Under the pieces are notes generated by a model. The model was not told the DNA's origin. It did no database searches and saw only the letters and a list, made by a program, of their open reading frames with translations. From Macrostomum lignano (lineage: Eukaryota): DNA of 64,000 nucleotides. The stretch's first letter is position 1. The number at the start of each line of letters is the position of its first letter. This document shows, piece by piece, positions 1 through 64,000 of the stretch. The stretch lies in contig NIVC01000782.1 of NCBI GenBank assembly GCA_002269645.1, positions 1 through 64,000 on the forward strand. The letters are read 5' to 3'. The position numbers and the translations under genes are program-made.

Positions 1-507
1 TGAACAACGAAGATTTGATAATAGGTTCTGCCTCAATAATTCTCGTGACGTTCCAGCAGGATCCATGGCTCATTGCTCTTGAGTTAGGCTTGCAGACAAA
101 ATATATTCTGCTTCACCGGGCCTGCTTGCAATCATATTTTGTTCTCCGCTCACCAAAAAAGAGTTATCCCCGCAAGTATTTTGCATTGTTTCTGAGCTAT
201 CCAACGCATCACAGAGTTTTTCATCAGCTTGATTGACAGGTGAATATATGAATTGACGAATTAGAACTAGCTGAATGAGGAACTATATAGAAAGCAGTAT
301 ACCACTTGAGTACAAGACAAGCATTCCTCGCATGAAGAGACAGGTGGCAAAGTAGCGAGGACATCATTCCCAAAGGCTCAGTGTCTTGGCATCTCTGATT
401 GGCTGCAGTGGTACGCCAATGAGCCGCTAATTTCACTGTTTATCATGCAACGCAAGTGGTAGGTTGCGACAGAAATCGCTGGTTGATCAAAATAAATCTA
501 CGAAACA

Positions 508-1612
508 ATGGCTGCTAATCTTATACTGCTGCTGATTCTGTTCTGGTTGACTGCCGAAACGTCGGCCAACAACTGCTCGGAGAGTAATCGGGTTCGATTC
601 AAAATCGTGCCAACTTGCCCGGAAAATTCAACCATTGCTCTGCTAAAAAAAGTCCAAGATTTCGATCGTAGAAGAATGTGCTTTGGTGTGTGGACTCGAT
701 AGCAACTGTTCTGTCATCTTCCGAAGTGAAGACGGCATTTGCTATTTAGGAAACAGCCAACAAGCTAGTGAACTTATCTCAACGTCGAATTCGTCCATTC
801 CAACCGTTTGTAAAGTCCTTGTCAAAGTTTCCAACAACGGAGATGCACTGATAACAACTGAAACAACTGTAGCCCCTGTGACGACAACTCTGAGTCAATC
901 TGCGGCCACAACAATCAATGCGGCAGTCCAGGGCCTGGGCACTCTGGCCTCAAAGCTGGTCATCCTGTTCGACTTCAGGCAGGGCTACACAAACCTTGTC
1001 AATCCTGCAAAGTACGCCGCCAGTCCCCACGGTGCCGTCAGTCAAAACGGCGAGGGAGTCACCTTCCCTGGTGGAAACAATAACGATTATATCGAAGTTG
1101 ACACCGATGGTAACACCCTGGCGTCTACTTATCTGAGTCACCCGAACTCGTTCACGTTCTACGTGAGACTCATGCGAAACGACCCAAACCACCAGACCTA
1201 TCACTACTTTCATGACTGTTCCACGTCGGCTCTTAATCGGGGAGAGTTCAGCGACAACGGAGGACGACTTCGGGTTGTGCATGCCTTCCCAGCTGCCGCA
1301 AACCAAAACAATTACCAGTTGCTTCGCGAATCAATCAGCAATGTGTTTTTGAACGATAATAGTTTACAACCGGCTTCTGTGGCAGCCGTGTTTGTTGGCA
1401 ACACCCTGAGCAACTTCTACAAAGATGGCGCGTTTCTGCAAACTCCTAACACTCAGTCCAGCACTTACTCTGGAGCTCCGCTTTGCCTGCGTCTGGGCTA
1501 TCATAGCAGTTCATCTCACGCCCTTCGGGGTCGCTTCATCTGCTATGCCGTCGCCAAGGAGGCTCTTACAGTCACTGAGCTCCTGCAGTTGGAGAACTTG
1601 TGCGGAACTTGA
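508..1612 (+). CDS. Secreted PAN/Apple + Thr-rich linker + LamG/ConA-like protein, broken by a 1-nt frameshift (sequencing error or young pseudogene)
   Basis: ORF 508-702 gives a signal peptide (MAANLILLLILFWLTAETSA). Removing one A from the A7 run at 645-651 joins it to ORF 683-1612 as ...LLKKSKISIVEECALVCGLDSNCSVIFRSEDGICYL (PAN C-x3-C-x5-C...C), then TTETTVAPVTTT, then LVILFDF...YIEV...SFTFYVRL...LRLG...LRGRF...ALTVTEL (LamG-3-like). About 367 aa, single exon. Confidence 0.75.
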
Positions 1613-3543
1613 CATCCGAATGCAGCAGAGGCACAAAAATTGTTGCTTTACTAACGAGTAAAACTGAAAAGCTTTTTGTAGTTGCCTTTTAGGCTTCAAT
1701 CTGCTTTACTTAACAAATCAGACACAAAGCCGGAACTATATGAGCAACCATCCTGTGTTGCTTCTTGGTCAAACAAAGTTACTTTTAAGATCTACATCCT
1801 ACGACCTTGTAAGAGAAAATTCGAATAAATTTTTCCTTCCTGGAAAATACTGAAGGTTTCCTTTCTTCCTTTTATCTTCAGTTCTTTTAGTTATTGAGCT
1901 GCTGGGAGCAATGGGGGATAAGTTTGTTCGTCGATTTTACGGGATCAGAAGAAACTAACAATGAAGTTCAACTGTGAAGCTCATAAATCAATAGCACTCT
2001 TTCCACCCTTGGAATTGGTAGGCAATAAGCTTTCCAGCTGAGCTTAAATGACAGAGAGAATATTCTGTGTATTCCATCCCATTCCATTGCAATTGAGCCT
2101 TCGTGGTCCTTGACAACGGCTGGACCGGAGACCATCAGAGGCACCTTAGCAGCTAAGAAAGGTGAATAAAGAGCTTTGAATCTTTGCCCGCAGGCCCCAA
2201 AGGTACATAAAAATGCCTTTTATGATAAGACATGATGAGCAGCTATTCTTTCAAGCCAAGAAGTCCTCAATTCTCTTTGTACAAAACAGGACGGAAAATG
2301 TGAATACGATGCGAGCCAAAATGATATATCCACTGTTACTAATATCGGTTCCAATACGAGGCATTAAAACCAATTTCAGGGATGTTTACAAGGCTTGGAG
2401 TCAAACTATTAATCCCGTTCGTGCATTGATTCTCACAACCAGCGCTGAGTCAATTCTGGTTATTCCTTGTCACACTCTCTATGCCTTGGGGGTTGGCCAA
2501 CGAGCATCAAAGACGGAAAAGATGAGGTTAAAGAAGCATCAAAGCTGATCTATTTTCAGGTTTTTCTCAAGTATCTCCTATCTTCGACCTTCGACCGATG
2601 CGAATTCTCTACACTGTACGAGCTACTTGAACTTGAAACTTCACAAGGTCAAAACTTCATAAACAACCGGCTGCCGTCACCTGTTTTCACTGAATCCTTC
2701 TTAATCGTTCTCGTATTGCATTGTTAGCGGGGGTTCAAATAGTTATAGACTTCAGTACATTGGTTTGGATCTGACCGCAGCTGCACCAATAAAAAACCTG
2801 TACCCGAGATCTGACGCTTTTGTCGGCCTCGAATCCGCTTATTATTGACCTTGTGCGATCGTATTTGTTTTTTTAAATTGGAAAGATTTAAATTTCTGTC
2901 GATACTAACAGGCCTCAGTAATTAATTAATTTAATTAATTAACATCTTAAGTAGAAATAAATATTAAATTCTTTTGCCAACGCACCTCTTCGTGACATGA
3001 AATGTCAGCAGCCAGAGGAAAACTGAAAAGCAGCAATATCGCTGCGTCGAGTAACCGAAAATTGAATAATTTAGCAAGCTTAATTGAGTTCAGTCCTCCA
3101 CTAGCAAGAGAAAAATGACAAAAAACGCGCTAAAAAAATTCATCACGAAGCAGGAATCTTTGTGTGAAACAACGGACTGCTGGTAAACAACCTCAATAAT
3201 TCATATGTAAAAAAACTCTCTCTTCGTGTAACAATCTCCACAAAAAACAATCGGACCAACCTGAAAAGAATTGCGGCTCAAAGTTACACGTAACCGGTTT
3301 AGAAAACATATATGAAAAATCAGTCAAAAAAGAGAACGACACAGTGCAAAGGGAAAAGCTCCACCAGAAAAAAATTCAGAAAGATCGCATCAGCTTGCAG
3401 CAGCAAAACAACAGAAGTAATAAAAAAGCAGCAAAAATTATGGAAAATTAACAAAAATACTTCTTGGGCACGTCAGACCTAGCAAAACGCTCAAAACTAA
3501 GGTTTACAATCAGTTTTTCTGTCATAGTCTCTGCCACAATCAG

Positions 3544-5700
3544 TTACTCAGTTCTTACTGTCTCAATGACACACAGCTCAGACACAGGCCACACCAGCAC
3601 AGCCTGACCGAGTTGAACCTTGGCCACTCGCACGCGACCGTCTTGACCCGGGAAGACCGAAACCACTCGTCCTAGCGGCCAGTGACCTTGAGGTGCGTCG
3701 GGCTTGACCACCAGCACTACGTCATCTACTTTCAAGCTTCTCTGCTGTTCGATCCACTTGGACCTCGGCTGCAGGCCGGGTAGCCACTCTCGCATCCATT
3801 GTCAAGAGATCCTACGCCCGTCGCCTAAGCTTTGTTGGATTGATCGCTACATCCTCCAATCAGCAAATGATTGGGTGTTGACTGTGCCTCGTCCATCGGG
3901 TTAGCCGTCTGGTACGTGATTGGGCGCGAGCTAATAAGCGTCTCTGCTCCGGTGATCGCTGAATGCAACTCCTCATCGTTAACATCCACGTTGCCGAGGA
4001 TCGCGCTCAGTTCCCGATTTTTTGTGAGGATCATTATTTCATGAGCTCCAACAAAATGCGGTGCTGCCGGCAGCTGAAAGCTCCATCTCACTCCATGCAT
4101 TGCTGTCTGTTTCTGCCATTTGGCCTTGTTCACACTCTCCAGCTTTTTGAGCTCCTCGTCTCCTCTTACGAAGTTTCCACCGTTGTCCGAGTACATGACC
4201 TTTGACAGTCTCGACGGTTGCCCATTCGGAATAAAACATTAAAGACGAGTCAGTGTCGAACCGAAGGTCATCTCTAAATGCACAGCGCGTGTCTCAAGCC
4301 ACGTGAAAAGATCAATTGACTCGCCTTTGAACAATCGTGAACGACCTCCCATGTCAACAGCCACGTCAACCGCGTGAATGCTTTGAGTGAGAACGCAAGA
4401 CGCGCCTCTGGCAGCGGTGCCATCTTCTGCGTTGCGGGACGTGCTCGAGCTCCCACTGACGAATCGCTTCTCTGGCTCCGATGATCCAATACTTTGATGC
4501 AATCGCGGCCAAGACATCGTTTGTGCCTCTTTGTGCTCGCTCCTCATGAAATTTCTTGATCAGCAGCTTAGTCATCCGATCCAGTGCTTTCTCGGCAGAA
4601 TCGCTGGGTGTCTCGCCTCAAACGGTAACTGCTGTCCGAACTTCAGGCGACCGTCGACTTTCACATTCCAGACGGATCCATCACGGGCTGCAAGCAGTGC
4701 AGCTTCTTGTCACCGCAGCCTTTGTCGGGTGAATGCTTTTATCCTGTGCGGATTTCACGAGCTGTTCTTCCACATCTTCCAAACTCGTCCGTCTACAGCT
4801 TGCCGCTCTCTCGAAACCCTGGACTTTTCCGCCAGTTCCTCACAAGAAGCGCAGCACATAAGCCATGACTCGCTGCAGTCTTTTGAAGTCAGAGAATAAA
4901 GTTGGTTCCAATCACCATCCTTTGTCCGTTGTCTCCGCTTCCGCGACGAATGTCAACTCCTGACGCTGCTCCATGGCGACCACACCTTTACGCCTCTTGG
5001 AAGCCTCTGCGTCCTCCGGCATTAATGGAATCCATATCTCCGGCCAACATTCTTCATTCTGCTACAGCAACTCTGGTCCTTGGAACCACAATCGCAACTT
5101 CGGCAACTCGGAAGCACTGCAGCCTCTGGAGACAATGTCCGCTGGATTTAAATTTGTCGGCAGGTATCTCTACTGCTGAATCAGTGCGATTCGGTGGGCA
5201 ACAAACAGCTTGACCGCACGGCTCCGGTTTCATATCCATTACAGGACGTTCTGACTATCGGTCCTTCCGAGACTATCTGGACATGGACATCCAGAGCCTC
5301 GGCGATTGTCTTGGTCAGCAGAACTCCCAGCACCACGACCATCAACTCAAGCCACAAGACGCTGACAGTCAATAGCGGGGCTATCTTCGACTTTTAGGCT
5401 ACGAAGCTCAGCGTTACTTCCTCATCCATATTGTGGCCTCGGCATTAGACTACAGCTCCGTACGCATCTTGAGAAGCGTCCATGAAAGTGTGCATATTCG
5501 CTTGACCGCCTTATGGATTCAGACTTCCTGAAGAACTGAAAGTTCGCTCATCCATTAGGATGCCTTCTCCGCGCGCCATCTTCGAATCGATCGGCTCGTC
5601 CCAGTCACATTCCGTGCCGCAAAATCCCCTGAAGCATGATCTTCCCATGACATGAAGCTTTTAGGAAACAGCATGAATCAAACACACCGGCACGTAGAAC
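3544..5700 (-). mobile_element. Degenerate BEL/Pao LTR retrotransposon pol (RNase H, integrase, C-terminal DUF5641-like)
   Basis: Minus-strand fragments: CDWDEPID and MHTFMDASQDAYGAVV (RNase H region), KYWIIGAREAIR (integrase Zn region), MYSDNGGNFV (integrase core), WPLGRVVSVFPGQDGRVRVAKV (BEL/Pao C-terminus). Many stops and frameshifts. Confidence 0.9.
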
Positions 5701-7917
5701 ACAGTAGATTTGCATGTAGAGTTGTGCGAAAACTGTTCTAATGCAGTTCATATAGAATCCTAAATTGTGTTACCTGACACTGAACAAGCCATCTACCGGA
5801 AGTTACAAAAACTGGAGATCAAAGCTTAGAAAACTGTGAATAGTGTGACAAAGAATATAATATCATGCAATTAACTCAGTTAAAAAGCACAAATCTATGT
5901 AAAAAGTTGCATTTGCGACTTAATCAGAGCAGAAAAGTATGAGAATGCGTTATTGCAAGATCAATATTTTATTGGACTAATTCAATAAAGCCTAAAAACC
6001 TAGCCTAAAAAAGAGAAAGATAAGAATTAAAAAAAGCTATTGCTTCATGCGACTGTGTCTGTGTCTATGCGTTGTGTCGCCGAAATGAGTGTCAAAGATC
6101 CAGTGTGGGTTTCTTCTTCAGTCGTTGTCTCACCGTAAAATCTGTACAATGTTTCTATAAGGCATCGGTGACTCATGTATCTATGAGAAGCTGCTTTCCT
6201 GATAAAATAAGCCAATCCTCTAAAACACAAATAAAAATTGACATATTTTATTATTTTTTCTCGGAAATACGCAATACGTCAGTAAAATACTTTAAAATCA
6301 AAGCATATCGTCTTTCGGCTTTTTAGAGTCAAAATCTCAGCAAGAAATCGGTTCACACACAATTTTAAAACTGATTTGATCAATCTTAAATCTATTGAGC
6401 AGTCTTTTATAATTAAAGTTAATTAGGCGGCACAGAATGTCTACAGAATACTCAATAAGTGTTTCTAATACAACAGGAATTCAAATTCGCGCAGCCTACT
6501 TATGTTGTTCAAATTCTGAGTAGTACAAATTAAATTTATGAAACTTTATGAAAATTCTCAATTCTCATCATTTTAGGTGAACAGCCTGGCTATAGAAAAT
6601 CAATGAAAAAAACTGAATTAATGTAAGAGCTCTTGTAGCAGTCAATGTAGAGGAAATAAACTAAGGAAATAAGCCATAAAAACAGAACAAACCAAAACCA
6701 ACCATCTTATTTCTTCAAGAAATTCTCCTTCGACTCTTGCATCGCAAGAGTCAGGCTTGCTTTTATTTCTGATGGAGAGATCCAGACTCTCACTCAGAAA
6801 CATAAATAAAGTCTCCATTTGCTTCACAGCAGAAACAACTTCATCACAGGGTGTATGCTAGCCTTTTATCCTCTACATTGTCCTCACTGCGCATCTTCTC
6901 AATTGTGCCACATCAGTGTGAGTGACTTCAGCACCAACTTCACTTAGCAGCACATGCCCAGCCTTTTCAGCAGAAACATCATCATGCTTGCAAGTAGCAA
7001 GCATTTCTGGAGCTTTTTTGACTGAAGTAGACTTTTTTCCCATTGTCATTCGCGCAGGTCTTATAGTTAAAGCTACTGTCAAGAAACTGATTGGCAGCTA
7101 TCGATCTGAAAGCAGAAGCTGCCTCTCTGCACTCAAGACAATCGTTGAAGCCTTCTCTTCTCCAGCTGCTAAAGTTGCTTTTGTTGGTCCTTGGGCCGCT
7201 AAAGGGGACAACGGAGGCTGCAACCCACCCCTTATGAGCAAAGCGCATTGTCATTTCCCGCTCTAAAGAGTCAGAGGCCCCGCCCAGATGACTGGGAGAG
7301 CTTCCCCAAGCTCTGGAGTTGCCTACAGCCGAAGATGGAACTCTGTCTAGTCTAGCGCTGCACTAACTAGAGGACTTTTCAGCTGGGGATTGTACAAACA
7401 CACAATTCACATTTTTTACTGTATTAAATATGAGTATTTATATTGCCACAAAAACGACTTCAATCACCCATACAATTCAATGCAATGCAGGAACACCAGA
7501 AAGATTAGAAGCTGGCTTGCATTTTTCGGCCTTTTAGAAAGCTGGGATTTTTCAAGACCTCTGAACAAAATGGAAACATCTGAACTGCACTGAGTAGATT
7601 TGCATTCGAAGAAGATATTTTGTCCATCCTAACCGCGAAAGAAAGCTGTGGAGAGGTTTAACGTAATTTTTTTTCAAAGAAATATACTTCGATGGCATTC
7701 TGAGGCCGCTTAAGATCCATGCGGCTAACAAACAACACACACAAACAAGCAATGCAAAAGAAAAGTACAGCTACAACTAAACCATTGAAACATGATGATC
7801 GGGAGTCTTAGTCCTGACTTTACGCATCGTATTTTTGTACATGATCTTACGAGTATATAAATTGTAATTCACGTAAGTTACCAAAGCCCCCTTAGCTCAT
7901 TAGAATGCTTCTATTAG

Positions 7918-8443
7918 AATATCGGATTAATAAAGAACCCTGAAAACATGTCGCTCAACTTCTGCAGCGACCTCTGCTCTCTGGGCGGCTTCCCCTACTT
8001 TGGAGTGCAAAGCACGAAGTTCTGCTTCTGCGGCACAAGCTACGGATTGCATGGAAAGCTTGGCGAGAGCCACTGCAACAAGCAGTGCGCTGGAAACTCG
8101 CTGCAGACTTGCGGAGGTTTCGCCATCAACTCCGTGTTCGCTTTGACCTATCCGAGTAAGTTGAAAACGAATAATTTTGCACCTACGTGTAATTAGGTGT
8201 CACGAATATAAAAAATTATCTAAAACATAATCTGAATCTGATCCTCACTGTGGTGACCAGCAAGACCTCGTCCTGGCCGGCTCCTACCACATCCGTCATG
8301 GACTGCCTGGCCCAGTGCAGCGCCAAAGCCGACTGCCAGGCCGCTGTTTTCTCCAGCGGCTGCTCGCCGGCCACCTGCTGGCGTTCGCCTACCCGCCAGG
8401 CAGCCTGACCGGACCCGACTGGACTCTCTTCGTGCTCGGCTGA
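7918..8443 (+). pseudogene. WSC-PAN paralog A: 5'-truncated, divergent, probably frameshifted
   Basis: 7918-8155 encodes the C-terminal two thirds of a WSC domain (MSLNFCSDLCSLGGFPYFG...CFCG...CNKQCAGNSLQTCGG...NSVF). Phase-1 donor GTAAGT at 8156; an acceptor at 8195-8196 restores the frame into DCLAQCSAKADCQAAVF (PAN). The paralog-like ending HLLAF...DWTLF lies in a shifted frame. No signal-peptide exon found. Confidence 0.65.
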
Positions 8444-8709
8444 GTGCCCGGAACAAACGGCTGTTATCAGCAAATCTCCACCTAAAGATTGACAACCTAA
8501 CTATTTTGCCTTGTTGTGTCACTGATTTTTTTAACTATGATATGTAACTTCAACCCTAGTATGTTAATGGAATATATCGTCTCAAAGAAACAAACAAGCT
8601 CTAAATATTCAATTTTGCATCAGGCGTGGTACAAATATCTGTTTGAATACGCCTCAGATTTCAGAATTGGCTGAATTCTTAGCAGCCTTATGGCTTTTTG
8701 GTATGGAGT

Positions 8710-9701
8710 AGCAGTGTCGGAGATGCAGGGAAAGAGCAGTGTCTGAGATGCTAGGGAGCAGTGTCTGAGATGCTAGGGAGCAGTGTCTGAGATGCAGGTA
8801 GGGAGCAGTGTCTGAGATGCAGGAAGGGAGCAGTGTCTGAGATGCTAGGGAGCAGTGTCTGAGATGCAGGTAGGGAGCAGTGTCTGAGATGCAGGAAGGG
8901 AGCAGTGTCTGAGATGCAGGTAGGGAGCAGTGTCTAAGATGCAGGGAAGGGAGCAGTGTCTAGGATGCAGGGAAGGGAGCAGTGTCTAAGATGCAGGTAG
9001 GGAGCAGTGTCTGAGATGCAGGGAAGGGAGCAGTGGCTGAGATAGCAGTGTCTGAGATGCAGGTAGGGAGCAGTGTCTAAGATGCAGGTAGGGAGCAGTG
9101 TCTTAGATGCAGGTAGGGAGCAGTGTCTAAAATGCAGGTTGGGAGCAGTGTCTGAGATGCAGGTAGGGAGCAGTGACTGAGATGCAGGGAGGGAGAAGTG
9201 ACTGAGATGCAGGTAGGGAGCAGTGACTGAGATGCAGGGAGGGAGCAGTGACTGAGATGCAGGGATGGAGCAGTGACTGACATGCAGGTAGGGAGCAGTG
9301 TCTGAGATGCAGGGAAGGGAGCAGCGTCTGAGATGCAGGTAGGGAGCAGTGTCTGAGATGCAGGGAAGGGAGCAGTGTCTGAGATGCAGGGAAGGAGAAG
9401 TGTCTAAGATGCAGGGAAGGAGCAGTGTCTGAGATGCAGGGAAGGAGAAGTGTCGGAGATACAGGGAAGGAGAAGTGTCTAAGATGCAGGGAAGGGAGTA
9501 GTGTCTGAGATGCAGGGAAGGGAGCAGTGTCTAAGTTGCAGGGAAGGGAGCAGTGTCTAAGATGCAGGGAAGGGAGCAGTGTCTAAGTTGCAGGGAAGGG
9601 AGCAATGTCTAAGATGCAGGGAAGGAGAAGTGTCTAAGATGCAGGGAAGGGAGCAGTGTCTAAGATGCAGGGAAGGAGAAGTGTCTAAGATGCAGGGAAG
9701 G
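8710..9701. repeat. Minisatellite, 21-25-bp unit (GGGAGCAGTGTCTGAGATGCAGGTA), ~40 copies
   Basis: Directly visible tandem array, with GGTA-type units giving way to GGGAA-type units. Confidence 0.95.
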
Positions 9702-10041
9702 TGCAGGGATCCTTTTCAATGGCAGTGCAGTGTCTCTCGTTAAACATTGTTAAACAAAAGCATCCCAGAATCCTTTGGGCATCTCTGCCTACTGTCATTA
9801 TTACCTAACTAGCTGGCTGAGTCTTCTTCTAGAAGTGGTTGTGCTAGCCCACCCCTTTGAATCCCTCCGTGTGTTTCCTGACAACGCGGATCTCCAAAGC
9901 TACACGGGGGCCTTGCTGTTGATTAGCATTGAGAGAGAGAGAGCTTTTGCTAATTAACAGGCACCCGACGCTATTCTTTTTTTCTGAAATTTACGTTGAG
10001 TGTCGCGCGCGCCAGCTATAGGATCGGGAGCAGCAGCAACG

Positions 10042-10633
<592 letters not shown>

Positions 10634-11799
10634 ATTCTTACTATACAAGTGCTTCTGTCACTGTTTTCTTATTAATTTCAGCTGATCTAGACCACTACTT
10701 CAGGATCTGAAGGATCTGAGGCCCCGCTGGCGCACCCATGTTCAAAGTGGTATCTTTTTATAAATGCTAAACTTTTTTTATAAAAACTGTAAGAGTTCCC
10801 TTCATAGATTCTTTTCATAGCTACTCTTCATTAGGCGGTCTCCCCATGTCCTTGAAAATGAAAAAAATTGAGACTGAGTTTGTCTGAATGAAGCTGTGAA
10901 TCTGAGTGGGGATAGTCGAGATTGCACTTTCCAAAGCAAACTAAATGTAAGAGACAAAGTCAGAAGCAGTGGTCTGATGTTTATAATTCTTTTTCTGGTC
11001 AGTTCTCTAAGATTTGTTTTTTTTCGTTAGAAAAGAAAAAACGTTGGAAAATCATTCTTTCAGCGTTTCATTTTAAATTTAATTTGCGGCATCCCTTTCT
11101 GTTACGAACTTTAAATTAGTTTGCATTTGGTTCAGAACTGTTTTTTTAATTGGCTTGAGCAATATGCGATCCGTATAGAGCTGGGTATCAGGGAGGGAAT
11201 GGTGGCTTTCTGATTTCAACTGCTGACACTTCTCAAGAATTTCGCCCTCATAAAATATCATCAATGTGTGACTGGTACTTTCCTTTTTGTGGTGTGTTTT
11301 GTGTGTGGGCTGCCCTGTAAAAATTTCTTGCGCGACCAGAGTATTAAAGCTTTATCAAAGATTTCCTTGTTCAAATTTATCAAGGGGAGCGCAATAAAAG
11401 TTCCAACTGTACTTGAACAGTTTTTAATCCGAGAAGCTATCGAAATTTTCTAACAGAAAAGAATTTACGACGCAAAATCTGAAAACCGCAAGTTGACATC
11501 TCTTAGAAAATATTATCATCTTCATCTACTTTACTTGTTTGGTTATTGTTTTGGTTCTGCTGGTCAAGTGTGTTGGGCTAAACATTAAAATGTTTATCTT
11601 GAAGAAAAAAAAAGTACTGAAATGGCTCAAAACCATACTAAAGTACATAATGCATGAATGAGTGAATTAGTTGCATATTCCGTTTGTAGCTCGCTGCTAG
11701 TGATACGATAGCATGTAATATTGATACAACATGAAACTATTTTTGAAGATTGGAAGAACTACTACTTTTTAAGTTAATTATTTAAACGTTCGGTAGAAT

Positions 11800-11906
11800 T
11801 TCATCCACACCTACCCAGCCTCACAGCTTCATCAAGACCCACTCAGCCTCACAGCTTCATCCAGACCCACTCAGCCTCACAGCTTCATCCAGAACCACTC
11901 AGCCTC
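11800..11906 (-). repeat. 28-bp stop-codon minisatellite of gene B (~4 units including the coding unit)
   Basis: Reverse complement of GAGGCTGAGTGGGTCTGGATGAAGCTGT repeated. Confidence 0.9.
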
Positions 11907-12637
11907 GCTGGCCACCTCGGCGGGCACACCGACGAATCTCAGCAGGCGGCACATGCGGCTCGAAGTCTCAAAGGCGCAGCCCTGACAGTCCAGGCTGGTT
12001 TGGCAGTTGATGGCGCACTCGGTAGGGCTTCTGGCAGCAGCACTGCGGTGAGTTGTTGAATTCGGAAAGCTTGAGATGCTGGGAATCGCTGCGACCTGCA
12101 GCTGCGTCATGGTGTCCTTGACTGTTAGTGGGTAATCGTAGAGGAATAAATATTCATTTCAATAACTTTGAGTCACAAATTAGCCTTTAAATGATAGGAC
12201 ATCAAGACTTCGGTTTACATACCGTGAGAGTAGAATATTTCATAGACAGAGTTTTTGCCCATTCCTCCGCACTTCTGAGAAGAGTTTCCTGTGCAAGACG
12301 TTGAGCAATCGCTCTCCGCCGCTCTACCAAGTCTGCCGTAGGCGGAGCCGCAGCAGCAGTAGTTGCTCCGCTGGGCACCGAAGAATTGAAATCGACCGAT
12401 GGCGCAGATTTGAGCGCACATTTCTAGCGTCATCTCTGCGTTAACTACGAAGGCCAAGTTCAGGACATCGATTTTGTAAGTTCCAAAGCTGGCGATACCT
12501 TGCAGTTCGCTCATGTCTCGGTTGCTGTTATCTCCGTCCGCATAGCAACCAAGGTAGCGAACTCCCAGCAGTTGGGGCGTCAGCATCGCCGAAACGCAGC
12601 CGGTAAAAGCAGTCAAAATCAGCACTGTTGGCGACAT
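11877..12637 (-). CDS. WSC-PAN secreted protein, paralog B (219 aa)
   Basis: Exon1 12637-12223 (signal peptide + WSC: RYLGCYADG...MTLEMCAQIC...YCCCG...CSTSCTGN...CGG...NSVY), GTATGT donor, CAG acceptor, phase 1. Exon2 12121-11877 (245 nt; ECAINCQTSLDCQGCAFETSSRMCRLL...EAEWFWMKL*). Confidence 0.9.
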
Positions 12638-13186
12638 GGTCTAAGCGTACAGAAATAAGATGGTACAACGCCTCCTTTTCAGAGCTTCCTAACGAAAACT
12701 CCCTCAGGACGCAGTGTATTAAATATTTCCACAGACTCAAGTGCTGCCCCATCAACCATCAGGCTTTTGAGTTTGTTGACAATATTTCAACCGTTTTTCT
12801 GCTTTCTAATCACACCATTGTCCGTCAAATAGCTCATACTGAAGATTCTGCGTGAGTATGCAGAACAACTTCAGGGTTCTCAAGGATCTCTTTCTCAATG
12901 GCGATCCGTTTGACTGACGAGTTCAATGACTGAGAATTAGTGGTAAGTGACGCACCACTCGGTTATCCTCGATACGGTTGTGTTTTGCTACAATAAACAT
13001 ACAACTTACTGGCTGTAGTGGCGTATCGACACAGGTGCGAGGAGCCCATGAAAAAATGTTTGCTCCTCCAAAAACTAACTTAATGAAAGAGGTAACCAGT
13101 AGCTCGATAAATGACAGGAGCTCAGTTTTCCTCCTCTTTTGAGATCTGGCATCCAATGGCCTGAAAGACAGGGTGAAACAAGAGAC

Positions 13187-13273
13187 AAGAGACAGCGGCG
13201 CCCCACCAAGAGACAGCGGCGCCCCACCAAGAGACAGCGGCGCCCCACCAAGAGACAGCGGCGCCCCACCAAG
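13187..13273. repeat. 21-bp tandem repeat x4 (CAAGAGACAGCGGCGCCCCAC)
   Basis: Direct. Confidence 0.9.
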
Positions 13274-14607
13274 CGACAACTTGCTCAGGTAGTCGCTCAA
13301 GAAACTGTATACTAAGCCATCTACCGTACTGATCCTGGGCATCACCTTTGACCAGCAGGTCCTGGGCGTCACTTTCAACCTGGAGATATTTACTACCTTG
13401 AAAACCATACTTTGATTCTACTTAAACTACTATGAACCGGCAAGACCAGCTGAAAGTCCTGCAGAGATCTCAGAATCTCACATTTCTCCCGGAAGGGCAT
13501 GTACGAGCCTATTTAGGTGTTGTGAATTCATTATCAATCAGCTGATGCTTGTGATGAGGCTAAACATTTCGGACCGAATTTCTAAGAATCTACCAAATGA
13601 ACTGCTTCTAACAGATCGAAACCGTTTTTTGTGAGGCTGACTCAGTGAGTGTCAGAAAACTCAAGTGAAAACGTCGTTTTTACTAAAATTACTAATAGAA
13701 GGTTATTGCATTGGAAATTATTTATATCATTGTACTCGTGCACAATTCTGAACCAACTTGTTATACACTGCAATGCTATTAATACATTATAGGATAAAAC
13801 CGGCATGACTATACATGAATCTGTAACTTTTGCACAAAGGAAAGTTGATGAGAGACAGGGAAGTTACAGTTAATGTAGATGAAAAAACGTGCAAAAAAGT
13901 ATACGATCGTGGCGTCACAGCGCAGACTCCGAGCTCCCTGCGGCGCAGGTTTGGCCAATTTTTTTGCGCTCACCTGTCTTATCCAAATCATTAACTGTAT
14001 CTCGAGGTTTTTCCTGGCTTGCCGTTCCATTCGCAGCAACTCCTCCGCTCCATCAGCAACACTGATTGACCCCACCATTGACAAATATTTGTCACTTTTA
14101 TACTTTGTTTGTTTGTTTGTTTGGGTTCGTCTAAAAGGTTACTGCAGTTATCGAGACAGGCATGGTAGTAGGTACGAGCGTCAAAGTCAGAAAATGTTTG
14201 TTTTAAAATAGTTCTGGTAAACAGTGCTATCAATTAAATCCATCAATCGTTCACAAACTTTATAAGCACACAGTTACTTCACTTAATGGGAGGCTGTCAA
14301 TCCTGGGCTAAACTCTGAGCTATTATTCTGCTATGAGTAAAAAATCTAAATGCTTTACGAGGTAGCTGCCGGCCGTGCCTGCCGATGGAGGGTTGTGGGA
14401 GTTGGCAGGCTCCCAGGTGGCAATGCTAGCACTCTTGCCATTGTTCGCCATTGCTTAAAAAATCACATTAAGACGTAAAACTGAAGCTATCAGCTCTATA
14501 CATATGAAGTTATCTCTGCCGAAGCCTATGTTTTGTCAGCTAGCTTTGAAACCAAGCTATGCCTCAATACACAGAGAAATGTTTTGTACAACCCGCTACA
14601 ATTAGTC

Positions 14608-15010
14608 ACCGGGAATTAAGCATTGGAGAACAATTAACCACCGGGAATTAAGCATTGGAGAACAATTCATCACTGGGAATTAAGCATTGGAGAACAATTA
14701 ATCACTGGGAATTAAGCATTGGAGAAAAATAAATCACTGGGAATTAAGCATTTGAGAACAATTAACCACCGGGAATTAAGCATTGGAGAACAATTCATCA
14801 CTGGGAATTAAGCATTGGAGAACAATTAATCACTGGGAATTAAGCATTGGAGAAAAATAAATCACTGGGAATTAAGCATTGGAGAACAATTAATCACTGG
14901 GAATTAAGCATTGGAGAAAAATAAATCACTGGGAATTAAGCATTGGAGAACAATTAATCACCGGGAATTAAGCATTGGAGAAAAATAAATCACTGGGAGT
15001 TAAACATTGG
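14608..15010. repeat. 32-33-bp minisatellite x~12 (CACTGGGAATTAAGCATTGGAGAACAATTAAT)
   Basis: Direct. Confidence 0.95.
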
Positions 15011-15119
15011 ATTTACATTTATTATTAGTGAACCGAATTCCGTGCAATCTTCAGACATTGACAACCAGGTAGCACCCCTCCGAGCTGGCAGCAGACAAAC
15101 CACCTAACACCCCAACCTG

Positions 15120-15133
15120 CACACACACACACA

Positions 15134-15170
<37 letters not shown>
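15120..15170. repeat. (CA)n microsatellite
   Basis: Direct. Confidence 0.95.
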
Positions 15171-15175
<5 letters not shown>

Positions 15176-16238
15176 ACACCAACTGCAGACGCAGAGACGC
15201 TAGACGAAATGAAACAGGTAAGAGAAGTGCACGCCTTAGACACTCGAAGCTCACACAAACAGAGCGAAATTAGAGAAAGATGAGCTGGCACCAGCTGCGA
15301 GCACCAGAGCAACAACTAAGCACAAAACTGCACGAACCATCCACAAGTGCAGGAACTCCTATCTCAAAGAAAGGCGGGACGTACAACTGTCAGTGCAAGA
15401 ACTGCAGAGCTAAGGCAGGCTACCCAGTGAAGGCTTCAAAAAAAAAACTATAATCTACCGCATTTCACTACACGATTTTTACTCATTGAGCACTGCTCTG
15501 CGGGACTGCAACACACTGCCAGCGCAATCAACAACACGCGTAAATGAAAACACAAAGTTGATGAGTTTAAAAATGACCAAATTTGGATAAACAGTACAAC
15601 CAACGCATGATTGAACTAAAAATAACCGACTGCATTTGCCAATATGATTAGATAATAAAGAAAACACAGAAAGGCAATGTCAATTATCCCAAGCTAAGGA
15701 AACTATAGCAGATAGCAGAGTGAGAAATATTGTAAGAATTTAGTGCTCAGAAACTGCAAACTGCCTATCTCGCATTATGCAGCAAACACCAGCCTCCAGC
15801 CAAATTGGCACAGTTTGTGAGTGCAGCGTCCTTCAGCTGCTTCAGCTGTCCAAAGCGCATGATGCATTCAGCAGCTTTCAAGAGTCCGCTATTGGTCGCC
15901 TACGATGGGCAAATCCAGGAGCGCATTGGGGCAACGCATTAAAGTTGGTAATGAACCGTTTTCAACTGGATAAGTTAAAGTGGTGGCAGCCTCTCCTACT
16001 GGGCCAGTGACGATAATTATTTCACAAATAAAAAAATTTACGACTAAACTGGTGAGTCTGCGATACCCTTATTTGAGTTCCCATAACCGTCTCACCTGTC
16101 CTCAGTCTAATCACGTCTTTGTTCAGTTGAGTTCGGCTTAGATCCTCTTCAACACTAGCCCTTCAATACCGAGTCCCACCTCACCGAATTTGATAATTCT
16201 GAGTTATTTCGATCAACAGTTCGGACAGGAATACCGAC

Positions 16239-17355
16239 ATGACTTACCGGAGAAGATGCACTTTTGAAGTCGTGCTTTCTGTCTGCTTGACAGCTGCAAT
16301 GGCTGCGGAAGTCGTCAGTTCGGGTGTGCAGTTCTCCGCTGCCAGGACGAGCAGTGCTGTCGCTCCGTCGGAGCTTCTGGTGCAGCCCGAAGACAGCGAA
16401 ATCGGCTGCGGCATTGTGTGCAGCCGCAGGTCCGACTGTTTCGGCTTCTACTGGCTGCTCGGCGCGTGCCGGCTGTTCGACTTGAAGGCGTTTTTCAATG
16501 CCAGCGCCTGGGTCAGCATCGGCACGTGTGACGTCTTCGTGCGAGGTGAGTCACCTGATCGCAGTTGCATATTGCGCATCCGCAGTGGCGTTTGCAGAAG
16601 GGAGGCCGTGACCTGAAAAAATCGCGCTCTCCAGAAACTTATTAAAAAAGGACAACAAGCTATACGAATGACATGCATAAGAGCGCAACTTTTGTCCCAT
16701 CTTTGACATGCCTGACACCTGCCGTGGAGATAAGACCCGTCAAGAGACAGCTGGAAGCTCACCAAGAAACAGGGGTGCCCACTAAGAGACAGTGTCCAAC
16801 AGAACACCAAATGCTGGCGCCCCTTGGGGTTGCGCCCCTCCAATTAAAATTCCTGGTTTCGTCAGTGCGCATCTTCGTTGCGTCTGATTAAATGTATTAT
16901 CGCGTGAGCGCAACGACAACAAATAACTGCTTGCATGTACCTAAATTACAGATTTTACACCTAAGAAACTGCCGATTGCCAGCTGCAGCGAAAGCTCATC
17001 GATGGTGTCGTGCAGCCGCGCCATCGACGGCAACACGAATCGATTTTATGATCAAAACTCCTGCACTCACACTCACAACGGCCTCAGTGAGTGGTGGGAA
17101 GGCAGTCTCACGGCTCCATCTCTCGTGTCATTCGTCACCATCTACAACAGGCAGGACTGCTGCGCTAACGCACTAAACAAGTTCGACATTCTTGTGGACG
17201 GGTCTGTGTGCAACCAGGTGAGGCGCAGCACTCCGTTCTCTGTTTCCGACTTTATCTGCAACGCCCACGGCTCGAAAATCCGCATCTTGAGTCGCAGCGA
17301 TCCGGCAGAGCCCGTAACCATCTGCGAGTTCATGGCCTATGGCATCCAAGGTTAG
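16239..17355 (+). CDS. Secreted PAN/Apple + F-type lectin (fucolectin/FTP domain) protein (236 aa)
   Basis: Exon1 16239-16545 (hydrophobic leader VVLSVCLTAAMAA; PAN GCGIVCSRRSDCFGFYWLLGACRLF), GTGAGT donor, TTACAG acceptor, phase 1. Exon2 16952-17355 with RAIDGN...SCTHT...WW...VTIYNRQDCC...TICEFMAYG, typical of the FTP fold. Confidence 0.9.
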
Positions 17356-18289
17356 CAAGAGATTTGAGCACTGTGGTGTCCGATTTTTTGGGATCGCAGT
17401 ACAATACGTGTATATTCAACTGGGGGGGGGGGTGATAGGTTACAGCAGTAGTTTTTGCTTGGCTCGAAAGCTTACATGTTTTATATTGCTAATTTGTGCA
17501 TTGCTAAATAAAGCAGGTAACTGAAAAGGGACACCTGTCTTTTTACCTTACAGAATTTTAGAAAAAACAAACCGCGCCTACAACTTCAAATCTGCTTAGC
17601 CAGCCAGCGAAACCAATTTTGAATCTTCGGAGTTGTGTTCAACCATTTCAACAAAATGCGATCGACTGCAGAAACGCGAACTTCAACTGAAAAAATAATA
17701 ATTAAATTAAATTAAAGATACTGGAACAAGAAAAATTACTATATATTTCTTTAATAAATTTTACCTTATTTGAACTTAACATCTAAATTTTTATGCGAAT
17801 TTGTGTGCACCCGCAAGCTACATGTATATGTATCCCCTTGGTTTCATTTCGGCCCTTGCTGTTTATGTTCACTTTCCGACCAGCAAACAATTTTCTGTTG
17901 TTTTTTCTCTTGCCAATACTATTTTTTCTGCTGACCAAAAAAGTCTCTATTTTTTAGTCATGCAAAACTTGGAAGTCTAAAATTTTACCTACAAACTAAA
18001 AGACCAATCGCTAATATATCTTTTCTAGCAAAGTTACATACGAGTAATTACGAGGTAGTATTTTTCTTTTAATTTGTCCGCCTCTTGGCCATAAATTGTT
18101 TGAGTATTGTTCTTCAGATTCAAATCTTATCTTTTCAGCATGCGCGTTTCGCACCGAAGGACGCCAAAATGGCTAGTCTATATACTATTCTTGCACTCAG
18201 ACAAGTATCAGTATGCATAAACAAGTGTATACGCTCGTACGGAGGGATATTTTTTCAAAAATGAGCAAAGCCATTTTAAGCCAATCATT

Positions 18290-18560
18290 GTTTCTCATCG
18301 CTCTTCTCACTCACTGTCTCTACTCTTCTCTCCCCTCTCTCCTTTACTATTCCCTCTCTCCCCTTCTCTCCCCTTTCTCCCCTCTCTTCTCTTCCCTCTC
18401 TCCTCTTATCTCCCCTTTCTCCCCTCTCTTCTCTTCCCTCTCTCCTCTTATCTCCCGTTTCTCCTACTCTCCCTCTCTCTTATTTCTTCTCTTCCCTCCT
18501 CTACCCTCCCCTCTCTCCTCTTCTCTCATCTAGCTCATCTTCTATTCTTTCTACTTTCCA
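18290..18560. repeat. CT-rich low-complexity tract
   Basis: Direct. Confidence 0.9.
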
Positions 18561-19949
18561 CTCTCATGTGGCTCGCAGGCCGCAGTCATGAGTTGGAGTC
18601 TCTCTCTCGCCCATCAGGTAAAAAATCTTGCTGACTCCTAATCTATACAATTTTTTTGACAGTTGGCAAGCAATTACGAGCCAACTTAATTGGAGCTTCA
18701 ATTTGCTTGTGCCTCCATCATAAAAGCATAAAGTAGACAGTTTATGACCGCCCCATGGGAGGGCCCAGCCCACAAATTTTAATTTCTCTCCTGCAGGAGT
18801 GTTGGCCTCGGTGGGGTCAGCCTGCAGAGCTCGCCCATGATGGCTGGGTGGGATACGAGAGCCCATTATGGAGGAGCCGCTGTTGGGGCTATGGGTGTGG
18901 TGTAGCAAAAGCCGTATTAGCTAGGGGAATGGCGCCGATTCAAATTCCATATAGTTTTAAATTAAACATGAGAAATTTAGGGGTTAGCGAGGGAATTTTA
19001 GCGGGAAATTTAGCGAGGGAGAGAGATAAGAATAGCAAGACTGAACTGGGCAGAAAGGGTGCTGAATAAGGAATGAGGGGTGGAGTGCGCGACTAAGGAA
19101 AGAAACGAGATTCAAGAGCCAATCAGAAGGCTGCGAGAGAGAGAGATAAGAATAGCAAGACTGAACTGGACAGAGAAGGAGAGAAGTCAGAGCAAAGAGA
19201 GACAAGTGCAAATGAACTGAAGAAATGACTAAGAAAGTCGCGATATAAACATTGAAATTCTGTCTTCTGCAACCTAAATTTATGATTTCTTGACTCTTAA
19301 GATTGATCATAAAATTGATACTGATAAAACTGCTCATTGCAATTCAGTCCTGGAGAAACTTTAGCTTAGCATACGATTGTGATTACACGCTTATTGTCAC
19401 GCTTAGGTAGACAAATGCCATCCCAGCATTGCCGTTTGATCAAAACCGTTAAAATAATCAGTTTGAAACCCGCGTTCACAAAGAAGTTCCTTTTTTCAAA
19501 GAACACACGCGGATATCGGTGCTGCTCTCCGTTAATCAGCACAATGTATGTGTGAAAATTCAGGTAGGGCTTGGATAGCTAGGGAAAGATACTAAATACC
19601 CTAGATGATTTATTCAACTATGTTTAGCAAAACTACTCTTTGTTCCATACAGAGTAGTATAAGCGTAAAAAGCAACATTTATTTTATTCAACTAAATGAT
19701 GCATCAAACTTGGAGGCAAGGATCCCATCATTTAGTTGCAAATCCCACGCATTACCCTCACTTTTAAATTTTTTTTAATTTCAAGACAAAAAATAAAGCA
19801 AGTATACGCTTATGCCACTGAAAAAGATAGTAGTAGCAAGGTAAATTGACACAAAGATAGTGCTGATTGGACCATTTAGGGTATTTTGTATCTGTAAAGC
19901 GTTCTTCGTTTTTAGGTTCTCGGACTTTCAGACCGTACTTATCGACTAC

Positions 19950-20308
19950 CCTCTCCTCTCTTCTCTCCTCTCTCCTCTCTCCTCTCTCCTCTCTCCTCTC
20001 TCCTCTCTCCTCTCTCCTCTCTCCTCTCTCCTCTCTCCTCTCTCCTCTCTCCTCTCTCCTCTCTCCTCTCTCCTCTCTCCTCTCTCTTCTCTCCTCTCTC
20101 CTCTCTCTCCTCTCCTCTCTCTTCTCTCCTCTCTCCTCTCTCCTCTCTCCTCTCTCTTCTCTCCTCTCTCTTCTCTCCTCTCTCCTCTCTCTCCTCTCCT
20201 CTCTCCCTTCTCCTCTCTCCCCTCACCTCTTTCTTCTCTCCTCTCTCCGCATTCCTCTCTCTCCTCTCCTGTCTCTCTTCTCCTCTCTCCCCTCTCCTCT
20301 CTTCCCTA
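19950..20308. repeat. Polypyrimidine repeat (CTCTCCT)n
   Basis: Direct; explains the spurious SPLSSLL / ERGERRE ORFs. Confidence 0.95.
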
Positions 20309-21756
20309 GGTAGACAGTTAGAAAGATAGATAGATAGATTCTGCATTATCTTGCTACGAGTACTACGAGCTACTGTAACACGCTTAGTACGTGCGCAATG
20401 CACTTTAACATGGTTTTAAGCAAATTAGTGCTTTTTCATTTAAGATAGAAAATTAAAAGTTTATCTCGATACTTAGGTCAATACGCTTCACGAACGGAAC
20501 CGAAATACAAGCAAACTAATGAACTATCTTCGAGTGCACCTCGTTACATAATTGTCGGTAGGTGCTTGACCTTTGAGGCGTAGTTGGTGGCGGCGGTTCC
20601 CGAAGGCCCGGCTGCGCTGGTTGCAGGCTTGCTAGGCGGCTCACCAGCGGGGGTTGGATCCACCAACAGGGGTCGCTGAGGCTCTTTTCGGCCCAAAAGC
20701 AGCCTCGTCCTCCCTAGGCTTCCCCTCCGCAGGTGGCCGGCCCGCAGCTTCTCGTTGTCGCCGTCGCCGTTAAGAGCACGTCGGGCCTCCGCGGAGCACC
20801 CAGTTGCGCGTGCAGGCTTGTGGCCCCGGTGCGGCGGCGCTGGCGCTAGAAGCACCGGCCGGAGCTACCAGGGTCCCGGCTTCAGTGCGATTCTTCAGCC
20901 ATCAGCCCGACTTCGCTGCAGTAATTTTTACAACTAGCTAATTTCAGTAGTTTCAAATGGGTATAAATTTTCAAGTAGAAGAGCAAACTTCATCATTTCA
21001 ATCAGCCAGCCCGACCCAGAGAAGATCTGAGGACAAGCAGATCGATCAAAAGCTACCGCGGATTAGCTGGCCACGGGAAGAGATCCGCATCCAACTTAAC
21101 CAATGCGAAAACCCCCAACTCTGCTGCCCCTGCGAGGGCAGAGCAAACCCCCTAGCTACTGACTTTGAGTATCTTACAAAAGAAGGAGCGAGTCTGCTCC
21201 GCGTTTTGTTTAGCCGGGGCTCAGTGTCGGTCTCGAAATGGAAATTCACAATGTTTAAATGCTTCTATTTTCCTAAGCGATGGGGCTCAATTTCACCTGA
21301 GACCGGAGAGACTAAACACAATAGAGAGAAGCCAAGGCCTTTGGTATAGTCAAGATTGTTTAAGCAGGAAACAGAAAACTATTCTTACCTCAAGGCCCTG
21401 ATAAAGAATCCAGCTTGTTGTTGCGGGCCAGGTGGGAGAGGTAAGGAGAGGGAATGGAGGAGATAAAAGAGAAAAGAGAATGAAGATAAGATGAGAGAAG
21501 GCTAGAAAGATGAGAGGGGAGAAGAAAGGAAATAAGAAAAGAGGGAAGAGAGCTAGTAGAGAGCTGAGAGGAGACAGCTCTTCTCGGTTATTCTCTGTTC
21601 TTTTTCTTTTGAAGTTTCAAAGGACCCGAGAGCAGAATAGCGAGCAGCCGCATGTGGCCCGCGGACCTAGATTTTTCACTGTCCATTTTTTATCTTGTAT
21701 TGTACCATAAATGCACAAAAATTCACCTTTAGCGTTGATTCTTAGCTTCTCATTTC

Positions 21757-22563
21757 CAGTGTTGTAACTTAGGTTGCCAATTTTTAAAAAGTAACTTACG
21801 TTAGCCTAGTAACTTTAGACAAAAACCCGGTAACTTTTAAGTTACTGTCCTTTACTCACTTCCGTTACCCTTGTTATTAACAAAATTTTCTGCGTTTTTC
21901 ACATTGCACATTTTTTCACACTTTTGTTACCAAAATTTGCCATTGGGCATTGGGATTAACCGATTAACAGACAGAGACAGGAATTGGCGACACGATGCGA
22001 GGCAAGTAGAAGGACCAATGGCAATGGCAATCAATAATTAAAATTATAAATGATAAAATAAACGAATATCAATAATTCAATAGAGTAAAATAAATAGAAC
22101 TGTATAAAATGGTATAGTGTACTGCAGTGCCAGTGGAGGGACTTGTGGAGGCTATACAGATGACTTTCTTTCTTTGGATGTTTGTTTGAATCAAACTTGA
22201 AAATTTTTAGTAAATTGAAAATGAAAGGCGAAAATATTTTACCGAAATTAACAAAGTAAAACATGTTTCAAGTATTTCTTCATTAATTAGGCGCAATACC
22301 ATGTGATACTATTCACTTAATTTTGAATTTAGGAATGAAAAATGCAAAAACATGTGACAACCGGCGTACTAGCTAAGCATTTCAGTTTTAATTTTAAATA
22401 TTGCGATTGTTGCAAAGTAACTGTAACGGAATTCCGAAATTTGAGTAACTTACCGTTACTCCGTTACTAAAATAAAAAAGTAACTTGCGTAAGGAACGCT
22501 TTACGAAAAAGTAACTTGCGTTACCATTTGCAAGTTACTCGGTAACGGAAGTGTCCAACACTG
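21757..22563. mobile_element. Non-autonomous hAT-type element (MITE), 807 bp
   Basis: Ends CAGTGTTG...CAACACTG; identical 8-bp flanks CTCATTTC (21749-21756 and 22564-22571); many subterminal GTAAC/GTTAC motifs; no ORF. An 8-bp TSD and CAG termini are hAT hallmarks. Confidence 0.85.
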
Positions 22564-23203
22564 CTCATTTCTTCTCATCGCCAAGCGAGCAATCCTTACC
22601 TCAAAGGAACAAGTCTCGATAATATTTACTTCCGACCTGCTTTATGCTGATCAGCTTTGCATTGTACAGTCGCAATACGCGCCTAGCAGACCTACTCGTA
22701 AACTCGATTCTCGAAGCCGTCAGTTTAATTTAGCCAGCGAAGTCAACTGGCACGCACCGAGACTACTCATTGAGCAATTTGTTTCCTGTAAGAATCGCCC
22801 ATAAATGCAGTTCATATTGGTTGATAATTAAAACAAAACATTTTAATTGTGGATCTGTTTATATTGAAACAGGCACAACGCTGCAAGTATCAAGTTGTTA
22901 AAAAGACAAAGTAAACTACAGCGAACAGATTAAACGAAGAAACTTGGTACTCAACTCTGAGTTCAAACTCAAAAGCATCTGTCTCGTGAGTAGGATAGAC
23001 TGACAGGCTTAAGAACGGAAAACAAGACAGTAAAAGTACACCAGTAAAGACACCAGATAGATTCTGGCTTCATTGAGTTCCAATTAAATAACGAATGGAT
23101 GCTTCAGACCCATTCCACCAGCCTTCGTTCAACATTCCCAGAGTTCTGATTTGCTAATTATTGCAATCGATTCCATTCTCGCAACTTCTGGCTGCTCCCA
23201 GCC

Positions 23204-24098
23204 TCACGGCTTCATCCAGACGTACTCGAACTCGCTGGCCAATTCCTCGGGCACAGCGTGGAACTTCAGCAGGCGGCACATGCGGCCTGATGGCGAGAAG
23301 GCGCTGCCCAGGCAGCTCGGGCTGCTGTGGCAGGCGGCGCTGCACTCGAATTCAACTCTGGCTGGGAAACTGCTGTGAGTGATGGAGCTCTGAGCGCTGC
23401 TCATGTTGGGCATCGATGCAGCTGCCAGCTTCTTCGAAATGTTTTCATCTGGTTGGCATAAATGGTGATTTGATGTTTTGCTAGCAATCCAATTGCTGTT
23501 CTTTTGCATAAAATATTGAGCCCCTGGTGCTAAAGCCCCTGGTGCTGGCCTGCATTCAACGCTTCAGCTTACAAGCTTATTCCTTTCAACATACACACCC
23601 GAACGGAACCCATCATGTGCACGACGCCAAAGTTACCCATACTGATAAACATTTCATTCGCTTACACTTCGGGTAGGTGATTTCATAGATTGAATTTCTA
23701 TTGGCACCACCGCACACCTGCGATGCATTCCCGCCGCATTGAAGGTTGCACTGGGAGTCAGGAGCGGCTCCGAGAGAGCCGTAGGCCGACCCGCAGCAGC
23801 AGTACTCGGCAAACTGAACTCCGAAGTAGCGGAATCGGCCGTAATTGCAGATGTCGGCGCACAGTTGCAGCGTCATCTCGCCCGGCTTCTGCACAAAGGC
23901 GGGCACAGTCGGTTTCGTGGCGTACGGACCGAACTTGACAATGCCTTGAAGTCCTCGCAAGTCTCGGTTGCTGTCATCGCCGTCCGCATAGCAGCCGATG
24001 TACTGAAAACCCAGCAGACTCGGCGTTGCGGAGGCCATGCAGCACCAGAGACAAGTGTGCAACAGAAAACAACCAGCGAAGAGGGTTTCTAACGGCAT
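23204..24098 (-). CDS. WSC-PAN secreted protein, paralog C (225 aa)
   Basis: Exon1 24098-23666 (MPLETLFAGCFLLHTCLWCCMASA leader + WSC QYIGCYADG...MTLQLCADIC...YCCCG...CGG...NSIY), GTAAGC donor, phase 1. Exon2 23448-23204 (245 nt; ECSAACHSSPSCLGSAFSPSGRMCRLL...EYVWMKP*). Confidence 0.9.
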
Positions 24099-24284
24099 AT
24101 CCTTACCGCTCACTTTTATTGTGGCCGCTGCTTTGCAACTTTGATGCAGACTTCGCGTTGATATCATTGATATTGTCATCATTATATCTATACCTGCTGC
24201 TGCTCTGTCATTGGATACAGCTCCTATGCACACTGGATGCTTGTCATTGGATAGCAAATGCATTTGCAACGCAATTCCCAGCTT

Positions 24285-24573
24285 TCTAAGAATACCTGTT
24301 CACGATTCTAAGAATAACTGTTTACGCTTCTAAGAATAACTGTTCACGATTCTAAGAATACCTGTTCACGATTCTAGGAATACCTGTTCACGATTCTAAG
24401 AATACCCGTTCACGATTCTAAGAATACCTGTTCACGATTCTAGGAATACCTGTTCACGATTCTAAGAATACCCGTTCACGATTCTAAGAATACCTGTTCA
24501 CGATTCTAGGAATACCTGTTCACGATTCTAAGAATACCTGTTCACGATTCTAAGAATACCCGTTCACGATTCT
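24285..24573. repeat. 22-bp minisatellite x~13 (TCTAAGAATACCTGTTCACGAT)
   Basis: Direct. Confidence 0.95.
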
Positions 24574-24582
24574 GAACAAGAT

Positions 24583-24683
24583 TCCCCAATTCCCCACACT
24601 CCAATTCCCCACACCCCAATTCCCCATACCCCAATTCCCCACACCCCAATTCCCCACACCCCAATACCCCACGCCCCAATTTC
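24583..24683. repeat. 15-bp C-rich repeat x~6 (CCCCAATTCCCCACA)
   Basis: Direct. Confidence 0.9.
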
Positions 24684-24984
24684 CGCGACCTACCGGCCAA
24701 TGCCCGCCCGTCCACTCCGAGGGGTTGCCGGCCAGGGCACCGCTGTCCAGCGCCGGTCTCCGACTCTACCTGGCTCACGAGGGCGTTGATAAAGCGGCGC
24801 AGCTGGGGCAAAATCTCGTACGAAAAGTAGTCCATGGGTCACAGGCGGATGACCGGGGCTACCTGAGCTCGGAGGGTTCTGGTTAAGAAAGACTAGTTGT
24901 GAAATGTACAGTGATTAAGGGCCCGTGCACACCTTTAAACACCCCAAGCCACCACGAAAATGATGAGGTCAGTCCTCCCTAAAG

Positions 24985-25440
24985 TCACCTTGAAAATAAG
25001 GGGTCAGTCCCCCAAAGCTACCTGGATAATGAGGGGGTCAGTCCACCTAAGCTACCTGGAGAATGAGGGGTCAGTCGCGGCATAAGCTAGCTGGATAATG
25101 AGGGGGTCAGTCCCGGCCTAAGCTACCTGGATAATGAGGAGTCAGTCCCGGCCTAAGCTACCTGGGTAATGAGGAGTCAGTCCTGGCCTAAGCTGCCTGG
25201 GTAATGAGGGGGTCAGTTCCCCTAAGCTACCTGGATAATGAGGAGACAGTCCCCCTAAGCTACCTGGATAATGAGTGGATCAGTCCCCCTAAGCTACCTG
25301 GATAATGAAGAGATCAGTCCCCCTAAGCTACCTGGGTGATGAGGGGGTCAGTCCCCCTAAGCTACCTGGATAATGAGGGGTCAGTCCCCCTAAGCTACCT
25401 GGATAATGAGGGGTCAGTCCCCCTCAGCTACCTAGCTCGT
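24985..25440. repeat. 33-34-bp minisatellite x~13 (GTCAGTCCCCCTAAGCTACCTGGATAATGAGGG)
   Basis: Direct. Confidence 0.9.
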
Positions 25441-25529
25441 AAGTTATCCCTGCCTTCCACGTCGTCCGTGGGAACAGCAATCAGGGCGGCCTTGACGGAA
25501 ATTAGCAATCATCCTTCAACATCAGAGGC

Positions 25530-26362
25530 GCGTCACCAGCTACTTCGGCTTCTCCAGTTTCTCGGGCCGTTGCAACGATCTCTACCGCCTCTCCTGCTAC
25601 ACCTAGCATTGATGTCAACGCACTCCTCGCCTCCATGACCGCGATGATGCAGCAGAACTAGCAGCTCATGCAACAGCTCGCTGCCACAGTCCATTCATCC
25701 ACGACACCAGCTGCCTCAACTCCCGCATCAGCTGCTCACGATCCGGCCCTGCTGCATTTTCGGGCTTCTGAGACGCCTTGGTCTACCGCGTCTACCGCTG
25801 CAGCCAAAACAATGTCGAAAAATTCGAGGAACTTCGTGGTCTGCTCTCCAGCTTCGCTCTCAAGAAGCTTGGTACCCTCGACGCATGCCAATCAAACGCC
25901 TACGCGGAGGCCTACCGTGTCCTCCAGGCCAACTACGCCGACACACAGCTCGAGAACTTCACAGACGTCCTACGCCAGGCCAACGGCCAGCTACTGCACG
26001 AGCTTGCCTGCACTCTCGACAGCTGCGTCTACGCACTCTGGAGCTGCCTGTTGCTCAGCCACAGTGCCAGCTGTGCCATTCGTCTCCGCCAGCCTTCTGG
26101 GCAACGCTGCGTCCCGGCCACCATCCACTCGCAGCACAGGCGGCCACCGACCGTCAGCAGATCCTCGCACCGATGCTGCGCACCAACCATCTTCATCCCT
26201 CGCCCCTTCTGCCAACAACAGAAGCTCAAGCTCAGCTGCCTCTACGACAACAGCTCCTACCACATTGCCAGGTCCTGCATAACCGATAACCGGCTCAAGA
26301 TCATCCGAGAAAAACCTCTGTCGCAACTACCTCTGCCGCCACGACACACGGAACTTTCGTGA
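25530..26362 (+). mobile_element. Degenerate LTR-retrotransposon gag (Gypsy- or BEL-like)
   Basis: Frameshifted ORF: LLASMTAMMQQN*QLMQQL...; KFEELRGLLSSFALKKLGTL...YAEAYRVLQANY (gag-like helices); CLYDNSSYHIARSC is a CCHC knuckle with the second C replaced by D. Confidence 0.55.
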
Positions 26363-27304
26363 CACCCCGACGATGCCCCGAGTGTGACGGACCGCACCAC
26401 ACACACCCACACTAGTCCTGGGAGTCACCTTTGAGAGACATTAGCTACCTTCAAAACCATACTTAGATTCTACTTAAACTACTATGAACCACCAAGACCA
26501 GCTGGAAGTCCTGATAAGAGATGTCAGAACTCCACCCCATTTCTCATAGGTAAGGCATGTAATGCAGGTGTTATGAATCCGTTCTCAATCAGCTGATGCT
26601 CGTGGTGAGGCTAAAATTTCAGATCAATTTTTTTAGAATGGCCGGGCCGTCATAGTTACGCATTGCGTTCCCTGCGTCACAGAGCATATCTCTATCTCCA
26701 TTCAGAATTGCCGTTACATTAACAGCAACCCCTTTACTCAAGCAGCAATACTGATTGACCCAACTGATAGAGCTTCGCCACTGCTTCACTTTGTGAGTTT
26801 ATGAGGCAGGTTCTCGGCTCGCCTGCTCCGTTTGGCTCTCTGGGTCCGTCCGAAGGTTACTGCATTTATTGAGTCAGACATGGTACTCTTCTATGCTGCA
26901 ATACGGAAATCTACTCAATCTCTTTTAGCTTCGTGCGGACCGCTTGTAGTTAGGATAATGCAACAAAGCAAACTTACTGGGCTCTACGAGTATTTAAAGA
27001 ATTAGTTTGCCAGCAGGTAAAAGTTCAACAATAATTGTAAAAATAGCCCGGGCAAACAGTGCTATCAATTAAATCAATCAACCGTTACGAAATTAGTTTC
27101 GTAACTAACTATACCGCATACGATCGTATAGTTTCTTCAGTTAACAAAAAATGCTTTCAATTTTGTGCAATTTTTTTAGAAAATTCACTTGTGCTTGTTT
27201 AGCAATTTTCATGGCATCAGAACAGCGGAGATCAATCATGGGCAGCCGAAGCAGAATGACGCTGAACTTGCGATGAAAAGCTGCAAACTAATCTCTCATA
27301 TCCA

Positions 27305-27573
27305 TGTTGCTGGATTGGCTGGTGCAGCGTCCTCAATTCTATTTTAGTGGTCCGTGAGTGCAGCATGGACTTACAAGAGAGCCAAATGCAGCTGCATCTC
27401 ACTGGCTGGGACCCCTGGAAACCAGACAGCCATTCCCGAGTCAAGCAAACTCCAGAGCCCAATTGCACTCAAAACATAAGCCAGTAGCCAGGGACCGGTT
27501 CACAGCACAGAGCAGGCACATTCGGAAACCCCAAAACTCCAAACACTGACCATAAAGACCAGCAGAGGATCAA
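27305..27573 (+). promoter_or_regulatory. Conserved ~270-bp upstream/5'UTR block shared by paralogs D, E (31995-32249) and G (36990-37237)
   Basis: Near-identical motifs in the same order (GATTGGC...AAATGCAGCTG...CCAGACAGCCATTC...AAAACATAAG...AAACACTGACCATAAAGACC...ATCAAATG). A regulatory role is inferred, not shown. Confidence 0.5.
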
Positions 27574-28464
27574 ATGTTTTCAAAAAGCTTTTCTGTCGGT
27601 TACTTGCTGATGTGGGCAGCGTTCGGAAGCTGCTTGACTTCTGTGCCGCCTCATCCGACGGCATTCCGCTACATCGGTTGCTACGTGGATAAAAGGGACC
27701 CCGACATGACCGGCCTCGTTGGGGTCGCTAAATTCGGTCCGTATTCGATCTTGTCAGGATGGCCATCAATTGCGCAAGGCGCTTCAATGACGCTGCAGCT
27801 GTGCAGCCAGATCTGCGCTTATGGGAGATTTCGGTACTTCGGTGCGAGGTTCGGTGGATACTGCTGCTGTGGCAACAGCTACGGCTCGTTCGGTCCAGCC
27901 CCGGCTACTGACTGCTCGCGTCAATGCAAGGGAAACTCATCTCAAATCTGCGGTGGAAACATGAGGAACTCCGTCTACGAAAATATTTATATTGATGGTG
28001 AGAGGGACTTTTTCTAAAAGGAATGTTGCTTCTTTCATGGAGGACACAATACGTTAAAACCTCAAAAACTGTCACACGAAGAAGAACAACAGTGATGACG
28101 TGACTAGTGCTAAGGATATTCTTTTTTTAAACTTTAGGGCAAATGCTTAGATTTTGCAAAAGTGATGGATAGAAATTTATCTTGAATAAATCATACACCA
28201 TATCTATGAAAAACTGTAGCTGGCCAAGCAATGACCAAGCTGCCAGCTACTGCCATGCCGAGCATCTCAGCTTCACTGAGCTCCATCACCCACAGCAGCG
28301 TCTCTGCCAAGAGCGCCATCCAGTGCGCTGCCGCCTGCCAGCGAAGCCCGGACTGTCAGGGCTGCGCCTTCGTGCCTTCGAGCCGCATGTGCCGCCTGCT
28401 GAGATTCGCTGCTGTGCCCGCTGAGGTGGCCAGCGAGGCTGAGTGGGTCTGGATGAAGCCGTGA
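27574..28464 (+). CDS. WSC-PAN secreted protein, paralog D (222 aa)
   Basis: Exon1 27574-27997 (424 nt), GTGAG donor, TAG acceptor, phase 1. Exon2 28220-28464 (245 nt; QCAAACQRSPDCQGCAFVPSSRMCRLL...EAEWVWMKP*). Confidence 0.92.
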
Positions 28465-28603
28465 GGCTGAGTGGGTCTGGATGAAGCCGTGAGACTGAGA
28501 GGATCTGGATGTAGCTGTGAGACTGAGAGGGTCTGGATGTAGCTGTGGAGGCTGAGTGGGTCTGGATGAAGCTGTGAGGTTAAGTGGGTTTGGATAAAAC
28601 TAT
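28435..28603 (+). repeat. 28-bp stop-codon minisatellite of gene D (6 units)
   Basis: First unit is coding (EAEWVWMKP); the last unit ends GGATAAAACTAT. Confidence 0.92.
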
Positions 28604-29269
28604 TCAATATCACCGCAATTACAACAATTAACTTAAACGGTAGCCTTTCTAGGCTTCAAAAATATTTTATGTTCTATCAATTATGCAATCTTGCTTCTGA
28701 AACGCTTGTACCGCGTGCTTAATGTACTTTAATTTGGCTTTAAGCGATTCCGTGCTTTTTTGAATTAAGATTTAAGAGCTGATCTTGTTTAGGTTAATAC
28801 GCCTTATTAACAGAACCGAAATAATAAGAAAAGTAATGAACTATCGATGAGTGACACATCGTTGCATCCGACGTAATTGCTAAACTCATGGCTTCATAAA
28901 AGGATTTAAACCTAAAGAACCATAAACTAACTCGATTTCAATATTGCAATGATAGATATTAAATTTAATAATTTAAAATTATTAAAGCCCTTAAATTTAC
29001 ATGCCCGAAAGTTTTAACGTTTGCCGGTAGATTTTTATTTTATCGTTTTTTCGCCTCGCTGACATTCAGAACCAATTCCAATTATAAAACGGAGTTCAAT
29101 ATTGACTAAGGTTTTTTGTTTTTTGCTTTATGTAGCCTTTTCGTAGCAGTTAAACTTAGGCAATTATAGTTTCCGCCGTGCAAACGGAGCTGGAAAGTCC
29201 ACCAGACGAAATTAATCTACAGGATTGGCGTAGCCATGGAACTGCAGAGAATCTCGGAGTGAATGTCAT

Positions 29270-31250
29270 CACGGTTGCCAAGAGTGCACCTGGTTTGTTC
29301 ACAACACTGCGCTTTCTGCTCCGATGCCTTCCTTGTCGCCATCTGTAGTTCTGTGCACTTGACTGACCTGTGTTGCAGGCAGGGTTGCTCGAATCTCTGA
29401 GCAACTGGTGTCTTGTGTCTGGTGTCTGGAGAAACAGCCGTGACCTGAGATGGTCATGGTGGCAGCCCGGATGTCTCTTCGCGAGAGGCGCAAGAGGAGC
29501 TTCCGGAGCTGGTGAGAGGGCTGAGGAACGGCGCCTCTGGATTGCCTGCAGGTAGTGCAGCTCGCCCAAGTCGAGCGGTGCTGGGTCCTGATCCACGTTT
29601 TGATGCGCGAGTCGATGACACAGCCGGGAATCGGGACAAGGGATTCGGGCCCGAGAGAGGAGCCGGAGGCACCAACTTTTGCAAGGGCGTCAGCCAGCTT
29701 ATTCCCTAGGATGCCCAACTGCCCCGGAACCCACTTAAGGGTGATTTTGTTGGTGGAGCCCAACATGTTTAGAAGTTTGATACAGTCGAGGACTGTAGCA
29801 GAATTGGTACTACAGCCACTGATGGCATGCAAGGCAGCTTGGCTGTCCGAATGGAAAACGATGCTCTTACCCGTTACGCCAGTGGCGGGAAGCTCTGCAG
29901 TGCAAGAGCTGATGGCGAGAACTTCACTTTGGAAAACACTGGAGTTGACCCCAGTGAACTGAACGTGGGTCACGATGACACCCCGTTCAGGCAGATTTAA
30001 ACACCAAAACCGGTGTTGACTGACTGCTTAGAACCGTCGGTGTAGCACTGGAGCTCACAAGGGTTCCAGTGGTACTTGGTGGTATCGTGCGGGTCGATAG
30101 CTCCGGAGTAGAGTTGTCTCAGGTTGAGCGTTAAGGGTCATGCCTTCGGTGAAGACGCGATAGGACTGGTACTCATTGAGAATATTGAGGCATAGGCCGC
30201 TATGCGAGGCGAGGTTCCGCTTAGCAGGTGCTCTCATGTAAAGAAATTTGACTCCGGCATCTAGTCGACGCCGCGTCGTTCAAGCCGCCTTACCCCTGAC
30301 GAAGAGGTCGAGAGGCGGTAGATCGAGGAAGGCCCCCATGCCGGCAAAGGGCGTGGACCTAGTGGCGTTGCAGATAAGCCTACACGCTCTGCCCTGTATC
30401 GTTTTGAGCAAATCTGCATGGCTTTTGACCTGGGTGGCGCTGACCCAGCCAACAGAAGCGTACGTAATGGCAGGTCTAACTACTGAAGTGTAGATCCACC
30501 AAATGCGCTTTGGGGATAGACCCCAGGAAGTTCCAAGTGCTCGTCGGAGCTGGGCCAGGATGGCTGAGGTCCGCTTGGCTTTTGATTTCACGTGGAAGGA
30601 CCAGTTGAGCCGGTAGTCTAGTATGACCCCGAAACATCTGGTCTGTTTCTCGAAAGCTACCGTAAAGCTGCAGAGGCCTCACTGTATGTTCCAGCGTATT
30701 CTACTGGTGAACATAATGGCAACAGTTTTGGGCTCAGAGAGTTCTAAACCATTGTCATTGGTCCAGGATTCTGCTTTGCGGATAAAGCTCTGCATCAGAT
30801 CCCTCAGCGTGCTGGGGGATGGCCATACCACAATGGCCGTGACGTCGTCAGTTTACCCGACTTTGAAGACGGGGTCAGGTCGGGAGTCGCCCAGAAGAGC
30901 GTCAATGACCAAGTTCCAGAGCGTCGGGGTAAGGACTTCGCCTTGGGATCCTCCCTCCCGCCTTGGGATCTGGCGGAGGTAGTTTGCTCTAGGATTTGGG
31001 CAATGACTGTACAGTTGAAGATCATGTACATGATCCATCGTATGAGGGTAACATGAGATTTGAAACTTTGAAGGGTCCTCAAAAAACGCTTAAAAATGAC
31101 GTACCAACAATGTCAAGAAAAAGAGCCAGGGCGTAACCGTCACCCAGTACCGAACGCTCAATTTTCTCGACTATCGCATGCAGGGCGCTGTCAGTCGACC
31201 TCACGGTAAGAAAAGCATGCTGATTACAGAATAATGCTAAGGATTTCATG
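29270..31250 (-). mobile_element. Degenerate non-LTR retrotransposon (LOA/R1-like, RT + RNase H)
   Basis: QHAFLTVRSTDSAL...LFLDI, SQGEVLTPTLWNLVID, FGVILDYRLNW, WGLSPKRIWWIYTSVVRP (RT); SVFQSEVLAI...FHSDSQAAL...WVPGQLGILGNKLADALAK (RNase H). In-frame stops and frameshifts. Confidence 0.9.
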
Positions 31251-31261
31251 GAAAGAGGAAA

Positions 31262-31570
31262 AGACAAATGTCTGGGTCTCGAGAAAAGTTAAGGAGGTAT
31301 TGGGAAAGGAACCACAATATGTGGTGGAGATCATCAAGCGGAGAAAGCTCAAATAATACGGACATCAGATGACGAAAGGAGCCATGGAAAATGTCTGTAT
31401 TCAATGAGAAGTGAAAGGTGAAAGAAGAAGAGGAAGATCGAAAAGACAGTGGGAGGATGACCTGAGAGAATGGACCGGATGGGCAATAGAGAGGCTAAGA
31501 AAAGCAGCGAAGGGACAGGAAGCTGCTGCATGTGAGTGGGTGCGCCCATTGCCATGACGGCTACGGAAAA
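31262..31570 (+). mobile_element. 3' fragment of an RTE-clade LINE
   Basis: EIIKRRKLK*YGH...VKGERRRGRSKRQWEDDLREWTG, the characteristic RTE C-terminus. Confidence 0.8.
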
Positions 31571-31878
31571 TAAGAAGAGGATGGACGAAAAATTGTCCGG
31601 CAAAACTTTATAGTTCTACAAAAATTACTAACAAAAGATTATTTCATTCAAAATGACTTTTACTAGCTCAATTTTACCTTTGAGTTTTTTCTCGTATAAT
31701 AATTGTCAAACATTCTGAACCTGACATGTTACACACTGCTAAATTCAGTTTTTTAACACTAAATTCCAGCATCTCACTTTCTGAACTGCCGAATACAACG
31801 TGAAACAAGCTATTCCGAGAAATAGTGCAAAAATGCATTATTAGAGAGCAACAGCGCACAAAATACAGTTGTGTACTC

Positions 31879-31990
31879 AAGCAATGCAGAGTTAAGTATC
31901 TTGCTCAAGGGCACAAATTGTTCCGAGTGGGTCGAGAATCGAACCCTCGACTTCAAGTCATGAGTTCGTCACTCTAAGCACTAGGCTACA
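31879..31990 (-). mobile_element. tRNA-derived SINE (5' part)
   Basis: Minus strand TAGCCTAGTGCTTAG (A box) and GGTTCGATTC (B box), then the core GTGCCCTTGAGCAAGATACTTAAC, resembling V-/Meta-SINE central domains. Confidence 0.75.
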
Positions 31991-32249
31991 GCCCGTGATT
32001 GGCGAGTCCTTAACTTTATTTTAGTGGTCCATGAGCGCAGCATGGGCTTACGAAATGCAGCTGATTTCTCACTGGCTCAGGCCCCTAGAAACCAGACAGC
32101 CATTCTCGAGTCCAGAAAACTCCAGAGCCCAATGGCACTCAAAACATAAGCCGGTAGCCAGAGATCGGTTCATAGCACAGAGCTGGCATATTCTGAAACG
32201 CCAATACTCCAAGCACTAACTGATAAGACCACCATAGGTATCAAATCAA

Positions 32250-33219
32250 ATGTTTTGGAAAGGCTTTTCTGTCGGCTACTTGCTGATGTGGGTGGCGTTC
32301 GGAAGCTGCTTGACTTCGGTGCCGCCTCATCCGACGGCATTCCGCTACATCGGCTGCTTCGTGGACAAAAAGGACCCCGACATGACAGGCCTTGTTGGAG
32401 TCGCTACAGTCGGTCCGTATTGGACACATTCCGGATGGCCATCAATTGCGCGTGGTGCTTCAATGACACTGCAGCTGTGCAGCCAGATCTGCGCTTATGG
32501 GAGATTTCGATACTTCGGTGCGAGGTACGGTGGAAACTGCTGCTGTGGCAACAGCTACGGCTCGTTCGGTCCAGCCCCGGAGAGTGACTGCTCGTATAAA
32601 TGCAAGGGAAACTCATCTCAAATCTGCGGTGGAGACATGAGGAACTCCGTCTACGAAAATATTTATAATCACGGTGAGAGGGACTTTTTCCGAAGCGAAT
32701 GTTGTTTTGTTTGTCATTGAGAGCACTGGACGTCAAAATATTGTTATAACGTTAAAAACGGTCGCACGAATCAGAATAGCACTGATTAGTTTGTGCTGAA
32801 AATATTCTTTTTGAAACTCTATTGAGAATGCAAAGATTTTGAAAAAGTCATGTATAGCAATTCGCATTGAATAAATCATATAGAGATGTCTATAAAAACA
32901 CACTATCGAATGGGTCTGACCTTCCTGTTTTAGTTGTGTTTTTAATTTAATTCTGTTTTAATTGAACTTTGTAGCTGGCCTAACAGTGGCCAGGCTCCCA
33001 ACTTCTGCCATGCCGAGCATCACAGCTTCACTGAGCTCCATCACCCACAGCAGCGTCTCTGCCGACAGCGCCATTGAGTGCGCTGCCGCCTGCCAGCGAA
33101 GCCCGGACTGTCAGGGCTGCGCCTTCGTGCCTTCGAACCGCATGTGCCGCCTGCTGAGATTCACCGCTGTGCCCGCTGAGGTGTCCAGCGAGGCTGAGTG
33201 GGTCTGGATGAAGCTGTGA
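32250..33219 (+). CDS. WSC-PAN secreted protein, paralog E (222 aa)
   Basis: Exon1 32250-32673 (424 nt), GTGAG donor; exon2 32975-33219 (245 nt), phase 1; followed by only ~1 extra degenerate 28-bp unit. Confidence 0.92.
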
Positions 33220-34239
33220 GGCTGCGAGGGTCTGAAGAACTGTCACTGTCCTACAACTATTCAGTCAAACGGAAGCCCTTTTAGACTTCAATATATTTTT
33301 ATCAGTACTTTTTCTGCTACTGCAAGACTCTTGTAGGTGCATTATGTAGTTTAATATGGTTTTAAGCAATTAAGGGCTTTTTAATTTAGGATAAAAAGTT
33401 AAACGTTGTTGTCGTTGGGTTAATAAGTTGTTAGGTTAGGAACAGAACCAAAATAATACACAAAATAAAAAACTTTCGAAGTGAAACCTAAGTCGAGCGC
33501 ACGGCTTTATAAAAGGATTTCAACCTAAAAAACCGTGAAGTATCACGATTTTAATGTTGCTTCTTTTGCATTTCGATTATTCGTGAGAAACTCCATGGAA
33601 AATGCCAGCAGTGTAACCAAAGTTGCAGAGGCTGGTTCTGCGATAACAACCATACGGTCGGCTTTTTTCATCAAGGAAGCTGGAAGCGTTTCCCTGCGTT
33701 CAGCCGTTAGAAACGGATCCCATAGGCTTCTGCACTGATGCCTGTGAATCAGCCAAGGCAGAGCTGGCTGGTTCCTCAGCATCCGCGCCGGCATTCGATT
33801 CGATGAAGAATTAAAGAGTGCGATTCCGCAAGTCGGGAGAAATCGAATGGATCTTCTTACGTATGCATTCATTCTATTGTTCTCACAAATCGATTCCTGT
33901 CCACCAGAGCGGCAGAAAGGGAGGGGGGTTCAGTAAACATCGACAGGACTTGTGAATACGCATGTATCCGTTGCATTAATTAGCAAGAAATTCAAATGTC
34001 TGAGTAAATAGATGAAGGTGAGAAAGCAAACTCGTGGACAGATTTACCATCCACTGCAAAGAAGCAGAAGTTGCCGCTCTCTGTCGGAAAGCAGACAGCT
34101 GCTCAGACGTGTGTGCTACTCGTAGAATGAAACATTTGCTCGCGTTCGATTTCCATGGTGACAGCTTTGCTTGTCTCAGCGGGAGGAAATTCCAGATAAA
34201 ATCATCGTTTTCAGTTGCCACCTGTAAACCTCTGAGGCA

Positions 34240-35737
34240 ATGCTGATATTAAAAATACTAGCAATTGATCTCCTGCTGTTCTGGGCAGCCCTTGCTAGGC
34301 TGTGCACCGCTTCCGTACCACCCAACCGCAGGGCATTCGCTACGTGGGTTGCTTTAGGAGGACGTTAGAGGCTCGTATCATTGGAACACTTGCTGCTATC
34401 GGTAGTTTTGTTGAAAGCAATTCGCTCACTGTAAAATTTTGTGCAGTCACATCTGCACCTACGGGCGGTTCCGAAACTTTGGACTTCTATTCGGTTCGTT
34501 ATGCTTGTAGAGAACTGTTAGTTATATCGTAATCAACTACTTAAAGTAATATTCTAAGAAAATCCTATTAAACTTGCAATCTATTTTTAGAATGAGTCAT
34601 GTTCAAACAGAAGTGACTCAGTGCCCTACGTAGGACCAACGTTTTTTTGATCCAAGGACCGGATTTTAGCAGCTGTGTTTGCTCAACTCAATATGTGGTA
34701 ATGCTCAGACATTCATGACTGCTTATTCAAACATGAATGACCTAAGTAAATATCTGATCTCAAACCGGTTTTTCCCGAAAATTATGCTATAAATATAAGT
34801 GAAAATCCGAGTAAAAAATCAGACTCGGAGCGGTCTCAAAGAAGACTTTGAAGACAAAGAAAAGAAGACCAATCTCTGAGGGACGATACTTGTCCAATTG
34901 GTAAGCGCTTACCAAATTTAGTTCTTTGTTGCTAGCGTTAATAAGTTTATTAATTGCTTACGAGAGCCTTTTTGCCGGCCCATTTGAGAAAGACCTCCTT
35001 GTTTCTTAGGATATATATTCCCAGAGGATGTATTTTATTAATTTGAGTTATCCGTCACGTTTCGGACGTAACGGAGAAGACGCCCTTCATGAGGACCTAC
35101 TACAGAAACTCAGAGAATTCAATTTTTAATTTCGAGCTCGAGGACCGTCAGGACTTCTGATTCGCTCTTGTTTTTGCCCGATCAACAGATAAAGTGAAGG
35201 ACTCCAGGAGACAACAGTTCACAGAAGCCAATTATCACTACTACAGTTCAGCAAGTGTCCCCCAGTGTCTATAGAAGTGGGAGTTTTCGAGTGACTGATC
35301 GCCACTCTTGAAACTCTTCATGCTCCTGCGGCCGGACTAGCGGATCCAACTGGAAGGAATTGGAGAGCAACTGTCAATCCGAATGCAGCGGCAATGTGTC
35401 TCAGATGTGCGGCCTTGAACTGGGCGACTCTGTTTATGAAGTAATTTACCCTGTGGGTAAGTAGGGGGGGGGGGCGTCTATTTGACTGCTCAGTAAGAAA
35501 AGCATATCTTTGACAATAATTGGTCTTAAAAATTGATCGAATGTCCTATCCTAACGCGTGTATCACACTCAGATCGCTCTCTGCTGACATGGCTTCAAAG
35601 GGGCAAAAAATGCCGAGCATTTCAAGCTTTATGAAACTGAGATCCGTAACTGACCTTAGCGCAGAAGTCAGCGAAGTCATCGAGTGAGCTGCCACCTGCC
35701 AGAGAAGCCCGGACTGTCTGGGCTGCACCTTGAGTCT
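34240..35737 (+). pseudogene. WSC-PAN paralog F (pseudogene)
   Basis: MLILKILAIDLLLFWAALARLC...RYVGCF; frameshift near 34440; 815-bp insertion inside the WSC exon; exon resumes CSCGRTSG...CQSECSGNVSQMCG...SVYEVIYPV|GTAAGT. In the PAN exon the first Cys codon is TGA (~35685) and the 3' end is deleted into the repeat array. Confidence 0.88.
34506..35320. mobile_element. Probable solo LTR (815 bp) inserted in the WSC exon of F
   Basis: Begins TGTAGAG and ends CTCTTCA (TG...CA, imperfect inverted ends), flanked by TGCT on both sides (34502-34505, 35321-35324). Removing it restores F-G-S-L-C-S-C-G. Confidence 0.8.
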
Positions 35738-36272
35738 GTGAGGTTCAGTGGGTCTGGATGAAGCTGTGAGGCTGAGTGGATCTGGATGAAGCTGTGAGGC
35801 TGAGCGGATCTGGATGAAGCTGTGAGGCTGAATGGGTCTGGATGAAGCTGTGAGGCTGAGCGGATTTGGATGAAGCTGTGAGGCCGAATGGGTCTGGATG
35901 AAGCTGTGAGACTGAGCGGATCTGGATGAAGCTGTGAGGCTGAATGGGTCTGGATGAAGCTGTGAGACTGAGCGGATCTGGATGAAACTGTGAAGCTGAG
36001 TTGGTCTGAATGAAGCTGTGAAGCTGAGTGTGTCTGGATGTAGCTGTGAGGCTGAGTGGGTCTGGATGCAGCTGTGAGGCTGAGCGGATCTGGATGAAAC
36101 TGTGAAGCTGAGTGGGTCTGAATGAAGCTGTGAAGCTGAGTGTGTCTGGATGCAGCTGTGAGGCTGAGTGGGTCTGGATGAAGCTGTGGAGGCTGAGTGG
36201 GTCTGGATGAAGCTGTGAGGCTGAGTGGGTCCGGATGAAGCTGTGAAGCAGAGTCGGTCTGGATGAAACTGC
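35738..36272 (+). repeat. 28-bp minisatellite after F (~19 units)
   Basis: Direct. Confidence 0.95.
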
Positions 36273-36734
36273 CAGGCTGATTCATCTCTAATGAAAAACT
36301 GTTAGAAGGATTCTGAGCAAGAATTATAGCGGAATTATTAAAAATAGACGTGACTCAGGCTTTGACTATTATTTATGCCTTATTGTTTTTAACGCTATCA
36401 AGAATAACTACTGAAAATGCAATGTCCAGGGAAAACGTTGTGGTTCTACTAAAAATACTAATAAAGGATTGTTACATTCAAAATTAAATTTACTAGCTCA
36501 ATTTAAACTTTTGGATTTAATCTAGTTGTTAAAACATTCTGAACCTGACATGATATACGCAACTAAGTTCAGTTTTTAACACTAAACTCGCGCATCTCAA
36601 ATTCTGGACTGCCGAATACAATATGAAACGAAACTATTCAAGTGAATAGATTGAAAAATGTATTATTACAGAGCGACAGCGCTCAGAACACAGTTGTATT
36701 TCCGAAACAGATCGAAATGAAACGCAAAGCTTAA

Positions 36735-36986
36735 TGGGACGACAGCTCAGCCGCAGCAATTGCGCGGCGCATCTGAAGGCTGCGTACGGCTGTTCAGTCC
36801 AAGGACTGGGGGTTCGCCACAGCCTCAATTACCCCAGCTAATGCTGGAATCCATTTTACAGCTGGGTGAACTGAAGCAATGCAGAGTTAAGTGTCTTGCT
36901 CAAGGACACAAATTTTTCTGAGTGGATAGGGAATCGAACCCCCGACCTTCAAGTCGTGAGTCCGACGATCTAACCACTAGACTACA
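36735..36986 (-). mobile_element. tRNA-derived SINE, near full length
   Basis: A box, B box (GGTTCGATTCC), core GTGTCCTTGAGCAAGACACTTAAC; homologous to 44675-44938 and 53215-53397. Confidence 0.8.
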
Positions 36987-37237
36987 ACCCACGATTGGCG
37001 AGTGCAGCGTCCTTAACATTATTTTAGCGGCCCATGAGCGCGCACGAGCTTGAAAATGCAGCTGCTTTCTCACTGGCTCAGGCCCCTAGCAACCAGACAG
37101 CCATTCCCGAGTCGGGAAAACATCAGAAGCGGTTGCGATCAAAACATAAGCGTAGGAACCGGTTCACAGCACAGAGCAGGCACATTCGGAAACCCCAAAA
37201 CTCCAAACACTGACCATAAAGACCGGCAGAGGATCAA

Positions 37238-38184
37238 ATGTTTTCAAAAAGCTTTTCTGTAGGCTACTTGCTGATGTGGGCAGCGTTCGGAAGCTGCTTG
37301 ACTTCCGTGCCGCCTCATCCGACGGCATTCCGCTACATCGGTTGCCACGTGGATAAAAGGGACCCCGACATGACCGGTCTCGTTGGAGTCGCTACATTCG
37401 GTCCGTATTCGACATATCCCGGATGGCCATCTCTTTTGCGAAACGCTTCAATGACGCTGCAGCTGTGCAGCCAGATCTGCGCTTATGGGAGATTTCGATA
37501 CTTCGGTGCGAGGCTCAGTGAATACTGCTGCTGTGGCAACAGCTACGGCTCGTTCGGTCCAGCCCCGGCTAGTGACTGCTCGTATAAATGCAAGGGAAAC
37601 TCGTCTCAAATCTGCGGTGGAAACATGAGGAACTCCGTCTACGAAAATATTTATAATCACGGTGAGAGGGACTTTTTCTCATGCAAATTTTGTTTTGCCT
37701 GTCAGGACGGCAACGTCGTTAAAACATCAAAAACCGTAACACAAAGCAGGATTTTTTATGATTTCATACTGAAAATATTCTTTTTAAAACCAAACTGCAA
37801 ATTCCAACTGGAAAAGTCAGGGCAATCAGTGTTCGTTGAATAAATCCCAGATATTTCCATACATTCGTAAACAGATTTATTATTTCTATAAGTTTTTGAG
37901 TAAAAATTTCTAAATTCTGTTTTAATACAACATTTGTAGCTGGCCAAGCAGTGACCAAGCTGCCAGCTTCTGCCATGCCGAGCATCTCAGCTTCACTGAG
38001 CTCCATCACCCACAGCAGCGTCTCTGCCAAGAGCGGCATCCAGTGCGCTGCCGCCTGCCAGCGAAGCCCGGACTGTCAGGCCTGCGCCTTCGTGCCTTCG
38101 AGCCGCATGTGCCGCCTGCTGAGATTCACCGCTGTGCCCGCTGAGGTGGCCAGCGAGGCTGAGTGGGTCTGGATGAAGCTGTGA
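37238..38184 (+). CDS. WSC-PAN secreted protein, paralog G (222 aa)
   Basis: Exon1 37238-37661 (424 nt); exon2 37940-38184 (245 nt); phase-1 GT-AG intron. Confidence 0.92.
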
Positions 38185-38628
38185 GGCTGAGTAGGTCTGG
38201 ATGAAGCTGTGAGGCTGAGTAGGTCTGGATGAAGCTGTGAGACTGAGTGGGTCTGGATGAAGCTGTGAGGCTGAATGGGTCTGGATGAAGCTGTGAGGTT
38301 AAGCGGGTCTGGATGAAGCTGTGAGGTTAAGCGGGTCTGGATGAGGCTGTGAGAATGAGAGGGTCTGGATGAAGCTGTGAGGCTGAGTGGGTCTGGATGA
38401 GGCTGTGAGAATGAGAGGGTCTGGATGAAGCTGTGAGGCTGAGTGGGTCTGGATGAGGCTTTGATAATGAGAGGGTCTGGATGAAACTGTGAGACTGAGT
38501 GGGTATGAATGGGGCTGTGAGACTGAGCGGGTCTGGATGAGGCTGTGAGAATGAGAGGGTCTGGATGAAACTGTGAGACTGAGTGGGTATGGATGGAGCT
38601 GTGAGGCTGAGCGGGTCTGGGTAAACTA
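38155..38628 (+). repeat. 28-bp stop-codon minisatellite of gene G (~17 units)
   Basis: Direct; first unit is coding. Confidence 0.95.
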
Positions 38629-39635
38629 TCACTGTTTCTACAATAAAAAAACTCAAACAGTAGTCCTTCTAGGCCTCAAAAGTATTTTATGTTCTATCAG
38701 TACATATCTTGCTGCCATTGTAACAAGCTTGTACGTGCATAATGTTCTGTAATATGGTTTTAAGAGATTCTTTATTTTCCATTTAAGATAAAATGTTGAA
38801 AGTTTATCTCGTTGGGTTGATACGCTTCATCAACGATACCGAATTATAACTAGGAAACTAATAAACTACCTTTAAGTCACACTTAGTGACGGAATTGCCG
38901 AACGCATGGCAGTATAAATGAATTTCAACCTAAAGAACCGTGAACTAACACGATCTTAATGTTGCTTCTTTTGCATCATGATTTTTCGTGAGAAAATAAA
39001 GATAGAAAGGAGTTCCGCTTTGACGGCACAAATCTATGCATTCTTTACAGGAGCTCAACTTTACTGCAAAACGGTAGGACAAACTACGAAATAAAAAATA
39101 AAATATTCAATGGAAACTGAAAGCAGAGCATCCAAAGTAGCAGAGGTGCCTCTGTGACAGCAACCGTTGGACTGCTTTTGCTGTCCTGAACAAAAGCGTC
39201 ACTTTAGTTACAATCTTTATCAGCTCGCTTGGTCCACTTCCTTTATCCAGGAAGCTGGAAAAGTTTCCCTGCATCCAACCGTGAGAAAACAAATCCCAAG
39301 ACTTCCTTACTGATGCCTGCGAATCAACCAAAGGAGATCTGTCACTCCTCACCCGCGTCGGAAGTGAAGAATGCGACTCTGCAAGTCAGGAGAAATCGAA
39401 TGGATCTTTTTCCATCAGCATTCATTCTCTTTTTTTTCTCCCAAATCGATCCCTGGCCACCGAAGCGGGAGTAAGGAAAGGGGGTTGGGTAAACTTTGAC
39501 AGGACCTGTGAATATACGCATAACTCAAGAAAGCAAGAAATTCACATATCTGAGTAAATCGATGAATGCGAGAAATCGAACTCATGGACTGCCGACACAG
39601 ATTTATTATCCTCATATTTATTATCTGAATTAGCT

Positions 39636-40842
39636 ATGCAAAGATAAAAATACTACCAATTAATCTCCTGCTGTTCTGTGCAGCTCTTGGTAGGCTGTGC
39701 ACCACTTCCGTACCACCGCAATCGCAACGCATTCGCTACGTCGGTTGCTATGCGGAAAGTTACAAAGATCTGAGAGGAATTTTGGGCTCTGGTCTCTTGC
39801 TGCGGTGTCGCGCAGGGAGCTCCAGTGGTGCCGGTGTCCGCAGCGCAGCCCCCCTCCGGAGAGTCCAGGAGGTGGTTTGTCGTCCACCCGGTAGCCCTTG
39901 GGTAGCGGACGAGCTGGCAGAGATTCTCGAGCCAGAAAACATCGGAGAGATCCGGGTTTGGGCCGAGGTAGGCGAGCCTAGTAAAGGCGGGGCATTCACA
40001 GATAAAGTGCTCCGCATTCTCGACACCGGAGAGGCAGAAGGGGCATTCCTCACTGCGGATTTTTCCATGGAGGTGACGATGCCTGGCAAAACAGCCATGA
40101 CCCAAAATGGCCATGTTCACCGCCCTGATGTCCCTGCAGTAGAGTCCAAGCAGGGCCCAGCGCAAGGCGGGGGAAGGACAGGGGACAACCGCACGGGATT
40201 GCCGGTAGTCGGGGGCGTTAGCCCAGGGCTTTGGTCTCGCTGGGCCATTTAAATGCTGTCGGCGGTTTTTTGAAAGTAATTCGCTCACTGTGGAGCTGTG
40301 CCGCCCGAGCTGCTCATATGGGCGGTTCCGCTACTTTGGTTGTCAATTCGATTCGTTTTGCTACTGCGGCAGGATGTACGGATCAAATGGAAAGGATTTT
40401 GAGAGCAACTGCCAATCCAAATGCAGCGGCAATGTATCTCAGATATGCGGTGGGGAAGTGAGCAACTCTATTTATGCATGAAGTAACTTATCATGTGGGT
40501 AAGTCCGAGTTTGAATGCTGGGTAAAAACGTAAATTTGACAGTAATTAATCTTAGCAATTGACAATATTCCTATCCTAACACATGTACCACCACACTCAG
40601 ATCGCTCTCTGCTGACAAGACTGCAAGTTGTAAAAATGCCAACCGTTTCAAGCTACAAGAAGCTGAAATCCGTCACCGCCCTTAGCACAGAAGTCAGCAG
40701 TGTCTTCCAGTGCGCCTCCTTCTGCCAGCGAAGCCCGGACTGTCAAGGCTGCGCCTTTGTGCCTTCGAGCCGCATGTGCCGCCTGCTGAGATTCACCGCT
40801 GAGGTGGCTAGCGAGACTGAGCGGGTCTGGATGATGTTGTGA
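39636..40842 (+). pseudogene. WSC-PAN paralog H (pseudogene, sister of F)
   Basis: Damaged start (ATG CAA AGA TAA), leader [12 protein letters not shown]...RYVGCYAE, ~450-bp LINE insertion, WSC resumes ([10 protein letters not shown]...CYCG...CSGNVSQICGG), 4-nt insertion before the GTAAGT donor. PAN exon 40601-40842 is open. Confidence 0.88.
39805..40250 (-). mobile_element. 5'-truncated LINE 3' end (same family as 29270-31250) inserted in H
   Basis: RQSRAVVP...[19 protein letters not shown] aligns with RQSRGAVP...RDIRAATMTISGHGCFSRH; C-terminal CPFC-x8-H-x4-C knuckle. Boundaries approximate. Confidence 0.85.
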
Positions 40843-41036
40843 GGCTGAGTGGGTCTGGATGAAGCTGTGAGGCTGAGTGGGTCTGGATGAAGCTGTGAGG
40901 CTGAGTGGGTCTGGATGAAGCTGTGAGGCTGAGTGGGTCTGGATGAAGCTGTGAGGCTGAGTGGGTCTGGATGAAGCTGTGAGGCTGAGTGGGTCTGGAT
41001 GAAGCTGTGAGGCTGAGTGGGTCTGGATAAAACTAT
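40813..41036 (+). repeat. 28-bp stop-codon minisatellite of H (8 units, six perfect)
   Basis: Direct. Confidence 0.95.
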
Positions 41037-41249
41037 CACTGCACTGTGAGGCTGCGTAAGTCCTGATGAAGCCGCGATTTCGATCTATCTAATGATAAAC
41101 AGTGACAAGAGTTCTGAGTAATACCTAATCATGGCGGACTTGGCCAAATCTGAATCTCGTGTGTTTTATGTGGTTTATCTTTTATTATTTATAAAGCTTG
41201 TTGGTATAACAACTGCAAATGCAATTTTTTGATAGGATCTTTCTTCAGA

Positions 41250-41365
41250 TCTGGTAGATGGTGATTATCGATCTGGTAGGTGATGATTATCGATCTGACA
41301 GATGTTGAATATCAATCTGAGAGATGATGAATATCGATCTGGTAGATGGTGATTATCGATCTGGT
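41250..41365. repeat. ~22-bp degenerate tandem repeat (GATCTGGTAGATGGTGATTATC) x5
   Basis: Direct. Confidence 0.8.
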
Positions 41366-41825
41366 GGGTGGTCGGACAGGATTCCGGCCCGCAAAATCAT
41401 GGCACAATAGTGAATACAGCTGCTGCATTTCATGGAAAATAGCTTGATAAACTTGTGGTTGCGACTTGAACAGGACACATCTTTACTTCATTTGCAACTA
41501 GTAAGTCTTGAAGCTGAGGTATTGGAATTGAAGACTAAACAACTGAATATTTCCAACCGAAAAAAGATATCTTTAGATTCAACAATTCAACTTTACAGAT
41601 GCCAGGTGCTAAAAGGCAATAATAAGCTGTCTACTTCACCACAGCTGGTAGTTCCCGCATATTCAACTTCTTTCGCTCTCACGAACAAAAATCCTACATT
41701 TTCCCTGTCTAGAATTGAAGCATCGAAAATTCTCTTTTGAAAAGCTGCCATGATAATTGTCTGGCTGTCAGTATAAAGACTTTGACGGCTGATTGCTATG
41801 AAGAAATGGAAACACACCTGGAGCA

Positions 41826-43542
41826 ATGCAAGCGCCTATAATTTTAGTTGCCTTCCTGTCTGCATGGGTGCCGTTGCTGGCTTCTGAGCCGCCCCAGTTT
41901 CGAGAAGTTCGCTACATCGGATGCTTCGCTGACAGCAGAAGTAACAGCGATCGAGACCTGCAAGGACTGGAAGGCGTCATTGCGTTAGACCGGTACACAG
42001 TTGACCGCAAGTACAGCGCCTTCGTCAAGAGCAGGAAAATGACACTGCAGAAGTGCAACCGGATCTGCTCATACGGTCGGTTCCGCTATTTTGGTGTCCA
42101 AGCAGCTTTTTTTTGCTGCTGCGGATCTGCGTACGGGTCGCTTGGCGCGGTCGATGAGAGAAAATGCGCCGCTCCGTGCAGTGGGAACGCGTCGCAGGTG
42201 TGCGGTGCCAGCTGGACCAATTCCATCTTTGAAATCGTCTATAAGCCTAGTAGGTAATCGCTTATTGCATGCATTGCAAGGTGGCTAAACTCACAAAACA
42301 TGTCAGTTTCACTGAAGCTTGAATGTTGAGCTTCCTAATTTTATCTGAAACAAGTATGGGTATGAAACAAGAAATGCTACCGGAGGCCTGAAATAAAGCA
42401 AATTATACTGATACTGCTTTTGTCCGACTAAAAATCTCATAGAATGAAGATATAGATGGGGCCATAGACAGCACTGAGAAGCCTGACTGAGAGACAGGCA
42501 AACCTGGAAGGCCGCTTAAAAAATTGAAGCCTATTCCTAGTTGAATTTCTAGTTTAGCTGTGAATATTCAGGGTTAAACTAAGAATGAGTGAAATTAAAG
42601 ATCGAGCCCTAGTTAAACTGACCGTTTGAATTAAAAGCACTTAAACAAAGCTGTACTTCAATTGTTATTCCTACTACTTCTAGGGCTTTTCATAACTAAA
42701 ATAATTAATCATCTTACTAAATTTTATTAAACTACTAACCGCAGTAGTAAAATTCAGGTATAGGTCCTAAATTTTGGATGTTCGAGTTTGGATGTCCACT
42801 TAAAGGTTTGCCTGCCTCTCAGTCTTGGGCTGTCTATGGCCCAACCTATCTTTATTCTGTGGGGTTCTAACTTTGGATTTGACCCTCTTCCCGTGAAGAA
42901 ACCCTTTTCACGGTGCAAGTTGGTGTTGGTGTTCCTTTTTGTTGATTGTCGATTTTTTGAAAAACAACTTTTTATAAAATGGTTAGGAATTTACACTTCA
43001 CTGTGCCTGGGGGATAGGCCTTCAAGGCCGCTAATTACACGAGCAGAGCCAAGCCGAGATTCCAATTTAGCACCAAATTAATTTGACCGCACTTGGAATC
43101 GAGCCTGGGCCGCTGGCACATCAGAGCGCCGCTAGTAGAGTACTAGTCTAAGGACCCCTGAAATCGACAGGATCTGGGATATCCATTGATTTCTTTATGC
43201 CTTAATGGGAAGTTCATCATTTGAAAACTACAAAACCTACGTTTGGTTGGCTGATTAATTCCTATAATTATGAGTACGTCTTGCAATTCTCCCACAGCTG
43301 AAAAAATCCTGACCAAGCTACCAGTGACCGACATGCCAAGCATCTCAGTCTTGGCGAGCGCTTCTGCCTATCGCAACTCTACGGCGAAGAGCGCCATCCA
43401 ATGCGCCGCCACCTGCCATCGAAGCCCGGACTGTCAGGGCTGCGCCTTCGTGCCTTCGAGCCGCATGTGCCGCCTGCTGAGATTCGCCGCTGTGCCCGCT
43501 GACGTGGCCAGCGAGGCTGAGTGGGTCTGGATGAAGCTGTGA
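41826..43542 (+). CDS. WSC-PAN secreted protein, paralog I (222 aa)
   Basis: Exon1 41826-42249 (424 nt; MQAPIILVAFLSAWVPLLAS + WSC), GTAGGT donor, 1048-nt phase-1 intron, CCCACAG acceptor. Exon2 43298-43542 (245 nt), followed by ~2-3 more 28-bp units. Confidence 0.9.
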
Positions 43543-44674
43543 GGCTGAGTGGGTCTGGATGAAGCTGTGAGGCTTTAGATTGAGTGGTTCTAGATGAGGC
43601 TGTGAGGCTGTGGGTGACTGAGCTAGATACTTAAATGTTATGCACGTGAGCAAACTATGAATAGAACGGGTGTTACTGAAAACGATACATTGAACCTCTT
43701 AAGAACATTGCTGCTAACCCTTAATTCAAGTTTTTTCTCCCCTGTCTTTAATAAGTTTGATGTTAACCCTGATTGTTCTTTGGAGTAGTAAGCAGAAAAT
43801 AAAAATCTTTTTTTTAATTCATTTTGCTGATCGATTATAGTTTTTGTGAATTTGCCCTTAATTTTTCTATTTGACAGCTATACTTTAAACAGCAAATATG
43901 CGTTAAAATATGGATTAGCTAATATTAGCTTGTATCTTTGGATGTAGACGTATCTGGGATGAATAAGCCGTCAATTCCTTTCAGAAAAAGCAGCAGAAAA
44001 GTTGAAGGAATAATTCCATGGCTTATCCAAGTTTGGTTCGGTGATACTAATTCGATCATGAAAAGGCAGACCAAATCCATTGTATCGGAGCTTTTCCGGT
44101 AGGTAGCTGACGCAGCGTCCAACCCCTAAACTTCCCAGTCAAAGACTCGTGCAGAGAAAGTCTGCTGCGGAAATTCTAGAAACAAAGAAGTTAAACTTTC
44201 CGCAGCAGCGAACCGATGTTTGCTTTACAAATCGATAAACGCACCGTCTTCTTCATACAATGCCAAGTCATGGTAAAGGAAAAGTTTGGGAAAATTCTCA
44301 CTTTTTTTCGATTTAGGAATAAACGAAATCTTTGGAGCTGAAGTCCATGAACGCTCATTTTTTAGAAATGAGCTGGAGGCCGATAAAGAAACCACAAAAT
44401 GTTCAATCGTCTCTAACATTTAGCAAAATATCAAATTGAAGATAAGGAAGATTGGACATTAAGCTGAGAACTTATTCTTTACCTTCAATGTAGTCGAACC
44501 CTCGCGCAAAGTGTATAGTGTCCCACAGACCCTGCACCTGAGGCACCCTAGCCTGATGAAGCTAGGGCGACATCAGCTGCTGCCACGTCCGGCGGGCAGA
44601 ATCACCCACGCCTGTCTTCCAGTATCAGGAAATTGATAATAACAATAAATGATTACACCTGCCCCAATTGGACC

Positions 44675-44938
44675 AGATGTGCAACCGACAGCTCAGCAGC
44701 AGCAATCGCAAGGCGCATCTGAAGGCTGCGTTCGACTGTTCAGTCCAAGAACTGGGGGGGGGTCGTCACACACATACCCTCGATTACCCCTAGCTAGCAC
44801 CCGTCTTACAGTTGTGTCAACTGAAGCAATGTCGAGTTAAGTGTCTTGCTCAAAGACAAAAAAAATTCAGTGGGATCCGGGAATCTAACCCGACAACCTT
44901 AAGTCGTGAGTCAGACGCTCTAACCACTACAGGCTACA
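44675..44938 (-). mobile_element. tRNA-derived SINE
   Basis: Colinear with the 36735-36986 copy, including GTTAAGTGTCTTGCTCAA. Confidence 0.78.
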
Positions 44939-45495
44939 ACCCCGCCGGAAAGCAACGGGGAGCAGTGTGGATGTAACATTTGTCAGCATTGAAGCGCTTG
45001 ACACCAATTGCCTCAATGGATGGAATCTGATAACATCGTCCTGAGTCGCATCATGACCACATCCATCCTTTTCTGCATTTAACTCCGTCCAGACTCAGCT
45101 TATTCAGCTGTTGCACTACTAGTGGGAGATCCGCTGCAGAATTCAGCTTCCGTCTACCGCACTAGTAGTCGCACGTCTCCACGCTTATAGGTTTTAGGCG
45201 TTCCGCTAGTTCCATCACAGGCAGTTTGCCTGTTGTAAATGAAAAGAAGCTGTGAAATTAATTTGTTAGATCATTTAACAATCTATAACTCAGCACAAAA
45301 CTGCAACAAAGCAAGCCACCTTACAGAGAGCCAAGTCCAAGAACACCAGACTCGCACTTCTGATCTGCTGGGAACACTACTTTCTGCAGCAATCCTTTTG
45401 TCTCTATCTGCAACTGAAACTACTTACGAACGTCCATTTGCTAGTACGTGCAGATCTTGTCTGGTGTCAGTGCTACTGTGCAGTTCAGACTACTC

Positions 45496-45625
45496 AGGCT
45501 GAGTGGGTCTGGATGAAGCTGTGAGGCTGAGTGGGTCTGGATGAAGCTGTGAGGCTGAGTAGGTCTGGATGAAGCTGTGAGGCTGAGTAGGTCTGGATGA
45601 AGCTTTGAGGCTGAGCTGGGTGAAG
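45496..45625 (+). repeat. Orphan 28-bp array (~4.5 units) with no PAN exon upstream
   Basis: Same unit. The downstream flank 45625-46160 is homologous to the flank of gene I (43600-44130). Confidence 0.9.
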
Positions 45626-48291
45626 GCGCAAGAGACTGAAGTGCTGATTACGGAGGCAAATTACAATAAGCGTTATTAAAATCGATACATTGAAACCCCC
45701 CAAGAACATTGCTGCTGACCCTGAAATCGAGTTCCCCTTCTCTGTCCTAAATGAAGTTTCATGTTAACCCTGCAATGTTTTTTGAGTTGTGAGAAAAAAT
45801 CTAATATCTAAGTAGCTATAGAAAAACAAAAAATACAAATCTTTTTAATGCTTTCTGGCTATCGATAACAATTTAGGTTGATTCACTCTTAATTCTTATA
45901 TTTTGCAGATATTCATGTATTTATGGCAAATACGCATGCACAATTGGATACATAAATATTACCTATCTCTGGATGTAGAAGAATGTGGGATGCATAAGCT
46001 GTGAGTTCCCTTTAAAAAAGAGAAAAGTTGAAGGAAGCCTTCTATTCAGGTGCTGTCCATCTGTCCATCCCAAGTTTGGTTGTGCGATTCTGACTCTGTC
46101 ATGAGAAAGCAAACCCACTGCATTGTCTGCAAGAGCTTTTCCGGTTGGTAACTGATGCAGCGTTCAGAACCTGTGAATGCGTCTCTCAGTCAGACTAGTG
46201 CCGAAAAAGTTTGCTGCAGAAATTCGAGAAACAAAGAAGAAATGCATCCGCAGATGCAAGCCGTTGTTTGCTTTTAAAATCGATGAAGAAGCGATGTTAA
46301 AAGAAGAAAAGCTAAAAAACTTCTCTTTTTTAGAGTTAAAAATAGAGGAAAACCTTGGAGCTGCTTTGGCAACTGGGCGCTTTACTTCCATGGACAGCTG
46401 AAGTCCATGAAAGCTACACTTGATTTTCCTAGAAATCTTGGCCGGTGAAGAATGTGTGTGTTCTTGGTAGCACAGAAAATCCACGGAATGCTCAATCGCC
46501 TGATTAATAAAGGGATCTGATGCAGAACTAAAGTGCTAAGTAGCCAGCAGCTAGTTAAGCAGATAAAATCTAAAGTACTTGTTTTATTAGATTAAAATAG
46601 CATCGAGCAATTTCTTAGCCACGTTGCATGTACCGTCACGGAAAAATTTCTGATCGAACAGTGCAAGTTCGAACAAAATTGGTTGAGCCGTTTTTGCTAA
46701 AATCGATCGCATACCTAGATACCGACAGAATAGTTTTAGTATATGGAAAGATTTAGTATATTTAGATTTAGATATAATAAACGATTGTTGCTTGTTTTTT
46801 TATTAAAAAATCAAGTCAAGAAATATTGGAAACATTCTGAACACATCCTCTCTTGATGGTTTGTTAAGACGGAATACATCGGACTAACACTGGAAATAAC
46901 CTTTTCGACCGCTATCTAGTAGAATTTGGTTTAGCTCAATTTTAGCTTAATCGTAAGTTTCTTTTTGGGACATATATACTACTATTCCCTACCTTCACAC
47001 AAAGAGTAGTTTAAGCGCAAATGCGATCCGATTGTTTATTACCAGTGTATCTCTCAAGCCAAACACGCAACTGAGCTATACAAAACAAAAACATCTGTCC
47101 ATATCAACATAACCCTGAAATTTTCGTCTCTCGTAAGCATGTGCGCATTGACTCAAATTCAAGATTACCAGCGGAGATAGAAGTTTGATGCTGGCTAGGG
47201 GGTGGATGCGAAAAAGTACCTCTTTATTAAGCCGGTTTACACTGTAGTGACCTTCGCGAACTTTCCCGATTATTGTACTATTAAAAATTCTACGCCTTTC
47301 CTGAAATTTCTATTAAGTTCACAATATTATTTCTACACCGTTTAGGCATATTAAATTATTAATTTACATGAATTCTTGTACTGTAACACTTAGTCACTAT
47401 TTGAGCAATACGTACATACAACTTAGTTTTGTTATAACGATGCACGTTTTTTCCAGAACTTTCCGGAAACCCCAATTCATCTATAAATACACGAAACCAG
47501 AAATACAATTATTTTAAGCCTTTTCAATCACTCGATTGACTCAAACAAACAGAGCATTCGACTGCCAAACCTTTACAACATTACCTAAGGGTTACTCAGT
47601 ATTTAGTAGTCCCTCTGTGACATTACTGCTAGTGACTACGCGGTCAAACATTGCTCAAATCAGATGTAAAATGGTGTTACGATAACTGCACACGATGATA
47701 TCATTCACAATACTAACAATTAAGTATTGTTTCACATGAAAGATGTACAAAGCGACAAAGAATGATTTAGAAACCATAGTGCAATCACGCAACTAGAATT
47801 GTCATACCAACAAATCAGCAGTGAGGACAAAATTTTATATTACACAGACATTTAGCCGTTGTATAACGTCGTTATCCCTCGATGCAATGTAAAAGCACAT
47901 TTTTTCAGCGACATTTATAGGCGTCGTGGGGTGCAAACTGAAGGTAACGGGCTCAGGTGGTTGTTTATTATGACAAATGAGTCCACCTTCAACTGAAAAA
48001 TATTGCAGTTGTTCTGTAAAGGTAATTGTAACGACAATTATTGAAGAATTACTTTAAATCACTTAGGATAATAGTGGATCTCAGCTAGCGCCCTGCAGAA
48101 AAGACCTGTCTAGAGACTTTCAGGAGAACACAAAGGCGCGCATATAATAGGACCTACGGACAACGAATATGTTCAGCACTTTGTCTGTCAAATGCCGTTT
48201 TCATTATCAGGGACCGGCTACGCTACCTCAGGCTGAACTCTCCATTATCAAGGTCCGCCAGCCAAACAGCATCCCAAGACTCATCCAGTTT

Positions 48292-48464
48292 GAATATGGG
48301 CCGAATGCAGAGACTCCAACCAGGCCAGTCATATCGGGGTCCCTTTTATCCACGAAGCAACAGATGTAGCGGAATGCCATCGGATGAGGCGGCACCGAAG
48401 TCAAGCAGCTTCCGAACACCGCCCACATCAGCAAGTAAATGACAGCAAAGCTTTGTGAAAACAT
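48292..48464 (-). pseudogene. Truncated inverted copy (J) of a D/E/G-type WSC exon
   Basis: MFSQSFAVIYLLMWAVFGSCLTSVPPHPMAFRYICCFVDKRDPDMTGLVGVSAFGPYS, then homology stops abruptly. Confidence 0.88.
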
Positions 48465-49367
48465 TTCTGTCTGGATTATTCAGAGTGAAAGCGTGGATGT
48501 TGGGGGAAAGAGTCGGAGACTGAGCCCGGGAAAGAGTCCATTGTGCAGTTTTTATCTTTGCTTCGAAAAGGCAGACTTGCCGTCTTAAAAATTGTCTTTT
48601 GCTATTGGCCAATTCCCACTCAGTATAACCAAACTGCGCGTAGCTTAGCTGAATTTTTCAGGTTGCCATGCCGTTGCTAAGGCAGCTGTGAGCCAGTCAA
48701 AAGTGAGTCTTCTAACGCTTTTGTTTCTCAAAAGTGAGTCTTCTAACGCTTTTGTTTCTCTGCACCCAACCAGCCTGTGTTGCGCTGTCATGTTGAATAA
48801 ATTTTCTTTTATAAAACGAGAGACCATCAGCAGCTTCACGACCAATTTAAATTGATCTTCACAAAGTATATTCAGTTATTCGTTACTAATCTAATTTTAT
48901 TAAACTCTACTAGAACGGAATGCCAACAAAGGCCTGGGTGACTCCGAATACTAGAAAAGCGTTGTGTTTTTGTGCTTTTCGACTTGGTTTCGCTCTATCA
49001 TGACAATGCGCCCCTCAGGTGTCGGGGTTGGGCTTTTCGGGCTTTGCAGAGACTTAGACATCGAATTCTTTGTACACCTACCCAAGTACAGTCATTCTCT
49101 TGCGAGGTTTGGGCAGGGCAGTTGAATAAGGACTGGAATTCCGAGAGAAAAATCTATTTTTAACCCACCTTCAGATCCGGACATAGCGGAAAACACCCAC
49201 TCAAAATAAACGAGAACTCCGGAACTCCACAGTCCTAATTTTGTAGGAATGGATCCTCTCCTTCTGAGTGTGTGTGCTGCTTTGATAAGCACTACTAAAT
49301 GCAACACTGTAAATGAAAGGCAGACTAAGACAGAAGACTCAATTCAGCCATGCCTTCTGACTCAGAG

Positions 49368-49910
49368 TCCAGACGTCAGCGAGCAGCACCACTGCCACGT
49401 ACAGCCCGATCCTCGTTGCGGCCGGTCTCTGGCAGAGCTCATGCCGGTCTCTGGCAGATTCGCAGGTGGGTCGAGAGCTTCTGTTGACTGCTAAAAAAAC
49501 TGAAGTGAGGCCTGACAGCCCTGACTGCATGCTGAAGTTCTCCGGCTTTTCAGAGAGAAGCGGCTGAGCGATGGCAGCTGCGTCTCAATGTGTGAATCAG
49601 TGTTACTCACGCTTAACATACAACTTTGCTTGTATTAGATGAGGTGCCAAATATTGAGCTTAAATTTATACGAATCACTTAATTCAGTTATTTATTCTGT
49701 TGACTGTCGCGTTAAAAGCCAAAATACACTCATATCGATGATGACGCACTGCAGATGCTGCACGTGGGGATTCGACATGCGTCTGAAAACCCCACAGTTC
49801 AAACGAATCAAATCGATTAATCGACTTGTCAAGCGAGAAAAATTGATCAAAAGTTCTAAGCAGTTTCTTGGTTTAAAAAAATTTGATTTAAACTGTTACA
49901 GGACATTGTG
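49368..49910 (+). mobile_element. Unclassified interspersed repeat (other copies 53400-53872 minus, 54605-55110 plus, 63942-64000 plus)
   Basis: Shared blocks such as AGACGTCAGCGAGCAGC, GACAGCCCTGA-TGCATGCTG, GCTGAGCGATGGCAGCTGC, CGCGTTAAAAGCCAAAATACACTC. Confidence 0.8.
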
Positions 49911-50061
49911 ATACACTGACACATCACCTGCATGAAGGGACTGGGCTGACATTTTCCATGAAGCTGAGCGTCATATAGCGGCTTTTGATGGGTGTTGAAA
50001 GTTGGAGTGCCGCTGAAAGTTGTGAAACTCTGAGTCCCGAGCTCTGAGTAATACGAAGAGT

Positions 50062-50258
50062 GATATGAAGAGTGCTATGAAGAGTGATATGAAGAGTGAT
50101 ATGAAGAGTGATATGAAGAGTGATATGAAGAGTGATATGAAGAGCGATATGAAGAGTGATATGAAGAGTGATATGAAGTGTGATATGAAGAGTGATATGA
50201 AGAGTGATATGAAGAGTGATATGAAGAGTGATATGAAGAGTGATTATGAAGAGTGATA
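50062..50258. repeat. 12-bp tandem repeat (GAAGAGTGATAT) x~16
   Basis: Direct. Confidence 0.95.
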
Positions 50259-51132
50259 GGGGCTCGGAATCAGGCCCTATTTGGGTTGGGAGTGACGACA
50301 CTTAAGAGTGACACTTTGAGAGTTACTTTGAGAGTTTATGAAGTAAAAAAGCCAAGTTTGAAGCTAACTCTTGAATTGCTTCATTTACTGATCACTATGA
50401 AATCTGGATGCTGATACTCAAGGGCTGCATGAAACCCCCTGCCGAAGTCCCAGCAGTATCGGCTATGACTTCAAGACTGACAGCTAAAAGACACTGGTTG
50501 ACGGGTCAGTTCAGAGCCTCCTCCAGTCGGACACCCGATTCCCAGAGAGCCGCTTTTGGCGAGCCAGTTCGCCTTTTACAGTGGGTGAACCTTGTTCGCT
50601 TGACCATAGCTCGTATAAGCAAAAGCAGAAATTCTTATGCATTGCTGTTTATATTGATCGTAACTTGTTATTCACTCTAAATGTACTCAATCGGATAAAT
50701 CTAGACGATGAAGCATCTTAAAGAGGCTGGATGAATTCGATTAATCAGCCGTGTTTACCAACAGTAGAGAATGCGAGCATTTAGTTATAATTTTCTAGCC
50801 GCCAAGAAAGAGATTCACTCAACAGTGTACTTTGCCTGTCTGGTGGGAATCCTGTTGTGACCTTCAAAAATTTATGATATTCTATCACGAAAGATGCAAT
50901 CTATCTAAAAATAGTTTGTACAGGCAAGCACCTGGGAACACTTCAGAACAAGAGCTATGGCGGGTGAGTTGGGGGTGGGCTCTACGGCAACTCCACGGCA
51001 AATCCACGGCAAATCCATCGGTTTTTCAGTCTTATATAAAATAGCGTAAACTGTATGAAGAGAAAATAATCACCAAATAAAATTCTGCTCAAAAATTCAA
51101 ATCAGCTTTGAGATTTCTGATTAAGAAACTAT

Positions 51133-51420
51133 GCATGGGGAATTCATGAGAAACTGGAGTGCTGGGTGAATTCATGAGAAACTGACGTGTTGGGGAATTC
51201 ATAAAAAACTGGAGTGCTGGGTGAATTCATGAGAAACTGGAGTGTTGGGGAATTCATGAGAAACTGGAGTGCTGGGGAATTCATGAGAAACTGGAGTGCT
51301 GGGTGAATTCATGAGAAACTGGAGTGTTGGGTGAATTCATGAGAAACTGGAGTGTTGGGTGAATTCATGAGAAACTGGAGTGCTTGGGACTTCATGAGAA
51401 ACTGGAGTGCTGGGGGAAAA
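51133..51420. repeat. 27-28-bp minisatellite (GAATTCATGAGAAACTGGAGTGCTGGGT) x~10
   Basis: Direct. Confidence 0.93.
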
Positions 51421-51629
51421 TTTCACGAACTTGCTTTAGAATACTTAAACTCAGAGTAATGTCTATAAAGCAATTAACTTTCTCTTCGTTGCTTTCAACA
51501 CTTTAAGGAACTTGCAATCAGTCTATGGCCCAGGCTTCGGCTCTGTAGCTTGAACGAAAGCCGTGCAGTGAAAAATTCTCATTCAACCTGCGTTAAGCCA
51601 GGGCTACGAAATTTTCGATAGCCAAGAGA

Positions 51630-52667
51630 ATGCCGAACCAGCGAGACATCGTTGTTGACTTCTTCAAGGCTGGCAAGTCTGCAGCAGAATGCATGCGGCA
51701 CCTGCAGGACATCCACCAGCATGAAGCCATGTCGCGGAGTCAAGTTTACCATATTTTCGGCCAACTGCGATCTGGTCACGATGGCTCTGATGGTCGCGGC
51801 AAGAACCGGGACCCAACCGTACGGACTTCCGCGAACATCCAAACCGTGGCCGCGCTGATCCAGCAGGACAGGCGCCTTACCGTCAGGGAGCTGGCAGATG
51901 AATCAGGGATCCCTAAGACCACTGTCCATGACATTCTAGTGCAAGATCTCCATCTCAAGCATGTGTCTGCCAGGTGGGTCCCTCACCTGCTCACTGCTGA
52001 GAACCGGGCGGAGCGGGTCCGCTGTGCCCAGGAGTTCCTCCGGATGATGAGGCAGGAGCCTGGCTTCCTCCGGCGAATCATCACGGCTGATGAAACCTGG
52101 CTGCACTACGTGACACCAGAGACCGAGAACCAGTCCAGGCAGAGGGCCGAACGGGATGCCAAGGCACTAACAAAGTCCCAGGTGTCTCTGAGCACCAGAA
52201 AAACAATGGCTGTTGTGTTTTTCGACTCACACGGCATGGTGTACACCCATCACGTCCCACAAGCCGAGACTGTCAACAGTGTCTACTACTGCTCCGTGCT
52301 GGACACCTTGATTGAGCAAATTCGACAAAAGAGGCCGAACATGGTGCAGGCTGGGTGGTTCCTCCATCATGACAATGCGCCCCCTCACGCGTCGGGCCAC
52401 ACCAGGGAATTCCTGGCCAGGAGACGCATCCGAGTGGTTCCGCACCCGCCAAATTCGCCTGATTTGGCACCTGCAGACTTCTGGTTGTTCCCGCATATCA
52501 GAAGCAACTTTGCTGGACGCAGGTTTGACACCTTTCAGGAGGTGAAGAATGCATGGGAGGGGGTCACCGCCTCCATGGCCGCAAACCTGTACGTTGAGGC
52601 CTTCAACAAGTGGCAGTTGAGATGGCAACGCTGCACTGAGAAGGATGGCGACTATGTTGAAAAGTGA
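51630..52667 (+). CDS. Mariner (DD34D) transposase, intact 345-aa ORF
   Basis: N-terminal HTH region, WVPHLL, TADETW, HHDNAPPH and NSPDLAPADFWLF, with 34 residues between the last two catalytic Asp. Confidence 0.95.
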   Translation: MPNQRDIVVDFFKAGKSAAECMRHLQDIHQHEAMSRSQVYHIFGQLRSGHDGSDGRGKNRDPTVRTSANIQTVAALIQQDRRLTVRELADESGIPKTTVHDILVQDLHLKHVSARWVPHLLTAENRAERVRCAQEFLRMMRQEPGFLRRIITADETWLHYVTPETENQSRQRAERDAKALTKSQVSLSTRKTMAVVFFDSHGMVYTHHVPQAETVNSVYYCSVLDTLIEQIRQKRPNMVQAGWFLHHDNAPPHASGHTREFLARRRIRVVPHPPNSPDLAPADFWLFPHIRSNFAGRRFDTFQEVKNAWEGVTASMAANLYVEAFNKWQLRWQRCTEKDGDYVEK

Positions 52668-53214
52668 TTCCTTAGTTACAGCAGCTGTCCATTCTTACTC
52701 TTGTCTTTCATCTTTTTCTGATACGCTCAGTCGGGTAAAAAAACTTTTTTTCTGAATTCTTTGATGCCTCACACACAGCTTGCTCTGGCACACGTTTTCC
52801 TGCAATCTTTGGCTTACTTGACAGAAAGACTTCCAAACCCTCAGGTACAGAATACTATTCAAAGCAGTGCTTTTTATAGTCAACGAGAACGTCTTTTAGA
52901 GGGGTAGGCTTTTCCATTTCCAGATAGGCTTGGCAAAGGCTTGGGCCAATTGGGCATCCACTTCATTGGCACGTGGAGGAGGCGGGGGTCGCTGCGGTTG
53001 CAACGGCGGGCATCCACAATTGGCTGCTTCTGCAGAAAAAGTACTGCAGATTTCACTGCGGGGAAAGGAGACAGGCAAGACAGAGCTGGCACGTAACAAA
53101 CTTGCATACAGAGGCCTAAATAGCTCACGCGCAGCCCCTCAACCCAGCCAAGCAGCCACCCTGCTATAGCAGTTCAATCGCCCTCTCGAGACATCGTGTG
53201 CAGCGATGTTGCTT

Positions 53215-53397
53215 TCGGGTCGCCACACACACCCTCAATTACCCCAGCTAATGCTAGCACCCATTTAGCTGGCTACAGCTGGGTGAGAACGGAAGGAATG
53301 CTGAGTCTCGCTCAAGGACACAAATTGTTCCGAGGGATCGGAAATCGATCCCCCAACCTTCAAGTCGTGACTCCGATGCTCTAATCACTAGACTACA
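53215..53397 (-). mobile_element. tRNA-derived SINE (diverged)
   Basis: GCTCAAGGACACAAATTGTTCCGAG...CTTCAAGTCGTGA...CACTAGACTACA matches the other copies. A partial plus-strand piece lies at ~53930-53995. Confidence 0.72.
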
Positions 53398-54106
53398 ACC
53401 CTGGAAGAGATCAAAGAGATCAAAGCCAAGAAGCTGCTCTAAACTTCTGTTTAATTTTTCGAATAATTTTGATTCGTTTCGTTTGAATGGTGGCGTTTTA
53501 AGACGCATGTCGAATTCTCACGTGCAGCATCTGCAGAGCATCATCATCGATATGAGTGTATTTTGGCTTTTAACGCGACATCAACAGAATTAAGAAATGA
53601 ATTTAAGTGATTTGTATAAATGTAAGCTCAATATTTGGCATATCTAATACAAGCAAAGTTGTATGTTGTATGTGAGTGACACTGATTCACACATTGAGAT
53701 GCAGGTGCAATCGCTCAGCCGCTTCTCTCTGAAAAGCTGGGGAAAGACTTGATTGTATGTCAGCATGCAATCAGGGCTGTCAGGCCTTCACTATGGTAAT
53801 TTTTAAGCAACAGAAGCTTACAACCCACCTGCCAATCTGCCAGAGACCGGCATGGACTCTGCGTTACGATGGGGCTGCACGTGACTGTCGGGCTGCTGAC
53901 TGTCGGGCTGTACGCTGATTACATCGGAGTCGGGCTGGAACAATTTGTGTCCTTTAGCCAGACAGCATTGCTTCACTTCAGCCAGTTGTATAATGGGTTA
54001 CATAATTATTATAATTATAATTAATAATTAGCATTAGCATTAGCACCAATTATACAGCTGTTTTAGATGAATATTGTGTTGTTTTGCTCCCTATAACGTG
54101 CTGTTG

Positions 54107-54290
54107 GGGTCACCAACTCCATGGCCGCAAACCTGTAAGCTGAGGCCTTCAACAAGTGGCAGTTGAGATGGCAGCGCTACATTGAGAAGGGTGGCTACTA
54201 GTGTTGAAAAGTGCCGTTTGTTCTGCTTCTGTTGTTTCTTGGATTCCTGATTACAGCACCTGTCCGATATTTCACCGGACAACATCGGAC
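54107..54290 (+). mobile_element. Degenerate fragment of the mariner 3' end
   Basis: GGGGTCACC...GAGGCCTTCAACAAGTGGCAGTTGAGATGGCA...GTTGAAAAGTG matches 52560-52667. Confidence 0.85.
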
Positions 54291-56336
54291 TCAGAATGCT
54301 AATAGAATATTAGAATAAGTGAATTACAGCAAGCAGAACAATGTAAAAGATTTGAAAATAGAAAAACAGTAGAATTTTCTATTTTTAGCACCGCTAGAAG
54401 CCATACGCTGCGCCGGCAAAACCGTGGAAAGACCCCCCGAAATGGAAATTCCAGTGGAAAGACTAGGATTCTAGCTCCGTCCGTCCGTCCGGGCCGTGCC
54501 GTCCGTGCCGGATTTAGTGTCCGGGCTAAATATATATTCCAACACACTTACATGTAAGCTTAAGCATTCAGCTCGATCATCGACACATCGCAAATCAGCC
54601 ATCGTTGCGGCCAGCAATGCCAGCAGCAGACGTCAGCGAGCAGCTCAGCAGCAGCCCGACAGCCACCTCCAGCCCCATCGTTGCGGCCTGGGACGCAGAG
54701 CTCATGGCAGATTCGCAGGTTGGTTTTTGAGCTTCTGTGATTCTCAAGCATTAGTGAGGCTTGACAGCCCTGAGTGCATGCTGAAATCCCTGAATTTCCT
54801 GAATCCCTGAATATTTTTCTGTGAAATCCGGCTTTTCAGAGACCTTCGCAACCTGCTGGCTGAGCGATGGCAGCTGCATCTCAATTTGTGTAAATCACAC
54901 TATGATTAGATGCATCAAATCTTTGACTTTTTTCCTAAATTCATGTACAAATTCTGTTAATAGCCCGCGCGTTAAAAGCCAAAATACACTCCTACCGATT
55001 CGATCGATGATGAGCTGCAGCTGCACTGCAGGTGTGAATTCGCCATGCGTCTGAAACCACCCAGAATTAATCGATTGATCGACTTTGTCAATCGGGCACA
55101 CATAAACAAAGCTGAGAACAACAGACACATCACATGCACATCACATGCATTTGTACCTATAAATAGTTTATTGAATGGAGAAAAAATGCTTAAAATGAAT
55201 TTTTTATTAACTCTGAAATTTAATTTAAACATGTGTTAAAAAATGACGTGCATTTGCGCCTAGCATAGAAAATGGAAGCCATATTCCTAATTTAAAATCA
55301 CTTATTCTTCCATGTTAGCCAGACAATCAGGTAAGTCGGAAGACGTTCCTAGTTAAAGTAGGAAGACGGAAGAATTGTTTAGTTTAATGAGCGTCGCGGA
55401 AATTTAGGAGTTATGTCCGAATTTATCTACTGCGGTTAGTAGTGCGCAAAGTTTTTTGCAGTAGCAGTAAATGTGGAATTTCATATTTAGAAGCCCTGAC
55501 GCCAAATCTCAGCCGTTTTTTGCCCGCCGGAGCAACGCTAACTCTCACACTATTAAATTTAACAATAGTACATAACTCTTATCACGGATACAAGTCTGTT
55601 TAATGACAAAAACGTAGAATTTTTTCTTAATTTTTACACGGTCTCCAATCTCGATTATTTCTTTATTTAATTTTAACCATAATGCAAGAAAAATGAACAG
55701 TGAGCAGTTGGAGATGCGAGTGGGATATCACTCCAGCAGCAATTCACTGTAAAACATGTGTAACCAATGAATTATTAATTGTGTTAGGTCAATATGATTT
55801 TCATATCTTATATTTTTGCGGCGTAGGTAAGCGGAGTATTTGAGAATTGCCCCTCAGTCATTACTCCTGGACAGCCTGGACAGTCTCTTAACTCGAGAAT
55901 TTCTCAACTCAGGAGAAAACCCCGCGTGGGCTAAAAATAGACTTCTGCGTGCACGGAGCTGCGGCAAATCCACGGCTTTTCCGCCTGCCACAGAGTTGTG
56001 CTAAGTGCAGTTTTATAAGCACTTCGGAACAAACATTTCGCTGGAGAAAATGCAGTTTTCTTGTCGATTTTCAACACTCCAACTGAGCACCTTCAGTTTA
56101 TTTAAAACAATTAAAACATTTCGACAGAGCATTCAACTGAGAATGAAGCAGATCGCAAATGCAGTCTGAATGCCTGACAGTAGTATGCAAAGGCTATTAT
56201 TATTATTATTGATAGAAATGGCACATTTAACATTGCAATCGCATTCACCTATTAGAATAGACGCAATCAGGCTTTGAGTCCGGGCCGATATGTATCGAAA
56301 AGACCCAGCATGCAGTGCGAATTGCAGCCTGAGTGA

Positions 56337-57573
<1,237 letters not shown>

Positions 57574-60500
57574 CAAGGAATTCTAAACCTAGCAAGTCTG
57601 GAATGGACACTCTAATTGGCTGAATACCAAATAGGGCCGACTATTCCACTGCACCCCCTCGGCCAGCGAGTGAATCATGCGTATGTCTGGGGCATGAGCA
57701 TACAAATAACAAAATAATTGAACAATTCTATTCCATTCTATTGCTAGTAATAACTATATATTGAAAGCATGCCATTACTAATATTAGAATTATTCTGCTC
57801 GACTTGCAAAAAAGACGCTGATTCATGTTTCATTGCAGTCGATTTTTTATATTATTTATCTCGATTCACACGATTCATACACAAGGACTTTTTAGTAACA
57901 TGTAATGAACCTAAAAGTAACAGCGCATAATATCAAGCTTTCAAAACTTGATTGGGATTACAATAAGAAAAGGTTGGTAGTGAAAGATATAATTCGTTTA
58001 AATATTGCATCTTGCTGATAAGAAGTGAGTCTTCTGCGTATCGCACGTCTGTAGTAAATGGCTACACCGCTGGTAAGCATAAAATGTGTAGAGAGCAAAG
58101 CAATGACGACAAAAATTACGCAAACAAGTACAGGCACAAAATTCAGTGGCATAGGGCACACAATGGACCAAAAGTATTTAGTAAAGAAGGAAAAGTTTAT
58201 CTTTGTTGCATGCATTATCAAATTGAGCAAGAGAAATCTTATATTCCATTAATTTGTACTTGGGTACCAATTAGCCAATAGACCACATATACGGCACGGC
58301 ATAGCAATCCAGCCACAAAGTCTCTAAATTTAAAGCATTATATTCATACTCACATACAGGTCTTCACTTCTTGCCACCAGAGCTCGTCAGTTTCTTGAGC
58401 TTCCGTTGAAGAGCAGCTGTGGCATCAACCTGATTGATCTGCTTGGTCATGTTCTTAGCCATGCAGTTGAAGAAGCGGTTTGTCACTTCCTGCACCAATT
58501 CGTGGCCGTTAGTACAGTGGGTGCGGCCGAATAGGATCTGGTACGAGTAGTTGTCAGCAAGCACCAGGTCCATCACGTGGTAGAACAGGGCTCTCTGGTT
58601 AGCAGCTGACAGGAATTTGTCCCTTAGCTTAGGAGTGCTCTTGACCTCCATGAATGTGCGCCAGCACATGATGCCCAGCTGGAACAGGTGCTCCTGTGGC
58701 CAGAGGAGGCCCCCTCTGTCAACTTCGGCCAGGAAGTCGGATGCATCCTTTACTTGCTGAGGTTCCTCGAAGTCAAAGACAGCTGACGGCGTGTCGCAGA
58801 CCAGAGTCTCTCTGCACGACTCACATTTCTTCGTCCTCACCAGGGAGCGAGCACAGAAACCACAGACATAGTAAATAATGACCAAGTCGCTTTTTTCAGG
58901 AGTGAAGTTGTAGAGCAGCTCGCTGTGAATCTCCTCCGCCAGCTTTAACTGACCTTGGTCCAGTCTGCTCGTCTGCTGTAGTGCACAGTCGATGTCCTTC
59001 ACTGTGAGTCCAGAGTATTTAAGCAGGGAGATGGCTTTGATTTTCTTGTCGCTGTCCGTCAGCTGGCGCATGGAAATGAAGTAGTTTCCGCCACTGAGCT
59101 GACGAATCCAGCCGAATCTTGCTTCGATGTTGTCGGACTGAATCTTCCCCATCAGGACGTAGCTAAATCCGCAGCAATCCAGCAGGTACTGAACCAGTGC
59201 AGCCATGGCTCGGCAGGTTTGACGGACAGCCCCGAATGTGTACGCTGTCAAGCCAGCCGTCTAAAAAATTGAAAGAAGATTACATGTATTTACTAATCAA
59301 ATGTGCATTCGTCTTTCTAACCAACCATGCTTTATGAATATTATTTGTATACATATTGCATCCGTTACAAAAACTTCAGGTTTTGTAATAAATAAAAGTA
59401 AGGTGATAATTTTGATAAATCTATTTTTCAAAATAAAGAAGTGGCACTAACCTTTGAGTTCTCCCACGTTTCCAAAAAGTCCGCGAACTCCTTTAGGTAT
59501 GTCAGTTTCCAATCCAAAGAAGATCGGACAGGATCGCGGGTGAGATCTCTCTTGTGCTTTCCGATTGTGGTTGTTCGGACATTCAGCACATTCCACAGCT
59601 TGTGACAAACTTCCAGAACGGACGCTGTCTGTCGAAAGCCGTAGTGCTTGAGTGCGTTGATGGTGGACTCGTGGAAGAGAGCTACGGCAAGCTGGACATT
59701 GACTTTCTCTAGGCTTGTTGGGTGCAGAACGACGTTGGTAAGCTTGTGTGCCATTTTCACCGGCTTGTCCTCTTCCAAATGGTAGACACTCTCGACGTCA
59801 GCAAACAGAGCACGAGAGGATTCGGCAATGATCGGCGGAAACTTTGGGCACACGAACTCCCTTTTGGACAGAAAGTTGTTGTAGAGATTCTTCAGATTGT
59901 GCGTGGGATCGAAGATCAAAAACAAGTTTTGTCCGTTGAATTGATTCGTCACGCTGACATCGAGTCTACCGGAGCACAAGAAGTGTGTATAGAAACGCCT
60001 GTTCGCTGCCGCATTGTCGACGCATATGGCCACGACGTTGAATCCAATGTTGTGCAGCATCGGCATGACTCTCAGGTAGCACTGATGCAGTGTCTCAGCC
60101 TTCAGGTTGTTCATTGGGAAAATTCCGACCAAGTCGCGGTACTTTGTCATTGCCGATTTCACCATGAAGCACAGAGCAGTCTGGGCAACATTTCCCTCTT
60201 CTGTGAGACCATGCAATTCTCCACCGCTCATCTCTACCCGCTTGCTGAGATAAATCTCATCAATCAGCAGGATTACGTTGGTCTCATAGGCCTGAAGTGT
60301 GTCGTAGCGCAACTTAAGATATTCCCGGTTGCCCAATCCTGTAGTCGAGTCCATCCTCCGCGTCACACGCCTCAGCGTTTTGATTGAAGGTAGAACTAAG
60401 GAATTTGTCTCCAGAACACGCTGATAAGCAGCTGAACTCACGGAGAACAGAATATAGGAGAATACCAGCAGTTCTGGTGAGTATCGCCGAGCATGCTTGT

Positions 60501-61874
60501 CCACATCCAGCAATTTCAGCTGCTCAATCAGGAAAGTGAGGCAAGTTGAGGCTGCATCAGTCACGTGGTCTTGCTGTTGGAGAAGCTCCAGACTCTCAAG
60601 AGCTGCTTGCTTGTGATCCACAGCAAGACTGTCTGATTCAAAAGCACTCTTAACAAATGCCATAAGGTTCATCAGCTGAGAAGAGGAGCTTAAAAAAGCG
60701 CTCTCCGGCGAAATGATGTGACCGTATTGCTTCGGTGACACAACTTGCTTGCCGTGGTAGACAGCGACTTCCAGTCTGCTGTTCACGATGATGCTGCTCT
60801 TGACTGTCGGGGGTGGACCGGGAGCCATAAGCATGAGATTAATTGAACCAGCAGATTGAAAGATGGCGAATCCAGATGGTGCAGGTTCAGTAGCAAACCG
60901 AGCCGCCACATCGTCGAGAGTAGTGAGAGTCTCACCCGCAAAAAATTCTTGCTCTCGCTTCTCCTGCTGTGCAATGCTTGCTTCATGACGCTGCGCTGAC
61001 GTAGCTCTGTTTGACCTCACGACTGGTGGATTTTTTGTAAAGTAGGCTGGCATGGAGGTGGTCTGAAACTGCGTTGGGACTGCATCCTCCTTGAGCCGTC
61101 TTTTAGTGCGAGTGACTCCATTGTCTGTCTTTGCCCTCTTCCGAGATGAATTGCAGTCCTGATAGTCGGTGATGAAGTCCGATTCGACAAAATGCAGAGA
61201 GCAGACTCGGGAATGCTGAGTGGGTTGAAAAGTTGGTTCTCGGGACAGGTTGCGTAGCCATTTGGCCAAAACTTCAGCTTCAGTAGGAAACTTTTGGAAC
61301 GAAATTTCCGCCGAATTTGTTGTAGAGGCATAGCCTGATTTGCAACCGAAGGCTGCACACTTGCTTGGCATTGCAATTTAATGATCAAATGTTGGTGCTT
61401 TCCGCAGGTTCTAGACAGAGCTCCAAAGTGGTCTTCTGTGTCTTGCCTCTGCCCAAATAAAGAGGCTCTTCTTTATAACTTATGGGGCCTAGTAATTCAG
61501 TGATGAGTCAAGTGAGCGTACATGTACATGGATGTACTATGGGTATAGTGCTTGGCCCCCCATAAACCCCCTGCCCTTCCCAGTAAGTCAGGAATGGGGG
61601 TCGTACACCAGAGACATGCGCCAGCTTGATTTCGGTTCCTCCGTCCCTCAATTCGTACTAACCCTTTTAATTTGTAGGATCTAGGTTCCCCTGTACATTT
61701 TGGGAAGTTGGACAATGGACAGGCCCAAATATAGAGCCGGCCCAGGCAGGCAGGCTCAAAAAAGACGGTTGGGAAGCAAGGGAGGAGCCTTTTTCAGGCG
61801 GCCCTATTTGGTATCGGTTTTTCCTTCCTCTTTGTGAGTGTCTATTCCAGACTTGCTAGGTTTAGAATTCCTTG
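57574..61874 (-). mobile_element. Complete P-superfamily DNA transposon (4301 bp)
   Basis: 31-bp perfect TIR CAAGGAATTCTAAACCTAGCAAGTCTGGAAT (39 bp with one mismatch); 7-bp TSD GGCCAGC at 57567-57573 and 61875-61881; 16-bp subterminal inverted repeat ATACCAAATAGGGCCG (57624-57639 / 61799-61814); contains the transposase gene. Confidence 0.93.
58364..61371 (-). CDS. P-element/THAP9-like transposase, 938 aa, two exons
   Basis: Exon1 61371-59452: THAP domain MPSKCAAFGC...FP...W...VCSLHF, then IDEIY, CVDNAAAN, FDPTHNLKN. Phase-0 intron (AAG|GTTAGT...TTTTAG|ACG). Exon2 59260-58364: QSDNIEARFGWIRQLSGGNY. No stops. Confidence 0.93.
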
Positions 61875-64000
61875 GGCCAGCTGTACGAGCCTGGGGTGGG
61901 TGTATTTTTAGCACGCCTGGAGTTCTACAGTCTGGTTTTCTGTCTGCCCGGCCGTGCCTAGGCGCTCCGCCCCTCCGCTCGCCGCCCACGCAAATGATAC
62001 AGCCAAGGACGACTTAAGTAGACGGACGGGAAACCTCGTTTCTTAGAAATTTTAGAAGGCAGGTGTTTCCGAAAAAATACACTACGGAGATAAAAAGTTT
62101 TCATTTTTTCAGCACAAAAGTTGTTATTGCTTTCGATAAGAGGCCGATCCAGTGTTCATTTTTGATATGTTGCACAATGACGTCACCACACAGCAGTAAA
62201 TTGGCGAGTTTTGCTATGTTTCCAAACTTACCATGACATGACTTGCTTGAGGCAATCTTCCTAATAAACTTGCGGTCTAATCATTTTCAAGTTAAACAAG
62301 TTTTGCATGTCTCAAAGAGAGGAGGTTGATTGGAGACTTCGAACTGTAGAGAGCAGTGTTCTCCTTGCTTGCTGTTGTCCAGCTCTCCCTTCGTGCTGCG
62401 AGTCTGCCTGCAGCCCGGAGCAGGGCTCGCCATTTTCTCTCAGGTCAACCAGTCTGCCTGGTGTATTTCTATTGCTCAACAGGGTAGGGGCTGCGAAGGG
62501 GGGTCTTAGAAATCGAAGCTTAGTTGCAGCGCTTGTGGAAGAAATTCTTAGAGTTTATCCAATCAACAACAATTACCGATCAGACTCAGACTCCGAGTCC
62601 AAGACCCGAGCGGTAGCAGCAGCAGTGGATGACTCCAGAGAGCTTTTTTGTCCCTTTTCCACAATTTCAGACCCGCGAACTTTGATTTTGATCACACAGA
62701 CAGCTGACATGTAGACTGTCACATTAATTTAAAACTTGGCAATGGAGTTGGTCAGTAAACAATCCACAGAGAGTGTACAAGTGCCGCTGTACACCCAGTC
62801 AGAGTGTGTGTATGAGGATGCTGCATGCGTATTGGCGCGCTTGTATGGTGTGCTCAGAAGTCAGAGAAATGAGCAGAATTGCCGTCAGTGCTGTATGTGA
62901 GATAAGGTGGCCCACATTCACCTGCGAATATATTAATATTAAAAGCACTTGCACTTACTTACTGACCCTCAACTAAAAGTTTATCCTTGGTTGTACTGGG
63001 CGCACCTAAATAGGGGCAGTGTATTTGAAATAAAAACGGTGGCAGTGTAAGGCACAACATAGCAAATTCTTCTTATCAAGATTTACAACACAGAGTTGAA
63101 TAAGAAGCGAAGTTAGCCATTAAAAGAGGCCAATAATAAGCTGCATCTCATTATTCTGGTAAACAATAAATGAAAAATACTTTATTCACGGTCTTTAATA
63201 AGTATAACAATAAAGTTCATAAGGCCCAGGATTGTAACCGCAGTCGCGTCGGGATCTGCACCGCGTCCCAGCCAGCGACGGTGCCGCTCCACGTCGCTGT
63301 CGGCGATGCGAGCTTCTGACGCCATGGACGACTCTGCTGGACTGCCGCTGGCTCTGACGAGCTGCTGAAAACAGATCTGACTGTTAACAGCACAGTGGCT
63401 AAATACGAGTTACGGAATGGCACCGGCCCGAATTGTCACAGCTGTCATTGGCTGGCTGCAGGAGTCTCAGTGCAGCCAGCGTGGCTATAGCACAGACGGC
63501 GACCCTGTCCCTGGATGTACCATTGTTAGTAGCTGCTGAATAGCTTTTTGCGTGGGTGTTAGGACTGAGAAATTGTAAAGAATAAGAGAATGAAAGAAGT
63601 AGCTAGAAAGCGGGACTTCATGCAGGCAATTCCGCGGTAAACCCACGGTTTTTCTCACGCTTTTGCTACGAGCGTACAAATAGCCTGGCTGGCTGGAAAT
63701 ATTGGCCCTGCCGTTGAGCAACTGCTTCGAACTTGAAAAACCACCCTATGCACTGTTTGAGCTGCGCACATTGAATTTTGCTTATCACACAATCGGACAC
63801 TTACAGTCGCTGTGGATCTTGTGGTGATGCTTGTGGTGTCTGAGGGATATGGGTGTGGCGTTTGAGGGTGATTTTTGTGGAGTCGGATTGCGATTTTGTG
63901 CATGGGATCAAGCTAAGTCAAAGACTTCGAGTCCAGAACCCCAGCAATGCCAGCAGCAGACGACGTTAGCGAGCAGCTCCGGCAGCTGCCCGACAGCCAC

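What the first reader, a model, noticed from the sequence alone, without database searches (positions are those of the whole stretch)
508..48464. Candidate modular lectin repertoire: a PAN module paired with three different glycan-binding domains in one locus
Seen: within 48 kb there are 12 genes or pseudogenes for small proteins (leaders present in all except the 5'-truncated A), built as PAN+LamG/ConA-like, PAN+F-type lectin, or WSC+PAN (10 copies; J is only a 5' fragment). None has a TM segment. Established: WSC, FTP and ConA-like folds bind carbohydrates, and PAN/Apple domains mediate protein or glycan interactions and dimerisation. Inference: this is a secreted pattern-recognition, mucus or adhesion system in which PAN is a shared adaptor and the partner domain sets ligand specificity. 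I know of no description of such a family but cannot search to confirm that.
Basis: partly seen in the sequence, partly recalled or inferred. Interest (0 to 1): 0.85.

Follow-up and report, generated by a model that had tools for sequence, protein, structure and literature searches.

The report
Flatworm cluster of secreted WSC–PAN proteins
A 48-kb stretch of a Macrostomum-like flatworm genome holds a tandem family of small secreted proteins with a variable WSC domain and a near-constant PAN/Apple domain; it is known elsewhere only from unnamed M. lignano database entries and may encode gland secretions such as seminal fluid, though expression is untested.

Summary
Between 508 and 48464 there are ten WSC+PAN loci. 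Six are intact two-exon genes of 219–225 aa. Three are two-exon pseudogenes and one is a 5' fragment. There is also an extra PAN-tail fragment, one conserved PAN-like + F-type-lectin gene, and one orphan ORF ("gene A").

WSC, PAN and FTP are confirmed by Pfam, PDB sequence search or an AlphaFold/Foldseek model. Gene A's "PAN" and "LamG" calls stay below threshold, and the ORF is frameshifted with no homologue.

Every full-length WSC+PAN relative examined is from Macrostomum lignano, at 66 % identity or less. No searched paper describes the architecture.

Paralogues are saturated at synonymous sites in the WSC exon. Their last ~130 nt of PAN coding sequence is 83–100 % identical among most copies. 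That stretch runs into a 28-bp minisatellite derived from the last nine codons plus stop, and M. lignano has the same consensus unit. This looks like a variable head with a gene-converted constant tail.

"PAN as a shared adaptor for three lectin domains" is only partly supported, because WSC is itself a PAN-fold variant. The likeliest role is a gland secretion, possibly seminal fluid, since many M. lignano prostate-limited transcripts are small WSC proteins. Expression is untested.

The parts
508..1612 (+). Gene A. Single-exon ORF with leader MAANLILLLILFWLTAETSA, a weak PAN-like Cys motif, a Thr/Ser-rich linker and a ~230-aa C-terminal region. It has a +1 frameshift in an A7 run at 645-651. 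It is an orphan.
   Evidence: Searches give the frames and the repaired translation. Pfam finds only PAN_3 at 14.5 bits and Laminin_G_3 at 14 bits. No homologue was found and no PDB match.
7918..8407 (+). WSC-PAN pseudogene. It holds the C-terminal ~75 aa of WSC (7918-8166) and a divergent PAN-like exon of the M. lignano P0013-16 type, split over two frames (8298-8351 and 8369-8407).
11877..12637 (-). c12, an intact WSC-PAN gene of 219 aa. Exon 1 is 12637-12223, the intron is phase 1, exon 2 is 12121-11877.
   Evidence: WSC 44.4 bits, PAN_1 19.6 bits.
16239..17355 (+). PAN-like + F-type lectin gene of 236 aa. Exon 1 is 16239-16545, the intron is phase 1, exon 2 is 16952-17355.
   Evidence: Searches give the model. 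Pfam PF22633 scores 43 bits. PDB FBP32 matches at 1e-21 and 1K12 at 8e-9. The M. lignano orthologue P0018 is 77 % identical. The N-terminal module aligns to the family PAN profile at hhalign E 3e-5.
23204..24098 (-). c23, an intact but divergent WSC-PAN gene of 225 aa. Exon 1 is 24098-23666 and exon 2 is 23448-23204. One PAN cysteine is replaced by Ser.
27574..28464 (+). c27, an intact WSC-PAN gene of 222 aa. Exons are 27574-27997 and 28220-28464.
   Evidence: WSC 45.5 bits, PAN_1 26.5 bits. AlphaFold model has pLDDT 82.9.
32250..33219 (+). c32, an intact WSC-PAN gene of 222 aa. Exons are 32250-32673 and 32975-33219.
34323..35822 (+). WSC-PAN pseudogene. The WSC is broken and there are stops in both WSC and PAN. 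The PAN tail merges into the 28-bp array.
37238..38184 (+). c37, an intact WSC-PAN gene of 222 aa. Exons are 37238-37661 and 37940-38184.
39647..40839 (+). WSC-PAN pseudogene. It has no in-frame ATG, a unique 476-bp GC-rich insertion at 39790-40265 inside the WSC exon, and a 3-codon deletion in PAN.
41826..43542 (+). c41, an intact WSC-PAN gene of 222 aa. Exons are 41826-42249 and 43298-43542, with a 1-kb phase-1 intron.
   Evidence: WSC 47.2 bits, PAN_1 20.8 bits.
45487..45621 (+). Orphan PAN-tail fragment (last ~20 codons) followed by 4.5 copies of the 28-bp unit.
48234..48464 (-). 5' fragment (71 aa) of a c27-type WSC exon, 69 % identical to c27.
38155..38620 (+). Example of the 28-bp minisatellite GAGGCTGAGTGGGTCTGGATGAAGCTGT, here in 16.6 copies. 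It begins in the last nine codons plus stop of the PAN exon. Other arrays are at 11800-11906, 28435-28595, 35736-36280, 40813-41028, 43513-43574 and 45496-45621.
   Evidence: The same consensus follows the M. lignano gene in L001 at 10721-11219. PolyA signals lie downstream of the arrays.

Best explanation
SHOWN
- The locus is a tandem gene cluster, found so far only in Macrostomum, for small secreted cysteine-rich proteins. Each has a signal peptide, a WSC domain and a C-terminal PAN/Apple domain.
- It has grown by local duplication. c27, c32 and c37 are ~4.7-5.0-kb repeats.
- It is being eroded by TE insertion and frameshifts. Six copies are intact; three are pseudogenes and two are fragments.
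- The WSC domain diverges fast, with a hot spot in the loop at residues 51-70.
- The last ~130 nt of the PAN exon is kept near-identical among paralogues. A 28-bp minisatellite born from its last nine codons plus stop follows it.
- A conserved PAN-like + F-type-lectin gene and an orphan ORF lie among the WSC-PAN genes.

INFERRED
- The near-identity of the PAN tail is most simply explained by gene conversion (concerted evolution).
- The mature ~195-aa proteins act extracellularly as binders. The variable WSC head would set ligand specificity (glycan or protein).
- The constant PAN tail would provide a common interaction, such as oligomerisation, a shared partner, or granule packaging.
- The most likely biological setting (about 40 %) is a reproductive-gland secretion, i.e. 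seminal fluid. Mucosal or immune lectins are the main alternative.
For: GENE MODELS
- Conserved GT/AG sites and a phase-1 intron in all six genes.
- Leaders present and no TM segment.

DOMAINS
- Pfam WSC and PAN_1 hits.
- M. lignano multi-unit models score about 100 bits for PAN_1.
- AlphaFold model: pLDDT 82.9, pTM 0.78.
- Foldseek: Kremen WSC at E 1e-6, yeast Wsc1 at TM 0.77, then FXI/prekallikrein apple, HGF N-domain and the SML-2 lectin.

LINEAGE RESTRICTION
- A profile search of 1.84 billion representative proteins was run.
- All 12 full-length WSC+PAN hits looked up are M. lignano.
- Sampled non-Macrostomum hits whose match extended past the WSC part carry WSC only.

SELECTION AND MOSAICISM
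- dN/dS is 0.55-0.65 among recent duplicates, so they are constrained.
- WSC pS is 0.6-0.8 against PAN-core pS of 0.08-0.24 between divergent paralogues.
- In a 30-nt sliding window the last ~130 nt are 83-100 % identical to c27 in every copy except c23, while the intron and linker are 26-70 %.
- The same 28-bp consensus occurs in M. lignano.

SEMINAL-FLUID LEAD
- At least 20 of 76 prostate-limited M. lignano transcripts have WSC-type best hits, are 0.5-1.1 kb long, and map to multi-copy loci (PMC5977470 Table S1; PMC6953679).
- F-type lectins are known in fertilisation as well as in immunity (PMC12221842).
Against: - There is no expression evidence for this subfamily in any species.
- None of the 18 RNAi-tested seminal-fluid candidates' primers or gene IDs match the M. 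lignano WSC-PAN members.
- Three supplement searches for the family's Mlig gene IDs gave nothing: two found no match and one paper had no supplement text held.
- Positive selection on the variable loop is not demonstrated. pN/pS is 0.65-1.3 against 0.37-0.54 elsewhere, Fisher p = 0.26.
- Ligand binding is entirely inferred. WSC domains do not always bind sugars.
- The window's FTP copy lacks one Arg of the fucose triad.
- Gene conversion cannot be cleanly separated from nucleotide-level constraint, because no orthologous neutral divergence could be calibrated.
Confidence: 0.6

Rival explanations
1. This is a secreted pattern-recognition, mucus or adhesion lectin repertoire in which one PAN module is a shared adaptor and the partner domain (WSC, FTP or LamG) sets glycan specificity.
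For: - The proteins are secreted and Cys-rich, and they carry WSC and F-type lectin domains.
- PAN/apple lectins exist, for example SML-2.
- Tandem expansion with pseudogenes is typical of immune lectin families.
- F-type lectins act in immunity.
Against: - The LamG partner is not verified and gene A is a frameshifted orphan.
- The PAN-like modules of the three gene types differ in position and share barely detectable similarity.
- WSC is itself a PAN fold.
- The fucose triad is incomplete in the window's FTP copy.
- No immune or mucus expression data exist.
- The nearest characterised Macrostomum WSC proteins are prostate-limited.
Confidence: 0.25
2. The extreme conservation of the last ~130 nt of the CDS and the 28-bp array reflects selection on the nucleotide sequence itself rather than gene conversion alone. 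Candidates are a 3' regulatory or localisation element, repeated binding sites for an RNA-binding protein or small RNA, or a recombination signal.
For: - The 28-bp consensus is identical, and the last ~120 nt are 90-96 % identical, between the window and M. lignano.
- The only clear orthologue pair (FTP) is just 77 % identical in protein.
- By hand count from the alignment, only 2 synonymous differences occur in the last 33 codons between c41 and the M. lignano gene.
Against: - There is no RNA-structure signal (z = -0.02) and no Rfam family.
- Array copy number ranges from 0-1 to about 19, so the array is dispensable for some intact genes.
- The number of synonymous sites is small.
- Neutral divergence between the species could not be calibrated.
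- Concerted evolution plus protein-level constraint may be enough.
Confidence: 0.15
3. The cluster is a decaying, largely non-functional remnant, and the 'intact' copies are recently dead or never expressed.
For: - Five of the eleven WSC/PAN loci or pieces are pseudogenes or fragments, and TEs are abundant.
- Gene A is frameshifted.
- The exact proteins are not in public collections.
Against: - Six copies keep full ORFs, splice sites, all core cysteines and leaders.
- dN/dS is below 1.
- The family and the FTP gene are conserved in M. lignano.
Confidence: 0.07

Closest known systems
Prostate-limited WSC-domain seminal-fluid-protein candidates of Macrostomum lignano (e.g. Mlig-pro4, -11, -28, -38, -46, -49, -63; Weber et al. 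2018, PMC5977470; Weber et al. 2019, PMC6953679)
   Same: Same genus-level lineage. They are small secreted WSC-domain proteins encoded by short transcripts from multi-copy loci.
   Different: No PAN domain has been reported for them. Primer-encoded peptides and gene IDs of the 18 tested candidates do not match the WSC-PAN subfamily. Expression of WSC-PAN genes is unknown.
Uncharacterised M. lignano 'WSC domain-containing proteins' (e.g. A0A1I8GZN4, A0A1I8J167, Mlig013640.g1)
   Same: Same two-domain architecture, a phase-1 intron shown for Mlig013640.g1 (L001), the same C-terminal ...SSRMCRLLRFAAVPAEVASEAEWVWMKL tail and the same 28-bp 3' array.
   Different: At most 66 % identical to the window proteins. 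They are dispersed over many contigs as well as in arrays. They are only automatic annotations.
Kremen1/2 WSC domain and fungal WSC proteins (yeast Wsc1 sensor, Serendipita WSC3 lectin)
   Same: Same WSC fold with its eight-cysteine pattern. These are the top Foldseek hits.
   Different: Those are membrane receptors or sensors, or multi-WSC cell-wall lectins. None has a C-terminal PAN domain, and Kremen's WSC binds protein.
Tandem apple/PAN proteins (factor XI/prekallikrein apple domains, apicomplexan microneme lectins SML-2, MIC4, EtMIC5, HGF N-domain)
   Same: Same PAN/Apple fold. The two-domain model aligns over two consecutive apple domains. Some of these proteins are galactose lectins.
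   Different: There is no WSC-type L5 loop. The proteins are unrelated in sequence and context. Foldseek E-values are only 2e-3 to 0.2.
F-type lectins (eel agglutinin 1K12, striped bass FBP32 3CQO)
   Same: The FTP exon matches at E 1e-21 and 8e-9. The His and the first Arg of the fucose triad are present.
   Different: The second Arg is Ala in the window copy. The domain is preceded by a PAN-like module, and it is a single copy.

Membership tests
WSC domain (Pfam PF01822) | Score above the Pfam gathering threshold | tested here: met
   44-53 bits against 27.8 for c12, c27 and c41.
WSC domain (Pfam PF01822) | Eight conserved cysteines and the WSC variant of the PAN fold | tested here: met
   C36, C77, C81, C97, C99, C114, C118 and C126 are invariant or nearly so. 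Foldseek hits Kremen 5FWS at E 1.6e-6 and Wsc1 7PZ2 at TM 0.73-0.77. Disulfide connectivity was not tested.
PAN/Apple domain (Pfam PF00024), C-terminal module of the WSC-PAN genes | Score above the Pfam gathering threshold | tested here: met
   c27 scores 26.5 bits against 21.4. c41 (20.8) and c12 (19.6) fall just below. M. lignano arrays P0022 and P0024 score 104 and 99 bits over five stretches each.
PAN/Apple domain (Pfam PF00024), C-terminal module of the WSC-PAN genes | Helix packed on a beta-sheet, with a C-x3-C on the helix linked to the central strand | tested here: met
   The model has helix 174-183 carrying C177 and C181, followed by strands 189-193 and 198-202. Foldseek hits FXI apple, HGF N-domain and SML-2 at probability 0.75-0.99 but E of 2e-3 or weaker.
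PAN/Apple domain, N-terminal module of the FTP gene | Significant similarity to a PAN profile or a PAN fold | tested here: inconclusive
   No Pfam hit. hhalign against the family's PAN profile gives E 3e-5, probability 73 %. The best PDB sequence hit is the EtMIC5 apple domain at E 0.26. The AlphaFold model is unusable at pLDDT 39.
PAN/Apple domain, N-terminal module of gene A | Significant similarity to a PAN profile | tested here: not met
   PAN_3 scores 14.5 bits against 21.1, E 0.033. hhalign gives probability 1.9 %, E 0.025. Only the C-x3-C-x5-C...C spacing fits.
Laminin G / ConA-like lectin (gene A C-terminus) | Profile match or fold | tested here: not met
   Laminin_G_3 scores 14.1 bits against 27.6, E 0.053 and is absent from the repaired full-length scan. 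There is no PDB sequence match and no homologue.
F-type lectin domain | Profile or sequence match to F-type lectins | tested here: met
   PF22633 scores 43-45 bits against 27.8. FBP32 matches at 1e-21, the fucolectin-related protein at 5e-10 and 1K12 at 8e-9.
F-type lectin domain | Fucose-binding triad H-x24-R-x-D-x4-R/K | tested here: not met
   The window copy reads ...CTHTH...NRQDCCANAL. The His and the first Arg are present, but the second Arg is Ala. M. lignano homologues keep ...ERL or ...HRL.
Macrostomum seminal fluid proteins (prostate-limited transcripts) | Expression limited to prostate gland cells, or identity with a listed Mlig-pro transcript | tested here: not met
   No match to the primers or gene IDs of the 18 listed candidates. 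The other 58 candidates and the expression of WSC-PAN genes cannot be tested with these tools.

The most novel reading that the evidence does not exclude
The WSC-PAN genes form a 'variable head / constant tail' secreted recognition system. The constant PAN 3' exon segment and its coding-derived 28-bp minisatellite would be maintained at the nucleotide level across Macrostomum species because they act as a recombination or gene-conversion (or RNA-regulatory) module. That module would keep the tail uniform while allowing WSC heads to diversify. In that case it would be a built-in diversification architecture for reproductive or immune recognition proteins.
Probability: 0.12. Interest if true: 0.75.

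Novelty: new variant of a known kind. Interest (0 to 1): 0.42.

Why it matters
Macrostomum is a leading model for sexual selection and sexual conflict in hermaphrodites, and WSC-domain proteins dominate its annotated seminal-fluid candidates.

This locus defines a distinct subfamily (WSC+PAN) that has so far been found only in this genus. It also supplies a ready set of gene models: six intact paralogues, graded pseudogenes and a neighbouring F-type lectin gene.

The evolutionary pattern is clear. The domain likely to bind ligand diverges freely, while the tail is homogenised. If the genes prove to be prostate-expressed, they give a tractable case of how seminal-fluid repertoires diversify. 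If they are epidermal or gut-expressed, they would be a new flatworm lectin family.

The coding-derived minisatellite shared between species is a small unexplained curiosity that can be tested directly.

Tried and rejected
1. Exact look-up of seven window proteins in the 15-billion-protein collection. None is present, so species and transcription could not be obtained that way.
2. Primer-to-protein and primer-to-DNA matching of the 18 RNAi-tested M. lignano seminal-fluid candidates against the family. Only the generic WSC motif 'CFCGN' matched.
3. Searches for the family's Mlig gene IDs or WSC/PAN annotations in the full text of papers and in the supplements of three Macrostomum papers. Nothing was found, and one of the three papers had no supplement text held.
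4. AlphaFold of the PAN-FTP protein with a 5-sequence alignment gave pLDDT 39 and is unusable.
5. Homology search for gene A found no hit. A PDB sequence search found no meaningful hit.
6. An RNA-structure test of the conserved 3' CDS plus array gave z = -0.02. Rfam on the whole window found nothing, and no tRNAs were found.
7. A test for positive selection in the hypervariable WSC loop showed raised but non-significant pN/pS.
8. Synteny with M. lignano. The three loci retrieved (L001-L003) do not reproduce the window's arrangement. The FTP paralogue there stands alone.
9. An interdomain disulfide between the extra WSC Cys98 and PAN Cys190 was considered. It was dropped because the two residues do not co-vary across the family.

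Full report
**What the window is.** The sequence is eukaryotic. It has exon-sized ORFs, many micro- and minisatellites, and transposon ORFs. The transposon ORFs are a mariner transposase at 51630-52667, a THAP/P-element-like transposase at 59428-61371(-), and an RNase H fragment at 29299-29973(-). [quoted passage not shown] Identity is at most 66 % for the WSC-PAN genes and 77 % for the FTP gene. None of the window's proteins is present verbatim in public collections. The window is therefore most likely from another Macrostomum species. This is an inference.

Six WSC-PAN genes are intact:
- c12: 12637-11877(-)
- c23: 24098-23204(-)
- c27: 27574-28464
- c32: 32250-33219
- c37: 37238-38184
- c41: 41826-43542

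Each has two exons separated by a phase-1 intron with canonical GT/AG sites. Each encodes 219-225 aa with a hydrophobic leader and no other TM-grade segment.

The remaining copies are damaged:
- 7918-8407 lacks the 5' half of WSC and has a frameshifted PAN-like exon.
- 34323-35822 has stops in both exons.
- 39647-40839 has no in-frame ATG, a unique 476-bp insertion and a 3-codon deletion.
- 48464-48234(-) is a 71-aa 5' fragment.
- An extra PAN-tail fragment lies at 45487-45549.

Gene A (508-1612) is not 5'-truncated. It has an ATG and leader at 508, but a +1 frameshift in an A7 run at 645-651. This could also be an assembly error. The statement that leaders are present in all copies but A is therefore inaccurate.

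**Domain tests.**
- WSC scores 44-53 bits (cut-off 27.8). The C-terminal module scores 26.5, 20.8 and 19.6 bits for PAN_1 (cut-off 21.4).
- M. lignano gene models that fuse 5-7 tandem units score about 100 bits for PAN_1 over five stretches, so the family call is solid.
- An AlphaFold model of c27 built on 18 family sequences has pLDDT 82.9 and pTM 0.78.
- Foldseek places its first domain with the Kremen and yeast Wsc1 WSC domains (E 1e-6; TM 0.73-0.77). The whole model, or its second domain, matches factor XI/prekallikrein apple domains, the HGF N-domain and the Sarcocystis PAN lectin SML-2.
- The published Wsc1 structure shows that WSC is itself a PAN/Apple-fold variant (PMC9024836). These proteins are in effect two PAN-superfamily modules in tandem.
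- The FTP exon is a genuine F-type lectin domain: PF22633 at 43-45 bits, FBP32 at 1e-21, eel agglutinin at 8e-9.
- The window copy has Ala at the position of the second Arg of the fucose-binding triad. M. lignano homologues keep the Arg.
- The N-terminal module of the FTP gene gets no Pfam hit. It does align to the family's PAN profile (hhalign E 3e-5, probability 73 %). A structure prediction failed at pLDDT 39.
- Gene A's PAN-like and LamG-like calls are both sub-threshold. It has no homologue and no PDB match.

**Distribution.** A profile of the family was searched with HMMER against 1.84 billion representative proteins. It returned 9,692 hits, almost all generic multi-WSC proteins. All twelve hits that cover WSC+PAN in a single stretch and were looked up are M. 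lignano. Sampled non-Macrostomum hits whose match extended past the WSC part carry WSC only. In M. lignano the family is spread over at least ten gene loci. It occurs both as isolated genes (L001) and in arrays (fused models P0022 and P0024; two copies 9 kb apart in L003). No paper in the searchable library mentions PAN/Apple or F-type lectins in Macrostomum.

**How the family evolves.**
- c27, c32 and c37 are recent duplicates spaced 4.7-5.0 kb apart, and about 170-250 bp of upstream sequence is conserved among them. Their overall dN/dS is 0.55-0.65.
- Variability concentrates in a WSC loop (residues 51-70) and in the interdomain linker (141-170). The YGRFRYFG core and PAN residues 181-210 are the most conserved.
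- The loop's pN/pS (0.65-1.3) is higher than in the rest of WSC (0.37-0.54), but not significantly so (p = 0.26).
- The most striking result is a mosaic. Between divergent paralogues the WSC exon is saturated at synonymous sites (pS 0.6-0.8), but the PAN core has pS 0.08-0.24.
- A DNA alignment of exon 2 shows the switch inside the exon. Intron and linker are 26-70 % identical. In every copy except c23, the last ~130 nt of CDS are 83-100 % identical. Against the M. lignano gene they are 90-96 % identical.
- Every such gene ends in ...EAEWVWMKL*. Those 28 nt are the first unit of a minisatellite, GAGGCTGAGTGGGTCTGGATGAAGCTGT. Across all the arrays it ranges from 0-1 to about 19 copies, and in the intact genes it lies upstream of the first polyA signal.
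- The same consensus, in 17.8 copies, follows the M. lignano gene in L001.
- Gene conversion of the 3' part of the PAN exon, possibly seeded by the arrays, is the simplest explanation. Extra nucleotide-level constraint cannot be excluded, because I could not calibrate neutral divergence between the two species.
- The region shows no RNA-structure signal (z = -0.02) and no Rfam match.

**What it probably does.** These points are shown directly: small secreted Cys-rich two-domain proteins, purifying selection overall, a fast-changing WSC surface loop and a uniform PAN tail. The following is inferred: the WSC head sets ligand specificity and the PAN tail provides a shared interaction.

For biological context the best lead is the literature on M. 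lignano.
- In the in situ screen for prostate-limited transcripts, at least 20 of 76 have WSC-type best hits and are 0.5-1.1 kb long (PMC5977470 Table S1).
- Several of these (Mlig-pro4, -11, -28, -38, -46, -49, -63) map to multi-copy loci.
- Mlig-pro46 knock-down lowered paternity share as second mate (P2; z = -2.97, adjusted p = 0.06), but none of the screen's effects stayed significant after FDR correction (PMC6953679).
- Another prostate transcript has two WSC domains (PMC4490696).
- However, none of the 18 candidates with published primers or gene IDs is a WSC-PAN member. I found no expression record for this subfamily.

I therefore put the seminal-fluid or reproductive-secretion reading at about 40 %. 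I put a mucosal or immune lectin role at about 25 %. The rest goes to other gland secretions or loss of function.

- WSC+PAN is real, abundant and undescribed in the literature.
- 'PAN as a shared adaptor for three glycan-binding domains' is not borne out. One partner (LamG) is unverified and sits in a frameshifted orphan.
- The PAN-like modules of the three gene types are not the same exon family.
- WSC is itself a PAN fold.
- The architecture already exists as dozens of auto-annotated M. lignano proteins dispersed genome-wide.

Noticed in passing
window 11800-11906, 28435-28595, 35736-36280, 38155-38620, 40813-41028, 43513-43574, 45496-45621; L001 10721-11219: A 28-bp minisatellite (GAGGCTGAGTGGGTCTGGATGAAGCTGT) has as its first unit the last nine codons plus stop of the PAN exon. 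Copy number ranges from 0-1 to about 19. The identical consensus follows the M. lignano homologue.
   Followed up: yes
window 17120-17150 (FTP exon, motif NRQDCCANAL): The window's F-type lectin copy has Ala where the second Arg of the fucose-binding triad sits. All M. lignano homologues keep Arg, so fucose binding may be altered or lost in this species.
   Followed up: partly
window 645-651: The only defect in the 367-codon gene A is one extra A in an A7 homopolymer. This could be a sequencing or assembly error rather than a true pseudogene.
   Followed up: partly
window 58364-61371 (-): A 647-aa ORF with THAP, P-element HTH and TNP-like RNase H domains is followed by a 295-aa ORF with no Pfam hit. 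Together they look like a nearly intact P-element/THAP9-like transposon.
   Followed up: partly
window 51630-52667 (+): An uninterrupted 345-aa mariner/Tc1-type transposase ORF, possibly an active copy. It is preceded by a 28/55-bp tandem repeat at 51136-51415.
   Followed up: partly
window 39790-40265: A unique 476-bp GC-rich insertion splits the WSC exon of the 39.6-kb copy. The antisense strand carries an ORF with a CPFC...HFICECP zinc-knuckle-like motif, reminiscent (from memory) of the 3' end of a non-LTR retrotransposon. It has no Pfam hit.
   Followed up: partly
window 10042-10633: A 592-bp almost perfect (GTA)197 trinucleotide repeat. Other long satellites are a 25/50-bp unit at 8710-9706, a 32-bp unit at 14598-15011, a 34-bp unit at 24959-25433 and a 30-bp unit at 56614-57288.
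   Followed up: no
window c12, c23, c27, c32, c37, c41 (residue 98 of c27: YCCCG): The window's WSC domains carry an extra ninth cysteine (CCC). Many, though not all, M. lignano members have C-F/S/V-C instead. This may be a free thiol for intermolecular disulfides. It does not co-vary with the fifth PAN cysteine.
   Followed up: partly
window 24000-28000, ORFs 25668-26362: This is the most GC-rich stretch of the window (0.51). It has three overlapping ORFs of 134-204 aa, one of them Ser/Thr/Ala/Pro-rich. The one ORF tested (25668-26282) has no Pfam hit. Its nature is unknown.
   Followed up: no

Follow-up and report, generated by a model that had tools for sequence, protein, structure and literature searches.

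This locus raises the question of how paralogs whose first exons have diverged to saturation at synonymous sites keep an almost identical C-terminal end, next to a 28-bp repeat array whose first unit is itself coding, and of what part the array plays in this. The stretch of DNA analysed, hereafter the window, comprises positions 1-64,000 (forward strand) of contig NIVC01000782.1 (GCA_002269645.1) of the flatworm Macrostomum lignano, a species amenable to transgenesis.

The gene family and its source

The genes of the family have two exons, of which the first encodes a WSC domain and the second a PAN/Apple domain, and their products are probably small secreted proteins. Exon 1 of paralog G matched the Pfam WSC domain (PF01822) with 49.6 bits (gathering cut-off 27.8) and exon 2 of the same gene matched PAN_1 (PF00024) with 29.8 bits (gathering cut-off 21.4). 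The protein search returned homologs of the family from M. lignano only, at 38-65% identity, and the window carries a tandem cluster of this lineage-specific WSC + PAN/Apple family, belonging to M. lignano or a close relative. Protein searches with the exon 2 peptide alone and with a 309-aa ORF at positions 683-1612 gave no match. A dispersed M. lignano locus (L001, NIVC01000038.1) carries the same 28-bp unit in an array that begins at the same codon, and its consensus unit is identical to that of the window arrays; a divergent subfamily (P0012, locus L002) is without the array.

A literature search found nothing tying Macrostomum to this family or to the 28-mer. Several Macrostomum seminal-fluid candidates have been reported to be similar to WSCD2, and one prostate-gland candidate transcript has been reported with WSC domains (PMC6953679, PMC4490696). 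As a lead from this literature, members of the family may be seminal-fluid or prostate WSC proteins (e.g. Mlig-pro46). The paralogs are lettered A to I by their position along the window (Table 1).

Table 1. Gene copies, arrays and orphan repeats of the 28-bp family in the window
Feature	Position	Strand	Structure and remarks
Paralog A	7927-8441	+	distant relative with WSC and PAN-like parts, lacking the 28-bp array; internal outgroup
Second orphan relic	10869-10912	+	about 1.5 degenerate units, nearest to the F-array variants; absent from the earlier list
B array	11800-11906	-	3.8 units (TRF); unit 1 coding, last unit degenerate
Paralog B	11877-12637	-	exon 1 12637-12223 (WSC), phase-1 intron 12222-12122, exon 2 12121-11877 (PAN/Apple); C-terminus EAEWFWMKL, then stop (tblastn map)
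Paralog C	23204-24098	-	exon 1 24098-23666, exon 2 23448-23204; tail EFEYVWMKP; single diverged coding unit (23236-23209) and a partial second unit, otherwise array-less
Paralog D	27574-28464	+	exon 1 27574-27997, exon 2 28220-28464; C-terminus ...EAEWVWMKP
D array	28435-28602	+	6 units (TRF 28435-28595, 5.7); units 1 and 2 have a CCG variant (Leu to Pro) in common; terminal unit carries ...ATAAAACTAT
Paralog E	32250-33219	+	exon 1 32250-32673, exon 2 32975-33219
E array	33190-33245	+	one perfect coding unit (33190-33217) and one degenerate unit
Pseudogene F	34326-35739	+	exon 1 in pieces 34326-34504 and 35321-35449; Cys codon TGC changed to TGA stop
F array	35740-36280	+	19 units (TRF from 35736, 19.4)
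Paralog G	37238-38184	+	exon 1 37238-37661, intron 37662-37939, exon 2 37940-38184; constant segment 38056-38181
G array	38155-38620	+	16.6 units (TRF)
Pseudogene H	39647-40842	+	without in-frame ATG; exon 1 split by an insertion of about 490 bp (about 39790-40280), frameshift close to its end; 9-nt deletion in exon 2; first unit ETERVWMML
H array	40813-41036	+	8 units (TRF 40813-41028, 7.7); units 2-7 perfect consensus; terminal unit ...ATAAAACTAT, like D
Paralog I	41826-43542	+	exon 1 41826-42249, intron of 1048 nt, exon 2 43298-43542
I array	43513-43625	+	2 perfect units (TRF 43513-43574, 2.2), then about 2 old degenerate units
Orphan	45495-46287	+	4.5 units (45495-45621; TRF from 45496) and downstream flank; no PAN exon upstream

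Anatomy of the 28-bp unit

The unit, GAGGCTGAGTGGGTCTGGATGAAGCTGT, is present in eight arrays of 1-19 units within the window, where we counted 50 matches to the 28-mer at three mismatches or fewer against 0.00 expected from shuffles. TRF gave a period of 28 with 86-100% matches in the eight arrays, which makes the repeat a minisatellite (tandem units of about 10-100 bp). An earlier reading of the locus, made from the sequence only, had described the unit as the last nine codons of the gene with the stop codon formed at the unit junction, and this was confirmed for unit 1 of the intact genes B, D, E, G and I, all arrays being in phase. The sense unit translates as EAEWVWMKL and the TGA stop is made of T28 and the GA that starts the next unit. 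With a length of 9 x 3 + 1 and GA as its first two bases, the unit regenerates the stop at every junction, and the array can therefore vary without lengthening the protein. The statement that the unit has stops in the other two frames also proved correct, as each sense frame has its own TGA (unit positions 6, 20 and 28) and the longest open run through the sense array is 13 codons. The array is non-coding, because its units are 3n+1 long, translation ends with unit 1 and every frame is closed. Stops at all three offsets were found in 2.8% of composition-matched shuffles, one of the three being the gene's own stop, and we did not take them as evidence of design. The further claim that changes in copy number leave the protein unaltered is valid when the units are identical, but it does not extend to the first-unit variants of B, D and H, of which that of D is also carried by its unit 2.

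The copy numbers previously given for each paralog (from about 1 in C to about 19 in F, with about 4.5 in the orphan) were all confirmed. Copy number varies between paralogs, from 1 to 19.4 in the window, and is 17.8 at L001; these values come from a single assembly and may be imprecise. The unit is strongly asymmetric between strands, with 13 G and 3 C. Divergence of the units from the consensus grew with distance from the coding sequence in the G array (rho 0.72, p 0.002) and the gradient was not significant in the F, L001, D, H or B arrays; such polarity is therefore not general. Variant units of the F array recur at multi-unit spacing (e.g. units 10-11 and 14-15).

Homogenisation limited to the end of the coding sequence

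Comparison of the old paralogs showed that exon 1 is saturated at synonymous sites (dS 1.3 to infinity) and that the 5' half of exon 2 gives dS values of 0.8-3.4 in all old pairs but one, while dS over the last 42 codons was 0.00-0.22 among the array-bearing copies, and 0.00 for the I-G and I-E pairs. Nucleotide identity jumps from about 55% to 93-100% on entry into this constant segment, whose GC3 is 0.81-0.90 versus 0.60-0.70 in exon 1. Maximum chi-square analysis of third positions located the breakpoints at aligned codons 179-201 of 230, which lie 29-51 codons upstream of the stop; p was <=0.0005 in the majority of old paralog pairs. The sequence-only reading had invoked exchange between paralogs to explain a constant exon. 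The exchange agrees with the collapse of dS at the end of the gene, but the array-bearing copies are constant in their last 40-50 codons only and not over the whole of exon 2, the 5' half of which has diverged like exon 1 between old paralogs.

Different segments of one gene also had different affinities. In its constant segment, paralog I falls with D, E and G (dS 0.00-0.04), yet its exon 1 is saturated. A second mosaic is M. lignano P0004, the N-terminal part of which is 85% identical to P0001 and the last 58 residues 95% identical to window G. Concerted evolution takes in the last 126 nt or so of coding sequence together with the units at the 5' end of the array. Synonymous collapse with a significant breakpoint and mosaic or incongruent segments, two of the marks by which gene conversion is recognised, were found, and ectopic gene conversion is the likely homogenising mechanism.

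The extent of the homogenisation was compared between copies. E and I, with one or two perfect units, are homogenised as fully as the long-array paralogs, and the dead gene H has a near-identical constant segment and six perfect units though its own coding unit has diverged. The least homogenised copy is the array-less C, with a constant-segment dS of 0.34-0.40 (n=1 for the comparison of array-less with array-bearing paralogs); the L001 copy had values of 0.25-0.31. A constraint acting on the RNA of the last 126 nt might in principle also keep synonymous divergence low; the synonymous sites of this segment can change, since those of the L001 copy and of C differ there.

The array as the 3' edge of the homogenised block

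Past the array, identity between paralogs falls to 67-75% or the sequences become unalignable. D and G were 86% identical upstream, 94% over exon 2 and the start of the array, and 75% beyond the array, whereas I and G could not be aligned beyond it. B, D, E and G have homologous flanks beyond the array, and the flanks differ by subfamily. The terminal-unit variant common to D and H has a related variant in G; this and the homologous flanks speak for a common origin of the arrays. Because the post-array flanks have diverged, the homogenised block ends in the array, which thus marks its 3' edge.

Two rearrangement breakpoints also lie in or at arrays. The deletion of the 3' part of the PAN exon of F into the array, already noted from the sequence, was seen as a 56-nt alignment gap reaching the tail of a unit. 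The orphan, from its unit 2 through its flank (45523-46287), aligns to the array and 3' flank of I (43513-44239) at about 70%. Judging from their position, the perfect 28-bp repeats may possibly help ectopic pairing or start conversion, or the array may just be the point at which the tracts end.

Alternative explanations

The near-identity of the block might be due to a functional 3'UTR module, in which the 126 nt or so and the repeated 28-mer would be an RNA element, for example multivalent sites for an RNA-binding protein or small RNA that control stability, localisation or translation. Its sequence would be kept constant by selection instead of conversion, and copy number would tune dosage. 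Such a module would fit with the identity of the consensus unit in the window and at the dispersed locus, with the rarity of all-offset stops among the shuffles and with the distribution of canonical poly(A) signals. The arrays contain none, and the first AATAAA or ATTAAA stands 17-372 nt past the array where found, so that we infer a position of the arrays in the 3'UTR, which is consistent with these data though not proved by them. However, the longest array belongs to pseudogene F and the most perfect one to pseudogene H, and the retention of long or pristine arrays by dead genes argues against an RNA-level function, including the tuning of 3'UTR length or mRNA stability that had been proposed earlier. 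The genes have anything from 1 to 19 units, internal units hold many unconstrained variants, and the constant segment has synonymous differences in C and in the L001 copy. The predicted fold of four units was weak and G-U-rich (z -2.8, as expected for a repeat) and was not taken as evidence of structure, and Rfam at gathering thresholds gave 0 matches over the whole window. We consider a module of this kind unlikely. The array could also be a neutral passenger, a slippage-prone duplicate adjoining a block in which conversion is due solely to the homology between coding segments or to selection that keeps the C-terminal module uniform. The full homogenisation of E and I speaks for this, as does the abundance of minisatellites in the window, whose 64 kb contain 10 or more further arrays. 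A passenger array is nevertheless improbable, given that in every paralog comparison made the homogenisation gave out inside the array and did not carry on into the post-array flank, that the breakpoints of the F deletion and of the orphan fell independently in or at arrays, and that the copy without an array is the least homogenised.

It is very improbable that the 28-mer is part of a dispersed satellite or transposable element inserted beside genes of the family, one of the outcomes that the sequence-only reading had named together as fatal to its view. Two orphan copies without an upstream gene (10869-10912 and 45495-45621) would be expected of such an element. Against it, unit 1 takes the place of the last nine codons in every gene-linked copy, including the diverged units of C and H, the flanks differ by subfamily, and the flank of the orphan is homologous to the 3' flank of paralog I. 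No further copy of the 28-mer was found in the 20-kb loci L001 and L002, and a search of metagenome contigs for the exact 28-mer gave 0 matches; across the window, these two loci and the metagenome contigs, the repeat did not behave as an element with copies away from the family genes and constant termini of its own.

Proposed history and comparison with known systems

The observed anatomy, inheritance, segment-limited synonymous collapse, 3' boundary at the array and breakpoints at arrays are probably best explained by an inherited proto-array with independent array turnover and a 3' coding block homogenised by conversion. The starting point would have been a tandem duplication of 28 bp, covering the last 27 coding bases and the T of the TGA, in the gene ancestral to the '...EAEWVWMKL' subfamily, and the resulting proto-array would have been passed to every gene copy. 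Expansion and shrinkage of each array by slippage or unequal sister-chromatid exchange would then have led independently to 1-19 units, with old degenerate units remaining at the 3' end. Repeated ectopic gene conversion, in tracts with variable 5' ends and a 3' end within the array, would keep the last 126-150 nt or so of coding sequence and the 5' units near-identical.

A stronger reading would treat the array and the constant segment as a recombination cassette, in which the perfect repeats would be a landing pad for frequent ectopic exchange. Such exchange would hold the C-terminal module constant, leave the WSC heads free to diversify and shuttle variant units (ETE..., ...MKP, EAEWF...) between the array and the coding unit. 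There would be a loose parallel with antigen-gene switching and its conserved 3' homology blocks, here in a family of flatworm secreted proteins that may belong to the seminal fluid, and we regard this reading as speculative and rather doubtful.

The favoured history of inherited array and conversion has counterparts elsewhere. The G-rich hypervariable minisatellites of vertebrates (e.g. human MS32/D1S8 and CEB1) likewise have head-to-tail units of tens of bases, a strong excess of G over C on one strand, interspersed variant units with multi-unit recurrence, an end-biased gradient of unit divergence as in the G array, and ties to conversion and rearrangement. Unlike these single-locus repeats, the present array begins in coding sequence, rebuilds a stop at each junction and is spread across a gene family, its copy-number variation being that between paralogs of one assembly. 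Slightom, Blechl and Smithies are said to have shown in 1980 that the conversion between HBG1 and HBG2 is bounded by a (TG)n tract in intron 2, and this repeat was reportedly proposed to start or limit the exchange. In both cases a simple-sequence repeat closes off the stretch converted between tandem paralogs, but the repeat described here is a coding-derived 28-bp minisatellite that follows the stop instead of lying in an intron, and the block is about 130-150 nt long and common to at least six paralogs, one of them inverted and one, probably, dispersed. The 40-bp VNTR in the 3'UTR of SLC6A3/DAT1 is a variable-copy minisatellite that follows the stop and precedes the poly(A) signal, as is predicted here; unlike our array, it has no overlap with the stop codon, is not coding-derived and belongs to a single gene.

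Other comparable arrays are translated. The coding minisatellite of the PRDM9 zinc fingers is a repeat array at the 3' end of the gene that exchanges units (PMC3890296), the WD-repeats of the Podospora hnwd genes are exchanged among paralogs (PMC2873952), and the KRTAP1 genes have coding regions evolving in concert with diverged flanks (bioRxiv 10.1101/282418). The three families resemble ours in having tandem units towards the end of the gene, turnover of units with exchange between copies, and homogenised repeats beside diverged flanks, but their units are in frame (multiples of three) and translated, while ours are 3n+1 and only unit 1 is translated.

The locus is a real and tidy example of known processes and not a new kind of system; the main new result is the segment-limited synonymous collapse next to the array. 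It displays side by side the birth of a minisatellite from coding sequence, array turnover and segment-limited conversion among paralogs, and the 3n+1 stop-rebuilding unit is a useful natural marker. If the array starts or guides conversion, the family would be a means to study how simple repeats shape concerted evolution; if it does not, the locus still provides a clean textbook-style example.

Two further observations were made on repeats of the window. A 25-bp array at 8710-9706 was considered as a parallel case and rejected, because it begins about 270 nt past the stop of A and is unrelated to the coding sequence of that gene. The antisense strand of the 28-bp arrays is open in all three frames, as are 50% of composition-matched shuffles, and these ORFs were not retained as coding; annotators should be aware that the open antisense frames produce spurious ORFs of up to 202 aa.

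Genes and pseudogenes of the cluster

The intact copies among the WSC and PAN/Apple paralogs A to I have two exons each, with a phase-1 intron between them. From exon 1 come a hydrophobic N-terminus and a WSC domain (49.6 bits in Pfam; cut-off 27.8), and from exon 2 a PAN/Apple domain (PAN_1, 29.8 bits against a cut-off of 21.4). In pseudogene F, exon 1 is fragmented and one Cys codon is changed to TGA; its PAN exon, described in the sequence-only reading as deleted directly into the array, has indeed lost its 3' part, and the 56-nt alignment gap reaches the tail of a unit. In pseudogene H no ATG is in frame, an insertion of ~490 bp interrupts exon 1, which also carries a frameshift near its end, and exon 2 has a 9-nt deletion. 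The insert in H (~39790-40280) looks like part of a non-LTR retrotransposon, is without a Pfam match, and resembles in a short peptide stretch another non-LTR retrotransposon-like fragment at 29299-29973 (-), which gave a weak RNase H match just under the Pfam cut-off.

Positions of paralogs A to I, of their 28-bp arrays (coordinates and copy numbers from TRF, period 28) and of three exon 2 5' halves
Feature	Gene	Strand	Array	Copies	Exon 2 5' half	Status
A	7927-8441	+				
B	12637-11877	-	11800-11906	3.8 (TRF)		
C	24098-23204	-		one diverged coding unit and a partial second unit		
D	27574-28464	+	28435-28595	5.7 (TRF)	28220-28338	
E	32250-33219	+	33190-33217	one perfect unit, then a degenerate unit	32975-33093	
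F	34326-35739	+	35736-36280	19.4 (TRF)		pseudogene
G	37238-38184	+	38155-38620	16.6 (TRF)	37940-38058	
H	39647-40842	+	40813-41028	7.7 (TRF)		pseudogene
I	41826-43542	+	43513-43574	2.2 (TRF)		
Orphan array		+	45496-45621	4.5 (TRF)		

E with F and G with H make up two copies of a two-gene block (31594-36280 and 36423-41036, period ~4.8 kb), so the cluster grew at least once by duplication of a gene pair of different subtypes. A lone D/E/G-type exon 1 fragment at 48234-48464 (-) covers the first 71 codons with 69% identity to G, and both exon 2 and the array are absent from it. Within the young D/E/G group, dN (0.13-0.14) exceeded dS (0.07) in the exon 2 5' halves of the D-E and E-G pairs, a difference based on small counts that may hint at diversifying selection.

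A word-indexed protein search returned 17 relatives at 38-65% identity, 16 of them from Macrostomum lignano, and an exhaustive search returned thousands of more distant WSC-domain proteins. The M. lignano family protein P0028 is a 1115-aa fused model that includes a G-like gene and a Cys-rich motif also found at 56346-56837 (-) of the window. Several prostate or seminal-fluid candidates of M. lignano are reported to be WSC-domain proteins (PMC6953679, PMC4490696), and such a role for the window family is taken as a lead only.

Organisation of the 28-bp arrays

The 28-mer GAGGCTGAGTGGGTCTGGATGAAGCTGT was matched 50 times in the window at three mismatches or fewer, compared with 0.00 matches expected from dinucleotide-preserving shuffles, and in its structure the array is a minisatellite. 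Every copy number that the sequence-only reading had given was borne out, with one assembly per locus behind the counts, so that those of the long arrays could be imprecise. The same reading had the first unit encode the last nine codons and the stop codon arise at the unit junction. Both features hold in B, D, E, G and I, the five array-bearing genes that are intact: unit 1 supplies their last nine codons, E-A-E-W-V-W-M-K-L in the consensus, and the TGA consists of the unit's last T and the GA of the next unit. Stops also occur in the other sense frames, as had been noticed, with TGA at unit positions 6, 20 and 28, one in each frame. No open run along the sense array exceeds 13 codons, and reading past the first TGA leads to a second one a codon later. 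Stops at all three offsets were obtained in 2.8% of composition-matched shuffles and a fully open antisense in 50%, and neither property is strong evidence of design. The antisense of the array is open in all three frames, as at 35677-36285 (-); the resulting spurious ORFs reach 202 aa, have a 28-aa period and could be miscalled by gene finders.

A homogenised block ending in the array

The six intact genes of the window were aligned by codon with the M. lignano copy at the P0005 locus, and dS and dN were calculated by the Nei-Gojobori method. In comparisons across the old lineages (B, C, I and the D/E/G group), dS values in exon 1 ran from 1.3 to infinity (synonymous saturation), with dN values of 0.41-0.51, and the 5' half of exon 2 gave dS values of 0.8-3.4 in all pairs except one. 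The dS of the last 42 codons was 0.00-0.22 among the array-bearing copies, being 0.00 for I-G and I-E and 0.12-0.22 for B compared with the others. Nucleotide identity jumped from ~55% to 93-100% near aligned nucleotide 560-570, and the maximum chi-square test on third codon positions (permutation p <=0.0005 in most old pairs) located the breakpoints within aligned codons 179-201 of 230, which lie 29-51 codons ahead of the stop, with a position that varied by pair.

The synonymous sites of this constant segment are not frozen, since its dS was 0.25-0.31 between the M. lignano copy and the window copies and 0.34-0.40 between paralog C, which is without an array, and the others. Its GC3 was 0.81-0.90, compared with 0.60-0.70 in exon 1, which fits GC-biased conversion but is not proof of it.

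Downstream, identity collapsed where the perfect units stop. Identity between D and G was 86% in the 5' flank, exon 1 and intron, 94% in exon 2 and the array start, and 75% after the array, while post-array identity was 67% between D and E and the I and G flanks were unalignable. In E and I the homogenised tract stops inside the first one or two units, right before old degenerate units. This sharply delimited block of concerted evolution takes in the final ~126-150 nt of the coding sequence together with the 5' units, and its 3' boundary is in the array. The M. lignano protein P0004 is a mosaic at the protein level, with a P0001-type head (85% identical to P0001 and 52% to G) and a G-type tail (last 58 residues 95% identical to G and 69% to P0001).

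Origin of the array

The P0005 gene lies on a separate contig (NIVC01000038.1), adjoining a P450 gene; it ends in ...ETEWVWMKL and continues from the same codon into 17.8 copies of the identical consensus unit. P0012, of a divergent subfamily, ends in ...GKFATRV without an array, and paralog A is also without the 28-bp array. By this distribution, the array is a derived trait of the '...WVWMKL' subfamily. The 25-bp array near A, considered as a parallel case, begins ~270 nt past the stop and is unrelated. A terminal-unit variant, ...ATAAAACTAT, is common to D and H, with a related variant in G, and homology can still be recognised among the sequences that follow the arrays of B, D, E and G, which indicates that an array of at least two units is older than these duplications. 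The 28-bp unit comes from the end of the coding sequence, the array was inherited by the subfamily and each copy expanded independently.

The orphan array is a gene remnant and not a mobile copy. Taken from the second unit to the end of the downstream flank (45523-46287), it aligns at ~70% identity with the array and 3' flank of I (43513-44239); the PAN exon was not found upstream of it. A second orphan relic of ~1.5 units, nearest to the F-array variants, lies at 10869-10912 (+), and neither a PAN exon nor a recognisable flank was found around it. The exact 28-mer had no match in metagenome contigs, and an origin of the unit in a transposable element is very improbable.

Conversion, selection and the role of the array

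The coding unit of H is diverged (ETERVWMML), yet its array units 2-7 are perfect copies of the family consensus, its constant segment differs from that of G by a handful of sites and a 9-nt gap, and the dead gene F has the longest array of all. Arrays and constant segments thus stay homogeneous, or expand, without a working gene, which points to a mechanical process (conversion or unequal exchange) rather than to selection on the protein or on an mRNA element. The arrays would belong to the 3'UTR; none of them contains a canonical poly(A) signal, and the first signal, where found, is 17-372 nt past the array. A functional module acting at the RNA level is unlikely, because pseudogenes carry arrays, copy numbers span 1-19, variants of internal units are unconstrained, the fold is weak and there is no Rfam match.

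The homogenised block was most likely produced by repeated ectopic gene conversion among the paralogs, in which B, despite its inverted orientation, and probably dispersed copies would take part. The array may be a helper: with its long perfect repeats and the G-rich asymmetry of its strands (13 G and 3 C per unit), it is a plausible place for breaks and mispairing or for tracts to end. Two rearrangement breakpoints fall in or at arrays. The array could instead be a passive passenger that plays no role in the conversion, as suggested by E and I, which have one or two perfect units and are homogenised as much as the long-array genes; we consider this, too, an improbable explanation.

By the unit maps, the coding unit shares in the dynamics of the array, since a CCG (Leu to Pro) variant is present in both units 1 and 2 of D, and the GAGACT (E-T-E) variant, frequent within arrays, is the coding unit in P0003, P0004 and P0005. 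TAG codons are present in some internal units. The proposal that copy number leaves the protein unaltered therefore holds for identical units, but the array can feed variants to the C-terminus. Unit divergence rose with distance from the coding sequence in G only (rho 0.72, p 0.002) and the gradient was not significant in F, the M. lignano copy, D, H or B, so polarity along the array is suggestive and not general.

Comparison with known systems

In the fetal globin genes a converted block reportedly terminates at a simple repeat, and here too the probably converted block ends at a repeat. The exchange of terminal repeats among paralogs also recalls PRDM9 (PMC3890296), the Podospora hnwd genes (PMC2873952) and KRTAP1 (bioRxiv 10.1101/282418). 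The present locus differs in its geometry, in that its unit is 3n+1 and straddles the stop, the first unit alone is translated, the stop is restored at every junction and the trait is common to a whole gene family. The locus is real and instructive, and established mechanisms suffice to explain it.

Other features of the window

Other tandem arrays are unusually abundant (8710-9706; 10042-10633; 14598-15011; 19951-20302; 24284-24573; 24959-25433; 50046-50258; 51136-51415; 56614-57288) and include a 25-bp unit (~39 copies), (GTA)197 and units of 32, 7, 22, 34, 12, 28 and 30 bp. In this genome the formation of minisatellites seems to be active in general. A 345-aa transposase ORF of mariner/Tc1 type (Transposase_1, HTH_48), apparently intact, is located at 51630-52667 (+), and a 647-aa ORF with THAP, TNP-like RNase H and P-element transposase domains at 59428-61371 (-). 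A possible further gene for a secreted, lectin-type protein lies at 16239-17355 (+), where an ORF containing an F5/8 type C (NedA-like galactose-binding) domain at 17002-17355 is preceded by an ORF that starts like a signal peptide and has a Cys pattern recalling PAN domains.

What the first reader, a model, noticed from the sequence alone, without database searches (positions are those of the whole stretch)
11877..43542. Variable-exon / constant-exon design: divergent WSC exons joined to a homogenised PAN exon
Seen: all six intact genes have one phase-1 intron and a 245-nt exon 2, and D, E, G and I have a 424-nt exon 1. D and I are only ~45% identical in WSC protein (manual alignment), yet the last 156 nt of exon 2 differ at just 7 sites. 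H has an F-type 5' half of exon 2 but a D/G-type 3' half, and the same terminal repeat unit (AAACTAT) as D and G. Inference: gene conversion or exon swapping keeps the PAN end constant while WSC diversifies, analogous to V/C regions. Because all introns are phase 1 and D-I share a strand, any exon 1 could also be spliced to any downstream exon 2 (protocadherin/UGT1A-like).
Basis: partly seen in the sequence, partly recalled or inferred. Interest (0 to 1): 0.85.

Follow-up and report, generated by a model that had tools for sequence, protein, structure and literature searches.

The report
Flatworm gene cluster with homogenised tails
A cluster of small secreted WSC-PAN genes in the flatworm Macrostomum lignano has front parts that are diverged to saturation, while the last ~150 coding bases and a 28-base repeat array starting inside the coding sequence stay nearly identical, most likely through gene conversion; this is a clean but not unprecedented case of partial concerted evolution, not a shared-exon splicing system.

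Summary
Six intact two-exon genes (B, C on the minus strand; D, E, G, I on the plus strand) each have one phase-1 GT-AG intron and a 245-nt exon 2. D and I share 41% of residues in the WSC exon, yet differ at exactly 7 of the last 156 nt.

Silent sites show this is not plain purifying selection. For D-I, pS is 0.77 in exon 1, 0.60 in 5' exon 2 and 0.09 in 3' exon 2. Breakpoint and run tests are significant. The D/E/G exon 2 is a 3-7% island between an intron and a 3' flank that are about 30% diverged.

The unit is not the exon. Breakpoints lie inside exon 2, or at its start for D/E/G, and all tracts end at the 3' end.

Its first unit is the last nine codons and runs into the stop codon. It follows most copies, including pseudogenes and a dispersed paralogue, and has the same consensus in every array.

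Best reading: ectopic gene conversion anchored at this array, on top of constraint on the PAN core. Protocadherin-like cross-splicing is unsupported and unnecessary. The window is M. lignano itself, so no between-species test was possible. Interest is moderate.

The parts
11877..12637 (-). Gene B: exon 1 12637..12223 (415 nt), intron 101 nt, exon 2 12121..11877 (245 nt). Intact 219-aa secreted WSC-PAN protein.
11800..11906 (-). 28-bp minisatellite of B (3.8 units). The first unit is the last 28 nt of the CDS.
23204..24098 (-). Gene C: exon 1 24098 (or 24038)..23666, intron 217 nt, exon 2 23448..23204. Its array has collapsed to one unit plus a degenerate remnant. It is the copy least homogenised at the 3' end.
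27574..28464 (+). Gene D: exon 1 27574..27997, exon 2 28220..28464. The constant block is 28309..28464.
28435..28595 (+). 28-bp minisatellite of D (5.7 units), with a terminal ...AAAACTAT unit.
32250..33219 (+). Gene E: exon 1 32250..32673, exon 2 32975..33219. Only the coding unit plus one degenerate unit of the repeat remain.
34250..35735 (+). Pseudogene F (second subtype). Exon-1 remnants are at 34250-34505 and 35321-35449, with frameshifts and stops. Exon 2 is truncated and runs straight into the array.
35736..36280 (+). 28-bp minisatellite of F (19.4 units).
37238..38184 (+). Gene G: exon 1 37238..37661, exon 2 37940..38184.
38155..38620 (+). 28-bp minisatellite of G (16.6 units), with a terminal ...AAAACTAT unit.
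39645..40842 (+). Pseudogene H (F subtype). Exon 1 is split by retroelement debris at about 39750-40253. Exon 2 is about 40600-40842: the 5' part is F-like, and the 3' part from 40703 is D/E/G/I-like (90%) with a 9-nt deletion.
40813..41041 (+). 28-bp minisatellite of H: six perfect consensus units plus a terminal ...AAAACTAT unit.
41826..43542 (+). Gene I: exon 1 41826..42249, 1048-nt intron, exon 2 43298..43542. The converted block is 43387..43542.
43513..43574 (+). 28-bp minisatellite of I (2.2 units).
45496..45621 (+). Orphan 28-bp array (4.5 units) with no exon 2. Its 3' flank is homologous to I's 3' flank.
7930..8151 (+). Isolated WSC exon-1 fragment (43% aa identity to D residues 66-139).
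48234..48464 (-). Isolated D-like exon-1 5' fragment (69% aa identity to D residues 1-71).

Best explanation
The region is a birth-and-death tandem array of small secreted WSC + PAN/apple genes of Macrostomum lignano. Part of it was built by duplicating a roughly 5-kb two-gene unit.

The 3' end of every copy is a shared block. It consists of the last ~115-245 nt of the coding sequence and a G-rich 28-bp minisatellite. The first unit of the minisatellite encodes the last nine residues (EAEWVWMKL) and runs into the stop codon.

This block is repeatedly homogenised between paralogues by ectopic gene conversion. The tracts are nested. They share a 3' end at the array and reach different distances 5': all of exon 2 among D/E/G, 156 nt for I, and perhaps about 115-130 nt for B and the dispersed paralogue M5. 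The indel-ridden intron probably acts as a heterology barrier.

Protein-level constraint on the PAN core adds to the similarity. The WSC exon and the first PAN strands are not converted and diverge.

Shown: the near-identity at silent sites, the bounded islands, the incongruent distances, and the arrays with their identical consensus. Inferred: that the array initiates or anchors the conversions, and that the proteins are lectin-like secreted (possibly seminal-fluid) factors.
For: 1. Silent-site contrast. For D-I, pS is 0.765 (exon 1), 0.60 (5' exon 2) and 0.088 (3' exon 2). Fisher P = 3e-12.

2. Breakpoints. Maximum chi-square places them 150-153 nt from the CDS end for D/E/G versus I and 117 nt for B versus the others, all with P <= 0.001. 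A GENECONV-like run test is significant for D-I, E-I and G-I only.

3. Incongruence. Exon 1 gives a star tree in which I is farthest from D/E/G (JC 0.69-0.71). In 3' exon 2, D/E/G/I form a 90%-bootstrap group at JC 0.05-0.08. Proportionality is rejected.

4. Islands among D/E/G. Divergence is 18-21% upstream, 27-36% in the intron and 28-33% in the 3' flank, but 3-7% in exon 2. pS falls from 0.20-0.25 (codons 1-72) to 0.03-0.04 (exon 2), and pN/pS is about 1.3 in the constant part.

5. I's block is bounded on both sides. Similarity to D/E/G starts inside exon 2 and stops at the end of the array. I's 3' flank instead matches the orphan array's flank.

6. The minisatellite. It follows B, D, F, G, H and I, forms the orphan array, and follows the dispersed paralogue on NIVC01000038.1 (17.8 units). 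The consensus is 28/28 identical in all eight arrays. Pseudogene H has six perfect units although its own coding unit carries 4 changes and its 3' exon 2 is 10% diverged. C has lost the array and is the least homogenised copy (39-45 differences in 156 nt). A distant subfamily without the EAEWVWMKL end has no array.

7. GC3 is 0.82-0.86 in the block against 0.60-0.70 in exon 1, as expected under GC-biased conversion.

8. The same pattern recurs in other M. lignano paralogues. P0004 joins a P0001-3-type front to a D/G-type block. P0010 has a very different WSC domain but the same PAN end as P0008/9.
Against: Only I versus D/E/G passes the run test. For B, C and M5 the low 3' divergence could be constraint plus compositional bias, because GC3 of about 0.84 lowers the saturation level of pS.

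An invariant stretch (SRMCRLL) is identical even at silent sites in C, which hints at some nucleotide-level constraint.

The D-G and D-E islands start within 5 nt of the exon 2 acceptor. DNA-level conversion explains this only through a heterology barrier.

The link between array presence and homogenisation rests on very few copies. E has almost no array yet is homogenised.

There are no population, between-species or transcript data. All comparison sequences come from the same species.

My spliced models of I and C were not recognised as exact by the structure tool, so the annotated models may differ.
Confidence: 0.7

Rival explanations
1. No recombination is involved. The PAN core and the adjoining repeat are conserved by selection on the protein plus selection or bias at the nucleotide level (codon bias, or an mRNA 3' regulatory or localisation element).
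For: The 3' block is less diverged in every pair, including C and the dispersed M5. The residues form the structural core of the PAN fold: a helix, a hairpin and the C-terminal strand, with pLDDT around 90. GC3 is very high. The array consensus is identical at dispersed loci. B, C and M5 give no significant conversion fragment.
Against: Divergence is not proportional across pairs. I is the farthest from D/E/G in exon 1 but 3-6 times closer than B, M5 or C in the block. pN/pS is about 1 within the block among D/E/G and I. Pseudogenes H and F keep the block, and H has perfect repeat units. Folding shows no unusual RNA or DNA stability (z = -0.87 and +0.36). C shows that silent sites in the block can diverge (pS 0.33-0.37).
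Confidence: 0.12
2. One or a few unequal crossovers (chimeric-gene formation) produced the pattern, not recurrent gene conversion. In this reading I and H are hybrids whose 3' parts came from a D/G-type neighbour.
For: The genes are tandem and on the same strand, with long arrays that could mispair. Copy number and pseudogene content point to birth-and-death dynamics. H shares the D/G terminal repeat unit.
Against: A single crossover would also transfer the D/G-type 3' flank. I's flank beyond the array is not D/E/G-like and matches the orphan array's flank. The D/E/G islands are bounded on both sides. Different pairs have different 5' boundaries.
Confidence: 0.08
3. This is a protocadherin/UGT1A-like design. 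Any exon 1 can be spliced to any downstream exon 2, so exon 2 behaves as a constant exon.
For: All introns are phase 1 and D to I lie on one strand, so cross-junctions would stay in frame.
Against: Each exon 1 has its own acceptor and exon 2 within 101-1048 nt, followed by its own repeat-bearing 3' region. The dispersed paralogue M5 has a canonical AATAAA about 100 nt after its array, and poly(A)-like hexamers lie downstream of most window copies. There is no single shared constant exon. The similarity boundary lies inside exon 2, which splicing cannot create. Splicing does not homogenise genomic DNA.
Confidence: 0.03
4. Homogenisation is templated by spliced mRNA or cDNA, which would be 3'-polar and limited to exons.
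For: The tracts are 3'-anchored and nested. The D-G and D-E islands begin within 5 nt of the exon 2 acceptor, while the intron is 27-36% diverged. Retroelement fragments lie inside the cluster.
Against: The E-G similarity continues about 30 nt into the intron. The 3' half of exon 1 also has lowered pS, yet the intron is retained, whereas a cDNA tract spanning both exons would delete it. A heterology barrier explains the boundary more simply.
Confidence: 0.04
5. This is an assembly or polishing artefact. Reads from paralogous 3' ends and repeat arrays were cross-mapped, which erased paralogue-specific variants.
For: The block and the arrays are the kind of sequence that is prone to collapse or consensus polishing.
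Against: Independent M. lignano protein sets and the NIVC assembly show the same constant end and the same array. Paralogue-specific differences persist inside the block.
Confidence: 0.03

Closest known systems
Segmental concerted evolution by ectopic gene conversion in tandem gene families. The classic case is the human fetal globin genes HBG1/HBG2, where the converted tract ends at a simple-sequence (TG)n stretch (from my own knowledge).
   Same: Duplicated neighbours. An island of near-identity that includes silent sites, flanked by older divergence. The tract boundary is associated with a simple or tandem repeat.
   Different: Here the tract covers only the 3' part of the CDS. It involves at least four functional genes plus pseudogenes and perhaps dispersed copies. 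The repeat is a 28-bp minisatellite that overlaps the stop codon.
Polar gene conversion next to human G-rich minisatellites such as MS32, MS31A and CEB1 (from my own knowledge).
   Same: A G-rich array with strand asymmetry and 10-100 bp units. Copy number is variable. Exchange is polarised towards one end of the array.
   Different: The human events are allelic and were measured directly in germline DNA. Here the exchange is between paralogues and is inferred only from sequence. The array starts inside an open reading frame.
Clustered protocadherins and UGT1A: variable first exons spliced to shared constant exons
   Same: A tandem series of first exons, each with its own start codon and donor site. 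Phases are compatible.
   Different: The constant exons there are single-copy and shared through splicing. Here every gene carries its own copy, and constancy is a property of the genomic DNA.
Trypanosome VSG cassettes, and other contingency families in which conserved 3' coding or UTR ends serve as recombination homology (from my own knowledge).
   Same: A variable N-terminal binding domain joined to a conserved C-terminal end. The conserved sequence could serve as the homology block for conversion.
   Different: There is no evidence here for programmed or somatic switching, expression sites or silent archives. This looks like ordinary germline evolution.
WSC-domain candidate seminal-fluid transcripts of M. 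lignano. Mlig-pro46 and others are described as WSCD2-like in PMC6953679. Table S1 of PMC5977470 lists many WSC hits and one plasminogen (PAN) hit among the screened transcripts.
   Same: Same species. Small WSC-containing secreted products. Transcript lengths of about 0.7-1.4 kb fit a 669-nt CDS plus a repeat-bearing UTR.
   Different: No sequence link could be made between those transcripts and this cluster. Expression of these genes is unknown.

Membership tests
WSC domain proteins (PF01822) | Profile match above the curated cut-off, and the WSC fold. | tested here: met
   D scores 45.5 bits and I 47.2 bits against a cut-off of 27.8. Foldseek hits Kremen WSC, yeast Wsc1 and the WSC domain of glyoxal oxidase (E 3e-6 to 3e-4).
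PAN/apple domain (PF00024) | Profile match above the curated cut-off, and the apple fold. | tested here: met
   D scores 26.5 bits against a cut-off of 21.4. I scores 20.8, just below it. The model's C-terminal half matches factor XI and kallikrein apple domains, the HGF N domain and plasminogen PAN.
Ectopic gene conversion / partial concerted evolution | Paralogue near-identity that includes synonymous sites, confined to a segment. | tested here: met
   D-I pS is 0.088 against 0.765. D/E/G exon 2 pS is 0.03-0.04 against flanks about 30% diverged.
Ectopic gene conversion / partial concerted evolution | The tract is bounded on both sides by older divergence, i.e. a patch rather than a crossover. 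| tested here: met
   (I's block ends at the array and its flanks are unrelated). (D/E/G intron and 3' flank).
Ectopic gene conversion / partial concerted evolution | Statistically supported breakpoints or fragments, and incongruent segment trees. | tested here: met
   Maximum chi-square P = 0.0005. Run test P = 0.0003-0.0017 for I versus D/E/G only. 90% bootstrap for D/E/G/I in the 3' block against a star tree in exon 1.
Ectopic gene conversion / partial concerted evolution | Paralogues cluster by species rather than by orthology in the converted segment. | not testable with these tools
   All related sequences retrieved are from M. lignano itself. No other Macrostomum genome is in the collections.
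Protocadherin/UGT1A-type variable/constant exon locus | One shared set of constant exons downstream of all the variable exons. | tested here: not met
   Each gene has its own exon 2 and its own 3' region.
Protocadherin/UGT1A-type variable/constant exon locus | Transcripts that join a variable exon to a distal constant exon. | not testable with these tools
   No transcript data were available.
Minisatellite | Head-to-tail array of 10-100 bp units whose copy number varies between loci. | tested here: met
   TRF finds a period of 28 and 2.2-19.4 copies at seven window sites and 17.8 copies in L001. The consensus is identical in all arrays.
Minisatellite-driven (polar) conversion hotspot | Exchange events initiate at or next to the array and decay with distance from it. 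| tested here: inconclusive
   Nested tracts share the array end, and divergence falls towards the array. The evidence is correlative and based on few copies. Initiation cannot be observed from one genome.

The most novel reading that the evidence does not exclude
The 28-bp array is not a bystander. It would be a maintained recombination anchor: a 3'-UTR minisatellite whose first unit is the last nine codons, running into the stop codon, and which has stop codons in all three sense frames. Unequal or ectopic exchange would therefore never damage the reading frame. Such an anchor would keep the PAN core constant across clustered and dispersed members of a fast-diversifying, possibly seminal-fluid, lectin-like family. 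It would also feed C-terminal variants (Ala/Thr, Met/Val, Leu/Pro, all seen as array-unit variants) into the coding unit. A more exotic version is that the 3'-polar, exon-bounded tracts are templated by cDNA.
Probability: 0.15. Interest if true: 0.7.

Novelty: new member of a known kind. Interest (0 to 1): 0.4.

Why it matters
The cluster gives a compact, testable example of how recombination partitions a gene into a diverging part and a homogenised part, in a laboratory flatworm that has transgenesis, RNAi and inbred lines.

If the coding-end minisatellite really anchors the conversions, the cluster would be a natural system for measuring paralogous conversion polarity.

It is also a practical warning. 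Whole-gene trees, orthology calls and dN/dS scans of this family will mislead unless the 3' block is analysed separately. WSC-domain transcripts are listed among candidate seminal-fluid genes in this species, so such scans are likely to be run.

Tried and rejected
1. I first treated the M. lignano hits as another species and read the shared 3' block and array as between-species conservation. I rejected this when a 77-aa M. lignano UniRef protein proved to be encoded exactly by window exons at 17155-17596, including the residues that separate it from its 95%-identical sibling. All comparisons are therefore between paralogues.

2. A species-distance estimate from the 309-aa ORF at 683-1612 failed because no homologue was found.

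3. A scan of metagenome contigs for the repeat unit gave 0 hits.

The exact D, G and I proteins are not in the protein collection.

5. The structured-RNA and hairpin-DNA ideas for the block and array got no support: folding z-scores were -0.87 and +0.36.

6. The idea that the constant block is attached to other N-terminal domains (true exon shuffling) got no support. All 12 hits carrying the EAEWVWMK-type end align with the WSC-PAN family over their whole length, and none shows a foreign N-terminal domain. P0006 and P0007 are truncated or degraded in the WSC part.

7. Positive selection across the whole WSC exon is not supported (pN/pS 0.13-0.19 in codons 1-50). Only local patches are hypervariable.

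8. Literature searches for gene conversion or this family in Macrostomum found nothing specific.

Full report
WHAT IS THERE

The window is eukaryotic. tblastn with the two exon products finds eleven copies or fragments of one gene family between 7.9 and 48.5 kb. Six copies are intact. B and C lie on the minus strand. D, E, G and I lie on the plus strand.

Each intact gene has a GT..AG intron in phase 1 and a 245-nt exon 2. Exon 1 is 424 nt in D, E, G and I, 415 nt in B, and 433 nt (or 373 nt) in C. The products are about 220-aa proteins with a hydrophobic N-terminus.

Pfam finds WSC and PAN_1 domains. An AlphaFold2 model of D has pLDDT 81 and pTM 0.75. It matches Kremen and Wsc1 WSC domains and factor XI, HGF and plasminogen apple/PAN domains. 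The whole of exon 2 folds as the PAN domain.

F (34.25-35.7 kb) and H (39.6-40.8 kb) are pseudogenes of a second subtype. They alternate with E and G, so this part of the array grew by duplicating a roughly 5-kb two-gene unit.

WHICH ORGANISM

All homologues found are Macrostomum lignano proteins at no more than 68% identity, so I first assumed the window came from a related species. That was wrong.

A 77-aa M. lignano UniRef entry is encoded exactly by two exons at 17155-17349 and about 17561-17596. The match includes the four residues that distinguish it from a 95%-identical sibling entry. The window is therefore M. lignano itself or something indistinguishable from it.

It follows that P0001-P0016 and locus L001 are paralogues from the same genome. 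L001 carries gene 'M5', a singleton beside a P450 gene on NIVC01000038.1. No between-species comparison was possible.

D and I share 56/138 = 41% of residues in the exon-1 product. They differ at 35 of the first 89 nt of exon 2 and at exactly 7 of the last 156 nt.

H's 5' exon 2 resembles only F (80/101). Its 3' part is 90% identical to D, E, G and I alike. D, G and H share the degenerate terminal repeat unit ...AAAACTAT.

IS IT SELECTION OR RECOMBINATION?

Nei-Gojobori counts for D-I give pS = 0.765 in exon 1, 0.60 in 5' exon 2 and 0.088 in 3' exon 2. Fisher P = 3e-12.

The maximum chi-square test places the D/E/G-I breakpoint 150-153 nt from the CDS end, with 45% divergence on one side and 5% on the other (P = 0.0005). 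A GENECONV-style run test is significant for D-I, E-I and G-I (P = 0.0003-0.0017) and for no other distant pair.

In exon 1 the family is a star and I is the farthest from D/E/G (JC 0.69-0.71). In the 3' block, D/E/G/I form a 90%-bootstrap group at JC 0.05-0.08. B is at 0.17-0.20, M5 at 0.18-0.21 and C at 0.31-0.34 from D/E/G/I. Proportionality of the two segments is rejected (P = 1e-6 to 0.04).

Among the younger duplicates D/E/G, the neutral yardsticks are 18-21% divergence upstream, 27-36% in the intron and 28-33% in the 3' flank. Exon 2 differs by only 3-7%. pS falls from 0.20-0.25 in codons 1-72 to 0.03-0.04 in exon 2.

Inside the constant part, pN/pS is about 1.3 for D/E/G and 0.4-0.9 against I. 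The few differences there are therefore not being filtered by protein-level selection.

Pseudogenes keep the block.

GC3 is 0.82-0.86 in the block against 0.60-0.70 in exon 1, the direction expected from GC-biased conversion.

Other M. lignano proteins repeat the pattern. P0004 joins a P0001-3-type front to a D/G-type block (THSSVSAKS.IQCAAACQRSPDCQAC). P0010 has a very different WSC domain but the PAN end of P0008/9.

Together these results refute plain purifying selection for I and D/E/G. They support ectopic gene conversion.

Tandem Repeats Finder shows a 28-bp minisatellite, GAGGCTGAGTGGGTCTGGATGAAGCTGT. Its first unit is the last 28 nt of the CDS before the final GA of the stop codon.

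Copy numbers are 3.8 (B), 5.7 (D), 19.4 (F), 16.6 (G), 7.7 (H) and 2.2 (I). An orphan array at 45.5 kb has 4.5 copies. E and C keep only one unit plus a degenerate remnant.

The dispersed paralogue M5 has the same gene structure (427 / 78 / 245 nt) and 17.8 copies of the same unit, followed about 100 nt later by AATAAA. The array therefore most likely lies in the 3' UTR.

All eight arrays have a 28/28 identical consensus.

H has six perfect units, although its own coding unit carries four changes.

The unit has TGA in all three sense frames and no stop codon on the antisense strand. In-register exchange therefore preserves the C-terminus.

Three array-unit variants (A4, G19, C26) correspond to C-terminal residue variants seen in paralogues: Thr, Val and Pro. 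This is suggestive only.

A distant subfamily without the EAEWVWMKL end has no array. C has lost its array and is the least homogenised copy.

MECHANISM PROPOSED

All similarity tracts share the array end and reach different distances 5':
- the whole of exon 2 among D/E/G;
- 156 nt for I;
- about 115-130 nt of reduced divergence for B and M5.

This nested, 3'-anchored pattern is what conversion initiated in or next to the array would give. The array offers up to 0.5 kb of near-perfect paralogous homology. The indel-rich intron would act as a heterology barrier, which would explain why the D-G and D-E islands begin within 5 nt of the exon 2 acceptor.

The initiating role of the array is an inference. 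For B, C and M5 the reduced 3' divergence may owe as much to constraint on the PAN core and to compositional bias as to old conversions. An invariant SRMCRLL stretch is identical at silent sites even in C.

WHAT IT IS NOT

The boundary is inside exon 2, so neither whole-exon swapping nor alternative splicing can generate the pattern.

A protocadherin/UGT1A design requires one shared constant exon. Here every gene has its own exon 2, and the distal-junction transcripts could not be tested.

RNA and DNA folding of the block and array is unremarkable.

An assembly artefact is unlikely, because independent M. lignano data show the same end and the same array.

FUNCTION

Function is inferred only. 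The proteins look like secreted two-domain carbohydrate- or protein-binding factors.

WSC-like transcripts are reported among M. lignano candidate seminal-fluid genes (PMC6953679; Table S1 of PMC5977470). I could not link those transcripts to this cluster.

Among D/E/G, non-synonymous changes concentrate in two WSC patches: codons 51-72 and 91-100.

VERDICT

The finding is real and well measured. The exon-level V/C framing and the cross-splicing idea are not.

This is a new example of a known process, segmental concerted evolution. It has one unusual and testable twist: a minisatellite that overlaps the end of the coding sequence.

Noticed in passing
window 16239-17596 (+): A multi-exon gene with a Cys-rich PAN-like N-terminal exon and an F5/8-type-C (FTP/fucolectin-like) domain. 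Its last two exons encode M. lignano UniRef A0A1I8G7G6 exactly, which identifies the species.
   Followed up: yes
window 9996-10710: A run of about 700 bp of a pure trinucleotide repeat. It is open in several frames (poly-Ser, poly-Val, poly-Leu).
   Followed up: no
window 51630-52667 (+): An intact 345-aa mariner/Tc1-type transposase ORF (Pfam Transposase_1, HTH_48, DDE_3).
   Followed up: partly
window 58364-61371 (-): A 647-aa THAP-domain, P-element-like transposase (THAP, TNP-like RNase H, Tnp_P_element), followed by a 295-aa ORF with no Pfam hit.
   Followed up: partly
window 29156-31082 and 39750-40253: Retroelement debris between D and E (weak RNase H hit) and inside exon 1 of pseudogene H. 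The first fragment may have replaced the F-type partner expected after D.
   Followed up: partly
window 683-1612 (+): A 309-aa ORF with a Cys-rich PAN-like start. It has no Pfam hit and no homologue in the 5.8-billion-protein search.
   Followed up: partly
window 14598-15011, 19951-20302, 24284-24573, 24959-25433, 56.3-57.6 kb: Several unrelated minisatellites: 32 bp x13, 7 bp x50, 22 bp x13, 34 bp x14, and a 30-bp coding-like repeat. The region is unusually rich in tandem repeats.
   Followed up: no
window 7930-8151 (+), 48234-48464 (-), 45496-45621 (+): Extra debris of the family lies outside or at the edge of the reported range. There are two isolated exon-1 fragments and an orphan 28-bp array. 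The orphan array's 3' flank is 69% identical to I's 3' flank over about 600 bp.
   Followed up: partly
D/E/G codons 51-72 and 91-100 (e.g. window 27724-27789 and 27844-27873 in D): Two hypervariable patches in the WSC domain: pN/pS 0.94, and 10 non-synonymous against 0 synonymous differences. The first patch is also the most variable stretch among the M. lignano paralogues P0001-3.
   Followed up: partly
   Followed up: no
L001 10721-11219 (M. lignano NIVC01000038.1): The array of the dispersed paralogue has a 56-bp higher-order alternation of consensus and GAGACTTAG units. G and F show 56/112-bp periodicities of their own. Each array therefore has private internal structure despite the shared consensus.
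   Followed up: partly
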